The notes beneath the pieces are model-generated. The model was not told the origin of the DNA and made no database searches. It saw only the letters and a list, made by a program, of their open reading frames with translations. DNA of 64,000 nucleotides from Octopus vulgaris (taxonomy: Eukaryota), in the NCBI GenBank assembly GCA_951406725.2, contig OX597827.1:50592001-50656000 (forward strand), written 5' to 3'. This document shows, piece by piece, positions 1-64,000 of this stretch. The translations under genes were made by a program, and so were the position numbers. Numbering within the stretch: the stretch's first letter is position 1; every line of letters starts with the position of its first letter.

Positions 1-51
1 AATATAAATTCAGTATCCTTACAAAATTTTAATCAAGTACATAATTAAATA

Positions 52-330
52 TTATGAAATTGTTTTCGAGAGACTCATCTTTATAATTCTTCCTTCTTCT
101 CTCGCTTTTGATACAGTTGCTTCTTCAGAGAGCATATGTATTGTCTCAGTTTTAATGATGTTTATAGTGGGTGTGAGCACTAGAAGGAAATTCATCCAAT
201 TTAGGTTGTGATGCTTCTTCAAAATATCAGTCATTTCTGAATTTTTCCCTTAAGAGACTTTCTATATTGTAGTCATGCTGGTTGAATAATTATTCGTAGT
301 ATTTTAACTACAGTCATTATGGTTATTAAT
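52..330 (-). pseudogene. Degenerate DDE integrase C-terminal fragment (Maverick/Ginger/LTR-type)
   Basis: Minus-strand frames read ...KSLKGKIQK* then LKKHHNLNWMNFLLVLTPTINIIKTETIHMLSEEA, resembling the rve-type tail (RTLKxKI...W...L..I....N...H.TI.MTP.EA); broken by stops/frameshifts. Confidence 0.3.
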
Positions 331-850
331 TATCTTATTATTTTTCATAATAACATTACTGTTGTTTGCTATGCTCTTCCTTTTCCAAGTTGTAACACAG
401 AAAAATCGAATAGTTGGCTTTGATTTAACAGTCTTGATCTTTTCACACCTGAAGTGAGGACAAACACTGGTTAACCTTAAAGTTATTCATTTCCAATAAT
501 ATTGTTCACAGTAATTTAGCCAAGCTTTCAAAGTATGTTATAACTTCCATACTGCTAACCGTGCACCATAACTTAGTGCATATAACGTGGAGTTCTGGTT
601 ATGCAATTATCTGCATCTGATTTTTAATTCCCAAAGCGCTTTTATTTTAGGGTTCTTTTTTAATTAAATGGGACAGTAATTAGAGACGTCATCTTTTTGA
701 ATTTTCTTGAGGATCGTTGCGTCTCTTTTTTATGAGGCCATTTAAACATCTGGTCAGGATTATTTAAGAGTTTGTATAATATGCCTATGTCAACCTTGGG
801 AGTGGAATTGGTTAACGGAAACTGAAAGAAACTCGTCGTATATATATATA

Positions 851-1231
851 CTAGCAGTATCGCCCGGCGTTGCTCGGGTTTGTAAGGGAAATAACTATAA
901 AGCATTTTTAGAGAGTTATAGCCAAAAAATAGCAAAAAAATGGAAAAAAAATTATGGTAAATTTTTTTTGAGAGTTAAAAAGGTCGAGTTGCGTCCCCTA
1001 GACAGTCTGTGGTTTGTGTTTCTGATTCTCGACCCCATGTAATTTATCGATTTTTTTCAGAACTGGGGGAACTTTTCAAAATTTTCGCTGCGTTAGTTTT
1101 GAATTATGACATTGGGCTATGTGTGTGTCAAGTTTCATCAGAATCGGTTGAAAGCCGTGGTCAGGGTGAGGGTACAACCTAACAGACACACAGACACGCA
1201 CACAGACAAACTGCCGTTTATATATAGAGAG

Positions 1232-1232
<1 letters not shown>
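851..1232 (-). mobile_element. Non-autonomous Helitron
   Basis: On the minus strand it starts TC (ATCTCTCTATATATAAACGGCAG) and ends CTAG preceded by the GC-rich hairpin CCCGAGCAACGCCGGG. It is inserted between A and T with no TSD, inside a (TA)n tract. Confidence 0.8.
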
Positions 1233-1285
<53 letters not shown>

Positions 1286-1295
1286 TCGCGTGTGT

Positions 1296-1488
1296 ACCGT
1301 TGGCGATTTTTTTCCTCCGTCTTCCCTTCTCTGGATCTTTCCTTTTCCTATGTTTCTGACGAAGAGCTCCGCTCGAAACGTTAAACCCTTCTTCTTCCCT
1401 TCCTTCCTGAGCGTCCAATAATACTATATTTGTTCCACGTCCTCGTGTTGTTGTGTTTTCTCTTTGTGTTTTCATGTTTCGATTAACT
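1296..1488 (+). mobile_element. Short hammerhead-bearing repeat, family B (Penelope pLTR/retrozyme-like)
   Basis: Shares GAAGAGC..GCTCGAAAC..CCTGAGCG..ATAC with copies at 37727-37900, 62578-62705 and 63921-64000; 3' end abuts (TA)n. Confidence 0.6.
1352..1386 (+). ncRNA. Minimal type-I hammerhead ribozyme motif (family B)
   Basis: GTTT-CTGACGA-A-GAGC(TCC)GCTC-GAAA-CG-TT-AAAC: helix I GUUU/AAAC, canonical CUGANGA and GAAA boxes, 4-bp helix II, palindromic helix III ACGU. Confidence 0.7.
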
Positions 1489-1577
1489 TTATATATATAT
1501 ATACACGATATAAACGACGGGTTTCTTTATATATAAAGAATTGTTTTACATGAGGAGTTGTTCCTCAGTAATTATCA

Positions 1578-1770
1578 TTCTTTTACATGTTTTAGTCCTT
1601 AGACTGTGATTATGCTGGGGCACTACCTTGGAGAATTCTTTAGTCTAACGAATCGATTTCCGTACTTACCTTTTAAGATACTTATTCTAGCGGTCTCTTT
1701 GCCAAACCGCTGTGTTGCGGGGACATAAACACAACACCTGTTCTCAAGCAGTGTGGGGGACAAACACACA
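1578..1770 (-). mobile_element. SINE family S1, 3' half (diverged)
   Basis: Reverse complement aligns by eye to the 3' half of the full copy at 31640-32052. Confidence 0.7.
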
Positions 1771-1773
1771 CAC

Positions 1774-1837
<64 letters not shown>

Positions 1838-1841
1838 AGAG

Positions 1842-1875
<34 letters not shown>

Positions 1876-1885
1876 AGGTTGATAT

Positions 1886-2130
1886 GTATAAGGAAAAAAA
1901 CCAAGGTAGAAAATGTTAAAATAATTTTATAATAAAAAACATTTTAGTACCGGTTTCAGCCATTGAGACTTTTTCTACTGTAAAGTATGGAAAACAATTA
2001 AATTTTGGAAAAATTAAATGAAAAGTTTTTAAAAAGAATATTTGCATAGTACTCAAATACGAGGAGCATTTTCCTTGTTTCAGCCTGTCTCTGTCTCTCT
2101 TGTTTACTCTTGTGGGTTCGAGGTCGTTGT
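1886..2130 (-). mobile_element. Short hammerhead-bearing repeat, family C
   Basis: Colinear with 47795-48050 (TATAAGGAAAA..CAAGGTA..TTTTAGTACCGGTT..GACTTTTTC..GGAAAAATTAAATGAAA..CATTTTCCTT..TGTCTCTGTCTCTCT). Confidence 0.65.
1946..1979 (-). ncRNA. Degenerate minimal hammerhead motif (family C, U3:A8 core)
   Basis: Minus strand AG-TAGAAAA-AGTC(TCAAT)GGCT-GAAA-CCGG-TA-CT. One core lesion (U4>A); the sister copy has TTGAAAA. Confidence 0.45.
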
Positions 2131-3071
2131 GAATTCTTGGCAGAGGAGGAGGAGGAGGAGGAGGAGGAGAAGAAGAAAAGAATGCGGGAGTGGTATGATA
2201 GTAGTAGGATGTTAAAGGTTCAAGTGATCTAAAAGTGACTCGTTTTGGGTTATAGTAGTGGTTGGGTTAAATACATTTCTTCTTTTTTAATAGTCCCTTC
2301 GCAGGTGTTCCTATATTTAAGAAATTCTCCTAAGATGGGATCGTAAATGACTTACTCCAGCTGTCGTATGCTGCAGGTCAAAACATTTATGGAATCTGGA
2401 AAGGTTGATTTTGTTTGGATTTTGGTTATGCATGTGTATACGCTGGTATACCCTACTTGTTTGTGTTTGCATGTGCGTGCATGTGCGTTTGTTAACACTT
2501 GCAGAGAGAGTTAATTCGAAGTGATAACACTACTATAGCATTGGAAACATGTGACAATCAAACCTTAAACAAAGGTTGTGCGATAACCAGCAGTGAAACA
2601 GTATTAATGTACAGCAGCAAATCAAAAAAACAATTAAAAAGAGCTGGGAAAATTGCGAAGACGAAACAGATTGGATTTAAGAGTTCAAGAGTAAATTTAA
2701 ATTAAATTAGTGGAATGCATTTCAGTGAAAGTGAAGTATGAAGTAACCATGAAATGAAAGATTTAGAACATATGAAAAAAAAAAAAGGAAAGAAATTAGA
2801 GAGGAGAAGAACAAATGGTGGTAAGGAGAAACGAGAGATCTGAGTGTCAAGAAAATGAAGAACAATACGAAAGATTATAATGAAAGTAAACAAAAAATAG
2901 TGACGAAAATAACGGCTTTGGCGAGAAGATTGTGATGTTTGAGAATTAGAAGAAGGAAAGTTTGTGATTACAGTCAACTATACTCGTCTAGATTATCACT
3001 AACAGCATGTTCTTTTTACAACTAAAAAGGAATGTAATTAAATGGAATCCCTATTAATTTCAAATACACGC

Positions 3072-3110
<39 letters not shown>

Positions 3111-3161
3111 TACACAGACACACACATATATATGTATGTATACATGCATACACACACACAA

Positions 3162-3196
<35 letters not shown>

Positions 3197-3218
3197 CGGA
3201 AACCGAAAGGAGCCTGTC

Positions 3219-3269
<51 letters not shown>

Positions 3270-3395
3270 TACGTACATACATACACATATAGAGAGATAG
3301 GGGAAGTAGAGGGAGAGAAAGACAGATATATGTATGCATATATGTATGTCTATAAACAAATAAATATATAGATACAAAGATTGGGAGAAATAGTG

Positions 3396-3426
<31 letters not shown>

Positions 3427-4873
3427 TCAGTGTAATTAACTATGCTGGTTATTACACATTTTTTGTATTGACAGTGTGCATTTGCAAATGTTAATCTGTA
3501 TTGATTTAAGTGTGCACATTCAATTATGTTATTAAGCAGTCGGCTTCAAAATCATGTAGTTTCGGCTTCAGTCGAACTGAATACTTCTGAGTCGAAACCA
3601 GTGCCTGTTTCTTACGAGTTCCAATGGAGTTGCCCAATCAATGGTACGTTTGACGTGTATCTGGCCGGGGCGATTTAAAAGGCTGAAACAATCATATGTG
3701 TAACAAGATATTCAAACTTCTTGAAAGTTGTCCTTCGTAATTTAGATATAAGTTTTTAGTGGCTTCCATTGATTTACGATTGATCTGTCGACTGACACTC
3801 AAGTACAGACGCACAGTCCCATACACACACCCACACTCACCCATTTATGCATAATAATATACCTGTAGATGTGTATGCCTGTGACAAATACAGATATGCA
3901 CACATTTCTTAAGCAACTGGATATTGCTTACAAAAGAGTAGGAGCAGTAAGACGAAATGGAAAAGAAACAGACAAATTTGCACATGGTCGATTATAAATA
4001 CGGTGGTTACATATAAAATATAGCCTAGAGTACATCTACACACAAATAACTAAGTTCAAAACAAAGTATGAGAAAAGATATTCCTATTATTCTTTTAAGC
4101 TTTCCTTTTCGTCTGTGCTTTTTTTTTATCAAAATCTCGATGAAGATCCTGAATTAGTAGAGCTTCTCAATATTGTATGAAGTTATAAATCGTTTGGAAA
4201 GTACAATGGCCAACGGATACAACTAGCAACAATGGGAAGCAAATTCTTGGGAAAACATATATAGAGAGGCAGAAGAAAGATACAAAAATGAAATTTCTAC
4301 TTGGCTGGATTTCTTGGCATAACTTCTAGGGGCTGATAGTCCTAATGTAATGTACCCTTAGAAAATTCTAATTAATGAAAAATGACACCATCGTATATAG
4401 TAGTAGGGAGTATGTATGATCTTAGACCATAAACATCAGAAGAAGTCAATATAAAATTTTGCTGGGGTTTCCTCGCCTATCTTCACAAGGCCAAATCATT
4501 AAAACTAATGATTTTTTCATTAAAGGTGTAATTATAATTAATTAAATGTGTAATATAATTAATTAGACATTTTTTTATTCCTACATTAAATATATTAGCC
4601 TTACTTTTCTAAAATAAAAATGGAAATCGCAAACACACTTAACTTAAAATCTTTCATACTTTACAAGTGCTGTTACATTTAAAGATTTACTCGTACATGC
4701 ATGCAACAACATTTAGTGATGATACATACGTACATATCAGCATACGTATAGACATTTACAGATATGAATTTTCCTGTCCCCTCCTTTACTTTATGCTATT
4801 GAGTTTCTACTGTTCTCTCTTATTCCTCTTACCTCTCTCACTCTCTCTCCCGCTCTCTCCATCTCTCTCTATA

Positions 4874-4939
<66 letters not shown>

Positions 4940-5744
4940 GCTGTTCCTCTTATATTCCTTCAATAGTATTGTGTTGTTATGTCAAGGTATAGAATATATT
5001 GTCTTTTATCCTTACATTGAGCTTTCATTTATTGAATTCTTTCTCTCCCTGTCGAACTGTTTTCTATTCCTTTACAATTATCCCTGTCGCGTTGTTGTTA
5101 AAGGACATATTTAAGTATAGTGTAGTTGAAGCAGTGCAAAAATATCATTTTGGAAGTTATTCTTGAAAGTTGCAGTCTTAAGAAGAGTGCAACTTCAGTA
5201 CTTTCTATGTAGAGTTTACACCACCTCTGGAACCAAACGCTCCAGTAAAAGTGCAACTTGAAAAGGAATTGTTTATCTCATTGTACTCTGTAAACTTCCA
5301 ACAATCTTACACTTTTCAAAATAATAATTGTGCCCATCTGCGATCTGATGCTGATAGTGGCAAATTCAGCCCTAGTTTCGTCACAAATTTCCCTGGGCCA
5401 ATGTTTTTCTTATGTTGTGGGAAGAAAATGTTTTTGTAGTTCTGATATTTTGAACTTCCTGATATTTGGTCATAGCGTTTAAGGGAACCATTATCATTGT
5501 TGATGTTGTCGACGCCGCTGCTGATATTGGAGCGATTTGTACTTGTACTTTTATTATTATTTTTATTCAGGCTCCAACAAGGTTGTTATTTCTAGGGCCT
5601 TTGTCGCGATCGAGGTTAGTTTTGATACTAGTATCCTTATAATAATCATTATTATTACTATTAATATTGTTATTTCTGTTATGGTTATCTTGGTTATTTA
5701 TAATTGATATTGCTGAACAATGTCATATAATCTTTTCTGGAAGC

Positions 5745-5921
5745 ATGGGACAAAACGTTTTGCAGTATTTCTTCCGACTCTTTACATTTTAGGATCATAT
5801 TCCACCGACATCGACTTTGCCTTCGTTCTTTCGGAATCGATAAAATGAGTACCAGCTGAGAACCGGGGTCGATGTAATTGTTTTACACCCTCCCTTAAAT
5901 TGCAGATCTTGTGCCTAAATT
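5745..5921 (+). mobile_element. SINE family S2 (Deu/Nin-like central domain), diverged
   Basis: GACTTTGCCTTCGTTCTTTCGGAATCGATAAAATGAGTACCAG..GGGGTCGATGTAAT matches the copy at 12917. Confidence 0.65.
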
Positions 5922-5947
5922 ATTATTATTTTCATTATTATTATCAT

Positions 5948-6355
5948 TTTGGTTTGGCTCAGGTTCGGTCTTATTCCTGATAGGATTTGTGTGGGCAGCG
6001 GGTTACTACCTGTAACCTTAGGTATCCACAAGTTTTCAGTCGTCTTTCAAGTGCTTAGAACCCTCCTGATAATCCTTGCTGTCCCTAAGAGACAAAATTT
6101 CTATAGGAGCTCTACCGGGCATTCTATTTCAATCTTCTTCAGCCATTTGTCGAAATCTTAGTTTACTGTTCCCAACCTAACAATTATTATAGGCACTGCC
6201 TTTACTGATCGCATGCTCCAAATTCTTCACATTTCAAACTTTAAGGTAATGCGTTTTCTTTGTTCCCCCCAGCCTTTCTTTACGATCCTGGAATCAAACG
6301 GGCAATATGGGTCAATAAGTAAGCAACTTCGTTTTTCCTTATCGATAATCGTTGT
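5948..6355 (-). mobile_element. 3' fragment of R4/Dong-type (REL endonuclease) non-LTR retrotransposon
   Basis: Minus strand IIDKEKRSCLLIDPYCPFDSRIVKK...IWSMRSVKAVPIII..LGTV...KWLKKIEIECPVELL*KFCLLGTARIIRRVL; ends in an (ATT)n-like tract. Confidence 0.75.
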
Positions 6356-6394
6356 TGTTATTATGACTATCATCATCATCATCATCATCATCAT

Positions 6395-6900
6395 TTCTCT
6401 TTATCGCAGGTTTTTTTGAGCTCCTAGACTTATACATGCGTAGCGGACTTGCTACCCGCAGCCTATGGTACCATGCTATCCATTTTTTTTTCAGCTATCT
6501 AATACGTTTCTGATTATTCTGGTCGTGCCAAAGAGACAAACCTTTTGTAACAGTTCTACTGAGTACTCTGTTCCAATTTCCTTTATATTCCCCTTGATTC
6601 CTTCTGATACTATTCTCAAGGACCTAATAATAATTGGCACTATCTTCACCTTCATTTTCTATATATTCGGGCTATTTCGTACATAAGAGAGTTATATTTA
6701 TCTATCTTTTCGCCTTCCTTCTTGACTATTCGTGGGTCAAAGGCGCCTGTTACATCAACTATATAGTATATGTGGTGCATGTTGTCTACCACCACTAGAT
6801 CCGGTTTGTTATACTCTAGCACCTGATCTGTTTGGATTAGGAACTCCCAGAGGATTTTGTTAGTCTCCGACTCCGCCACTCTCTGCGGTTTGTGGAAGAT
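6395..6900 (-). mobile_element. 3' fragment of R4/Dong-type non-LTR retrotransposon
   Basis: ORF 6652-6921 KILWEFLIQTDQVLEYNKPDLVVVD..YIVDVTGAFDPRIVKKEGEKIDKYNSLMYEIARIY is a PD-(D/E)xK REL domain; ends in (ATC)n. Confidence 0.8.
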
Positions 6901-6969
6901 ATTTCTAAGTTTGGAAACCATTCAAGAACACACAAATATCGTTAGTTTCACTTCAACTTTAAAACTTCA

Positions 6970-7020
6970 TTCGTCAAAATATTTTCGTCGCTTTGAAACG
7001 GCGACCTGTTCACTGACAAA
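6970..7020 (-). ncRNA. Minimal hammerhead motif with G3:C8 variant core (family D; element about 6925-7030)
   Basis: Minus strand TTTGTCA-GTGAACA-G-GTCGC(CGTTTCAAA)GCGAC-GAAA-ATAT-TT-TGACGAA: 7-bp helix I, 5-bp helix II, palindromic helix III AAUAUU; second copy at 47652. Confidence 0.6.
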
Positions 7021-7088
7021 ACTTCACAAAAGTGATGCAGGACAAAGTTTTGTCAGTGAACAGCACGCACACACAGACACACGAACAC

Positions 7089-7123
<35 letters not shown>

Positions 7124-8099
7124 TTCATTGCCTTTCATTTGTGTGCATGTGTATTTATGTGTGTACGCGAGTGTGTATTTGTGTGTGTGTGTGTGTGTCA
7201 CAGTTTAATTTGTGTTTGTAAACTGTGAATTTAGCGCAAGTTTCGAGTGCTTGTCGAAAACTTTTGAGGTTTTTCTCCCCGTCTTCTAATAGTAATTACC
7301 CAGCTTACTAGGTTCTTCTCATAGCTATCTCACATTAAAAAAATTATACGGGTATTTAAAAAAAATTTCATTCAATGAATAATGTTTTTACATTACGTAT
7401 ACATTAATAGAGAATTAAAACTTAAAAGAGAAAGTGAGAGATTTTGCAAATGAAAATGAAATACTCTGCAGTGAATGCAATGAATATTTAAATTTGTGAT
7501 GAATTGGAAGCAGTGAATATTTAAATTTGCGAGAAATTGGAGCTTAAAAAATTCACTAAACTTGAGAAAGCGAAACTATAGGACATTTCTAAGAACATGA
7601 ATTTATAAAAATATTTCCAGACAGTTAACCCTTTAATAATTGGGTTTTTTTTAGTACTTTTAGTAATTGTTACATACCTAGTTAATAAGCAGCTTTCTCC
7701 ATTGTAGTATAGATATGTGTGTGTATCTGTGTGTGTGTGTATGTGTGTGTGTGTACATGTATATATGTATTAAAGAAAGCAAAAAATAAAACAAAAATGA
7801 TAGTGTTTAGTATGTTGGTGACAGAAATTCTGTCAACGAGACATGGTGAAACAAAACTGTACATCATCTCTCTCTTTGTCTGACATACCTACTCTTTCTC
7901 TCTCTTTAATAATTACTGCCACCATCAAACACTATTACTTTTAATAAAACATCATCAACTCTCCTTGAATTTCTTTGTCTCTCTCTCCCTCTCTTTCTCT
8001 TACTCTCTGTCTGTCTTCGTCGCCGCCTTCACAGTCTCAGTGCCTACTATTACTCTCACCCCATCATGAGGAATAGTAGGAGTATCATTGAATACTGAG

Positions 8100-8749
8100 A
8101 GAATGATTCTTCTTAATAATCATTTGAATAACTCTAAACTTTAACTGTATACAATATAGCAACATTGTTTAAAATATTTGACTATAGTACTACATAAGAC
8201 TTCCCCTGTTTCATTATCAATGGTCTGCTAGTGGGCGACCTCCTTAGTTATCAGCTAACATCTTCTTTTTAAGTTTTCCTTCACCAAACCTCATGATATT
8301 GCTTCTAATAAATATTGATTTTGATGACTATACCAACTATGATGTCTGTCTGCTCCTTCAGCCCTACCCCTAACAGATACTGCCTCTGTCCTCTCAGCCT
8401 TAGATATATAAAGGATTTGATAAACTAGTCTATAAATTAAAACTGACCCCATAAAAAACAAAATATCAGTGACAGTCAGAGTCAGTAACAATGTATATCT
8501 TGAAAAATGCAGTGTCTTCCAAACTGGAGTGAGACAGCAGGTTCTTTGTGTATCGCCTTACTTCTTGGAGATTTTAGGTATAATTACAGTAATGTGTCCA
8601 TCTGTTCTAATTTACTTAAATTCTATGTCTTTGTGTAGCTGAAGATTGCTCTGCATTTTAAATTGATGTAATGAATGCATTGTTCAATTATATGGAGTTG
8701 CATGAAGCGATCGTGCTGCATTACCTCTGGATACCCTTGTTGCTTATTT

Positions 8750-8752
<3 letters not shown>
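8100..8752 (+). mobile_element. About 650-bp hammerhead-bearing repeat, family A
   Basis: Colinear with the reverse complement of 33932-34565 and with 25140-25292; 3' end TTGTTGCTTATTTTGAT runs directly into (TA)n. Confidence 0.75.
8633..8721 (+). ncRNA. Type-I hammerhead motif, probably inactivated copy (family A)
   Basis: GTGTAG-CTGAAGA-TTGC...GCAT-GAAG-CGATCG-TG-CTGCAT; GAAA>GAAG and UA>UG relative to the copy at 25173. Confidence 0.55.
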
Positions 8753-8808
<56 letters not shown>

Positions 8809-8811
<3 letters not shown>

Positions 8812-9019
8812 GGTGTCCCAAAAAATGTATACACACTTTAGCAGCTGATAACTCATTTGATATTTTTTCTTTCCAGATGAAACCTATAGGATTTAATGAT
8901 GGCAGTCAGATTAAGCTTTGAACAAAGAAAATTCATTCTAAAATGATACTGGAAGTGTGAAAATGCAGTTGAAGTGCAAAAACAGTTAAAGTATGCATAC
9001 ATTTTTTGGGGACACCCTG
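8809..9019 (+). mobile_element. Tc1/mariner-superfamily MITE, copy 1
   Basis: TIR CAGGGTGTCCCAAAAAATGTAT / ATACATTTTTTGGGGACACCCTG, TA flanks; retains transposase N-terminus MMAVRLSFEQRKFILK*YWKCENAVEVQ. Confidence 0.85.
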
Positions 9020-9037
9020 TATGTATATATATATATA

Positions 9038-9247
9038 CAGGGTGTCCCAAAAAATGTATGCATACTTTAACTGATTTTGCACTTCAACTGCATTTTCACA
9101 CTTCCAGTATCCTTTTAGAATGAATTTTCTTTGTTCAAAGCTTAATCTGACTGCCATCATTAAATCCTATAGGTTTCATCTGGAAAGAAAAAATATCAAA
9201 TGAGTTATCAGCTGCTAAAGTGTGTATACATTTTTTGGGACACCCTG
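9038..9247 (-). mobile_element. Tc1/mariner-superfamily MITE, copy 2 (inverted)
   Basis: Near-identical reverse complement of 8809-9019; ORF 8933-9160 MMAVRLSFEQRKFILKGYWKCENAVEVQ. Confidence 0.85.
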
Positions 9248-9373
9248 CATATATAAATATATATATAAGTGTTCACACATACATAACATTTTTATTGAAG
9301 CTAAAAGGATTTCACATAACTTTATGTTCACACCACTACAATCATCAGGTGAGAACTGAATAAATATATATAA

Positions 9374-9406
<33 letters not shown>

Positions 9407-10122
9407 TGTATGTATGTATGTATGTATGTATGTATGTATGTATGTATGTATGTTTGTATGTATAAGAAGCTAACCAGTGCTTTAACTATCTTTTCCAAAT
9501 TTTTTTATTGTGTTTCTCTTGACACACTTCAAGCAGTACTCGATAAAAATCGCCTTCATTTTCTTTTCTTTTTATTTAACTACCACTATCACTCAAATAA
9601 GATTATTTTTGTTAATACATTTTCCCTAATACTACGTGTACCTTGAAGGTCACCTTGTTATTGTTGCTTGTGCTGTTATTGTAGTATTACTTATGTGTTT
9701 ATGCTTTTGTTCCTAGGAATTTGATAATTTCGTAAGTAATGTATATTGTATACCTTGAGAATTCAGAAAAATCCGACAGGTAATAATTGTATTCCACCCA
9801 ATGAAACGCTGTTGCAGAAAAATATTCAACTATATAGTAATTATAAAGAATGACATTTTATAATGGTATATGAATATAAACACAGCGGCTGTTGTGCTGT
9901 GCAGAAACAAATGTTGTGATCTGCGATTAAAGCCTGACATTCTCCATCCTCGTGCTATTACATCACTCTTATGTAAAGAGGAATCCATATGTGTATCCAC
10001 CCCTGGAATATACCCTACTGTACGATACCATGTGGTCGCCAAAAACCGACATAAGAGCCCTTACATGCATGTTACGAGATTTTTACCCGAATCATACTAA
10101 ATACACACACACACACACACAC

Positions 10123-10182
<60 letters not shown>

Positions 10183-10189
10183 ATATATA

Positions 10190-10269
10190 TATGGATCAAA
10201 GCATTTCGATTCAAATTCGTTGATATTCAAGAGTACCAACGAATTTGAATCAAACTCTTTTGATCCATA
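10190..10269. repeat. Imperfect inverted repeat (hairpin)
   Basis: ATGGATCAAA..GATTCAAATTCGTTG / CAACGAATTTGAATC..TTTGATCCAT; follows a (TA)n tract. Confidence 0.8.
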
Positions 10270-10544
10270 CATGTAACTCGCAATAAATTGGTTGAGTGTC
10301 CTTGTTTCGTTTGTCCACTCACTCAGGAATAGAGAGAATGAGAGAGTGAAAGGGAGAGAAAACTGTGTGTGCGAGCGTGCGTATTTGAATAGAAAACAGT
10401 TGCTTAAAAACGCAGCGCAAATTAATATCGTGTGTGAGTGATGTTATTCTCATGACTGCAATAACTAATAAGAAATTTTTACGATAATACCCGTCTTCCT
10501 TTAGCCTTACTCCTTATGTGTGCGAATGTGTGTGGATATGTGTA

Positions 10545-10583
<39 letters not shown>

Positions 10584-12916
10584 AGATTTGCGAAAGAGGG
10601 AGAGAAAGAGAGAATATTCACTTTATTACAACTGGCAGGGACATATATTAAAGATGGAGTTATTTACTTAACAACTAGAAAAAACGCGATATTGGTTTAT
10701 GATCAATATTTAAATAGCAATAAAGAACATGGATAAAGTGTTAGAGTAGGAGATGAATATAAGGAGCAGCAGACAGTCTATTAGTCTGTTGGAAGTTTGT
10801 CCCTTATGTGTATTAATGTCAGTCATCAATTTCTATCAATGAAAAGAAAATTAATGGGTTTTTCTTTTTTCCTAATGGTCAATAAATATTCAGAGAATTT
10901 TCTAAGTGGCAATCAAAACTTGATGTCTATGGTCGGTGTTGAATATTACTGAATGAAAGATACCCTGAACATAGCACGAAGAGGAAAGTCTTCGTGGCCA
11001 TTTCAACTATTTAAGTAGTTGATTATGAAATATAGATGGTACGATTATGAAACTTTAATAAAGAGCAAGAGTTTTTGAAAACTTTGGAGGCTACTGAAAC
11101 TGGGTTCGATTATTCCATCTCCTGATGAAAGCAGACGATAAGAGGTTATGATCTGATACGACGATTCGTGGTTATAGGTTCTTCTTTAACATATTTACTT
11201 CTCTTGCGTTGCTAAGTTTATTGCGAGTGCTATTAACGTCAGTAATCTCATTTTCATTTTTAAGAAACACGAAACATTTATGGTGAGTAAAAGGAAGCCA
11301 CTAATATGACGTAACTGTTGGAAGCGCAATATACAATCTGACAAGCCGAAGAACAACTTCGTTTCGAATGTAGCAAATCTTTTAGTTGCTGCTGGAGTAA
11401 AGCCCCAAGAAGTCAAATGTTATATAATACACATGAATATATAGGGTAAACATTATTGTCCTGTATTTCTAATGATTCTGTGTTGTGTATTTTCATCAAT
11501 GCCTTTCCTTGTGTTGAATATTTTCCCGAGCTTCTACAGTGTCAGTGAATATTGGAAGAGCTGCAGAGCAATTCTTTGGAAAATCTAATTTATATGAATT
11601 TTATTGAGCTCCAGTTGCAATAAGCCGTTAAAGCAATAACCTTCAGAGACAGGATCATTCGCTTTGGTGGACTCTGGCGGAGAAGTAAGGAACTGGCTAG
11701 TGAGACCCTAACTTGAACCTTTCGGCATGTTCGAAAGAGCGTTCATTGATCTTTTAATATGTGATACCGGATGTCAGTAGGAGGAATTGTCAAATTCCAG
11801 GTGGAGGCCTATGCACACGCGCACTCACACACACACATACACACACTCACACACACACACACACACTCTTACACATACACACATACACCAATAGTTTTGT
11901 ATTCGGTTTGCAAGTTTCTTGATGTGGACGTTTGCTGAAACAGATTTTGTTGTATCTTAGGAAGATCATTAAGTCAATAATAAACACACTCACTGGTCCT
12001 ATTGCACTTCCTTTAATATTAGTCAAATAGTTAACCATTTCACCAATTAACTAATCGATCATTTGATTAATCGCTTGATCAATCAATTATTCAGTTAACT
12101 AGGTTTGTCAAAGCACTTTCGTCTCCATTCGCAACCTAATCAATGATACGCTCCTCTCTATTCCTGGTCTGTTTCAAGTCTGTGTCTTGTAGTTTGCGGG
12201 TTCCATGTTTATATATTTGTATAGATGTGAGAATGTATGAGAGAGAGAGGGAAAGAAAGAGAGGAAGAAAAGTGTGAGCGTATGTGTGAATAGGTGAGTA
12301 CATGTTCGTATGTGTGTATGCACTTTTGTGTGTGTGTGTGTGTGTGTGTAGAGGTGTGTGTGCGAGCGCGAATGTGTGTATATCCACGTCTGTGAATGTG
12401 TGATAGAAAACGTGTGTAAATGTATATGTGTATGTGTGTGCACGCGTTTGTGTATATATATGGTTCGAATTTTGTGAATGGTGTAAGTGGATAAACGTTT
12501 CTTTCTTCGTATCTTTATTTCATCTTTGTTCTGTGTCGGGGCACATGTGTGTCGGTGAGGGTATGTGGGTGTATAGACATTTAAGAAAGAAGGCCTTACT
12601 TATTTGGGGGATGGTATCCATCAGATTACAATTTAATGACTCTTCATCTTTCATTCTAAAACCTCAAAGAAATAAAGAATTTAAGTACTAATGAACGATA
12701 CTTCGCCTACGCACGCAGAAAACACATTGAGGTATGTTTATTAACACATTAATGTACATTTACTAATACATTCGAATATGTTTATTTATCTAACAATTAT
12801 ATCAATATCTGTATGCCAACATATAAGACAACTGTTTTTTCCTTTCTTGTGGAAGGGGCAGAGGCAGTCCAACATGTCCGCTGCAGTATCTGATTTACGG
12901 TATGTTTATCGTCTAA

Positions 12917-13338
12917 GGCGGTGAGCTGGCAGAAACGTTAGCACGCCAGGCGAAATACTTTGCAGTATTTCGTCTGCCGCTACGTTCTGAGTTCCAATTC
13001 CGCCGAGGTCGACTTTGCCTTTCATCCTTTCGGGGTCGATTAAATAAGTACCAGTAACGCACTGGGGTCGATATAATCGACTGAATCCGTTTGTCTGTCC
13101 TTGTTTGTCCTCTCTGTGTTTAGCCCCTTGTGGGGTAGTAAAGAAATAGGTATTTCGTCTGCCGCTACGTTCTGAGTTCAAATTCTGCCGAGGTCGACTT
13201 TGCCTATCATCCTTTTGGGGTCGATTAAATAAGTACCAGTTACATACTGGGGTCGATATAATCGACTTAATCCGTTTATCTGTCCTTGTTTGTCCTCTCT
13301 GTGTTTACCCCCTTGTGGGTAGTAAAGAAATATGTATT
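12917..13338 (+). mobile_element. SINE family S2 with internal head-to-tail duplication and 12-bp TSD
   Basis: tRNA-like head GGCGGTGAGCTGGCAGAAACG..GAGTTCCAATTCC and Deu/Nin-like GCCTTTCATCCTTTCGGGGTCGATTAAATAAGTACCAG. Second headless unit from about 13150; TTTATCGTCTAA at 12905-12916 and 13339-13350. Confidence 0.85.
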
Positions 13339-13565
13339 TTTATCGTCTAATTAATGTTGAGGTTCGTGCATAATTGTATACATTAGTATTAGGCAGGTAT
13401 GTACATCCATGTGGCAAGATGAATGCACATAGTACAATGCGTCAGCAGCACACAGGTATGCGTGTAGATTGGGTTCATAAATGATTTTATAGAGTTTATA
13501 GCACTTTTATCTACTTTTATGTGTGGGAGGTGGGTGGTTGCAACAGTTTTACAATGTTTTTTTCA

Positions 13566-14060
13566 TTAAAAGATGCTTTCCATTCGTTTCCTTGTGTACA
13601 ATGTCATATGAATGTACGAAATGAAGTTTATGTCTATGTTATTTAATATGCCGTGAAGTTTATCTTTAGCATGCTGATGGAATACTGATATAGGTTTCCT
13701 ATCTCTATATTCTTCCAATGCTCCCCATTCTTTCAGCTCGACTCCAGGCAATTCCCTATGTTTCTCTTGATCCTAAGCTTTGTATCATACACAATATAAT
13801 TCCTCTTTTGTATACGTGGTCCTATCAACAGGTTATGTTTTGTTTATCTATCTATGGCCTAATGGATTTTCCCGGATTCTCTGCTACTTTAATTCTAAGC
13901 TTAGTGTCACTCAGAGCTTTCTTAAATTTATGGGCTAATCCCCCTTTCGGTATAGAAGTAATAAACAATATACCTTTTAAAGTTGTCGTTATTGTACCAT
14001 GTTTTACCACATCTATCTTCTTACTAATCCCTTATCCTTTATTCCATAGTTTGTTACGAT
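13566..14060 (-). pseudogene. Penelope-like element RT-thumb/linker/GIY-YIG fragment, degenerate
   Basis: Minus strand KGILFITSIPKGGLAHKFKKALSDTKLRIKVAENPGKSIR parallels QGVMFVEATGHGELARRFRKALKETKLNINIVEKPGNCIR at 61750-61875. Confidence 0.6.
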
Positions 14061-14649
14061 AGCCAAGTCGAGATATACACACTCTTGTTCTATTAATCAT
14101 CCAAGTTTTAATTCCCAGAAGTAAAGTGCAATGCTACACAGTTAAATGATCGCACTGTTGGCCTAATTATTTCCCCGTCGTTTTTTTTTTTTTTTTCCTT
14201 AGAACTAATCACTAGCTCTCAGAAGACTGACCCTCACAGTATTGTGTGCTCTCTATTCAGTTTTTAATTTTGGAGTTATCTTTATTTCTTTTACAGAACA
14301 AAATTGTTACGCTAATGCTTTGGGGTTTTTTTTTTTCACTTCTTCCCTACAAATAGAATTTGAATGATTTGTTTTTCTTGCGATAATTTGCTAGTAAATG
14401 TGGCAATTGTTAAAGATCAAATTTACAGAACTTACTGCAAAATATATTAAGTTACTTAATTCTATATAAAATTCTTTTATAGATAAGTTGAGCTGAAAAA
14501 GAAATTGGTGCTTATTAATTATTCAGTATTTCTATCTACACAGGCACTGTTAAGTGCAACATAAAAGTTTGTTACGTTACTCCTTACTGATAAAGCTGAG
14601 TACAAAGAGATGTCTAATGACTACAAAGCGGCCTAATAAAAATTTTTGA

Positions 14650-14687
<38 letters not shown>

Positions 14688-15003
14688 ATATGAACGCAAA
14701 CATATACATAGACACCGTTAGTCGCGAGTATTACCTGATAGTTCATACCACGCTTTCATTAATTGTCTTAGACGCCCATAGAATCACGAGCAGACAGAGG
14801 CATCCTTTCGGCCTGCCCGCTCTTTCACCCAGCAGAACATCGAGAATGTAACAGCTGGAGAGGGAAAAATGTCTGCACCACATCTACTCCAAGCTGAGTA
14901 GACTGGAGCAATGATGTGCCTTGCTTAAGGACACAACAGGCCGTGTATGTATTTGTACGTGTTTGTGTGTGTGTGTGTGTGTGTATGTGTGTATGTGTGT
15001 GTG

Positions 15004-15085
<82 letters not shown>

Positions 15086-15991
15086 TGTGTGTGTGTCTGT
15101 GTGTGTGTCTGTGTGTCTGTGTGCCTTTAACGCGCTTTATTAATGAACATAGGAGGGAGTTTCAAGTCCAGGATATTCAGATAATTATAGGACACTGAAA
15201 CTGGAATTACAAGAGGCATCTTGAATCGTAACCCTAAGTTTGACGTGTTGCTAAGCTATCGGTAGCGGAATAAATTCAGACATGCAATTCAGGAAATTTT
15301 AACTTCTAATAAAACACATACACACTTTCCTACTTTTAAGCATAAACTATCAGCAACTACGCACGCACACACACATTCATACATACATACATACATACAT
15401 ACATACATACATACATACATACATACATGCATACATACATGCATACATACATACATACATACATACATACATACATACATACATACATACATACATACAT
15501 ACCGACTCAAGGAACGCTGGTGGAATATTCTCATCAAAACTTCTGTCAAATGTGAACATAACAGGCTCGATATTGTTGATTGGGACGGAGGAGCAGCTGC
15601 CCTGCATGTATAAATATCTCTTTGAAAATCAAAGAACAAGAGGATACCTATGGACAGCTGCTTCGAAACCTCCACCTTCTAAATCCAGACTATGAAATTA
15701 TTTTATACCAATAATAATTAGAGCACTAGGTTTTTTTTAGTAAATGCTTAAAGGAGAATCTGGATAAACTGGGAATTTCTGGGAATTTCAGAAAGAGAAA
15801 TCGACCGGCTAATTCATACAAGTACAATCTGTAAGTGGAACAGTAAAAATATGCAAGACTTTTCTCAAGTTCCAAATGTGAATTTGTCTGTGTTAACTAC
15901 TTCCCACTGATAGAGCCTTGTATCTTTGTTGGAAACCGGCTCCCTCCTTAGTGGAAGATATATAATAATTAAAGCATTGAAGAGATGTACA

Positions 15992-16032
<41 letters not shown>

Positions 16033-16172
16033 GTATATGTCGATTAGTGTGTTGAAATGTTGCGTCTAAGCTCATACTACAATGTCTCCTAATTAAATGC
16101 TCATGACATGAAAATCTGAGTAACAAGGTGTAGTTCTTCATCTGATACCTAAGCAGGTTTTTTTTTTTTTCA

Positions 16173-16206
<34 letters not shown>

Positions 16207-17185
16207 ACTGAAAAGTAAGTTCCTATAATTCCATCAAAGGCCAGTCCCTTAAAAAAAAACAAAAATCATTAATTCTTAAGTGAATAGAAAAATAGGCTCG
16301 TTTTGTGGAACTTGAATTGGTTCCAATATTGATATATTGTCTCCAGCATCCGTAACATATTCTTGGTAAATATTTTAATAAAATCACCATCCTTACTACG
16401 CAAAGTATAGATTAACCGATTAGATACAGACCGAAAATAAATAGACCTGAGGCTTTTATCTGAAAAATTTGGCGAATCGTCAACTAGTTTAAAGTTGGCC
16501 AGGTTGATCATGTTACGACATTGCGAGGCACACTGCCATATTCATGTAAAATCATATTTTTTTCAGTGAAAGTTGCATACTATAATATACTTTAGTATAT
16601 TACATATAACACTATTTTCCACGTAATTTACGTTTTATGCTATTATGTGAACGAAAGCGCCGTTGGTTACAAGTTTTCAACGAATCAATTAGTAGTTCAC
16701 AGTATTTTTACGACGACCGTTATGACAAGAGATTGTCTTTTCAACTCGGGCGGAACAAATATCATGAACGATTTCATTGGAAACTATCGATTAATCAGAT
16801 TTCTCATTAATACATCTACTCACAAGATATTGGCCAATACGGAGCTATAGAAGAAGGTACGCATCCAAAGTGCCGCCAACTTCTTAGTTATTCCTAGACC
16901 TAGTCATGTAAAATCCCATTTAATCATGTAGGTTGAACATCATAAACTGACGTACGTTACGTATAGCAAGGTGCTTAGTATTTTATATCAACCAAAACTG
17001 CAAAGATCTCCTATAGGTTATAGCTGACATTTTTCTTCTTTTGGGTCATTCATTCAATGCATCAAACACTGTAATTACAAAGCAAGGAGAAAGAATCTTT
17101 CATGGATAATCTTTTGTATTATATATGTATACATACATGCATACATACATACATACATACATACATACATACATACATACATACA

Positions 17186-17218
<33 letters not shown>

Positions 17219-17576
17219 GGTGGCTGCCCCCTCGTTATCGAGTATGGCCATTGCACGAAGCTTAATCAATGTTGTTATCGTGCAATGCCTTTGCAAGAAG
17301 ATTTTTTTTAAGCGAGGAAAAGTTGTGCACTGAGTCAATCTCACTCACTAAGCAACAGCAGCCATAATCCGAAAAGAAGAACAAGTCAACATCATCGGTA
17401 ACCACTGAGCCGCAGGTTTTATGTCGGAGTTATCCCAGTTACCTGAGTTACCTTCTCTTACCTAACAAAGGCTAGGAGTCCTTCACTCCCAATGGTTTAA
17501 ACGCGCGATCGGGTATTCAGTCCGATTATTTCTATGTCCCCGCGCATGATACAGCCTTAAAACATTTATTGGATAG

Positions 17577-18852
17577 ACGATGGAGAACCCAAAAAAACCC
17601 CGGAATTTTGCAATATTATTTTATTCACCTAGTTTTACATGTTTACACATTTATTGCCCTAAAAGTATTCTCCATTTGAAGCAATGCATCGGTCCAGACG
17701 CGTTTTCCACTATTCGATGCAGCCCTAGTACCCTTGCGAAGTGATGCCTTTTAACGCCTCTGTCGTTTTATTCTTCACCTCTTCCACATCTGCAAAACGT
17801 TTTCATTTAAGGGCCTTTTTCATTCGGGGGAAAACAAAATCCGGGTGAAAAGGTAGGGTATGTAAAATGGGTCAAGCTATTTTTGGTCAAAAACTGTCTC
17901 ACTCTCAGGGCAGTGTGCGAAGGTGCATTGTCGTAATAAAACCACCACTCTCCGCTTCACCACTGGACCGGGCGTTTTCGTCTCACCATGTCTCACAAAT
18001 GCTTCAGAACTGCCAAGTAAAATGTCTGCTTAACAGTTTGACTAGGAGTAACAAATGCTGTGTGGACAATTCCTTTCGCATCGATGAAACAAATCAGCAT
18101 AGTCTTGACATTGGACGTCAATTGACGCGCTTTTGGGAGGCCTGGCGACATAGAATGCTTTCATTGACTTGATTGCTGCATCGTTTCCGAATCGTAGTCG
18201 TAGCACCACCTTTCGTCACCAGTGATGACCTCCGAAGTGAGATTCGCATCAGCTTCGAACTGTTCTTTCAGTTCACGACACGCATTCAGTCGTGACTGTT
18301 ATTGATCTTCCGTGAGCAAGGGAGGCACAAATTTTGTTACAACTCTCTTCATTCGCAATTCCTCGTTCAAAATTCTTTGGAAAGAACTCCATGACACACC
18401 AGTCATATCAACATGTTCGTCAATTGTTCGGCGATGGTTAGTTTATGAATTTTCATGATGTTTTCATTTGTTCGGGAGGTCGACGGTCACTCTGTACGAG
18501 GTTGGTTTACAAGCGACAAGTAACCATTCCTAAAGTATAAAAACCACTCATAAACATATGCTTTGCTCATGGTAGCGTCCTTGTAAGCTGTTTGAAGCAT
18601 GTCAACTGTTCCGTTCGCCGTTTTCCCAGCAGAAAACAGAATTTCACGGAAGCACGCTGATCCTTCGTTTCAGCCATCGCAAAAATCGACGAACAAGAGA
18701 GAAGCACTGCAAAATAAAGACGCACTACGTAGCAGTACGATAACGCCGATCGGCATACTGATGCCTGAGGGTCACATCAAGTAGCTTCTAACGGCAGAAG
18801 CTTGACGTACGATGAGCTTGTCCCGCAGTGAACATTTTTGGTTAGTTTCGTG
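17577..18852 (-). mobile_element. Decayed mariner (DD34D) transposon
   Basis: Minus strand VITGDERWCYDYDSET, SNVKTMLICFIDAKGIVH..FV...QTV..FYLAVLKHL, WWFYYDNAPSHTALRVRQFL; about 1.28 kb, with stops, frameshifts and degenerate TIRs. Confidence 0.85.
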
Positions 18853-18868
18853 TACCCACTCATACACT

Positions 18869-18933
<65 letters not shown>

Positions 18934-19329
18934 GTTGTTGTTGTTGTTGTTGGCATCGTTTTGTATCGAGAGACAATGCAGTTGCGCATAAAATAATACT
19001 CTCCAGTTTTGTGCAGGCCTGGGCTAGATGTAAGAAAATCCTGGGTAGCCCAATCGTCCGCATTCCTCTCTTGACCTTGTTGACATAGTCCAAAGGAGTG
19101 CAGAGCATTACGTTTGGCACCAACTTGATTGCAGGAGATGCCAGAAGAGTGTCGAGTCGAACACTAAACCGCCTGCGGGGCTCCACTCCGGATTTCTTTG
19201 AAGTTTGTCTCCTTTCTGTAACTCTGGATAGGGGCCCATACCGGGTACTGTCAGCTGGAGCCAGCTGATCCCGGAACTCGTGTCAAGCAGGGTCATCACT
19301 CTCTGTAGTAAAGAAAATCACCACCCACT

Positions 19330-19379
<50 letters not shown>

Positions 19380-19381
<2 letters not shown>

Positions 19382-19590
19382 TATTCACTGCCCACAAGGG
19401 GCTACACACAGAGGGGACAAACGAATTAAGTCGATTATATCGACCCCAGTGAGTAACTGGTGCTTATTTAATCGACCCCGAAAGGATGAAAGGCGAAGTC
19501 GACATCGGCGTAATTTGAACTCAGAACATAGCGGCAGACGAAATACTGCTTAGCATTTCGCCCGGCGTGCTAACGTTTCTGCCAGTTGGC
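19380..19590 (-). mobile_element. SINE family S2
   Basis: Reverse complement of the 12917-13150 unit; 3' tail abuts (TA)n. Confidence 0.85.
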
Positions 19591-19929
19591 ATGCATATAT
19601 ATCCATGCGTGTATGTATGCATGTATGGATGGATAAATAGATATACACAGAGAGAAATAGAGAGAACGATCGTATAGCCAAAAATCAAAATAATTGATCG
19701 TATTCAAAATATTTCTGGATTGGTAACCTCGTTGTTGTTGTTGTTGTTGTTGTTGTATACTATTAATCTGCATGTTTGTTACAATCACTTGCCGAGGCAC
19801 ACCCAGCGTCCTAGAGTGAGTGAATTATAAGAAATATTACAGAATGACTGAAAGCGTAAAGAAAGGAAGTGACAGGGTCAGTAGCGAAATATTTTCATGT
19901 GATACAACACAGACATTTGATAGGTTTTT

Positions 19930-21050
19930 TTAAGGATGTGGGCTGTAATTGTCAGTACAAATTTTGGGCTTTCTCTGAGACACGGTTCTCCTGGGATTTT
20001 ATCTAGATGTTTCTGACATCCCTTGTTTTCTCACATCCAGGGCACCTAAAACAACAGTTCTTGCTTTAAGATGCCACATCTTTTGTATTTCAATTTTCAG
20101 GTCCTTATATTTACATAATTTGTCAAATTCCATTACAGATATATTTTTATCAGTTAGAGCACATACATTTATTAGTCTACAAGTTTTTTCGTCTCTTTAA
20201 TAATTATGCCTGGTGAATCAGCCTGGATCGTCCTGTCCGGTGTTGACTGGAAAACCTCAGAGGAGAGTGACATTTTTGCCTTCAACGATTGCCTCAGGAT
20301 GATGTTTATATCAATAAGCAAGAGTGCTGATTTTGTAGTGTTTACATATTTTCCAATGTAAATACTGTCCTATCCCACAGTGACGATTTTTATATTCGTT
20401 TGGTGTCAGCACAGGACATCCCGTTTCATCAAATATGTTGCAAAATCTGCTTTTAGGGTCAGAACCGTTTTGGAGAATGTCAGCCTGGTAGTTTCTGGTA
20501 AGCAAGCTTCGATCTTGTGCTGCCAAAATGAAATCTACAGTAACTGCTTTCAGTTCTGAACTTCTCAGCCACTGATGGGTTGATGTTTGGTCTAAATCAG
20601 CATTTCGACTTCGAAGAATATATTGTCCATGCAGAGGCTTCTGGAACCACCACTCCTAAATTTGTTTCTGTCCGTTCTTTTCTGCAAGCTGCGTGTTTCA
20701 TTTTGCTTGTTTGGTGGCGGTGGTTTCAGGTTCTTGATTTAATTCAGGGTTAATACTTAGTTCCCTTGCGAGTTTGCAAGCTTCACTGTAACTTTTTGTT
20801 GCTTTTGTTTTCACACAGTCCGTAGTATCCAATCCTCTGTACTAGATGAGTACATGTTCTTAGATTTTTAGTAATTTTCTTGTCATCCTGTACAAATATA
20901 CGAAGCCCAGTATACCCATCATGGCTATCCGTCTGATAAGAGTACATCAGGCACATGCATCACAACCACACTTGATAGGAGATTTTTGCTCCCTGTTCCC
21001 AGGGCTCCGACACTTATTGGTACTACTGCTACCTTTTTCATCGACCACAA
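19930..21050 (-). mobile_element. R4/Dong-type non-LTR retrotransposon fragment
   Basis: Minus strand KPLHGQY, QWLRSSELK..FILAAQDRSLLTRNYQADILQNGSDPK, GCPVLTPNEYKNRH..YLHWKICKHY, FDKLCKYKDLKIEIQKMWHLKARTVVLGAL. Confidence 0.8.
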
Positions 21051-21054
21051 CTGC

Positions 21055-21084
<30 letters not shown>

Positions 21085-21085
<1 letters not shown>

Positions 21086-21530
21086 GTGACTCTACTTGTC
21101 CCCTTAGTTATCCACAGGCTTTCAATAATCTTTCAAGTGCTCTAAACGCTTCTGATAATCTTTCCTGTCCCTAAGAGGCAAACTTTCAGTAGAACTTCTA
21201 CAAAAAATTTTATTCCAATCTCCTTCAGCCATTTCTCTATTCCATTACTCACATTTCCAAAGACACCAATTATTACAGGCACAATCTTTACAGTTTTCAT
21301 ACATCAAATTCTCTCAATTTCAAATTGTAAAGGATTTTATTTTAAATTTTTCATCTTTCTTAACCATCCTGGAATCAAATGGACATGATGGCTCAATTAA
21401 TAGGGAACTTCGCTTTTCCTTGTCTATTATTTTTATGTCTGGCTTATTATTTTCTAGCTTATTATTCGCTTGAAGAGGAAAATCCCATAACATATTGCAT
21501 TTCTTTGACTCAAGCACTCTTTCAACTCAT
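21085..21530 (-). mobile_element. R4/Dong-type 3' fragment
   Basis: MLWDFPLQANNKLENNKPDIKIIDKEKRSSLLIEPSCPFDSRMVKK; 3' end runs into (ATT)n at 21058-21084. Confidence 0.8.
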
Positions 21531-21714
21531 TTGAGAAAATGCGTATAGTATGTACAAGAATTTTAAGCTGGTTATCATTTTTCAAATATAGCTTTATATC
21601 ATCCATAAAAAGGAAATGATTTATCTAGCCATATCCTTTTCCCAAATAAGCTATTTTCTCATAATATCATGGCCAATACAAATAAAAATAGAAATATACC
21701 ATGTCTGATGTTCA

Positions 21715-22385
21715 CATTCCAAAGTCTTTATTTTCCTCCAATCAGTTCAGTATTCCACTTTTTCTTACTTTCATTTACAATTTTCTCCATATTTTCTGTC
21801 ACTCCTAACGTGTTCATTGTTTTTCTTATCCAACTGTGTGGTACCATGTCATATGCTTTCCTGTAATCCAACCATGCTACATTCAGTCCTTGGCTGCTAT
21901 GATAAACTTTTCTGTCTGTGATTTTAAGCGAGAAAACGCTAACCATTGATAGGTAAGGGCTTTGTCAACATCAGCATTATTATCTCTCTTTGGAATTTGT
22001 CACTGAGAAGTTTTTTTCTTTTTTCTTTTTTTTTTTTTTTTTTGTGGGGGTGGGGCATTTATCAGTAAAAATATCTAAGTCAGCAGTTTAGCAAGGGCTT
22101 TCATATGCTTAGCTTTTTCTGTGCTTGTTTCTAATACGTCTGATTCTGAGACTTACTTTATTTGAAAGTCACTTAGATATATTAGATATATTTTCTCGCT
22201 TTCATGCTTTAAGACAAGTTTTAGCATCCAGTTACCAGAATTTTTCAGGTGTTTAGGCCAACAGTAGCAATCTTCATTGTTAATTCAAATTGTAAAAGCC
22301 CACGGCCACCCTCTTTTCTTGGCTAGTAAAATCGTTCTACATCTACTTTAGGGTGGTGCTTTCTTTTCATTCTCAACAATTTTCG
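21715..22385 (-). mobile_element. R4/Dong-type reverse transcriptase fragments (rearranged)
   Basis: LNVAWLDYRKAYDMVPHSWIRKTM (RT motif) and RMKRKHHPKVDVERFY*PRKEGGRGLLQFE. Confidence 0.7.
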
Positions 22386-22770
22386 AATTGCAGGTAGGGC
22401 CTACTTAGAATTTGCTTCGGATCAAGTAGCCCGTCCTACTTAAAAGGTCTCCGAATAAGTTTTGTTTAAGGATAATGATGAAAACACCCATGTTGTCAGG
22501 AGTGAATTTTTCAAACCCCAAAGAATCCCTCTCAACACATGGACTGCTCCCCCACTACTCCTGCTCGTGATTAGAGATGCACACATCGTCAGCAATTAAG
22601 GGAATTCTCAACTGGTTATGATCAAGCAAATGACAAGTAAATCTATCGTAATGAGCGGAATATTTGTTGTAATCCATCTTTTACACTAAAACAAAACATG
22701 TACGTGTTAACGCTTCCAATCAATTAAGATCAGAAGACACAAGAGCTACAGCCTGGCATTGTATCAGGGC

Positions 22771-22771
<1 letters not shown>

Positions 22772-22804
<33 letters not shown>

Positions 22805-22819
22805 ATTATTATTATTATG

Positions 22820-22897
<78 letters not shown>

Positions 22898-22908
22898 ATT
22901 ATTATTAT
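22772..22908. repeat. Compound (ATT)n/(GTT)n microsatellite
   Basis: Directly visible trinucleotide tract. Confidence 0.95.
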
Positions 22909-23489
22909 GCATCGTGGGGCGCAAAACAACTCGAATGTTAGATCTTTTATCTTCATGTATATTTTGTTGATTACTGTTGTTTAATCAGACGTATCCAATC
23001 ATAACTATTCTATATTTTCGTATATTTAGAAATATGTATCGTTACCTTTGTTTTTTAATGGTAGCGAGTAAGAATTGAGGAAAATTTGACTACTGTTTCT
23101 AACAGGGCGAACAACCGTGAAAGTTTTTCTCTGTTTGTTTGTTTGTTTGTTTGTTTAAGTGCCATATTTATGGACACAGCAACAATGTCACTAATCGAAC
23201 ATTCTGATATGAATGCTAAAAATAATTTTTCTAAAATATTTAGTCCATTTGACCTTGGCTATTCTTCTTTCAAAACAATAACAACTATTGATTAGTGGGA
23301 ATATATTTAAATATGTATTTCACATGAAAAATATGCATTACAGAAAGCTGGTAACGGAGACAAAAATTAGTCACTGCGCTTCTAAGTCTGATGTCAACGG
23401 AAGAGATTTCTAGTTATATTAATATTGCTAAGTCAGTGTTAACATCGTGAGTTAAACATTATAAAGTTAAATTTAAAATAATTCTGCGG

Positions 23490-23660
23490 CGAAGACAAAA
23501 TAACGCCAGTTCAATGGATATAAATGAATTATTTTGTATAATTTTGTCTAGTGAAAGAGACAACTTTAGTCATTTTTCAGTCTTACAAGACCTCTTCGTC
23601 GAAGTACATATATTTTACATAAGATCATATTCGGAATTGCCTTGCATAATTACAGAAATT
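23490..23660 (-). pseudogene. hAT transposase C-terminal dimerisation domain remnant
   Basis: Minus strand AIPNMILCKI..CTSTKRSC..RLKN..FISIELA resembles FPNI...ASAERSFSKLK...LSIE; frameshifted. Confidence 0.35.
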
Positions 23661-25172
23661 AAGTTAGTATTAGTCGTTGAGATATCAACAATTTGTTTTC
23701 TTTTGCTTGATCACATAAAGTATGTCCATTCATATCTTTGATTCTCAAGCTTTTAATATGTTAATACTTAACTGTTTTTCAATGCTGATGATGTCTCTGA
23801 GTTATTAACCTTCGACTATTCTTTTTCTTTTTTCTGTTTTTTTTTCGGTTAAGGAGGTAACTCCAGTATGGGATCCACTGCTAAATCGTTCAAGTTCGAT
23901 AATATGTGGTTGATCTAACTAACACGAGATTTCAAATTGCATTGTTTCTGGCTATTTCTTCTCAGCTTAAAGGGAATATAATCTAATGCAGTGTCTTATC
24001 AACCAGAAATATATAATCTGGAGTAAAAGACACCTATCAACTCTTATACATGTCATCTGTAACAAAACACCTAAATCTTTTCGTTATATGTATGTTTATT
24101 GTTGCCTTTGAATGGCCAGTGTAGTAAATCGCTCGATTTGCTAGAAATAACCATAAACTATCCCGCAAAAGTCTACTAACATAGAAATGGACACACGAAG
24201 AATTTATACTTCGAGGTACACAACTGAAAAATTAAAACATTAAAGGTATGTTTATTTTTACCTGTTGAATCTAGGGAAAGGCCCCCAATACAGGTTGGGT
24301 ACCTGACTACTGGAACTACGAGAGCGTCCAGCTCTGTGGAACAAATATCATAATAGTAGCCGTAGAAAAGAGAGAGAAGACTGCATGCTTGTGAGCCAGC
24401 AGCTGGAACGTGTCCAGTTATTACTGAACGCCAAAGAATTAAGTTGCCTTTCTCTGGATGTACTCCATTACAGCATCACAGTCCCAGACTTAGGAATAGT
24501 CTTACATGGTAGCACTCATTTGAGTTGTGTAGAGTAATGGCTGCCATTGAAGTTTGAAACATTTACTGGCCCCATATTTATGCACTAAATGTGTGCCAAG
24601 GTCGGAAAGTGGAGTAGAAGTGAGGCTGAGTCAGCGAGGTTGTGTTAGTGATTTTATTGGGACGATGACGTGTTTAAAATTTACTAAATTGAAATACATT
24701 GCGTGTAAAAACGTTGAGAATGTTTATTCCTTTATATTGAATATATTTGTTGGTACAGTCAGTAGTTCAGCATCTCTGTGATGTAAAGATTACATCAAAT
24801 ACCTCGCCCGTTACTCTCCCTACCCCATCAGCTTTAGCATGCTAATTTTGGCTGAAATATATTCTACTGAACCCAAATGGTTTCTACTTCAAAGGGATCT
24901 TGATTTATGGCTCTGCCACTAAAAGTGTCTTTTTCTCTATCCATAAAAAACAGATTCTTGTTTTCCACTAGACCTGATAAACTAGTCTTAAACCTCCTCC
25001 CCCGGTAGTAAATCTAAATAACAAAGTATCTTCAAGAAAAAAATATCAGTTACTACTATGATTTAGTTGATGAAACTTGTTCTCTGTCTACCTACTTACC
25101 CTCTTTGTGATTTTGGTTAATGGAATAACTATAAAAGTGAATCTTTTAAATTTAACTAAATTCTATATTTTT

Positions 25173-25261
25173 ATGCAGCTGAAGATTGCTCTACATTTAA
25201 AACTGATGTAATACTTGCATTGTTCAATTACATGAAGTCGCATGAAACGATCGTACTGCAT
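25173..25261 (+). ncRNA. Type-I hammerhead ribozyme with intact core (family A)
   Basis: ATGCAG-CTGAAGA-TTGC..(long helix II)..GCAT-GAAA-CGATCG-TA-CTGCAT: perfect 6-bp helix I, CUGAAGA and GAAA boxes, palindrome ACGAUCGU, GUA triplet (predicted cut after 25255). Confidence 0.75.
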
Positions 25262-25332
25262 TACCTCTGGATATCATTGTTGCTTATTTTGATTATATAT
25301 ATATATATATATATCTTGTATGTATGTATGTA

Positions 25333-25405
<73 letters not shown>

Positions 25406-25799
25406 ATGCATGTATGTATTAAAAATGGGAGATGAAATATACGAGAATTTTTATTATTGATCACAATTGTTTCGACACATCTAGCATCGATCCCTCACGG
25501 GTGGGACACTTAACAACTGGTTCAGGAGCATCCGGTGGTGTAGGTTTATCTCATCAGGTGATAAACAGATACCACTCGTTAAAATAACAGTTCCGCAATG
25601 TACCTTGTCATTTACAAGAAAGGAAAGCAGCGAAACGAGGAAAGTATCTTCGTTTATATAGAGAACCAAGAATAAAATCACTGAGGAAAAAAAAAAGAAA
25701 CGAATACACAATCCAGCGAGAAAAGTATTAAAAATAACCGTCAACAGATATGGATGTGTAAACGCCCTCGCACAATTGCATGATGCGTACACACTCCCT

Positions 25800-25942
25800 C
25801 ATATACTATAAATCAACTCACAGCGCTTCGGTCGGGCCGAGGTCATAGCAGAAGACACCTGCCCGAAACACCACGCAGTCAGACTGAAAGTGGAACCATG
25901 TGGTTGGGAGGCAATCTTCTTACCACACAGCCACGTCTGGGC
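25800..25942 (-). mobile_element. SINE family S1, 5' half
   Basis: AGAAGACACCTGCCCG..CCACGCAGT..GGAACCATGTGGTTG..TTACCACACAGCCAC matches the S1 head. Confidence 0.75.
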
Positions 25943-26318
25943 GCGTGTGTGTGTGTCTGTGTGTGCGTGTGCGTGTGTGTATATATAGAGAGATCGGTTT
26001 TTCTTTTTCGATTGTCTGACAATGTGTTTACTGCATGCTGGTCCGATAATCTACATCTACTTTTTGCATCTATAGAGTGAAGTCTTGTGTCAGTGAATAT
26101 TGAAATAAAGGAGTACCAAGTTGTGGCTATGTTCTTTTTTTCCTATCACTGCCGTACTCTTTATATTACGTCATAGAACCCCTCCCGCCCTCCAATAAGG
26201 ACAATGTGTGCGAACATGCGACACTTCGAGTTCACAGTGTTTAGCATTAGATCCGAAACTCATGTGGTTTGTCGCGCCTCGAGCGCATATATTTACTCAC
26301 ACACACATACACAAAACA

Positions 26319-26386
<68 letters not shown>

Positions 26387-26396
26387 TACATATATA

Positions 26397-26794
26397 CTCT
26401 TTTTACTCTTTTACTTGTTTCAGTCATTTGACTGTGACCATGCTGGAGCACCGCCTTTTTTTACTCGAACAAATCGACCCCAGGACTTATTCTTTGTAAG
26501 CCTAGTACTTATTTTATCGGCCTCTTTTGCCGCACCGCTAAGTTACGGGGACGTAAACACACCAGCATCGGGACAAACACAGATACACAGACATACACGC
26601 ACACATACACACATATATATATACATATATACGACGGGCTTCTTTCAGTTTCCGTTTACCAAATCCACTCACAAGGCTTTGGTCGGCCTGAGGCTATAGC
26701 AGAAGACACTTGCCCAAGGTGCCACGCAGTGCGACTGAACCCGGAACCATGTGGTTCGTAAGCAAGCTACTTACCACACAGCCACTCCTACGCC
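26397..26794 (-). mobile_element. SINE family S1, full length
   Basis: Reverse complement of 31640-32052, with internal (CA)/(TA) tract and (AGTAAAAG)n tail. Confidence 0.9.
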
Positions 26795-26822
26795 TATGTA
26801 CATATATATGTACTCCTACGCC

Positions 26823-26877
<55 letters not shown>

Positions 26878-26879
26878 TA

Positions 26880-26939
<60 letters not shown>

Positions 26940-27393
26940 ACATATCATTTCATTTATAATTTTGTTTTAGCAGGCAACAACTTAGTATTTTTACTCATTG
27001 TAGTAGTAGTAGTAGTAGTGGTAGTGGTGGTGGTGGTGCCAATAATGTGAAAACTTGCTAGTAGTGGTAGTTATATTGTCAGCACTACTAACAGTCGTTT
27101 CCTTGCGGTGGTGCAGGAACAGTGGCATATGTGTATATAACAGCAGTCGCAGCATAACAGTAAGACCTGCAAATAAATAATATTAGTAGTAGTGATGATA
27201 GCGTTATTTCTGTAAAAACATGTAACAGCGTCAATAAGAGTACTGATGGTTGATCTGCCTTTGTCGTGACCGAATGCCTACCAGTTATAGCCTCTTCGAC
27301 ATACATACATACATACATACATACATACATACATACATACATACATACATACATACATACACATTTTGTATGTACGTACATACATATATAAAT

Positions 27394-27590
27394 ACGACGG
27401 GATGCTGAAAAGTTCCTGGTTTAAAGGGTGCTGAGAAAGGCCTAGTTGGAGGCCCAACCAATCCGAGATCTTTTGCAGGGCCTAGAAACACTGAAGGGCT
27501 GCTGCAACGTGTATGAATATGAGAGGGAAATATGTTGAATAAAGTCATAAGGGATCCTCTTGTATTGTCTTTTATTCAAAGCCAGGAACT
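27394..27590. mobile_element. mariner-type MITE, right end truncated
   Basis: TA-CGACGGGATGCTGAAAAGTTCCTGGTTT ... AAAGCCAGGAAC partial TIR pair, embedded in (TACA)n. Confidence 0.5.
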
Positions 27591-27884
27591 CCATACATAC
27601 ATACATACGTACATACATACATTCATACATACATACATGCATACATACGTACGTACATACGTACGTACATAATACATACATACATACATACATACATACA
27701 TACATACATACATACATACACACATATGTGTGTGTGTGTAGATGGATGGATGGATGGATGGATAGATAGATAGACAGATAGATAGATAGACAGACAGATA
27801 GAGGGATAGACAAACAGACAGATAAAGGGATAGATAGATAGATACATACACACACACAGACACACATACGCGCGCGTGTGTGTG

Positions 27885-27960
<76 letters not shown>

Positions 27961-29345
27961 CATGATGGATTACAATAACCTATCCGGTCTTTCTTGTTTG
28001 ACAATGGTATTTGAGGGAATGTGACTGTTATTTCTAATAGATTGAAGAATATACAAGAGGTAACGTCATTGGTTCATGCTGACACATGTCTTGTGGTGAT
28101 GACTTGTGTTATAGGTATTTGTAATAGTGGTGCATTCAGCGGTAGAGGTTTTGATATTATCTTTCTTCGAAATGTCCATGTGGAACATGCGAGAGTCACT
28201 TTGATGCCTGTTTGAGAAATTGGTGGTCGGCAGTGCAGTCAGCCTTAGTTACTTACTACTAGCAATAACAACAGAAGAGAATAACGGAGAATGAGATAAG
28301 AGATCGGAGAATATCTTCACATAGAAACTACTAGTCGGTGGGCCGATTGCTCGCTCACTCCACTGGAAGATTATATTGATACCGCTGCTACACAACACTG
28401 CACACAAGCGTTAGTCTAGAATGATAGCTTCTACAACAGTCCCGGTACTGAATCTTATCAGTCACGTCACTGCTGACAAGTGAAATGTCGCTGACATTGG
28501 TAATAACAGTGCTAGGAGGAGAGCAGAATGTGGCGACTGTTGTGGCGAGAGGTTAACATAGGAGAGAGAGAGAGAAAGGAAGAGGGAGAGAGTAAGGGAG
28601 GGAGAGCGAAGGAGTCAATCAACAAATGAAGGGGAATGAGAGAAGAGATGAAAGTAAAGGGAGACAGAGTGCTTCACCAGTGATTACAGTGTCAGATATA
28701 TCACTATACATTGAATGGCTGTTTAATTGTAAGAGGAGAAAAACAGAGAAAAACATTATTATCGTTATGATCATCACCGACAATAGCAAGAATAGCGGGA
28801 ACTACATTACAGATCACTAACCAATATAAGAACTTCACTTGAACCTGCTAGAAACAGCAGCCAAATCTCTCCCTCCTTAAGAGAAGGACACATTGGATAA
28901 TGTAGTCCGATACACACCTGAAAAAGACGAGATGGTCACAGCTGGAATGTCTTCGATGATAAATATACGGCCATGGTTGACATACGGTAAACAACAAGAA
29001 CAACAACTTCAGTGACAAACATTGCGAGATATATTAACCAGATGTCTCTTGAAGGAAGTTTGAACCGTGGTTGATTGATAGCGGTAACCGGTGCTGACAT
29101 CCAGCCTTGTGTAGATGTGTTCCACCTTCACAACGCCAGATATTAATGACAGACGTAACTACTGCGACTGTAAACAGCGACATTCTTCATGTCTACTACG
29201 AAAGCTGTTCAAAGGAAGCAGGCAATTTCACAGTGGATACAATCAACTGAAGTCATATATATACCATGATGGAACCACATGGATGCATATGGTGGCAATA
29301 ACAATACTGTCATCACATACTACTACTACTACAACAACAACAACA

Positions 29346-29376
<31 letters not shown>

Positions 29377-29750
29377 GGGCTGCTGCTGTTGCTGCCAATA
29401 CTGCTGTTGTTGTGATGATGATGATGATGATGATGAACTAGAACACATGGAATAGAAGTGTGGCAGTGATTGACTAAAATAAAATTATAAAACTGATTAT
29501 TTACTTATATACTACACACACGCATAAACATGGATCTATACATACACACATAAACATACACACACATGTATAACACATAAGTACACACATATTCATTTAT
29601 ATAAACATATATATATATACATATATATACATATATATATATACATATATATATACATATATATATACATATATATATACATATACATATATATATATAC
29701 ATATATATACATATATATTTATATATATATATATATATACATATACATAG

Positions 29751-29803
<53 letters not shown>

Positions 29804-29960
29804 CGTATGAATGTGTGAGCGTAGGTCTGTATGCATGTAGATGTTAATGTATATGCATTTACCCTGAAAACATTAAAAAGAAAAATGAGGTGAGACACAC
29901 GGAAAATATATTCATATATCAAGGAATCTTAAAAATAATAGTTTGTGGACGTTACTTCAG

Positions 29961-30218
29961 CCTCTTGTTTGAGTCTAACCAAAAAATAAACAGTGTGGCT
30001 GAAGTCAAGAGTCTACCAGGTGACGGTTTGGGCAGCAGTGATGGCATCACTGCTAATGAGATTATTGATATTCTCGGAACTAATACCATCGCAAGTGGAG
30101 CCGGAGTGAAAGCCAACGTTTTGGAATTTGTGACGACGGAATCTACTGATCTACGGCACGGTCTAGCGATAGGTGGAGGAGGAGGAGGAGGAGGACAGGA
30201 AGACACGACTAGTATTTG
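29961..30218 (+). CDS. Candidate internal coding exon of an unidentified host gene
   Basis: Acceptor TTACTTCAG|, donor TG|GTAGGT, 258 nt (phase 2-2). Open frame LLFESNQKINSVAEVKSLPGDGLGSSDGITANEIIDILGTNTIASGAGVKANVLEFVTTESTDLRHGLAIGGGGGGGGQEDTTSI; GC higher than flanks; no recognisable domain. Confidence 0.4.
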
Positions 30219-31639
30219 GTAGGTTAATGCTATATTAGTGTTTCTTATGTAAACATGTAATTAGTTCTGTTTGGATGTGCTGACCAGCATGACTAAACTA
30301 AGATGAGTTTGTTTATTTTTCTTCTGACAACATAAACAAACGTGTTGTTTTGTGAATACTTTTTTATATACCAATTCCTATACCAGCGAATTTACCGACA
30401 ATTTTGTAACGACACATATCCCTCTTCATATATCTATATATTCATGCCCTATTATACACACACACAATATACGTATGTGATTTCTATATGCTAGAAACAG
30501 CAATCAAATCACCCTCAAACACATTGAATACTATAGTGCTGTATACGCTTAAAATGTCTTTGATCATTAGTCTGCTCAGTCAGAGCTAATCAGAGAATAA
30601 ACAACACACGAACACAAATATACTACTTCAAAACCGACACAACACGGTGTACAGTCAACACACACCTGGATACAGTCTTTGTATATACAAACACCAAAAT
30701 ATATCTTCATACTCCATACAATACCATATCAAAATACAAATGGAATAACTTCACGGCTATTTACACTGAAGCTAACTTCTGCATGTTTATACAATATACA
30801 TGAGAGCATGTAGTACATATACATATTATATATGTATACGCACATGTGTGAGTGTGTGTTGGAATGTATGTATGGTATGTGTATATGACGTATGTGATTA
30901 TTTGTGTATTATATATGATATATGTACATGTGTGTATCTATGTATGTTTACACACACCAGAAAAATAAACTTCATCTATGTAAATTTGCAAATCACACGA
31001 TGGGTCTGTATGTATGTATTTATTTATGTATGTATGTATGTATGTATGTATGTATGTATGTATGTATGTATGTATGTATGTATGTATGAATGCATGCATG
31101 TATGTATATATGTATGTATTTATGTATGAATGCATGCATGTATGTATATATGTATGTATGTATGTATGTATTTATGTATGAATGCATGCATGTATGTATG
31201 TATATATGTATGTACGTACGCATTCATGTTAATGTGTGTATGTGTGAGTGTGTGTATGCGTGATGTGGGCAATGGCCACAAGTCGACATAAACATTCAGA
31301 AAGAAAATGAGTGTTGGAAACTATTACATAACTTTTCTTACATAATGTATCACGTTATATTAGAGGTACTCGTGTCTGAGGAATACACAGCCACTTATGA
31401 GCTAGTATATGATTAAATGTATAGTTGATTAAACAAGTAGAATACTCAGTGTCGAAAGAGATAGGTTCCAATCACATTTTACACTACTTTCTGTGCATGA
31501 TTATATTAATACATTTAAGTGAACACGTGTGCGCGTGTGACGCTGAGGATACCCGTATTCGTACACACATACATACACACACATACAAAATACAACATAT
31601 GTATGTATGTATTTATGTGTGTGTGTGTATATATATATA

Positions 31640-32052
31640 GGCGTAGGAGTAGCTGTGTGGTAAGTAGCTTGCTTACAAACCACATGGTTCCGGGTTCAGT
31701 CCCACTGCGTGGCATCTTGGGCAAGTGTCTTCTGCTATAGCCTCGGGCCGACCAAAGTCTTGTGAGTGGATTTGGTAGACGGAAACTGAAAGAAACCCGT
31801 CGTATATATGTGTGTAAGTGTGTGTGTGTGTGTTTCTGTGTCTGTGTTTCCCCCCCCCCCCCAACATCGCTTGACAACCGATGCTGGTGTGTTTACGCCC
31901 CCGTAACTTAGCGGTACGACAAAAGAGACCGATAGAATAAGTACTAGGCTTACAAAGAATAAGTCCTGGGGTCGATTTGCTCGACTAAAGGCGGTGCTCC
32001 AGCATGGCTACAGTCAAATGACTGAAACAAATAAAAAGAGTAAAAAAAAGAG
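31640..32052 (+). mobile_element. SINE family S1, full length (tRNA-derived)
   Basis: Head GGCGTAGGAGTAGCTGTGTGGTAAG (A box) .. GGGTTCAGTCCC (B box), CTTGGGCAAGTGTCTT core-like block, internal microsatellite, tail GACTGAAACAAATAAAAAGAGTAAAA. Confidence 0.9.
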
Positions 32053-32083
32053 TATATGTAGACACACTCACACTCACACACAA

Positions 32084-32242
32084 GGCGCAGTCCTGGCTGA
32101 GTGAGAAGAAGTTTGCTTCTTAAGTACATGGTTCCAGTTTCACTCCGAATGCGTGGTACCTTGGGCAATATGTTTTCTCCTATAGCCACGGGCCTGTGAA
32201 TGGATTTGGCAGACGAAAACTAAAAGAAGCCTGTCGTATATA

Positions 32243-32273
<31 letters not shown>

Positions 32274-32500
32274 AAGAGAGAGCTAGACAGACAGAGAAAG
32301 TGCGTGTCAGTATTTGTCCCCCACAACCGGTTCTCGTGTGCTTACACCCCATTAATTTATTGGTTCGGTAAAAACACTGATAGAATAAATACCAGGCTTT
32401 AAGAAATTAAGTACTGAGGTTCTATTCATTCGACTGAAATTCTTCAAGGAGATGCCCCAGCATGGCCGCAATCTAATGACTGAAACAAAACGATGTAAAA
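32084..32500 (+). mobile_element. SINE family S1, diverged
   Basis: Colinear with 31640-32052. Confidence 0.8.
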
Positions 32501-32529
32501 GTAAATGGAAAAAAAGACTATCACTGTTA

Positions 32530-32923
32530 TCTTTTACTCGTTTCAGTCATTTTATTGCGGCCATGCTGGGGTACCGCCTCGAATAAATTTAATCGAAGGA
32601 ATCGACCCCAATACTTAATTCTGTCGGTCTGCTCAGGCAAACCGCTAAGTTACGGGGTCGTAAACATACTAGCAACGCTTGCTAAGCGGTGGTGAGGGAC
32701 AAACACAGAACACACGGACACACGGATGCAAGCGCGCGCACACACACACACACACACATACAATGGGCTTCTTTCAGTTTCTCTATACCTAATCCATTCA
32801 CAATTCTTAGGTCGACCTGAGACTGGAGTAGAAAACACTTGCACAAGGTGCGACGCATCTGGACTGAACCCGGAACCACGTGGTTAGAAAACAAACTTTC
32901 AATCACACAGCTATGCTTGCACC
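32530..32923 (-). mobile_element. SINE family S1, diverged, inverted
   Basis: Reverse complement colinear with S1; tail-to-tail with the preceding copy. Confidence 0.8.
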
Positions 32924-33276
32924 TATGTAGTAGCAGTATTTTAAAACGTTCGTCCTTCTGGGTTGATCCAATAAAATATAACTGGTTTCGGGCGAAGGTC
33001 TCAGAAGGAAGATTGCCCGAATCGTTAGATTTATTGAACAAAACGCCTGGTGGCATTTCTTCCGTCTTGTTACATTTTTAAAAGATATCATTTAATCCTT
33101 ACTTAGCCCTAAAGGCCTCTTCTGATGAAAATACAGAGTCAATTCTGAGTGACAGAAGATAATATCTAGCAGAAGCAACAGAGTGATTCAAGACACCCGA
33201 GTTCCGTGCTTTAGCATTTAATAAAAATATACATATACTCATATTTTGAATTCTAGGGACAAACACAGACACACAA

Positions 33277-33469
33277 ACATATACATATATACATACATAC
33301 ATATATACGACGGGCTTCTTTCAGTTTCCGTCTACCAAATCCACTCAGAAAGCTTTGGTCGGCCCTAGTCTATAGTAGAAGACACTTGCCCAAGGTATCA
33401 CACAGTTGGACTGAACCTGGAACCATATGGTTGTGAAGCAAGCTTCTTACCACACAGCCGCTCCTGCGG

Positions 33470-33555
<86 letters not shown>

Positions 33556-33718
33556 GCAGGAGCGGCTCTTCATATGGTTCCAGGTTCAGTCCAACTGTGT
33601 GATACCTTCAAGTGTCATCTACTATAGACTAGGGCCGACCAAAGCTTTCTGAGTGGATTTGCAGACGAAACTGAAAGAAGCCCGTCGTATATATGTATGT
33701 ATGTATATATGTATATGT
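33277..33718. repeat. Palindrome of an S1 SINE 5' half centred on (CT)n(TA)n(AG)n
   Basis: The right arm is the reverse complement of the left arm, including its private variants, with several short deletions. Confidence 0.9.
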
Positions 33719-33849
33719 ATATTATATATAAATTAATATGTTCAATAAGAAATAATTATTTTCGAAATTTATTCTCTTATGAGGTTTTCACGCTATCTAC
33801 CTGACAATTTCTTGTTAAGTTTTCCTTATTAAGTGGTTGTCCTTAATTG

Positions 33850-33913
<64 letters not shown>

Positions 33914-33931
33914 GTATGTATGTATGTATGT

Positions 33932-34565
33932 ATCAAAATAAGCAACAAGGATATCTAGGGGTAATGCAGTACGATCGTTTCACGCAACTCCATTTAATTG
34001 AACAATGCTACCATTACATCAGTTTAAATGCAGGTCAATCCTCAGTGGCACAAAGATAGAATTTAATTAAATTAAAACAGATGGACACATTAGTATAATT
34101 TTGCCTAAAATCTCCAAGAAGTTAAGGAGATAGACACAGAACATTGGTGCCATTCCTTCCACTTAGAAGCTACTAAGTTATCAGGAAGAAAGACTTGTTA
34201 CAGATTTTACTTGTCACTTTTATATGGGGTCAGTTTTAATTTATAGACTAGTTTTTTATCAAATCCTTGTATATCTGAAGCTGGGTTTGTTAAGGGTAGG
34301 GCTGCGGGAGTCGACAGAAAACATAGTGGGTATAGTCATAAAAATCAAGATTTATTTGAAGCAATATCATGGGATTTGGTAAAGGAAAACTTAAATGAAG
34401 ATGTTAGCTGACAATTAAGGGGACTGGCCACTAGCAGACCATTGATAATGAAACAGGAAAAACCATATCATGTAGTACTATAGTTAAATATTTTAAGCAA
34501 TACTTCTTTATTGTATAAAGTCAAAGTTTAGGGTTATTCAGAGGATTATTTCAGAAGAATAATTA
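33932..34565 (-). mobile_element. Hammerhead-bearing repeat family A
   Basis: Reverse complement colinear with 8100-8752; 3' end abuts (TATG)n/(TA)n. Confidence 0.75.
33964..34051 (-). ncRNA. Type-I hammerhead motif (family A)
   Basis: Minus strand GTGCCA-CTGAGGA-TTGA...GCGT-GAAA-CGATCG-TA-CTGCAT; core boxes intact, helix I partly mismatched. Confidence 0.6.
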
Positions 34566-34895
34566 TAACAAAAGGATAAAATGTTTTATGAATACTTTTG
34601 AGTATATACCAAACTTTTACCACAATAGAGGGAGGAAAAGAAAATTATCCAGAAATAGTTTAATATTTATACATATTATAAATTTAAATACTAACTAATC
34701 AGATGGTATCAGTGAATATTGATCAATTGGTATATACTGGTATTTAATAAAGGAGTACTGAGGTAAAATGCTAACTATGAATTAATTTAATTATAATCTA
34801 AGCAGTTTGTTTTAAGTAGTGAATATACCAGTATTCTTTATTTATAAACTAAGTATGAATTTATGGAGGTAAAAATATTAGATTTGTTTTATAAA

Positions 34896-34951
<56 letters not shown>

Positions 34952-35002
34952 TATCTACCTGTCTCATTATCTCTGTCTCTATCTCTCTCTCTCTCTCTCT
35001 CC

Positions 35003-35078
<76 letters not shown>

Positions 35079-35084
35079 ATATAC

Positions 35085-35280
35085 ATGTCCCCATCACCGC
35101 TTGACAACCGGTGTTGGTGTGTTTACATCTCCGTAACTTAGCAGTTCGGCAAAAGACCGATAGTATAAGTACTAGGCTTAAGAAATAAGTCCTGGGGCCT
35201 ATTTGTTTGACTAAAAACCTTCAAGGCGGTTCTCCAGCATGGCCATAGTCAAAGGACTGAAACAAATAAAAGAATAAGAG
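35085..35280 (+). mobile_element. SINE family S1, 3' half
   Basis: CCGCTTGACAACCGGTGTTGGTGTGTTTAC..CCAGCATGGCC..GACTGAAACAAATAAAAG. Confidence 0.8.
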
Positions 35281-35281
35281 A

Positions 35282-35333
<52 letters not shown>

Positions 35334-35354
35334 ATGTATGTGTGTGCAATAATT

Positions 35355-35601
35355 ATAATGATAGAATATATGGAAACTAGTACATTCTCAAAATTGAGTT
35401 CTTTTTATTTAACGGTATGTCATACAGCATATTTTCATGGCTACCACGATCTACACGTGTTTCTGTTGCACAGAGTATGAGCATGTGCATATGCGACCGG
35501 GCATAATTTTCTGTGCAATGAAAATATGCTGTATGACATACCGTGTAAAAAAAGGAAATAAATCTTAAACATGTACCAGTTTCCATATACTTTATCACTA
35601 T
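35355..35601. repeat. Imperfect inverted repeat (about 85-bp arms)
   Basis: TATGGAAACT..ACGGTATGTCATACAGCATATTTTCAT / ATGAAAATATGCTGTATGACATACCGT..AGTTTCCATA. Confidence 0.85.
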
Positions 35602-35799
35602 GTTTATTTCAAATATACACTCCAGATAATATTACCATCCAGTGAAGCGAACACCGAATTACCCATCGGAGAAATATACAGCATGAGTGACAACACGTAG
35701 TAGTTACAGACGTTAAATACTAATCAATGCAGTTAGCCGTAACCTGGAACATAACTGAGAGCTACCACGGTATCAGCCCGGATAATATATCCCTCTAAA

Positions 35800-35863
<64 letters not shown>

Positions 35864-36383
35864 GTGTGTGAGAGAGAGAGAGAATGAGAGAAAGAAAAGG
35901 CAAATGGATATTTTGACACATAATTATAACGAGGTGTCATTAATGGTATAATATAGATTCAGCTATCTGGATAGGATTAACTGGGAAACATCTAAGTTTT
36001 ATTTTGTAAAATCTGGCCTTTATTGCTTGAAATAATAACATACATATCCCATGTGCAATATGATTGTATTGATGTAAGGTGCTATTCTTGATTTTACCTA
36101 ATATGAATTGTAAACGTTATAACTGTAATTAAAAACATTAGATGTCCAATAATTCGGTCAACCCTAAAGATTAAGAATTGTCGAGAATACTCTCAAACCG
36201 TGAAGCAGCTGTCACATAACACTTAATCGCTTTCATAACGACATCAGAACTAGAAATGTATATCCTAACTACAAAATAGCTGAGAACATTTAGAATATCA
36301 TTCGTAGCAGACGTTCTCTCGACATCGTTCACACGCGCCTGACACGGGCTCCGAAGTTACAGCCCGAGTTGTTATCTATAATC

Positions 36384-36790
36384 CTGGGTGAATGTAGCAA
36401 GGATGGCACGTATGAATGACGAAGCCACCTTGAGCATAATCTTATGAACCCGGAAAATTTAAAATAAAGGGTTACCTACTTGCAAACAAATGTGGTAACA
36501 TGTAACATTATTGATCGAGGTTACCGTGGTCTTTTCCGTAGGCATTTCTTCCCATGGATAAACCTTATCTTCTTCCCCCTTTACAAATTACTTCATGACA
36601 CTGTGATACACGATCCCTATTGATCGTTTCTTTTTCTCTTTCCCTCCTTTTTTATTTTTCTTTCCCTTTTACGATCCCTTTTGATCGAAAACCTACCCCA
36701 CCTTTTTTTTTCTCTCCCCCAAAAAGAAAAGCTCTACTTTGTAATCTGTCCCGTCTGTGTGCAGCCCTTTGTGGCCAATAAAGAAACCTA
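36384..36790 (+). mobile_element. Probable 3' end of an L1/Tx1-type LINE
   Basis: Short ORF end WVNVARMARMNDEATLSIIL*, pyrimidine-rich UTR, tail TGTGTGCAGCCC..GTGGCCAATAAAGAAAC with AATAAA; tail repeated at 44697-44770. Clade assignment is tentative. Confidence 0.45.
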
Positions 36791-37207
36791 TATATAATCC
36801 TAAAAATTAAAAGTAATTCGAATTCTATGTTTTCTTGAAATAGTAAATTTCTATAGGGATTAGGATTTAAATTCCAATCTATGAAAAGTTTCCGTTCTAC
36901 AATATTCTTAAAGGAACGAAAAATATATCCAACAAGTCGGGCTAATACAAACGAGCCCAGTTGGTGTAAAAGACTAACTGGCACCTCTTGTCAAGAACAC
37001 CGGCGAGAGTCAGATCGCTGATGTTAGTTGTGCACTCCATTGTCGTTATTTGATTGCTGTTATTCTGTGCGTCTATGCGTTATAACCCTGCTTGCCTGCG
37101 TACTTATACATCGCTCGCATTTTTCGTCATAAAAATTATATAAAAATACATAAAAAATATATAAAAATATATAAAATCTTCTTGGGACATAACATAGAAA
37201 GCATGTT

Positions 37208-37470
37208 CTATCTGTTTTCTTTAGGGGACCAAAGACGTAACAGAAATTTAGTCACGTGTGGGCATGATCCGAAAAGTTCTGTCCTTGTATTTAGACATGT
37301 AGTAGGGTCTAAGCTGCTTTTCCAGATAAGCCATCTATCCATGTCGCATAGACCGCACCTTCCGCTGCCGTTGGTATAGGGCTTACATCTGGCCAAAATC
37401 TTCCATTGTATGTTATAATCGACACCTTTATCTCTTAAAGACCAAAGACAGTTCTGTTTTGCAGGGTTGC
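37208..37470 (-). pseudogene. Penelope-like element GIY-YIG endonuclease C-terminus
   Basis: WSLRDKGVDYNIQWKILARCKPYTNGSGRCGLCDMDRWLIWKS..CLNTRTELFGSCPH..KFLL matches the typical PLE ending W.IL....Y......C.LC..E....LN.R.EL...C.H. Confidence 0.8.
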
Positions 37471-37797
37471 TTTATTTTTACCCTTAACTTAAATACGGAG
37501 AAAGACATAGTGCTAAATATACAAAAAGTAAGCCGTTCGGGGTTACAAATGAAGCAAGAAAACGAAAAATTCTTCGAGCAGGCATGTGTCTTATGCGAAA
37601 TCTGTGTTGAGCCCGAATGACGCTGAGACCGGGAGTCACCTCTGATGCATGCATACATACATGTATGTATGTATGTATGTATGTATGTATGTATGTATGT
37701 ATGTATGTATGTATGTATGTATGTATAGTTGAAATTTACAGAAAAACAAAGGACGAAGACTGGTGTATTAGTTTGACGCTCGGGAAAGTGTGAAAGT

Positions 37798-37833
37798 CTT
37801 TTACGTTTCGAGCCTACTCTCTTCTACAGAAAG
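37798..37833 (-). ncRNA. Minimal hammerhead-like motif (family B; element about 37727-37900)
   Basis: Minus strand CTTT-CTGTAGA-A-GAG(AGTAGG)CTC-GAAA-CG-TA-AAAG; helix I CUUU/AAAG covaries with GUUU/AAAC at 1352; A6>U variant. Confidence 0.55.
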
Positions 37834-38052
37834 GAACACGGGGAAATAAACGAGAGAGAGAATAAAAAAAATTATGGATTTAGCGGTCAATCATGGCGAA
37901 TGGTTGAACAAAGGTAGTTAGACAGGAGACCTAAGAAGAAGGGGAGATAATAAAGTAATGATATATATATGACACAGGTGTCATTCATATATATATATAT
38001 ATATATATATAAATGGAGCATGGGTATAGTTATGTGTAGGCTTATTACATTC

Positions 38053-38111
<59 letters not shown>

Positions 38112-38643
38112 TTGTCTACGCAGCTGAGGTCTTTGTGTATGTGTGGGTGTAAGTTGTGATCATGTGTCCGTGGTTCATTGGCCTTTTGAACTTGAATTCC
38201 TTCACTAAATTCTATGGGTTTATTCGGGACACTAAATTCTCTAAGCTGCTTATCTTTTCATTTATCTTCTAGGTATTCTCAACTTTAAATAGGGTCATAA
38301 CCCACTCGTACTTTTCCAGGAGTCATATTTATGAACTGAATTAAAATGCTAACCCCCTCCTAACCCCTTCCCTTCCTTAAACTTCCTTCTCTATACTCTT
38401 TGCTTTTTCTGTCTTCTCCTTCTTTTTCATTCACCCACCAATTTTGATATATTCATTTATTTTTTCACTTATTTTCTCATTGACCTTCACATTACTTTAT
38501 TTCATTTCAATTTATTTTAAATATTACTTGTGTATGTGCGTGTGTGTACGTGTATTATATACATATGTATGTATCATATATATATACATATATCTTTGTG
38601 TGTGTATGTGTATGTATATATGAACATATATATAAATATATAG

Positions 38644-38686
<43 letters not shown>

Positions 38687-38766
38687 TATATGTGTGTGTA
38701 TGTATGTAGGTATATATGTGTGCGTGTATGTATGTATGTACGTGTATTTAGAGAGAGAGAGATAAG

Positions 38767-38854
<88 letters not shown>

Positions 38855-38968
38855 TTATTTTTGTAGAAGATTACTTGGAAAAATGTGGCATGCTGTAAAA
38901 CCTGCTTAGATTGCATCTCGAATATATATTATTACTAGCTCATAACTACATACTGTGTACATTAAATG

Positions 38969-39020
<52 letters not shown>

Positions 39021-39218
39021 ACATACACACACACACACACATGCGCGCACACATTTTTATCTTAATTGGTACATATCTAAATAATCGTACATACATAACT
39101 ATACATACATACGCACACACACACAAACACACACATATTCATACATATGTGTATATATATTCTCACGAACACTCGATATACATCTGCTCATCATAACATA
39201 AGCACTCACACGCAAATT

Positions 39219-39535
39219 GGCATTCCATCGGTTACGACGTCGAGGTACCAGCTGATCCGACCAACAGAACGGCTTGCTCATGAAGTTAGAGTGCAGGCCG
39301 ATGAGCACTTCACAGACATGTGACCCTTCACGTAATTCTCATGGAGACTTAGCGTGACACAGAATGTAACAAGGCTAGCCTTTTGAATCACAAGTAGTAC
39401 AACTCATTTTTGCCCGCTGAATGGACTGGAACAACGTGAAATAAAGTATTTTTCTGAAGAACTCACGAACTCCGGGAACCAAAATCACGACCTTATGATC
39501 AGGACCCGACCCTAATCAATAAGCCACGCGCCTTC
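39219..39535 (-). mobile_element. tRNA-derived SINE family S3 (diverged)
   Basis: Minus-strand head AGGCGCGTGGCTTATTGATTAGGGT..GGTCGTGATTTTGGTTCCCGG; GCTGAATGGACTGGAACAAC block also seen at about 14890-14940. Confidence 0.6.
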
Positions 39536-40099
39536 ATTCACAAACACACATACATACTAAGCATACACACATACACACGCACACGTACGTAAGTACGTAT
39601 GTATGTATGTATGTATGTATGTATGTATGTATGTATGTATGTATGTATATGTACGTGCATGTATTAATAACGACCATTTCTAAGGATGTCCAAGTAATTA
39701 TATATTTGAAAAGAAAATAAATGATATAAAAGTGTGTTACACGCAATCTGAAGAAAGTATATTTTCAGTCGCATAGTTGTTACTAACTGTTGCACAGAGA
39801 AGAGAGAGAGAAACAGAGGTGGAGATTTGGCGATTCAGAAGCGTGAGTGTAATAGGGTACTCAGTCCATAAGATATTTCTTAAAGTGTTCTTCAATTTAT
39901 GAGGTACAGTTTTTTTTTTTAATGTACGATGCTGGTTAAAAACTGCATATATTTTGAATATACAGGGATGAATTTAGATCAGTCTCTATTCTAAAAAAAA
40001 AAAGAAAAATTAGGACATTGCATTAAGTAAAAAATAATTAATATAATATAATTACTATACAATACCACATTTAAAACTTCTATATATAGGTTCCGCACC

Positions 40100-40328
40100 T
40101 GGACGGGACGGCGGTCCATCGCAGGTGAGCTGCAAGATGCAGGACGAAAAAGTGAGAGAAAATTGTGGCGAAAGAGTCAGCAGAAGTTTCGCCATTACCT
40201 TCTGCCGGAGCTGCGTGGAGCTTAGGTGTTTCGCTCATAAACACACACATCGTCCTGTCTGAGATTCGAACCCGTGATCCCTCGACCGCGAGTCCGCTGC
40301 TCTAACCATTAGACCATGTGCCTACACT
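40100..40328 (-). mobile_element. tRNA-derived SINE family S4
   Basis: Minus strand TGGTCTAATGGTTAGAGCAGCGGAC..GGGTTCGAATCTC (Pol III A and B boxes) followed by a non-tRNA body. Confidence 0.65.
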
Positions 40329-40785
40329 ATGAACTAATAGTATTGAAGTAAACTACTGAATTTGAAATATAATGCTGATACTTGACTGTGTCTTTGGAGA
40401 GACCAAGTTCTTTCACACACTGGCTAAGTAGATCGGAAAGACTTCTTCTGGGAATGATGACCAAATTGGATTACTTCCTAACAATTGAAGTTAATGGATT
40501 CTCTACAAGATCAATACACAAGCACATTATATGGATTTGCTAAGACATCGCGAACGTTATTATTTCAATAGCCAATTGTAAAGTACTATAGTCAACAAGG
40601 AAGCTCGTTTAACAGACCACAATACAACGCAATACGCATAGAACTAAACTAGTCCACCCTGATTTGCATAATATCTGCACTACACGGCATTTAGAAATTA
40701 TCTATGTTGTCAATGAATGCAGTGTTATACAAATAAGGACAGACTGTTTTAATTCATAGATTTACTTAATCGGTGGCCATTTGAC

Positions 40786-42018
40786 CAGGGCCGTCGCATG
40801 ACTTTTAGAGGTGCCCTGCAACTTTTTGTTTCGAGGTTCCATATCTTCAATCAAAATTCATAATCTACGCACATTTTATTCATAGCTATATTTTACTTTA
40901 TTCGATCTGAAGTTCAATATTTCTCGTTATCCTAAAGAACATATTTAAAAGTACTAGTTAAATTTAATTTGGGGCTGGACTATCTTATAATTTCATGTTT
41001 CGGAAGGCCAACATTCAATAGGGTTGAATATTTATTCGATAGACTCACAAATATCAGAAGACAAACATTTCAAAATAACAACTGGGAAGTATAGTTGTCT
41101 CAGTCTTTGTGTGCGAAGAAGTTTATTCAAGAACATTAATATACAAAGAATTTTCAGTCTAAAACAAAAGCAAACTATTTCAAATTATATATTTTTGAAA
41201 AATAGACGAGAACGTTTTCAAAGACTTGATAACAGACGAAAAAGCCTTTTTTAACTTCTATATTTCTTTGTTAGCTGTTGCAATACTTCGATTGGATAGA
41301 CAATTCTACAATTCAGACTGTAAAGTCAAAATATCAAAGATGCAAAATATGAAGAATTTCTTACCTTTTTTTTTGAAATCACAAATTCGAGGAAAAAATA
41401 GAACTTTGCAAACTAAAATACGTCGATCACAAACTAGTTACCACAGGAGAATTGAGATGCTTGGTGACAGTGAGCAAACGATATTTGTGCATAGATAGAT
41501 ACATAGACACACATACATACACACACAAATTTCTATGTGTGTGTGCACGCGCGCTCCTTGCTTTTGGTTCAGAAATAATTTCGTCACAAGTTGCCTTGGG
41601 AGATCAAAGGCCATTGTTCTGGGTACAAAGTGACCAGCCTTTCAACAACGTCAAATGACAACGCCATATATATATGCAGAGAGAGATAGAGAGAGAGAGA
41701 GAGAAAGAAAGAGAGAGAGAGAGAAAGAAAGAGAGAGAGAGAGAAAGAAAGAGAGAGAGAGAGAAAGAAAGAGAGAGAGAGAGAAAGAGGAGGAGACAAA
41801 CAGACTAAGAGATGTGTGTGTGTTTGGTTCACATCTATCTATCTACCTACCTATCGACCCGAGCTGGCAAAAGCTTTGTGAATGGATTTGGTAGGCAGAA
41901 ACAGAAAAAAACCCAGTATATATGTGTGTGCACGTGAGCATGTGTCAGTGTGTGTGTTGGTATGTATGTATGTATGTATGTATGTATGTATGTATGTATG
42001 TATGTATGTATGTATGTA

Positions 42019-42088
<70 letters not shown>

Positions 42089-42469
42089 CTTGTGTGTGTC
42101 TGTTTGTATGTTTAAGTATATATCATCACCCTTTATCACCACTGTATCCTTTTCTTGTCTTTTCTGTTGAAGTTGTTCTTATTCTCATTGTTTGGGATTT
42201 CTTTCATTTTCTTTTATCTCCCTGGGGAATTCGTTGACCAGCTTTTTTCATTTACCTTTTTCGTTTGTTTTAAATTTATTTTGCGGTACACCCTCGTATC
42301 TTTTTCCTCGTCTGGCTTGAAATTTTCAGTTAGCACCTTAACCAAAATAGGTAGATGGGTCATCTATGTACTTTGATCTTAACATGTGCCCCCCACAACC
42401 GTGGAGGACCCCTCAACTGCGGAGGCCCCCTGCAACCGCAGGGGTTGCATGGGCTTAGCGACGGCCTTA
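40786..42469. mobile_element. Non-autonomous hAT-type DNA transposon with nested microsatellites and SINE fragment
   Basis: TIR CAGGGCCGTCGC / GCGACGGCCTTA; exact 8-bp TSD CATTTGAC at 40778-40785 and 42470-42477; GC-rich subterminal CCCTGCAAC repeats. Confidence 0.8.
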
Positions 42470-42830
42470 CATTTGACACTAAATTTTAAAACAGTTTGGG
42501 ATCTATAACACATAAAAAAAAAATACAATTGAGACAAGCCAAAGACAAGGATTTCGAAATCCGTAATATATTTGCCTTTTATCTTTTATATGTTTCACAC
42601 ATTGGACTGTGGCCATATTGGGGCTCTACCCGTAGGGATTTTTAGTTGAACGAATCGACTTCACTATTTATTTTTTAAAGCCTGGTACTTATTCTATCGG
42701 TTCCTTTTGCTGAACCACTATGTATCGGGGACATAAACAAACTCAAAGAGAATCACATACACACACGCACGTACGTACGTACGGACGTACATACATACAT
42801 ACATACATAATACATACATACATACATACA

Positions 42831-42860
<30 letters not shown>

Positions 42861-42861
<1 letters not shown>

Positions 42862-43060
42862 TGGGTCATCCCATAAATAATGCGTTTTTTTCAATTGCAT
42901 GAACTAAAAGTCGGTGATGGGGGCGAAATAAACTACCTGCATCAACTAGCAATAAAAGCAGGTAGTAATTCAGCCTTGTTACTTATTCTTAGTTTTGAAG
43001 TGTGCAGTTCGATTTTAACAGTTATGTTTTCAAAGCTATAATGGAAGTGATGAAGGAGCA
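42861..43060 (+). mobile_element. 5' end fragment of a mariner element
   Basis: TA|TTGGGTCATCCCATAAATAATGCGTTTTT TIR-like start; ATG at 43041 (MEVMKEQ), then truncated. Confidence 0.45.
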
Positions 43061-43374
43061 GTAATTTTATTCAGCTGAATACACGTCAATGATTGGTTGA
43101 AATTACCGAAATACGACACCTTTAACAACAAATAACTTCCAAAATACAGAATTTTCTCAACAACGCCAAGAGTAAAATATGTTTTATGTGACACATTCTA
43201 CCAGTATACGAAGTTTGAAAATGTTTAGTTTCAAGAAATTACTTTTTTAAATCTAGTTTCCGTCTACCAAATCTACTCAGAAGACTTTGGTAGAAGACAC
43301 TCTCCCAAGGTGCCACGCATCGGTATTGAACCCGGAACTACGTGGCTGAAAATCAACCTTCTAACATCAGAGCC

Positions 43375-44520
43375 ATCAACCATGTCCTTCTTGTGTCCAG
43401 GGGCAGCTTGTTAGACTATCCAGTTCCTTCTATGTTGTGTCGCATGCAGCAGTCTGTCTCTTCTTCTAGTCGATTCTTTGATAATCTAACTCCATAAACA
43501 TCTTTGAAGGCCTTTTGCTCTCTTACCTTCAGCACTTTCCATCAGGATGATGTTGGGAGAAAGTGAATTGTGGTACATTGTATATCCAAAAGGCAATACC
43601 TTTCCGGGCTTGATTCTAGGAATAGGTGTCTGTGGACTTTCAACTTTTCTAGTATTGCACCAGTTGTTATCTTTCCTGCTTATTCAGTCAAATTTGCGGA
43701 AGTTCCACACCTCAAAACCTTCGTCTTTTCCTCCACTTTTGCGCAGATTCTCCCAGTATCCTCACCGTAAAGGACAGTTGGCCTAATATAACAGTTTACT
43801 AGCCTCCATTTCAGGTACAGTCTTGACTTTTGAGCTGAAGATCATTTTCAGTTTTTTAAACGTAGTTTTAGCTTTATTTACTTTCTGAGTAACTTCTACA
43901 CAGCCATATTCCTAGTTTATTCTTTGTTCTAGATACATGAAGTTTTTTATTTGATCAAGCTTTTGTCCACCTACCTTTATATAAGCTTCCTTTTGTTCTG
44001 TCTTACTAATAACCATTGTCTTTGTCTTTTACATCAAAAATTTCTGGCAAGTTCTTATTACTGTCAGCCAAGAATACTGTATCATTAGCATATCTTACAT
44101 TGTTTACGTTTATTCCATTGACTGTGAATTCTTTGATCTCATTTTACTTTGTAAATAGATATTAAATAGGTATGGTGATAACACATATGACACACATACT
44201 TGAATAACACCTATTTTGATCTCCGCTGATTCAGATAACTCCTTCTCTATTTTGATGTCTGCCATTTGGAGCCAGTATAAAACACAGATAATTTCTAATG
44301 TCTTTTTCCTCTAAGTCGGCTTTTTTAAAAAAGAGGTGATGATCTCTTTCTGCTGCATGCTGTCAAATGCCTTACATTATCTGTGAAGCAAGCAAACAGA
44401 TCTATTTATACCCGCGTTAGCTTTTGTGGTGGCTTTTTCAAGCAGAATATGCCATCACTTGTATGTCGCCATGAGTCCAAACTGTTGTTCAACAACTCCA
44501 GCATTTAGTTCGCTTTTTAT
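43375..44520 (-). mobile_element. Decayed RTE-clade LINE (RT and C-terminus)
   Basis: Minus strand VLSPYLFNIY, NVNNVRYADNTVFLADS, KNFMYL, KAKTTF, AFEMWNFRKF-like and EGTG..KLPLD-like segments; many stops. Confidence 0.75.
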
Positions 44521-44903
44521 TATTTCAAGCATGACTAAGTAACTATAAGAAATATTATTGCATTAAATATTTATCATTGAAATGACAATAATGTATATGT
44601 ATGTATATATGTATGTATGTATTATCTATCAATCTATCTATCTTTTTTATTTTTTTATTCTTTTGTTTTTTTTTGTTTTTTTTTGTTGTTTTTTCATCCC
44701 CCAAAAGAAAAGCTCTACCTTGTAACTTGTCCCATCTGTGTGCAGCCCTGTGTGGCCAATAAAGAAACTTATCTATCTATATAGCTATCTATCTATTTAT
44801 AGATACAGATATATATATATATATATATATAATATATATAATATATAGTTATATATATATATATATAAATATATGAAAGAATATATATATATATAAGTAT
44901 ATG

Positions 44904-44933
<30 letters not shown>

Positions 44934-44934
<1 letters not shown>

Positions 44935-45095
44935 CGACGGGCTTCTTTCAATTTCTATCTAGCAAATCCATTCACAAGGCTTTGGTCGACCCGAAGCAAT
45001 AGTAGAAGACAATTACCCAAAGTGCCACACATTTGAGTGAACCCGAAACCATGTGGTTTAGAAACAAGCTTCTTACCATATAGCCATGCCTGTGC
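44934..45095 (-). mobile_element. SINE family S1, 5' half
   Basis: ACGACGGGCTTCTTTCA..GGCTTTGGTCGACCCG..ACCATGTGGTT..TTACCATATAGCCATGCCTGTGCC. Confidence 0.8.
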
Positions 45096-45189
45096 CGTCT
45101 TGTGAACGTCGTCTTGTTGTTTTGTTAGACAGACAGATAGATAGTGAGAGAGAGGGACAGGGAGAGATTAAATTAACAAATGAAAAACC

Positions 45190-45730
45190 AAAATATTTAC
45201 CACCACTCGAAAAAAAAGCATTTAATTTAGATAGAAAATATATAGACATATAGAGACTCTTAACGCTGTTTCTAGAATAGCCAAATATGTGGATCATTAT
45301 ATTGAATTAGGATTCTATAAGCTGAGTATATCGTCATCAGAGAGGGAGAGTCAGATAAATGTCAAAATGAAGAAATATCCACCATCGAGAATGCTATTAA
45401 TACGTTCCAGTTTGTCAAAATTGAAGAAAGGATCAGAGTAAAATAAATATGCATTGTGCATGTGTTCATGGAGCTGCGTAATGCATATCTATTTTACTCT
45501 AATCCTTCTTTCATTTTTGACAAACTGGAATGTACTGATATTCTCGATTGCGGATTATTCTTCGTTTTGACATTTATCTGATTTTTCCCTCTCTGATACT
45601 CAATTTATGGAATCCTTACTCAATATCTTGATCCACATGCTTGGCTATTTTAGAAACAGCTGTAAAAATACTTTTATATGTTCAGTCTAAATTAAATGCC
45701 TTTTTTTTCGGGTGATTTCAAATGTTTTGA
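45190..45730. repeat. Long imperfect foldback (about 250-bp arms, about 20-nt loop)
   Basis: GCATTTAATTTAGA..CTGTTTCTAGAATAGCCAA..TGTGGATCA..ATCAGAGAGGGA..TCAGATAAATGTCAAAA..TTCCAGTTTGTCAAAA..AGAGTAAAATA, each mirrored in order on the right arm. Confidence 0.9.
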
Positions 45731-45925
45731 AATGTGTGTACGTGTGTGTATGTGTTGCATGAGTATATGTGTGTCTATGAGTCTGTATGTGCACGTATGA
45801 GAATATATGTGTAGATATATGTATATATTGTATATGTATGCACATATACATGTATATCTGTATGTGAAATAAAAGTTTTAAAAAGATTTTGAATTTTAAC
45901 CATCATCTGCGAAAATAGTGACACA

Positions 45926-47149
45926 CAGGAGTTGGACAAACTAATGGAAACACCTAGCATCATAGCATCATAATTTGGAAACAAACTATAAAACTGTCAA
46001 AAGCTTGTTTATTTTTATATTATTTTTTAAAAATTTATATGTTTTGCTAAAATTGCTGTTTCTTTTCAGATATCATCAGAAAAAGGTAATTAAAATTCAT
46101 TGAAATGACAGATCTATCGAACTTTCAAAGAGGTCAAATTGTTGGTGTTCGTATGATAGGAGCTTGAGTAACGAAAACCGCCGAAACGTTTGTGTATCAA
46201 GAAGTACTGTCGTAAAAGTAATGGCAGCCTTTGAGCAAGAGGGAAAAACCTCCTCGTCGAAGCAAAACTCCGGATGAAAACCAAAATTTTCAGATAGGGA
46301 CCGTCGGATTCTTGCGCAAGTTGTTAGAAGGATCACAAAAGTTCAACTCTCAAAATTACTGCAGAGATTAATGACCACCTCGAGAACCCAGTTTCCACAA
46401 AAAGCTGTTCGCTGGGAGCTGCACAAAGCTGGATTTCACGGGAGGGCTGCAATCAGAAATCTACTACTTTCAAAAACAAACGTTGAAAAGAGTTAAAAGT
46501 AGAGCAAAAACCTACAGAATTGGTCCCTAGAGCAGTGAAAGAATGTTATTTTCTCGGACGAGTCATCCTTTACCATATTTCCGACCACCGGCCGAGTATA
46601 CGTGTGGAGATAGCCAAAAGAAGCATTGACCCAGACTGCCTTTTACCAACTGTTAAACATAGAGGAGGATCTATGATGATATGGGAGCCTATATCTTGGA
46701 AATGGTTTCCATTCATGGCAGAATTAATAGTCAAGACTATTTAAGCATTTCATCTGATCAAACTCATCCTATGCAGAATTGTTTCCGCAATCTTTCAGGA
46801 TGATAATGCACCAATTAACACAGCTAAAATTGTTACTGAATGGCACGAGGAACATTCTTGTGAGGCTGAACATCTTATCTGGCCACCACAGTCCCCAGAT
46901 ATCAATATTATTGAACATTTATGGAGCGTTTTAGAAAAACAAGTAAGGAGTCGATATCCTCCTCCATTACTACAAGAACTGTTTTAGCTGAAGAATGAAG
47001 AAAAATTCCTTTGGAAACAATTCAAACTTTGTACGAGTCCATACCTTGTAGACTTCAAGCTGTAACTACTGCCAAAGGCGGTCCAACCCCATATTAAAAT
47101 AGATTTGTTTGAAATTTTAAGGTGTTTCCATTATTTTGTCCAACCCCTG
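45926..47149 (+). mobile_element. Full-length decayed Tc1-like (DD34E) transposon
   Basis: TIRs CAGGAGTTGGACAAACTAATGGAAACACCT / AGGTGTTTCCATTATTTTGTCCAACCCCTG|TA; transposase from 46105 MTDLSNFQRGQIVG, VIFSDESSF, FQDDNAP, WPPQSPDINIIEHLW; disrupted. Confidence 0.92.
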
Positions 47150-47276
47150 TATATATGTGTAGATGGATAAGCGTATACGTGTGAGTGCGTTTACGTTTTT
47201 ATAAGATTGTGTGAGCGTGTACATATGTATAGGTAGTTTATATTTGCGTGTATGTATTTGCGGTGGTGAGAGGGAC

Positions 47277-47342
<66 letters not shown>

Positions 47343-47651
47343 CCTTCGACAGAGTAACATTCATATATACAACTGGAACCGACACACATATCAGTACATA
47401 TACATACGTTCACATGTACATGCACATATACACACACAGAGACACACTTATATACCTAAATACTTATATACATACATTAGTACATACACACACATACACA
47501 CACATACATATATACGTACATACATACATACATACATACATACATACATACATACATACATACATACATACATACATACATACATACATACATACATACA
47601 TACATGCATGCATGCATGAACAAACTATTACTTTCTCAGATGTTGCACGGA

Positions 47652-47706
47652 AATTTGTCACTGAACAGGTTGAGGTTTTAAAGCGACGAAAATATTTTGG
47701 CAAATT
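47652..47706 (+). ncRNA. Degenerate minimal hammerhead motif (family D)
   Basis: AATTTGTCA-CTGAACA-G-GTTG..CGAC-GAAA-ATAT-TT-TGGCAAATT; 9-bp helix I; C3:C8 mismatch relative to G3:C8 at 6970. Confidence 0.5.
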
Positions 47707-47794
47707 AAATTTAAATGTTGAAGTGAATCTAACGGTTTTTGTGTTTTTAAATGGCCTATAAACACATTCCACGCTGCAATTGTATATGTATATA

Positions 47795-48050
47795 TATAAG
47801 GAAAACAAGACAAGGTAAAAATGCTTATATAATTTGATCTAGAAGAACGTTTTAGTACCGGTTCTAGCCTTTGCGACTTTTTCAACTTAGAGTAAAGCGT
47901 GAAAAACAATTAAACTAAGGAAAAATTAAATGAAATATTCTTTAGAAATATTTCCATACCTTACAAATGCAAGGGACATTTTCCTTTTTTCTGTCTGTCT
48001 CTGTCTCTCTTTTTTTTTTTTACTCTTGCGAGTTCTAGGTAGTTGGCAGC
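47795..48050 (-). mobile_element. Hammerhead-bearing repeat family C (motif 47854-47887)
   Basis: Minus strand AG-TTGAAAA-AGTC(GCAAA)GGCT-AGAA-CCGG-TA-CT; colinear with 1886-2130. Confidence 0.6.
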
Positions 48051-48337
48051 AGCTAGTAGTTTTATATGAGATTTTGTCTTTGATTGATTATTTAAGCAGC
48101 AGTAGTAGTAGAGAAAGGAGGTGGCGAAGAAGAAGTATGTATGTATGTCTGTATGTATGTATGTATGTATGTATGTATGTATGTATGTATGTATGTATGT
48201 ATGTATGTATGAACGCAGGAGCAATCTTAGAGATCTCTAGTTTCTGAAGTTGTGGAGGTTGGGAGCGTGTGTATTTGTGTGTGTATTTGCGTGTGTGTTT
48301 GTGTATGTATGCGTGTGTGTGGGAGAGAGATAGAGAT

Positions 48338-48396
<59 letters not shown>

Positions 48397-48990
48397 GAGA
48401 AGGTAAAGAGAAGCTCTTTCAATTTGTCCCACAAAATTTCTCTTTTCCAAAAGCGTTTTTGGGTTACTCATTTTTGCTTCTTCAGTATTCAGTTCCCGAA
48501 GTGTTCGGTACAAATGTAAATATAAGGGTATATTGCACAGGTTCTGTTTGTGTGTTTACTTCGTCGTCATTCTTTATCTCGGCCATTTGAGTTTTATGTT
48601 CCTGGGTACATTGTATGTGAAGCAAAGACAGAACACTCTCATGACTGGAACTGATGTTATGATCACTACTTTGATAATTGTGATCATAGATATACTCAAT
48701 GGAGGCTGAACTGGTTTAAGCAACAACAGTGCTCGACTTACTAACGGCTACAGTCTGTGTCCTCTGCACATTATTTACACTGTGATCAGCGAACATTTGA
48801 CCGCGAATCCTGTCACAGTCCGACTGGTAGGATAAGAAATACTGATCTCTCATTGAAATATTCTGTCTCGTAATTTTTCGTGCAGTTTCTTAATGAAGAA
48901 GCTCTATATAAAGTATTTGCAATAAGAATCTAATTTTGCAAACTGCTTATTTTCATCTTCCCGAAGTGTATCCAATATAAAGTGAGTACA

Positions 48991-49205
48991 AAGCGGCGAT
49001 CCAGCAGAATTATTGTCACACCGGACGCAATGCTTGGCGGCATTTCGTCTGTCTTTACGTTCTGAGTTCAAATTCTGCCGAGGCCTACTTTGCTTTTCAT
49101 CATTTTGGAGTCGATAAAATAAGTACCAGTTGAACTCTGGGATCAATATAATCGACTTACACCCTCCCCCAAAATTGCTGCCATTGTGCTAAAATTTCAA
49201 ACCAG
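48991..49205 (+). mobile_element. SINE family S2, diverged
   Basis: CGTTCTGAGTTCAAATTCTGCCGAGG..TTTCATCATTTTGGAGTCGATAAAATAAGTACCAG. Confidence 0.75.
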
Positions 49206-50739
49206 CACAGAGTGAGTATATATAATATAGACACCCGTAATCATTAGCATACATATATAGATGTACATATACATATACTGAGAATGCATAAACATAAGTA
49301 AACGTAAACATAGGCTGACATTTACATAGATATACACACATGCTAAAATACTCTTAAACTTTCAAAAATTGTAAAGATTAAGATGCAAAAGCTAAGTCTG
49401 AGTAAAATATAGGACGAAAATTTCCGATTTTGAATGAAAACAAGAAAGAGCAAAGCATTGAATTTCAATAATTTTCTCTCGGTGGCATTTTTGTTCTGTG
49501 CCTGAAACATATTATTTTTTTGAAGTTATATTATAAACTGTGAGACAGCGTATATGTCGTTCATTGTCTGGCATTCTATTCACTTGAAGATATTTCCCTC
49601 TCAGTCACATATTTTCAACTTCTATTGTTGCTAGCAATCTCATTTAGTCATCACTAACTATGACAGTCAAAATCCCCAGCTGTTCTCTCACAATATCGAT
49701 CAATGAATTCATGCACATCTTTCGTGATTGCCATAGAAAGAAATGACTATCATGGAAATTATTCAAAATGTTTCATTATAAATATCAACATAAAACCAGT
49801 CCCCACAGACTTGAGCATTAACTCACCAACGTATTTTAAAGTTATGTTGTAGTAGCAAACCGAATCAAGCCTGAAGTGCAATAACAAATGCCCTGCCAAT
49901 ATGATATATTATTGCACATATCCTAGTTTTCTTTTTATGCAATTGTCATAATGAAGTGTTTCATTTATATTTAGTATTACTATGTTACTACAAGTAGTAA
50001 CGTGGGAGAAACGGTACATCAGCGAACTAAATAATTTAGTTCCTTTATGGACGTTTAAAATCTAAAGACAACAAACAAGGGGAATACTTTCAACAATATC
50101 CGTTGATGCACATTAGAGTGGACCTGTTATGAAAAGCAACTGATGAAATCAATATGCATGTTTCTATAGAATTAGAACTCCTTAGTAAAATATATTCTAC
50201 TCAGCAGAAGTGATTAGCATACATAAAAATAAAGGCAATATAGAAACGCAGATTATGAGTGTATACGATATACTTGCTAATTAATATCCCTGAGAAGTGT
50301 TCTGTATTTCATTTCCCTAAAGTAAATAGGTCAAACGATACTTTATGTGTATTGAGTATGTTTAGCGCATATAACTTTCACTCACCCATATTGTTGACAT
50401 CCATTGTTACACTCTGCCATATTGTTGACATAACAAATTTCCTTTATTTTTCAATATATATTGATCAAATCTGAATACAATATACTTCTCTAAGGAGGTT
50501 CAATACGATCTAAAAACATGTCTATTGCTTTTACCACTTGTCTTTAAAGTTGAAATCTCTCTAATTTCCATTGTCTTCCATTATTCCAAATTTGAATTTG
50601 TTGATTTATCGCGTTATCTCCCTTGCTTATTTTTTCTGATTTTAAACACTGATTGTATGAATAATCTTAGTTTGTAAAACCTGGAGTACGGTCGATATGT
50701 TATCTATAGTGCAGAAATCTAAACTTCCAAACAACATGA

Positions 50740-50865
50740 GGAGAGCCTCTTTCAAGCAACTGTTATCTCTGTTCTGTTGTATGACTGCTCAGCATAGACC
50801 CAAACCTCAAAATTGGAAAGAAAAATTGATGGAACCTACACTCGCATACTAAGAGTGGCTTTAAG
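50740..50865 (+). mobile_element. RTE-clade LINE fragment
   Basis: LFQATVISVLLYDCSA*TQTSKLERKIDGTYTRILRVAL, the typical RTE post-RT motif. Confidence 0.6.
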
Positions 50866-52539
50866 AGGAAAGGAGATAAAACCTATAAAATCAGTTGATC
50901 GAATTTTTCGACAATCGAGTGAATAGAAAATAAAGTAGATTTGGTCTTTAAAACCAACTGATAAAAGCCATGGAATGTTTTTTTTTTATGTTATGAGATC
51001 ACAGCGTAGCATATTCGACTCAATTGGCAAGAAGCGTGATCGATATAATATAGAAATGGAAGGAATGAAAGTGAAGCTGATTATGAATATCAGCATTTGT
51101 TAATTTTAATTTTCTCCAGCAATTTGATTGCATATGTGGGTTAGTATATAGGTATATTTGTTTATTTTTGTGTAGGTATTAGTTTGTACGTTGGTGGGGT
51201 TTTGTTTGTGTGTGTTTGTTGGTGTGTACCTGCACACGTGTATTCATGTGTTTGAATGTGTGTATGTATGTGTTTGCCTGTATACATGTGTGTATGTGTG
51301 TGTGTGTGTGTGTGTGTGCATGAATGCGTTTCAATATCTACTGTCTACATGCAATGGAACAAAAGTTCACATGGCATGAAATACAAACCTGCTAGAAAAC
51401 CAGAATTCTCTCACTGTTCTCGACAATGGAAGTTATAAATAAATTGGCTTGCATGAAGATCATTTCTAAAGTAGAACTGGGAACACAGCTGAAGTAATCA
51501 AGGTGTGATAATATAATGCAACAATGCTTCATATGCCAATCGGAACATTTACTCTGAGTTTGTTGGGGTTTTTTCCTTTTCAAAAAAATCAATGGCCCAC
51601 AATGCAATCGATGTGTTGGTCCCTTTTCTCCTGACTATGCATTCTTTTGCATATATTTGGGATATCGGTTCAGAAGTTTGATTCAATCAGACAATTCAAA
51701 CAAAAGATCCTCTAGATCTAAGAAGCCATCAGGAGTATTTTTATTTTATTTTATGTATCAACAGAAATATTATCATTGTTGCAAGAGTGGGAAAAGATCA
51801 AGACCATTTTTAAGATTTCCATACAATCTAGTAAACAATAGAAGATGCTTACGAACCAACGATGTAACCTCTATTCATCACTCTGTCTGATAGAAATAGC
51901 AGCTAGGCCCCTCACAAATTTTACCTCAAATTTCTTAAAAAGGCAAGTAAATATTTTATTACGTAGTTCTGCATACACTGTTACAACAACCAAAAATGAG
52001 ACGAGCATGTCTGAGTTTCCTTAGTCTGAAACTAAACGAAAACAGCAACAGGAATGAGCTCAAAAGTTAAAACTCCTGCAAATCACACTTTACTGTCTTG
52101 GAAAAGGAAGGACACATTCATACCTTAGAATCTTAAAAAGTAAAGGATATGTTTAATATCCGCGGTATAGCAATAGAGGAACGAAAATACGATCACAATC
52201 GGATTAGGTTTGAGTGAATGAGAAGGGGGCGTACGTTTTGCCATAAACTGTCTGGAAAACAGTACAGTATCGCTATATGTCGGAAAAATCCAACTTCTAG
52301 AAGCAACACACACACAGACAGCTCTCAAATAAATATGGGTAGATATAAATTACATGACCTGGACAAGGCAGTTTGGGTAGAATTCCATAGTTCCCATATG
52401 CAACCAGAAACTCATCTTCTACCCAACATTTTTAGGGAGAAGGAGCTGCCCTGTTAAGATAATGAGAGCTCCTCCTGGACTGAACATCTGGTGGCCGAAC
52501 GGAGAGGAATTTTAGGGATGGTCTCTCTCCAGATCAAAC

Positions 52540-52665
52540 AGGAGAATGTGAAAAGGATCCCAAAGTTTATCCATCTGCCTAATTGAGTGTTACTGTTGAG
52601 GGTAGAAAGCTGAGATGCCAATTGTGTGGTGCTGAAATTCACTTAAAAACCTTTTTGCCCTTAAC
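52540..52665 (+). pseudogene. LINE ORF1-like zinc-knuckle remnant
   Basis: IPKFIHL...VTVEGRKLRCQLCGAEIHLK..(frameshift)CP fits CX2CX4HX4C, followed by a low-complexity T/A/N-rich stretch. Confidence 0.5.
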
Positions 52666-54273
52666 AAAAAACAGGGATGTGGAGGCCCCTTACTAATGCC
52701 AATATCACAGTCCCAACAATGAAAGCAGTGTACAACACTGGCAGCAGAACCAATACGAACAACTGTAGTAATAGAAGCAACAGCGAAAACACAAATGATT
52801 GCAGATGCATCTGCACCAACAACAGTAGCAGTACCAACACCAACAACTGCAGCATAACGAAGAACAGCAAAACTAACAACAGAATCAAAATCCGCCAGCC
52901 AGAAAAATGTCTATCTTAACTTCTTTTACTTTCCTTCCCGTCTCTTCTTTCAAACAGAACCACACACTTGAACTCACACACGAAATCGTACTCCCAGCCT
53001 CACTAGCAGCGGATCTTTCTGACGTGGAAATCTTAACTTGCGATGAACAGAGAAAACGACAATCAAAAACTAATGAAAAGTTGATGCCATTTAACGCAGA
53101 AAAGGAAAGGATTGAAACAGAGTGAGAGGTCTTCGAGACCGGTACTTTCAAGGTGCCACAAATTTGAAAATAATAAGGATGGGCTTAGAGATATATAAAA
53201 TAATGAGGGGTAATTTTCCTAATGTTGTGTGATGCCCCAGCGCAAGGGCATAATAACCAAATCTCCCTAAAATTCCACCTTAATGTCATAAGAAGTGATA
53301 AATGTAGTAACTGATGTACAAATAGGCAGTACCGTCACATCTGCTACTGGAGCTAAAACACACTAAGAACAACATTATTTGATCGTAATAATTATAGAAA
53401 TTAATTCACTTACAAACAGCTGCAAACTCTTTATTTTTATGTGTGTAATTTATAAACATTGTAGCTACTAATTTTTTGCTTGTTCATCTAATTGTATTTA
53501 TGAGGCGGCCATAGATGTAAGTTAGGTTCAGCAGAGGTCTTGAGCGAAATAAAATTGCTAATTAAATGCAGAGGACAGAGAATTAATTTGTGTTAGGTAT
53601 TGCTACAATATAGTTATACCTGTATTTCAGCTCAATGTAGCCTTTTAGTACACATATTAAAATAAGCATTAATATTAATTCATGTTGCTATGACTATATT
53701 CCACTCATTTGGATAGACTGGTCTACATTCTTGTATACTTAACGATCATTAATACTTAGAGGCCGGTAAGATTTGTTATGTACATAAAATGCTGTTGATG
53801 AAATATTCATATTAGAAGTATGATAGTGTCCTGGTGCATATACTTCGTGGAGGGTGATTTATCAGCTAGTAAGTGTGCTAAGTATCAAGTTTGATGGGGC
53901 TAAAGTAACAATAACAGGGAGAGAGAGAGAGAGAGAGAGAGAGACAAGGCGAAAGTAACAGCTATTGCTTGTTTGTGGAACATGTATTTGAATAAAAATA
54001 TATTATTAATAAACGAGAGTAGATGAAAATAGGAAATAAAATCAAAGAAAATAAAGGCTATTGTGTCGCAAGACAAAAGGGTGGCAAAGAGCATGATATG
54101 TATAAATTATTAAACAATGCATTTACAAGGAAACAATATCGATAAAACTTGGTGGCTATATAGCTACCAAACCATCAATCTAATCTATTTGGCGTTAACA
54201 TCCGACTCTCTCTCTCTCTCTTTCTTTTTCTCTCTCTTTCTCTCCCTATATACATACGTACATACATACATAC

Positions 54274-54324
<51 letters not shown>

Positions 54325-54518
54325 GTGTTTGTGAATATGTTAGCGAGCAAAAAGGGCGGAAATAGATTAGAAAGAGGTTTAGACCTTAGTCAGGCAATCT
54401 CATATATACCGACGTCGATGAAATGTGGATGTACAGCTTGCAATCAGCTTATCATATCTAAGATTTGGTATGTTTCTTTTCGTTTTCTTCACTTACTGTC
54501 ACTTTCTGTAGACGTATG

Positions 54519-54552
<34 letters not shown>

Positions 54553-54611
54553 TGAATGTATGTATAGGTAGGTAGATAGATAGATAGACAGTTAGATAGA
54601 CAAATAGATAA

Positions 54612-55448
<837 letters not shown>

Positions 55449-56112
55449 CAGACAGATTTGAGTTTGTGTATGTGTGAGTGTTTGTGGCAGGGTATGTGCA
55501 ATTTTTTCCTTTATTTTGTTCAACGGAAACACAAAGGAACTTAATATCAAACAAAATCATAGTTCAGGATTAAAAATATAATTGCTGCTTCCACGCATAC
55601 TTATGTGTGTACGTGCTTGTGTGTTAGAATAAAAGTAAGTTGATGTTCGAGTTGAATCTTTTTTATTAATGATTATTCATCTTTCTCTATTAGGCCTTCA
55701 GATCTACATTGGAACCATAATATTATCAAATCCTTTAATATTCTAAAACTTTCTCAGCCTCTGCTTCTCAAGGAAATCTCGATAGTGGTGCAGTAAGTAG
55801 CTTTAAAGTAAGCAACAAGAGATCGTAAGAAACCTGTAATGTGTGTGTGTGTGTGTGTGTGTATGTGTGTGTGTGTGTGTGTGCGTGTGCGCTATGTGTG
55901 TCTGTCTTTCTCTGTGTGTGTGTGAATGAACAAACGAGGGAGCATTCAACACAGTTACAATTGTGTTTGTGTGTGTATAGTATATAAACACATATATGTA
56001 TATACTTATACACAAATAAACATACATATACACACACGCACACATGCACGCAGACACACAGACACATATTTTTAATCATCATCATCATCATCATCATAAT
56101 CGTCATCATCAT

Positions 56113-57650
56113 TTAATGCCTGTTTTCCATGCTGGCATGGGTTGGACGGCTTGACAGGAACTGGCAAGGTCAGGGGCCGCACCAGATTCCATATGTCTGT
56201 TTTGGCTTAGTTTCTACAGCTGGAGGTCCTTCCCAATGCCAACCACTTTACAGAGTGTACTGAATGATTTTTATGTGGCAGCAGCACCAACACCAATACT
56301 TTTAACGTGGCACTTTGGTTTTAAGATCTCAATTCTGTTGTGACAGGCGAGTCTTCTTGAGTACAGCAGCACCCCACATACCCAGTAGGTCTTCCACACC
56401 CCTGTGATCTCCTTCATAAAGCTCAGCGTCTAGATATAGGCCTTTAATACTTCGTTCCATGTCTTCCTCGGTCTTCCTCCAGCACAACTTCCCTTCACTT
56501 TAAGTGATCGGCATTTTTTATGCAACTGTTCTCATCCATCTGAATCACATGATCAAACCAGCGCAGTCCTCTTATCCCTAACTTTTCTCTCAATTCTCTC
56601 GCGCACATGTACACTGTCATTGCACATCCAGCGGAGCGTACCAACTTCGTTCCTCTCAATTATTTGCATATCCTCTGCATTCGGGACTCCTATCTCACTG
56701 TCATGTAGCATTGCTGTTCGTACATATGCATCATACAATCTTCCTTTCATCCAGGAAACAGAGTAAAAGCTCTCTGAAGTTTCTCCTATTCTCATTCTAA
56801 CAACTACACTTTCTCTACTAACTCCTCCACTGCTAATTTGGTCACCTAGGTAACAGAAATTATCTTACAACTTCCAGAGAGCCTCCGGGACACTTGAGGA
56901 AATCTTATGACTCCTGTACATCTTCCACCACATACAATCAGTATTTTCTCTGATAGCCTTTCTACTATTCAACTGTACCTCTTGTGTGTCCGAATGTAAT
57001 TTCTGCCTATATCTTTCCTACAAATCGACCTCAAGTGTGACGGCTCCTGTCTGATTTCTTGCTTTCTAGAACCTTAGTCTTTGCCAAGTTAACTTTAAGA
57101 CCTTTTGATTCCGGGTTTTCTTTTCACACCTGGAATTTATTTTCTAATTCTGTTATAGATTCTGCAATGAGATTAGGCCTTTATGAATAATCTGATTAAC
57201 TATACGAGTGACTAACCTGTATCCCATTCTACCAAATATTTTAAGCATCTCAGTATTGGCACCTGATGGACCAGAGACCTTCCTTGTCTTCATATCTTCA
57301 GTTACCTTATCTATAACACTGCTAGTAGCCTTTCAAAGTAGGTCTTCCACGCCTCTTTCTTTTCAGAATCACTAAGAGTAAGCATACCGTAACTGCCCTG
57401 GCACACTTCTTCTCTACTACATATTGATTCTCTCTGACACACAGCCTGGAAATCCCGAACACCTCAAGTTTCTGATCTTCACGCTGTAAGACAGGGAAAT
57501 CTCTTCCTAGCTATATATACCTGACGCCTAGCTTCTCTTTTGGCAATCTGACATGTTTCTTTGCTACCCTCACTCTTCCAATTTTTCCAAGCCCGTCTCT
57601 TCTTTTTTATAGTCCTGACGATCCCATTGTTTCACTACCATGTCACCCTG
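56113..57650 (-). mobile_element. Decayed RTE-clade LINE with 3' UTR
   Basis: KGRLYDAYVRTAMLHDSE..NAEDMQIIERNE..LRWMC, ESKGLKVNLAKTKVL, FCYLGDQISSGG, MKTRKVSGPSGANTEMLK, GRPRKTWNEV; ends in (ATC)n. Confidence 0.85.
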
Positions 57651-57659
57651 TATATACAC

Positions 57660-57895
57660 AGAAGACGTGTGACTTAGTGGTAAGAAGCTTGTTTTCCAAC
57701 CACATTGTTCCAAATTCAGTCGCGTTGTGTAGCACTTTTGGGGCAAGTGTCTTCTACCGTAGCCTCAGACCGACTAAAGCTTTGTGAGTAGGTTTGGTAG
57801 ACGGAAATTGAAAGAAGCCCGTTGCATTTATGTGTGTGTATGTAAAAGTGTGTGTTCCCCACTACCACTTCACAACTGGTGTTCGTGTGTTTACC
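57660..57895 (+). mobile_element. SINE family S1, diverged
   Basis: GTGGTAAGAAGCTTG..GGGCAAGTGTCTTCTAC..TTTGGTAGACGGAAATTGAAAGAAGCCCG. Confidence 0.75.
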
Positions 57896-58399
57896 AAACA
57901 TACATTCATACAAAAACATGACTCTTTCTACACATAGCCATGGCATAAACCCACACTCATACCCATACGCAGAAGGCTCAGCCAACACACATGACAGTAC
58001 AGCTACAATTCAATGAAAATACATACGCATACAATCACAGCAACAATGTCGGTTATGCCCCACATTTGTATGCATACATTTAAATGGTATACTCCAATGC
58101 ACATAGACACACGTTACTAATACTTAAAATAACAGAAAATAAACATACTTAAAAAACACGTACACGGATACACGCACACACATGCACACACACTTGTCTT
58201 GACTATACATTCACACATACTAGCTCATCTATATAGCGGAATTAGACACAAAATAAAGGATCTTTCATACTTCCTTAAATTAGCAAGTAAAACACACAAA
58301 GGATTAAAAAGAAAACGGAAGCAAATACTACAGAAATATACTATTCCTGTAGTATATACAGAAATATACAACAGAAATACATAGTATATAGATTCTGCA

Positions 58400-58548
58400 A
58401 CGAAGGTTAGGTCACTCACTAGAGATTACGCCTTTATGAATAATCTGATTGACTGTACGAGTGATTAGACTGTAAACTATTCTACCAAATATTTTAAGCA
58501 TCTCAGTATTGACACCTGATGGACCAGAGGCCTTCCTTGTCTTCATAT
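58400..58548 (-). mobile_element. Second RTE fragment, similar to 57177-57297
   Basis: CCTTTATGAATAATCTGATT..ACCAAATATTTTAAGCATCTCAGTATTG..CTGATGGACCAGAG..CCTTCCTTGTCTTCATAT is repeated. Confidence 0.75.
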
Positions 58549-59329
58549 GTGAGATGATTTTTAAAAGAAATGGTCTTCTCTTCGACGCAAGAGTAATAAA
58601 GCGTTACGAATATGACACTAACGTTGCACAGTCTTAAGAAGTTGAATGTACAAAATGAGTGCCACATCGGAACAATAGTGAATAAAAACAGTTCAAATAA
58701 TAATCTAGATGCTACAAACATAAGCTGGAAAATACCAGAAAATCTTAAAGTTTGAAACTTTTGATTAAGATATTTAAAATGTTCGCAACCAGGGAAAACT
58801 ATTTTAATCTCCAAAATTTAAGGAATAACAAAATTATCCGAAAATAGTGACCTATAACTTCCTTTACTTTTGAGAAAATGACACTGTGTTGCATTAAACA
58901 AAATCCCCAAGTCCCAAAACATTTAAATACACCAGTCTCTGCAACTAGAAATGATTATACTTATAATGCAAAAAATATATAATAAAGTATTCAAAGAAAT
59001 CTAACACAAATAGCTGCGAACCATGTGCTAAACAAAAGGCAACATTTACAAGAAGAAGCTGGAGGGAATAGAGGTGGAGAACAAACAATTGATTCTATTA
59101 AAGAATTTTAAAAGAAATAAACTAAAATTTTGATACAAAATATCATGGTAAGAAAACTTTGATTATAGCAAGAAAACTTTCATTATGGACAACAATACTA
59201 CGCAGAAGATAAAGAAAAAACTGTCATTGAACGAAAATTAAATGAGTCAAGGCTGAAGCCAAAATATTTTATATAATTTTACAAGACGACAACTTTCCTA
59301 ATAGAAACTTACAAAAACGTTAAATGTAG

Positions 59330-59700
59330 CAGAAATCATATTATTTCAGGCTGTCCAGTCTTAGCCAAAAGGGTAAATATCTACAACTTTGAAAGTCTTG
59401 AAACTTTTACAGACTGGAAATTATGCCAGTATTATTAAATAGTACGGAGAAAAAGTTATACATCTTATATTTCAAAATACCACAGAGAATAACAAATGTT
59501 TATATTCTGGATCATTCTAATTCACTTTTGTTGAAACATTTAGGCAACATAGTTGTCATCTAATCAATGCATCATTTCCAACAAACGGTAATATTATGCC
59601 TTAAAAAGAAAACAGAGAAATTATCCAAATATAAAATTCAGAAAAAGAGAGATAACCAAAGTGCTAGAATTGAAAACAAAATAATACACTTTAGGATGTC
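59330..59700 (+). mobile_element. R4/Dong-type fragment, highly decayed
   Basis: HIISGCPVLAK..WKLCQYY..EKLSKYK motifs. Confidence 0.55.
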
Positions 59701-60473
59701 GTTTTGTTAATAACAATGCGACTAATGTTTACATTTGAAAACAATGAGACACAAAAAGTTGATTTCCATACTTATAATGGTTATTAGATGTAGTCGTTTT
59801 GATTCTATATTTGTTGCACTAAATAGAATAAGAAGCTTACAGCTATAGAACTCACTACTGTTGTCAACTCCTGAGATAAAATATGTTCCAGTCGAGACAA
59901 TACCATATTTTTTCGGACACGATACATACGGAATTACATTTCTCAATTTGTCGATAATTTTTAAACAGCTGGGTATGGTTTAAGAAGGCATTTTATTATA
60001 ACTTGCATATCAAGTGATCGTATAGATGATGGTCTTGTTTCATTTCATCTGGTTGTTTGTTAGAAATATGGCTTCGTAGATTACGTTCTGAAAAAGTAAA
60101 AGAATTATGAAATGTGCTCAACGAGAAGGATATACTTTATCTTAAAAAACGATTATAACTTGGCATTTTATATTATTCGAATAAAGATATATTTCCAGCA
60201 ATAGATTCGGATAGCTTTCTTGAAATAATAATGATTTATATAGCTACCTTTATTAACGAAACTGAAACATTGTTAAAATAGTAAACACAATAAGAAAGCA
60301 AAAACAGATCTTAATTGTTGAATTATGTGAAACAGTTGGATAATCACTGATGAACATAATAAGAAGCTGCAAAGATATTACTATTTAACAGTGTCGATTC
60401 TTGAGGGCAAATGCGTAAATTGCAAGGTCGGTAATAGAATTATAGTAGTAGAAGGTATAACATTTCTCTCTCT

Positions 60474-60522
<49 letters not shown>

Positions 60523-61388
60523 ACACACACATACTCACACACACATGCTCGCGCGCTCTCTCTCTCTCCCACCCACCCACCCACATGCACTCTCTCTCTC
60601 CCTCTCTCTGACGTTAAAACGCGGAGAATTTAAAATTTGTCTATTAATCTTTCGTTACACACTGCAGAATGTTTAAATTTGCAATCATGTTAAATGAATG
60701 ATGAAATATCAGAAGAAATTGCTGAGGTAGAGACAGAGCAAAGGAAAGAAGAGAGAAGCAGGATTAATAAAGCAGTCTTCGCATTCTGACAGCTTTCATC
60801 TTTAAAAAGATGGGAGATGGAAAGAAAGAAAGAAAGGTCGGAGGAAAAGAGATAAAGAAAGGAAAGGGAACGAGAAAGAATAAACCCGAAAAAGAGAATA
60901 AAAATAGCAGAGTCTCAGGTCAAAGTACCAAGCAGCATAGTGTAAGGTTGAGAAAAAGAACCCGAGGTGAAACTGTCGGAAAATCGAATGCTGTGTGATT
61001 TAGAGGAAGTAACAAAATTTCTGAAATTAGATATTATTAAAAAATTTTTTAACATATTTTTTAAAATATATTTTCTCAAAATTTATTTACTAGCCATCTT
61101 CCTTCCTTAGCCTTTTTCGCCTCTCCACCCCTCTTTCTCTCTCGCTCTCGCTCTCTCCCCTTTCTCCCTTTCCTTCACTATTATTCATTCGTTGTCCAAC
61201 CTCTACTTGCATTCACAAATTTCAATATAGATTCTATTTCGTTTTGGGATTTGGTTTGCAAGGTTCTTTATGTGAGTTCATGTGTTGAAGCATATTCTGT
61301 TGTGTCTGGGGAGATTCATTCTCTTTTAGTGCCTTCTAATTTAATACACACACCGGTAAAATTTCCACTCATTTACTAATTTATTTTT

Positions 61389-61427
61389 CTAAAATATTTT
61401 CATAGCGTCTTGCAACCCTTTCAATAG
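61389..61427 (-). ncRNA. Degenerate minimal hammerhead motif (family E, U3:A8)
   Basis: Minus strand CTA-TTGAAAG-G-GTTGC(AAGAC)GCTAT-GAAA-ATAT-TT-TAG; helix I CUA/UAG, helix III AAUAUU; lesions at position 9 and in helix II. Confidence 0.4.
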
Positions 61428-61699
61428 TTGTTGACGCTGTCCGTTAGCCAAGCTGCGTTCTTTTTGTTCGTGCGCATGTGTGTGTATGTATATACGTATG
61501 TATGCATGCATGTATGTATGTATGTATGTATGTATGTATGTATGTATGTATGTATGTATGTATGTATGTATGTATGCATGTAACTGTGTGTATGCATGTA
61601 TGTATGTGTGCGTATGTACATCGGTTAGATAACATTATATATAATGAAACCAGTAGTGCCTGCTCTAGATATAGAAGCAAAAGTTGGAATAGGATACAA

Positions 61700-62230
61700 A
61701 GACCTTGTGTCAAAGTAAACAGGGTGAACACGTGGTATAGAACAGAAAAATATCAAGGAGTGATGTTTGTAGAGGCCACAGGCCACGGAGAACTAGCTCG
61801 TAGGTTTAGGAAAGCTCTGAAGGAGACCAAACTCAACATTAACATTGTTGAAAAGCCAGGGAACTGCATCAGATCACAACTATGTAGGAGGTACCCCTTC
61901 GAGAATACCATATGCACCAATGCTAACAGCATGGTATGGAGGATTAGCCCTGGCATTAACTGTAGAACTAGAAATGTAGTCTTCATAGTCTACATCATAG
62001 GATCCATAGAAAGTACTTGTAAAGATATGAACATGACATACATAGGTGAGACATCTAGAAGCATTGCGGTAAGACAATATGACAACACTCCATCCTCTAG
62101 CAAAATACCAAGGACCAACATGGTGACAACCTGGGTCAACTTGACACCTGCATTTTATCCAAGCATCCAAAGGATCCAACACTCAGACAAATACAAGAGT
62201 ACGTCCTCATAAATGAAACATCCCCAGTAC
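61700..62230 (+). pseudogene. Penelope-like element linker plus GIY-YIG endonuclease fragment
   Basis: WYRTEKYQGVMFVEAT..GELARRFRKAL..IVEKPG..PF....C....NCRTRNVVF..C....TYIGETSRSIAVR; frameshifted afterwards. Confidence 0.85.
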
Positions 62231-62512
62231 GAAATAGGTACTAAATATAGGTAGTAGATGTTCATAACCCCATACCCACAGTTTAAATTTATATACAAGT
62301 AGAATAGTTAGATGGCTGTTATCTAGATGTATGTACGTGTGTGTTTGTGTACACATCTTTATGTATATGCACATGTATATAGGCAAATGGATATGAAAGT
62401 AAACAGATAGACACACAAACGGATAGGTACATAGATAATATGAACAGACAAGCACACATACACACATACACAAATGAAGACTGAAACACATGACCATATA
62501 CACACACACATT

Positions 62513-62571
<59 letters not shown>

Positions 62572-62577
62572 TATCTG

Positions 62578-62705
62578 TGTCGAAGAGCGTAGGCTCGAAA
62601 CATAAAATACTTTTTCTATTTCTATTCCTGAGCGCTATACTAATACATTTGTTTGTTTCTACTCCACCTGCTTTCGTCTTTCGTTTACTTTTGTAAACTT
62701 TCTCT
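62578..62705 (+). mobile_element. Family B hammerhead repeat, 5'-truncated inside the ribozyme core
   Basis: TGTCGA-A-GAGC(GTAG)GCTC-GAAA-CA-TA-AAA..TTCCTGAGCG..TACTAATACAT..CCACCTG..TTCGTCTTT. Confidence 0.6.
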
Positions 62706-62790
62706 TTTGTAAACATGCCCCAGCATGGCCACAGCTCATTAGCTGAAACTGGAAAAATCAAAATCAAATCAAAACCATATATATATATAT

Positions 62791-62949
62791 AGTCCACTGT
62801 ATTATCTTCTATACGGCTTTGGTGGCAACATCTCGGAATTTTCTTACTTTTTGTTCATATATATGCATACATGTGTGTGTGTGTGAAAAACATAGTGAGA
62901 AAATTCTGAGATATTGCCACCTATACTGTATAGAAGAATACAGTGAACT
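62791..62949. repeat. Imperfect hairpin (about 65-bp arms, microsatellite in loop)
   Basis: CACTGTATT..CTTCTATAC..GGTGGCAACATCTCGGAATTTTCT / GAGAAAATTCTGAGATATTGCCACC..GTATAGAAGAATACAGTG. Confidence 0.85.
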
Positions 62950-63076
62950 TTCTCCCTCTCCTCCCACGCCCCTCATTCTTTACTAAACTAACACGCCAAA
63001 TATATCATAACACCCACATAAATGTCTTAATATGTGTACATGCGAGTGAGTGTATATGTATGAACGTGTACTTGAC

Positions 63077-63128
<52 letters not shown>

Positions 63129-63132
<4 letters not shown>

Positions 63133-63282
63133 AGTATATTTGCCACCTAAATGTGGTGGAGCCATGGGAGACGATGCTATTGTTGTTTAGAGGAAGACAC
63201 CTCCTCCATTTTCTGGGGCTATAAACAGCAGTAGCATTGTCCCCTTTGGGTCCGCCACATTTAGGTTACAAATATACTTCAC
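63129..63282. repeat. Imperfect hairpin (about 61-bp arms)
   Basis: GTGAAGTATATTTG..ACCTAAATGTGG..ATGCTA..TGTTTA / TAAACA..TAGCAT..CCACATTTAGGT..CAAATATACTTCAC. Confidence 0.88.
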
Positions 63283-63324
63283 GATTCCGTGCTGCTGCTA
63301 CTGTCGCTCAGAAATTTACTATTG

Positions 63325-63408
<84 letters not shown>

Positions 63409-63858
63409 TATTTATAATAGTATCAAATACGATTATAATTAAAGGCACAGTCAGTATCATGCCTGTACACTGAAAATAGACGCTAATTCGTCGAACCGCT
63501 CTAAATCGTCACTTTTATAATACACCCATGTTGAAAGTGAGGGAGTAGACTGACAGAGATTCATAAAATACGATAGAGAGATTCGGATTGATTAAATTCT
63601 GGATTAGTTAGATAATTCTTCCTCTATCAGCAAAGCATACTGAGCGAAATAAATGAGACATTTATACAGACCCACAAAAAAAAAAAGAAAACGCAACGCT
63701 GCGATCACATACAAATACCACAGATATATACGCATCCAATTTCGTGGTCTACTTCAACACGTGTGTATTTGCTTAGAGTAGCACGGAAGTGCCTATACTG
63801 TCCGGAAGTGGATAGAAAGTATTCAAATATAATAATAAAGGATAAAATCAGTGAATAT

Positions 63859-63920
<62 letters not shown>

Positions 63921-63924
<4 letters not shown>

Positions 63925-64000
63925 CGAAAAAAACAAAAGACGAAGACAGGTGGTGTACAAAACAAACAGATGTATTAGTATAACGCTCAGGAATAGAAAA
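63921..64000 (-). mobile_element. Family B repeat 3' end (continues beyond window)
   Basis: TTTACGAAAAAACAAAAGACGAAGACAGGTGG..ATGTATTAGTATAACGCTCAGGAATAG is the reverse complement of 62620-62700; abuts (TA)n. Confidence 0.65.

Follow-up and report, generated by a model that had tools for sequence, protein, structure and literature searches.

Watson-Crick covariation of the hammerhead 3:8 core pair between Penelope-like element families of Octopus vulgaris

Hammerhead motifs in the window

The window, the whole 64,000-nucleotide stretch of Octopus vulgaris DNA that was analysed, contains motifs shaped like hammerhead ribozymes, with GAAA, an H at position 17, and a stem III that is palindromic, apart from exceptions among the decayed copies. 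The layout is minimal type I, in which helix I is open-ended, helix II is closed, and an extra base lies at 9/10.1. Family A is represented at 1352..1386 (+), where the core CTGACGA (1356-1362) has C3:G8 and is of the U4 subfamily; the extra base is A, stem II is GAGC/GCTC, stem III is ACGT, and U17 is at 1382. Family B has an intact copy at 25174..25260 (+), with the core CTGAAGA at 25179, C3:G8, a long stem II, stem III ACGATCGT, and A17. A decayed B copy at 8634..8720 (+) retains CTGAAGA at 8639 and C3:G8, together with GAAGC and G17, and a third at 33965..34050 (-) has the core CTGAGGA (34039-34045) and an altered 5' strand of stem I.

The family C hammerhead at 47851..47887 (-) has the core TTGAAAA (47879-47885), U3:A8, a stem I of 2 bp, and stem III ACCGGT, and in place of the family's GAAAC this copy has AGAAC. 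In the second C copy, at 1943..1979 (-), the core is TAGAAAA (1971-1977), with U3:A8 and position 4 decayed to A. The family D hammerhead lies at 6971..7018 (-), and its core GTGAACA (7007-7013) has G3:C8. It has an extra G, stem II GTCGC/GCGAC, GAA, and stem III AATATT, and the cut is predicted after U17 at 6977. Upstream of this copy, at 7045..7063 (+), is a short inverted copy of D stem I and core, an inverted 5' piece typical of insertions of Penelope-like elements (PLEs). The second D copy, at 47656..47703 (+), has the core CTGAACA (47661-47667) and a C3:C8 mismatch, the result of one-sided decay. The core heptamers that a preliminary description of this DNA had listed for families A to D are all present, those of C and D at the positions given there. 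A further hammerhead, absent from that description, belongs to family E and lies at 61387..61428 (-), with the core TTGAAAG (61418-61424), U3:A8, and A9 decayed in this copy. It is linked to a PLE protein remnant at 61622..62238 (+), a broken C-terminal piece spanning the thumb to the GIY-YIG region and kin to the protein of the D element.

The stem III sequences of families A to D are palindromes and would allow dimer formation. The majority sequences of families D, C, B, and E fit the core N3-U4-G5-A6-N7-N8-A9, G12-A13-A14, A15.1-U16.1, H17, with the 3:8 pair either changed or canonical. Our first descriptor missed all four window families because it demanded a stem III loop, and the revised one still overlooked the B and C copies of the window, which were found by eye and by BLAST. 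Of the 203 window matches in Rfam, the 150 listed included no hammerhead model, nor did a search of 1300-1500 give one; those listed were only miRNA models driven by microsatellites.

The Penelope-like host elements

The hosts of the hammerheads, which the preliminary description left unnamed, are probably Penelope-like retrotransposons that carry them in their terminal repeats. GIY-YIG frames precede the motifs of families D, C, E, and A, which lie downstream on the sense strand. A young PLE with near-identical copies carries family D in each of its direct terminal repeats (pLTRs); of 40 scored copies, 23 show 100% identity across 361 nt at the end of its frame, and the G3:C8 motif follows about 1.1 kb downstream of the frame at 29 of 30 loci. 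At locus L313, a full-length element has the order motif, 777-aa RT/GIY-YIG frame, motif, with the frame at 5561-7894 between D cores near 4741 and 9002. Inverted 5'-truncated partners occur at L313-L317. The D element protein (P0001) contains, by eye, the strings DKS, SMDVVSLYPSI, QTKGGAIG, YVDD, and YIGETSR, which we take to be motifs of a PLE-type reverse transcriptase together with a GIY-YIG endonuclease at the C-terminus in one frame. Its relatives are named as reverse transcriptase domain proteins. A Pfam search with P0001 gave no match, and GIY-YIG was matched for two other elements only. An endonuclease at L148 was rejected as the D partner, being a nested neighbour; the true partner was traced from L046. 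For family B, a PLE partner was not found, and the different endonuclease fragments upstream of B at L219 and L220 look like nested insertions.

Contigs from four sequencing runs, presumed to be RNA, covered the D motif and parts of the frame; they showed no splice or circle joint, gave no information on ends, and carry no weight as evidence here. Most genomic hammerhead copies are short, decaying stumps.

A tree of the PLE proteins, built without reference PLE proteins (Neptune, Nematis, Hydra), gave (D G:C,(J C:G,E U:A)) with support 99/96. Thus, one clade holds three states of the 3:8 pair, and the outgroup loci with a detected motif have C:G (4/4). Since family C is on a different PLE lineage from the D/J/E clade, there have been at least three separate double changes, all of which end in a Watson-Crick pair.

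Pair states at positions 3 and 8

Genome pattern searches were run with positions 3 and 8 free, and the first 100 listed matches per family were scored by eye. Among these, C3:G8 is found in 95 for family A (12,486 genome matches) and in 93 for family B (1,047 genome matches), and G3:C8 in 95 for family D (6,024 genome matches). The family C matches (first 100 listed of 104 in the genome) comprise 90 with U3:A8, 7 with C3:A8, and 3 with A3:A8. Controls with reversed patterns gave 0 matches. The genome-wide majorities of D and C are therefore the G3:C8 and U3:A8 that the preliminary description had read from single copies. A descriptor with positions 3 and 8 free, applied to 1,264,000 bases, gave 42 Watson-Crick matches out of 64, compared with 2.7 of 15.7 in resampled sequence. 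Several of the non-Watson-Crick matches were dropped: at X261, the core is not conserved among 18 copies; L085 and L078 are GAT microsatellite; and L039:829 has a core that differs in its single relative. In all, 12 repeated families have a Watson-Crick majority at 3:8, of which 9 are C:G, 2 are U:A, and 1 is G:C.

The covariation is between families, not among copies. Of 23 D copies that differ at both positions, 11 are Watson-Crick (permutation p=0.10), giving no signal of compensation, and a C3:G8 sublineage within D was rejected, with that pair in 2 of the 23. The earlier claim that the covariation is all Watson-Crick holds for family majorities and fails for individual copies, such as the second D copy of the window. 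The signal exists only from one family source to another, so an R-scape-type test of genomic copies would pick up neutral decay.

G5, A6, GAAA, and H17 are conserved across families, as are the 15.1-16.1 pair and the dimer palindrome. U4-G5-A6 and A9 had been described as fixed; this stands for G5 and A6 but not for U4 or A9. Of 100 listed family A copies, 72 carry C4, and C4 and U4 are true subfamilies with linked diagnostic sites, so that CpG decay of C4 was rejected as the origin of the U4 copies. Family J, a young sister family with the imperfect palindrome AGAACT as stem III, has C9 in 7/7 motifs at 6 loci. The C4 and C9 cores, in abundant or young families, and the very short stem I of family C count against a catalytic view.

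Probable selection on the active fold

What keeps positions 3 and 8 paired? Selection acting on the active fold of the source elements best accounts for the family-level covariation. Comparing the sequences, we judge it probable that these elements carry C3:G8, U3:A8, or G3:C8 because selection keeps a 3:8 pair that is needed only by the active self-cleaving fold. Published work agrees with the premise of the preliminary description, that C3 and G8 pair in the active structure and that a compensatory swap can retain activity, with the rescue by G:C being partial. In the available text of these reports, C3G/G8C partly rescues cleavage in the Anolis Poseidon PLE hammerhead (PMC11167929), and of the double changes in this core region covered by a full pairwise screen, none but G:C gave rescue (PMC9901934).

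In the mechanism that we propose, where a transcript is tandem or multi-copy, two of its motifs would pair through the palindromic stem III (AAUAUU in family D), and the 3:8 pair would position the 2'-OH of residue 8. This 2'-OH is the general acid and, since it is the group that acts, the base at position 8 could change if pairing is kept. The RNA would be cut after residue 17, and the transposition RNA may thereby be trimmed. The D hammerhead is predicted to be slow because of its UUU triplet, weak A-U dimer helix, and G3:C8, and it may need the element's own protein. In its predicted fold, the young D copy forms stems I and II and leaves the core open, and the predicted stem III duplex energies are weak (-2.6 kcal/mol for D, -0.2 for E, and 0.0 for J).

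Minimal hammerheads are described as weakly active in vitro (PMC4209133), and hammerhead mutants of a lizard PLE are reported to have no effect on insertion in vitro (PMC11167929), for which cleavage is thus dispensable. Both findings, in the text available, would fit selection of the 3:8 pair for a folded shape, such as one for PLE protein binding or translation control, with cleavage negligible or dispensable. The C4 and C9 cores of successful families point the same way. So do the 5' junctions of D copies, which are not enriched at the predicted cut site: counts by eye gave about 35/40 there, about 28/33 at four bases upstream, and, at three bases downstream, 29 of the first 100 listed out of 113. 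However, the features kept across families are those required for cleavage, and G:C is the very swap known to rescue it; we regard selection for shape only as unlikely. Of the earlier claim that the covariation signals selection for catalysis, selection on the active fold at the family level is supported, whereas catalysis itself is still an inference, given the negative 5'-end footprint.

Could the paired states have arisen by chance, with a few sources drifting at both sites and happening to be complementary? Only three lineages have changed, the four window families by themselves give a permutation p=0.083, a thirteenth, weak candidate, family F (2 loci), has U3:C8 and weak stems and is a possible mismatch, and compensation within families was not seen. 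Against this, all 12 well-formed repeated families are paired and none has a one-sided change (0/12; permutation p=0.0014, a value that is optimistic because the families are related, with single-copy matches left out of the family count). Furthermore, G:C is reached from C:G only by two transversions, and on the protein tree D and E do not group as sisters. Chance is therefore improbable. It is hardly credible that G3 of family D owes its fixation to an overlapping signal, the 3' splice acceptor-like TTTGTCAG ending at position 3, with C8 compensating afterwards; the D sequence itself, the pyrimidine-rich tracts ending in AG directly before the core in B and C, and the Drosophila Penelope intron that, in the text available, ends at helix I (PMC4209133) would fit, but a better acceptor-like site, CTAAC...TTTCTTAG, lies about 20 nt further upstream in D, and selection on the 3:8 pair would still be required.

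Repeated whole-pair swaps at a contact specific to the active fold thus argue for selection on that fold. More tentatively, and with some doubt on our part, family D may be the first natural G3:C8 hammerhead, self-cleaving and carried on a young, probably mobile PLE with >6,000 genomic copies, in an octopus PLE clade that would have reached three Watson-Crick states independently. If this is true, the three states in one clade are evidence from evolution that PLE hammerheads persist because of their catalytic fold. The young D element, with its near-identical full-length copies, is a natural substrate for comparing wild type, single mismatches, and restored pairs, in the presence or absence of its own protein. 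CUGANGA-based descriptors are in use (PMC8557442, available text) and miss families D, C, E, and J and most of A; consequently, calls of 'hammerhead-less' PLEs and ribozyme counts may be underestimates. The prediction that such searches overlook G3:C8 and U3:A8 is borne out for D, C, and E, but a U3:A8 descriptor had already been used for Schistosoma (PMC4209133, available text).

The natural G3:C8 hammerhead of family D may be new, whereas U3:A8 is already known in nature. No natural G3:C8 hammerhead was found in a literature search that left aside Lünse, Weinberg and Breaker 2017 and some supplements. By its title, that paper reportedly concerns small PLE-associated hammerhead variants that cleave as dimers, and it may already list G3:C8. 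Engineered C3G/G8C hammerheads (PMC11167929, PMC9901934, PMC8495972, PMC3884650) have the G3:C8 of family D but, in the text available, are laboratory double mutants and not a natural source. The available text of Perreault et al. 2011 (PMC3088659) describes natural U3-A8 covariation and a tolerated U4C variant, both shared with the octopus families, and reports no natural G3-C8. For metazoan PLE minimal hammerheads, the available text of Cervera and De la Peña 2014 (PMC4209133) mentions no G3-C8 family, no cephalopod, and no pair states mapped on an element tree, in which it differs from the octopus set. It does describe a U3-A8 family in Schistosoma mansoni, with about 1,300 matches found with a dedicated descriptor, and its hammerheads resemble those of the octopus in being type I, with a short helix I, an unpaired base between 9 and 10.1, G10.1-C11.1, and a palindromic helix III, and in occurring in pLTRs, mostly as dispersed single copies.

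Hammerheads in the window and across the genome

The window, from a genome of 2.8 Gb, is 64% A+T, with abundant microsatellites and dispersed repeats and no long coding frame. Every family is a minimal type I hammerhead, with helix I, the core, usually one extra base, helix II, GAA, a palindromic helix III, H17, and helix I′. The preliminary description held that core positions 3 and 8 covary as a Watson–Crick pair across families, with U4-G5-A6 and A9 fixed. The three heptamers cited for this were confirmed at their positions in the window sequence, and their 3:8 pairs are all Watson–Crick, but in a second D copy, at 47661, the pair is the mismatch C3:C8. Position 4 is A in a second C copy, and the cited C copy no longer contains a clean GAAA. 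A fifth family, E, which had gone unlisted, has a U3:A8 core at 61418–61424.

Three other features of the window were seen. At 47656–47900, copies of D and C on opposite strands meet tail to tail at a short TA run. A long inverted repeat (8771–9285; 240-nt arms, 95% complementary, 35-nt spacing) directly follows the B copy at 8639. A dispersed repeat, which we take to be SINE-like, occurs at 5748–5921, 12965–13339, 19378–19585, and 48990–49196, and forms a 185-nt tandem dimer at 12965.

Exact patterns for each family, with positions 3 and 8 unconstrained, gave 6,024 matches genome-wide for D, 104 for C, 12,486 for A, and 1,047 for B; the reversed patterns, run genome-wide as controls, gave none. 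Pairs were counted by eye in the first 100 matches listed per family, which are ordered by position rather than drawn at random and include some inverted partners of one insertion. Among these, the pair is G3:C8 in 95 for D and U3:A8 in 90 for C, which bears out the consensus proposed for both families, and C3:G8 in 95 for A and 93 for B. Departures from the majority pair in these 400 matches are single-sided throughout. Among 23 D copies changed at both positions, 11 are Watson–Crick (permutation p = 0.10); seven of the 11 show A:U, as a double transition under neutral decay would give, and two show C:G. Therefore, the genomic copies decay neutrally, and the 3:8 covariation exists only between family sources.

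The supposed fixity of U4 and A9 fails genome-wide. The most abundant family, A, mostly has the U4C variant core CCGACGA (C4 in 72, U4 in 26, and A4 in two of the first 100 listed of its 12,486 matches), and the window copy (1356–1362) belongs to a smaller U4 subfamily. In 37 aligned copies, linked sites separate the C4 group from the U4 group (23/3 vs 0/11 and 20/6 vs 0/11), so both are source lineages. In family J, the core is CUGAUGC, with C9, in 7/7 young motifs, and A9 is found in an older copy. U4C is already described as a tolerated natural variant (PMC3088659).

Pairing between families

For the four window families alone, Watson–Crick pairing at 3:8 gives p = 0.083. A descriptor with 3 and 8 free, U or C permitted at 4, and A9 required was scanned over the window and 120 ten-kb stretches, six of which adjoin the window (1,264,000 bases). 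It gave 64 matches: 29 C:G (seven from one tandem array), six G:C, six U:A, one A:U, and 22 unpaired. In three Markov resamplings, the mean was 15.7 matches, with 2.7 paired. The repeated families are A, B, C, D, E, G, H, I246, I072, I039, and I230 (I072 and I039 as two copies within one locus each), with J added via its protein. The majority pair of these 12 is C:G in nine, U:A in two, and G:C in one (p = 0.0014), a count that leaves out family F and four other unpaired repeated scan matches. Of those four, X261 shows no conservation of the core across 18 copies, L085 and L078 are GAT microsatellite, and the sole relative of L039:829 has a different core. A 12-row alignment is paired in 11/12 rows, with both sides changed in six, and serves only as an illustration because its rows were hand-picked.

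Family F is a possible exception to the Watson–Crick rule. This repeated sequence with GAAACCGGTC, at two loci (L229:2310 and L233:9299), has a candidate core with U3:C8 and C4 and weak stems, and is either a chance match or a mismatched family.

Host elements and the history of the pair

The host of D is a young Penelope-like element (PLE). Among named relatives of its protein, the nearest carries the label Octopus vulgaris. A 361-nt probe over the end of the D frame is 100% identical in 23 of 40 scored copies, and the G3:C8 motif lies about 1.1 kb downstream of that end, on the same strand, in 29 of 30 fetched loci. The full-length element L313 has the order motif, 777-residue RT and GIY-YIG frame (broken near its end), motif. 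A continuous alignment of about 1,200 nt, at 82–84% among three independent loci, connects C to another GIY-YIG lineage. An A subfamily lies behind a third such type at the single locus L090, and E is tied to a broken fragment at window 61622–62238 by an adjacent inverted copy and by locus L239. J, a young sister PLE family (L354:1762–5700; L354–L359, G000:C17:6330001–6337500 and others), has an intact 1,312-residue frame, 150 scored copies at 98–100% identity, and a tandem period of about 4.6 kb; its hammerhead, with C9 instead of A9, has an imperfect helix III palindrome.

In a midpoint-rooted tree of the C-terminal region (12 rows; L146 and L220 excluded as too short), D, J, and E form a clade with support of 99/96, and J and E group at 98/96, although the placement of E is less sure than these values suggest because its row is a 146-residue fragment. 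A hammerhead follows the frame in 4 of 27 related metagenome loci, with C3:G8 in all four. The simplest reading of these sequences is that an ancestral C:G would have changed separately to G:C in D and to U:A in E, with a further U:A arising in the unrelated C lineage, for at least three double changes in all, every one paired.

Family G consists of tandem 353–360-nt units, each with a C3:G8 hammerhead (L037:2307–4520, L244, L204, L268, and L054); one decayed copy has U3:A8, and one subfamily has C4. These tandem hammerhead units resemble retrozymes.

Cleavage and comparison with known hammerheads

The C3–G8 pair is present in crystal structures, and in a pairwise screen no double change in that part of the core other than the G:C swap gave rescue (PMC9901934). 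C3G/G8C partly restores a PLE hammerhead whose cleavage needs the element's protein (PMC11167929). Tandem or multi-copy transcripts would bring two motifs together through helix III, and the paired motifs would cut the RNA after residue 17. For the young D monomer, the predicted fold has helices I and II and an open core (−15.4 kcal/mol), and the dimer helix is weak (predicted −2.6 kcal/mol); thus, D activity is likely low or protein-assisted. As a genomic trace of the copying of cleaved RNA, we looked for a surplus of D 5′ junctions at the predicted cut site and found none: about 35/40 matches at the cut site, about 28/33 four bases upstream, and 29 among the first 100 of 113 matches three bases downstream. 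This fits the published report of unprocessed RNA as the main insertion substrate, and the junction test lends no support to cleavage in vivo.

CTAAC...TTTCTTAG, which resembles a branch point with its pyrimidine tract, ends upstream of D helix I at a distance of about 20 nt (L313:4700–4730; window 47630–47655). Among 42 sampled D copies, ATGCAGCAC after the tract is kept in 19 and the upstream tract is matched in only two, so D copies often begin near this AG, a possible splice acceptor or transcription start.

Both natural U3:A8 and the presence of hammerheads in PLE terminal repeats have been described before (PMC4209133 and PMC3088659). G3:C8 was found only as an engineered mutant, and not as a natural hammerhead, in the literature searched, which was available in part, also covered PMC8557442, PMC6765202, PMC3884650, PMC8495972, PMC7151607, PMC13725137, PMC7229834, and 10.64898/2026.07.22.740005, and excluded Lünse et al. 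2017 and alignment supplements. The octopus 3:8 variation is a real variant of a known system, of modest novelty, to which it adds a natural G3:C8 family whose element is young and a single clade with three pair states.
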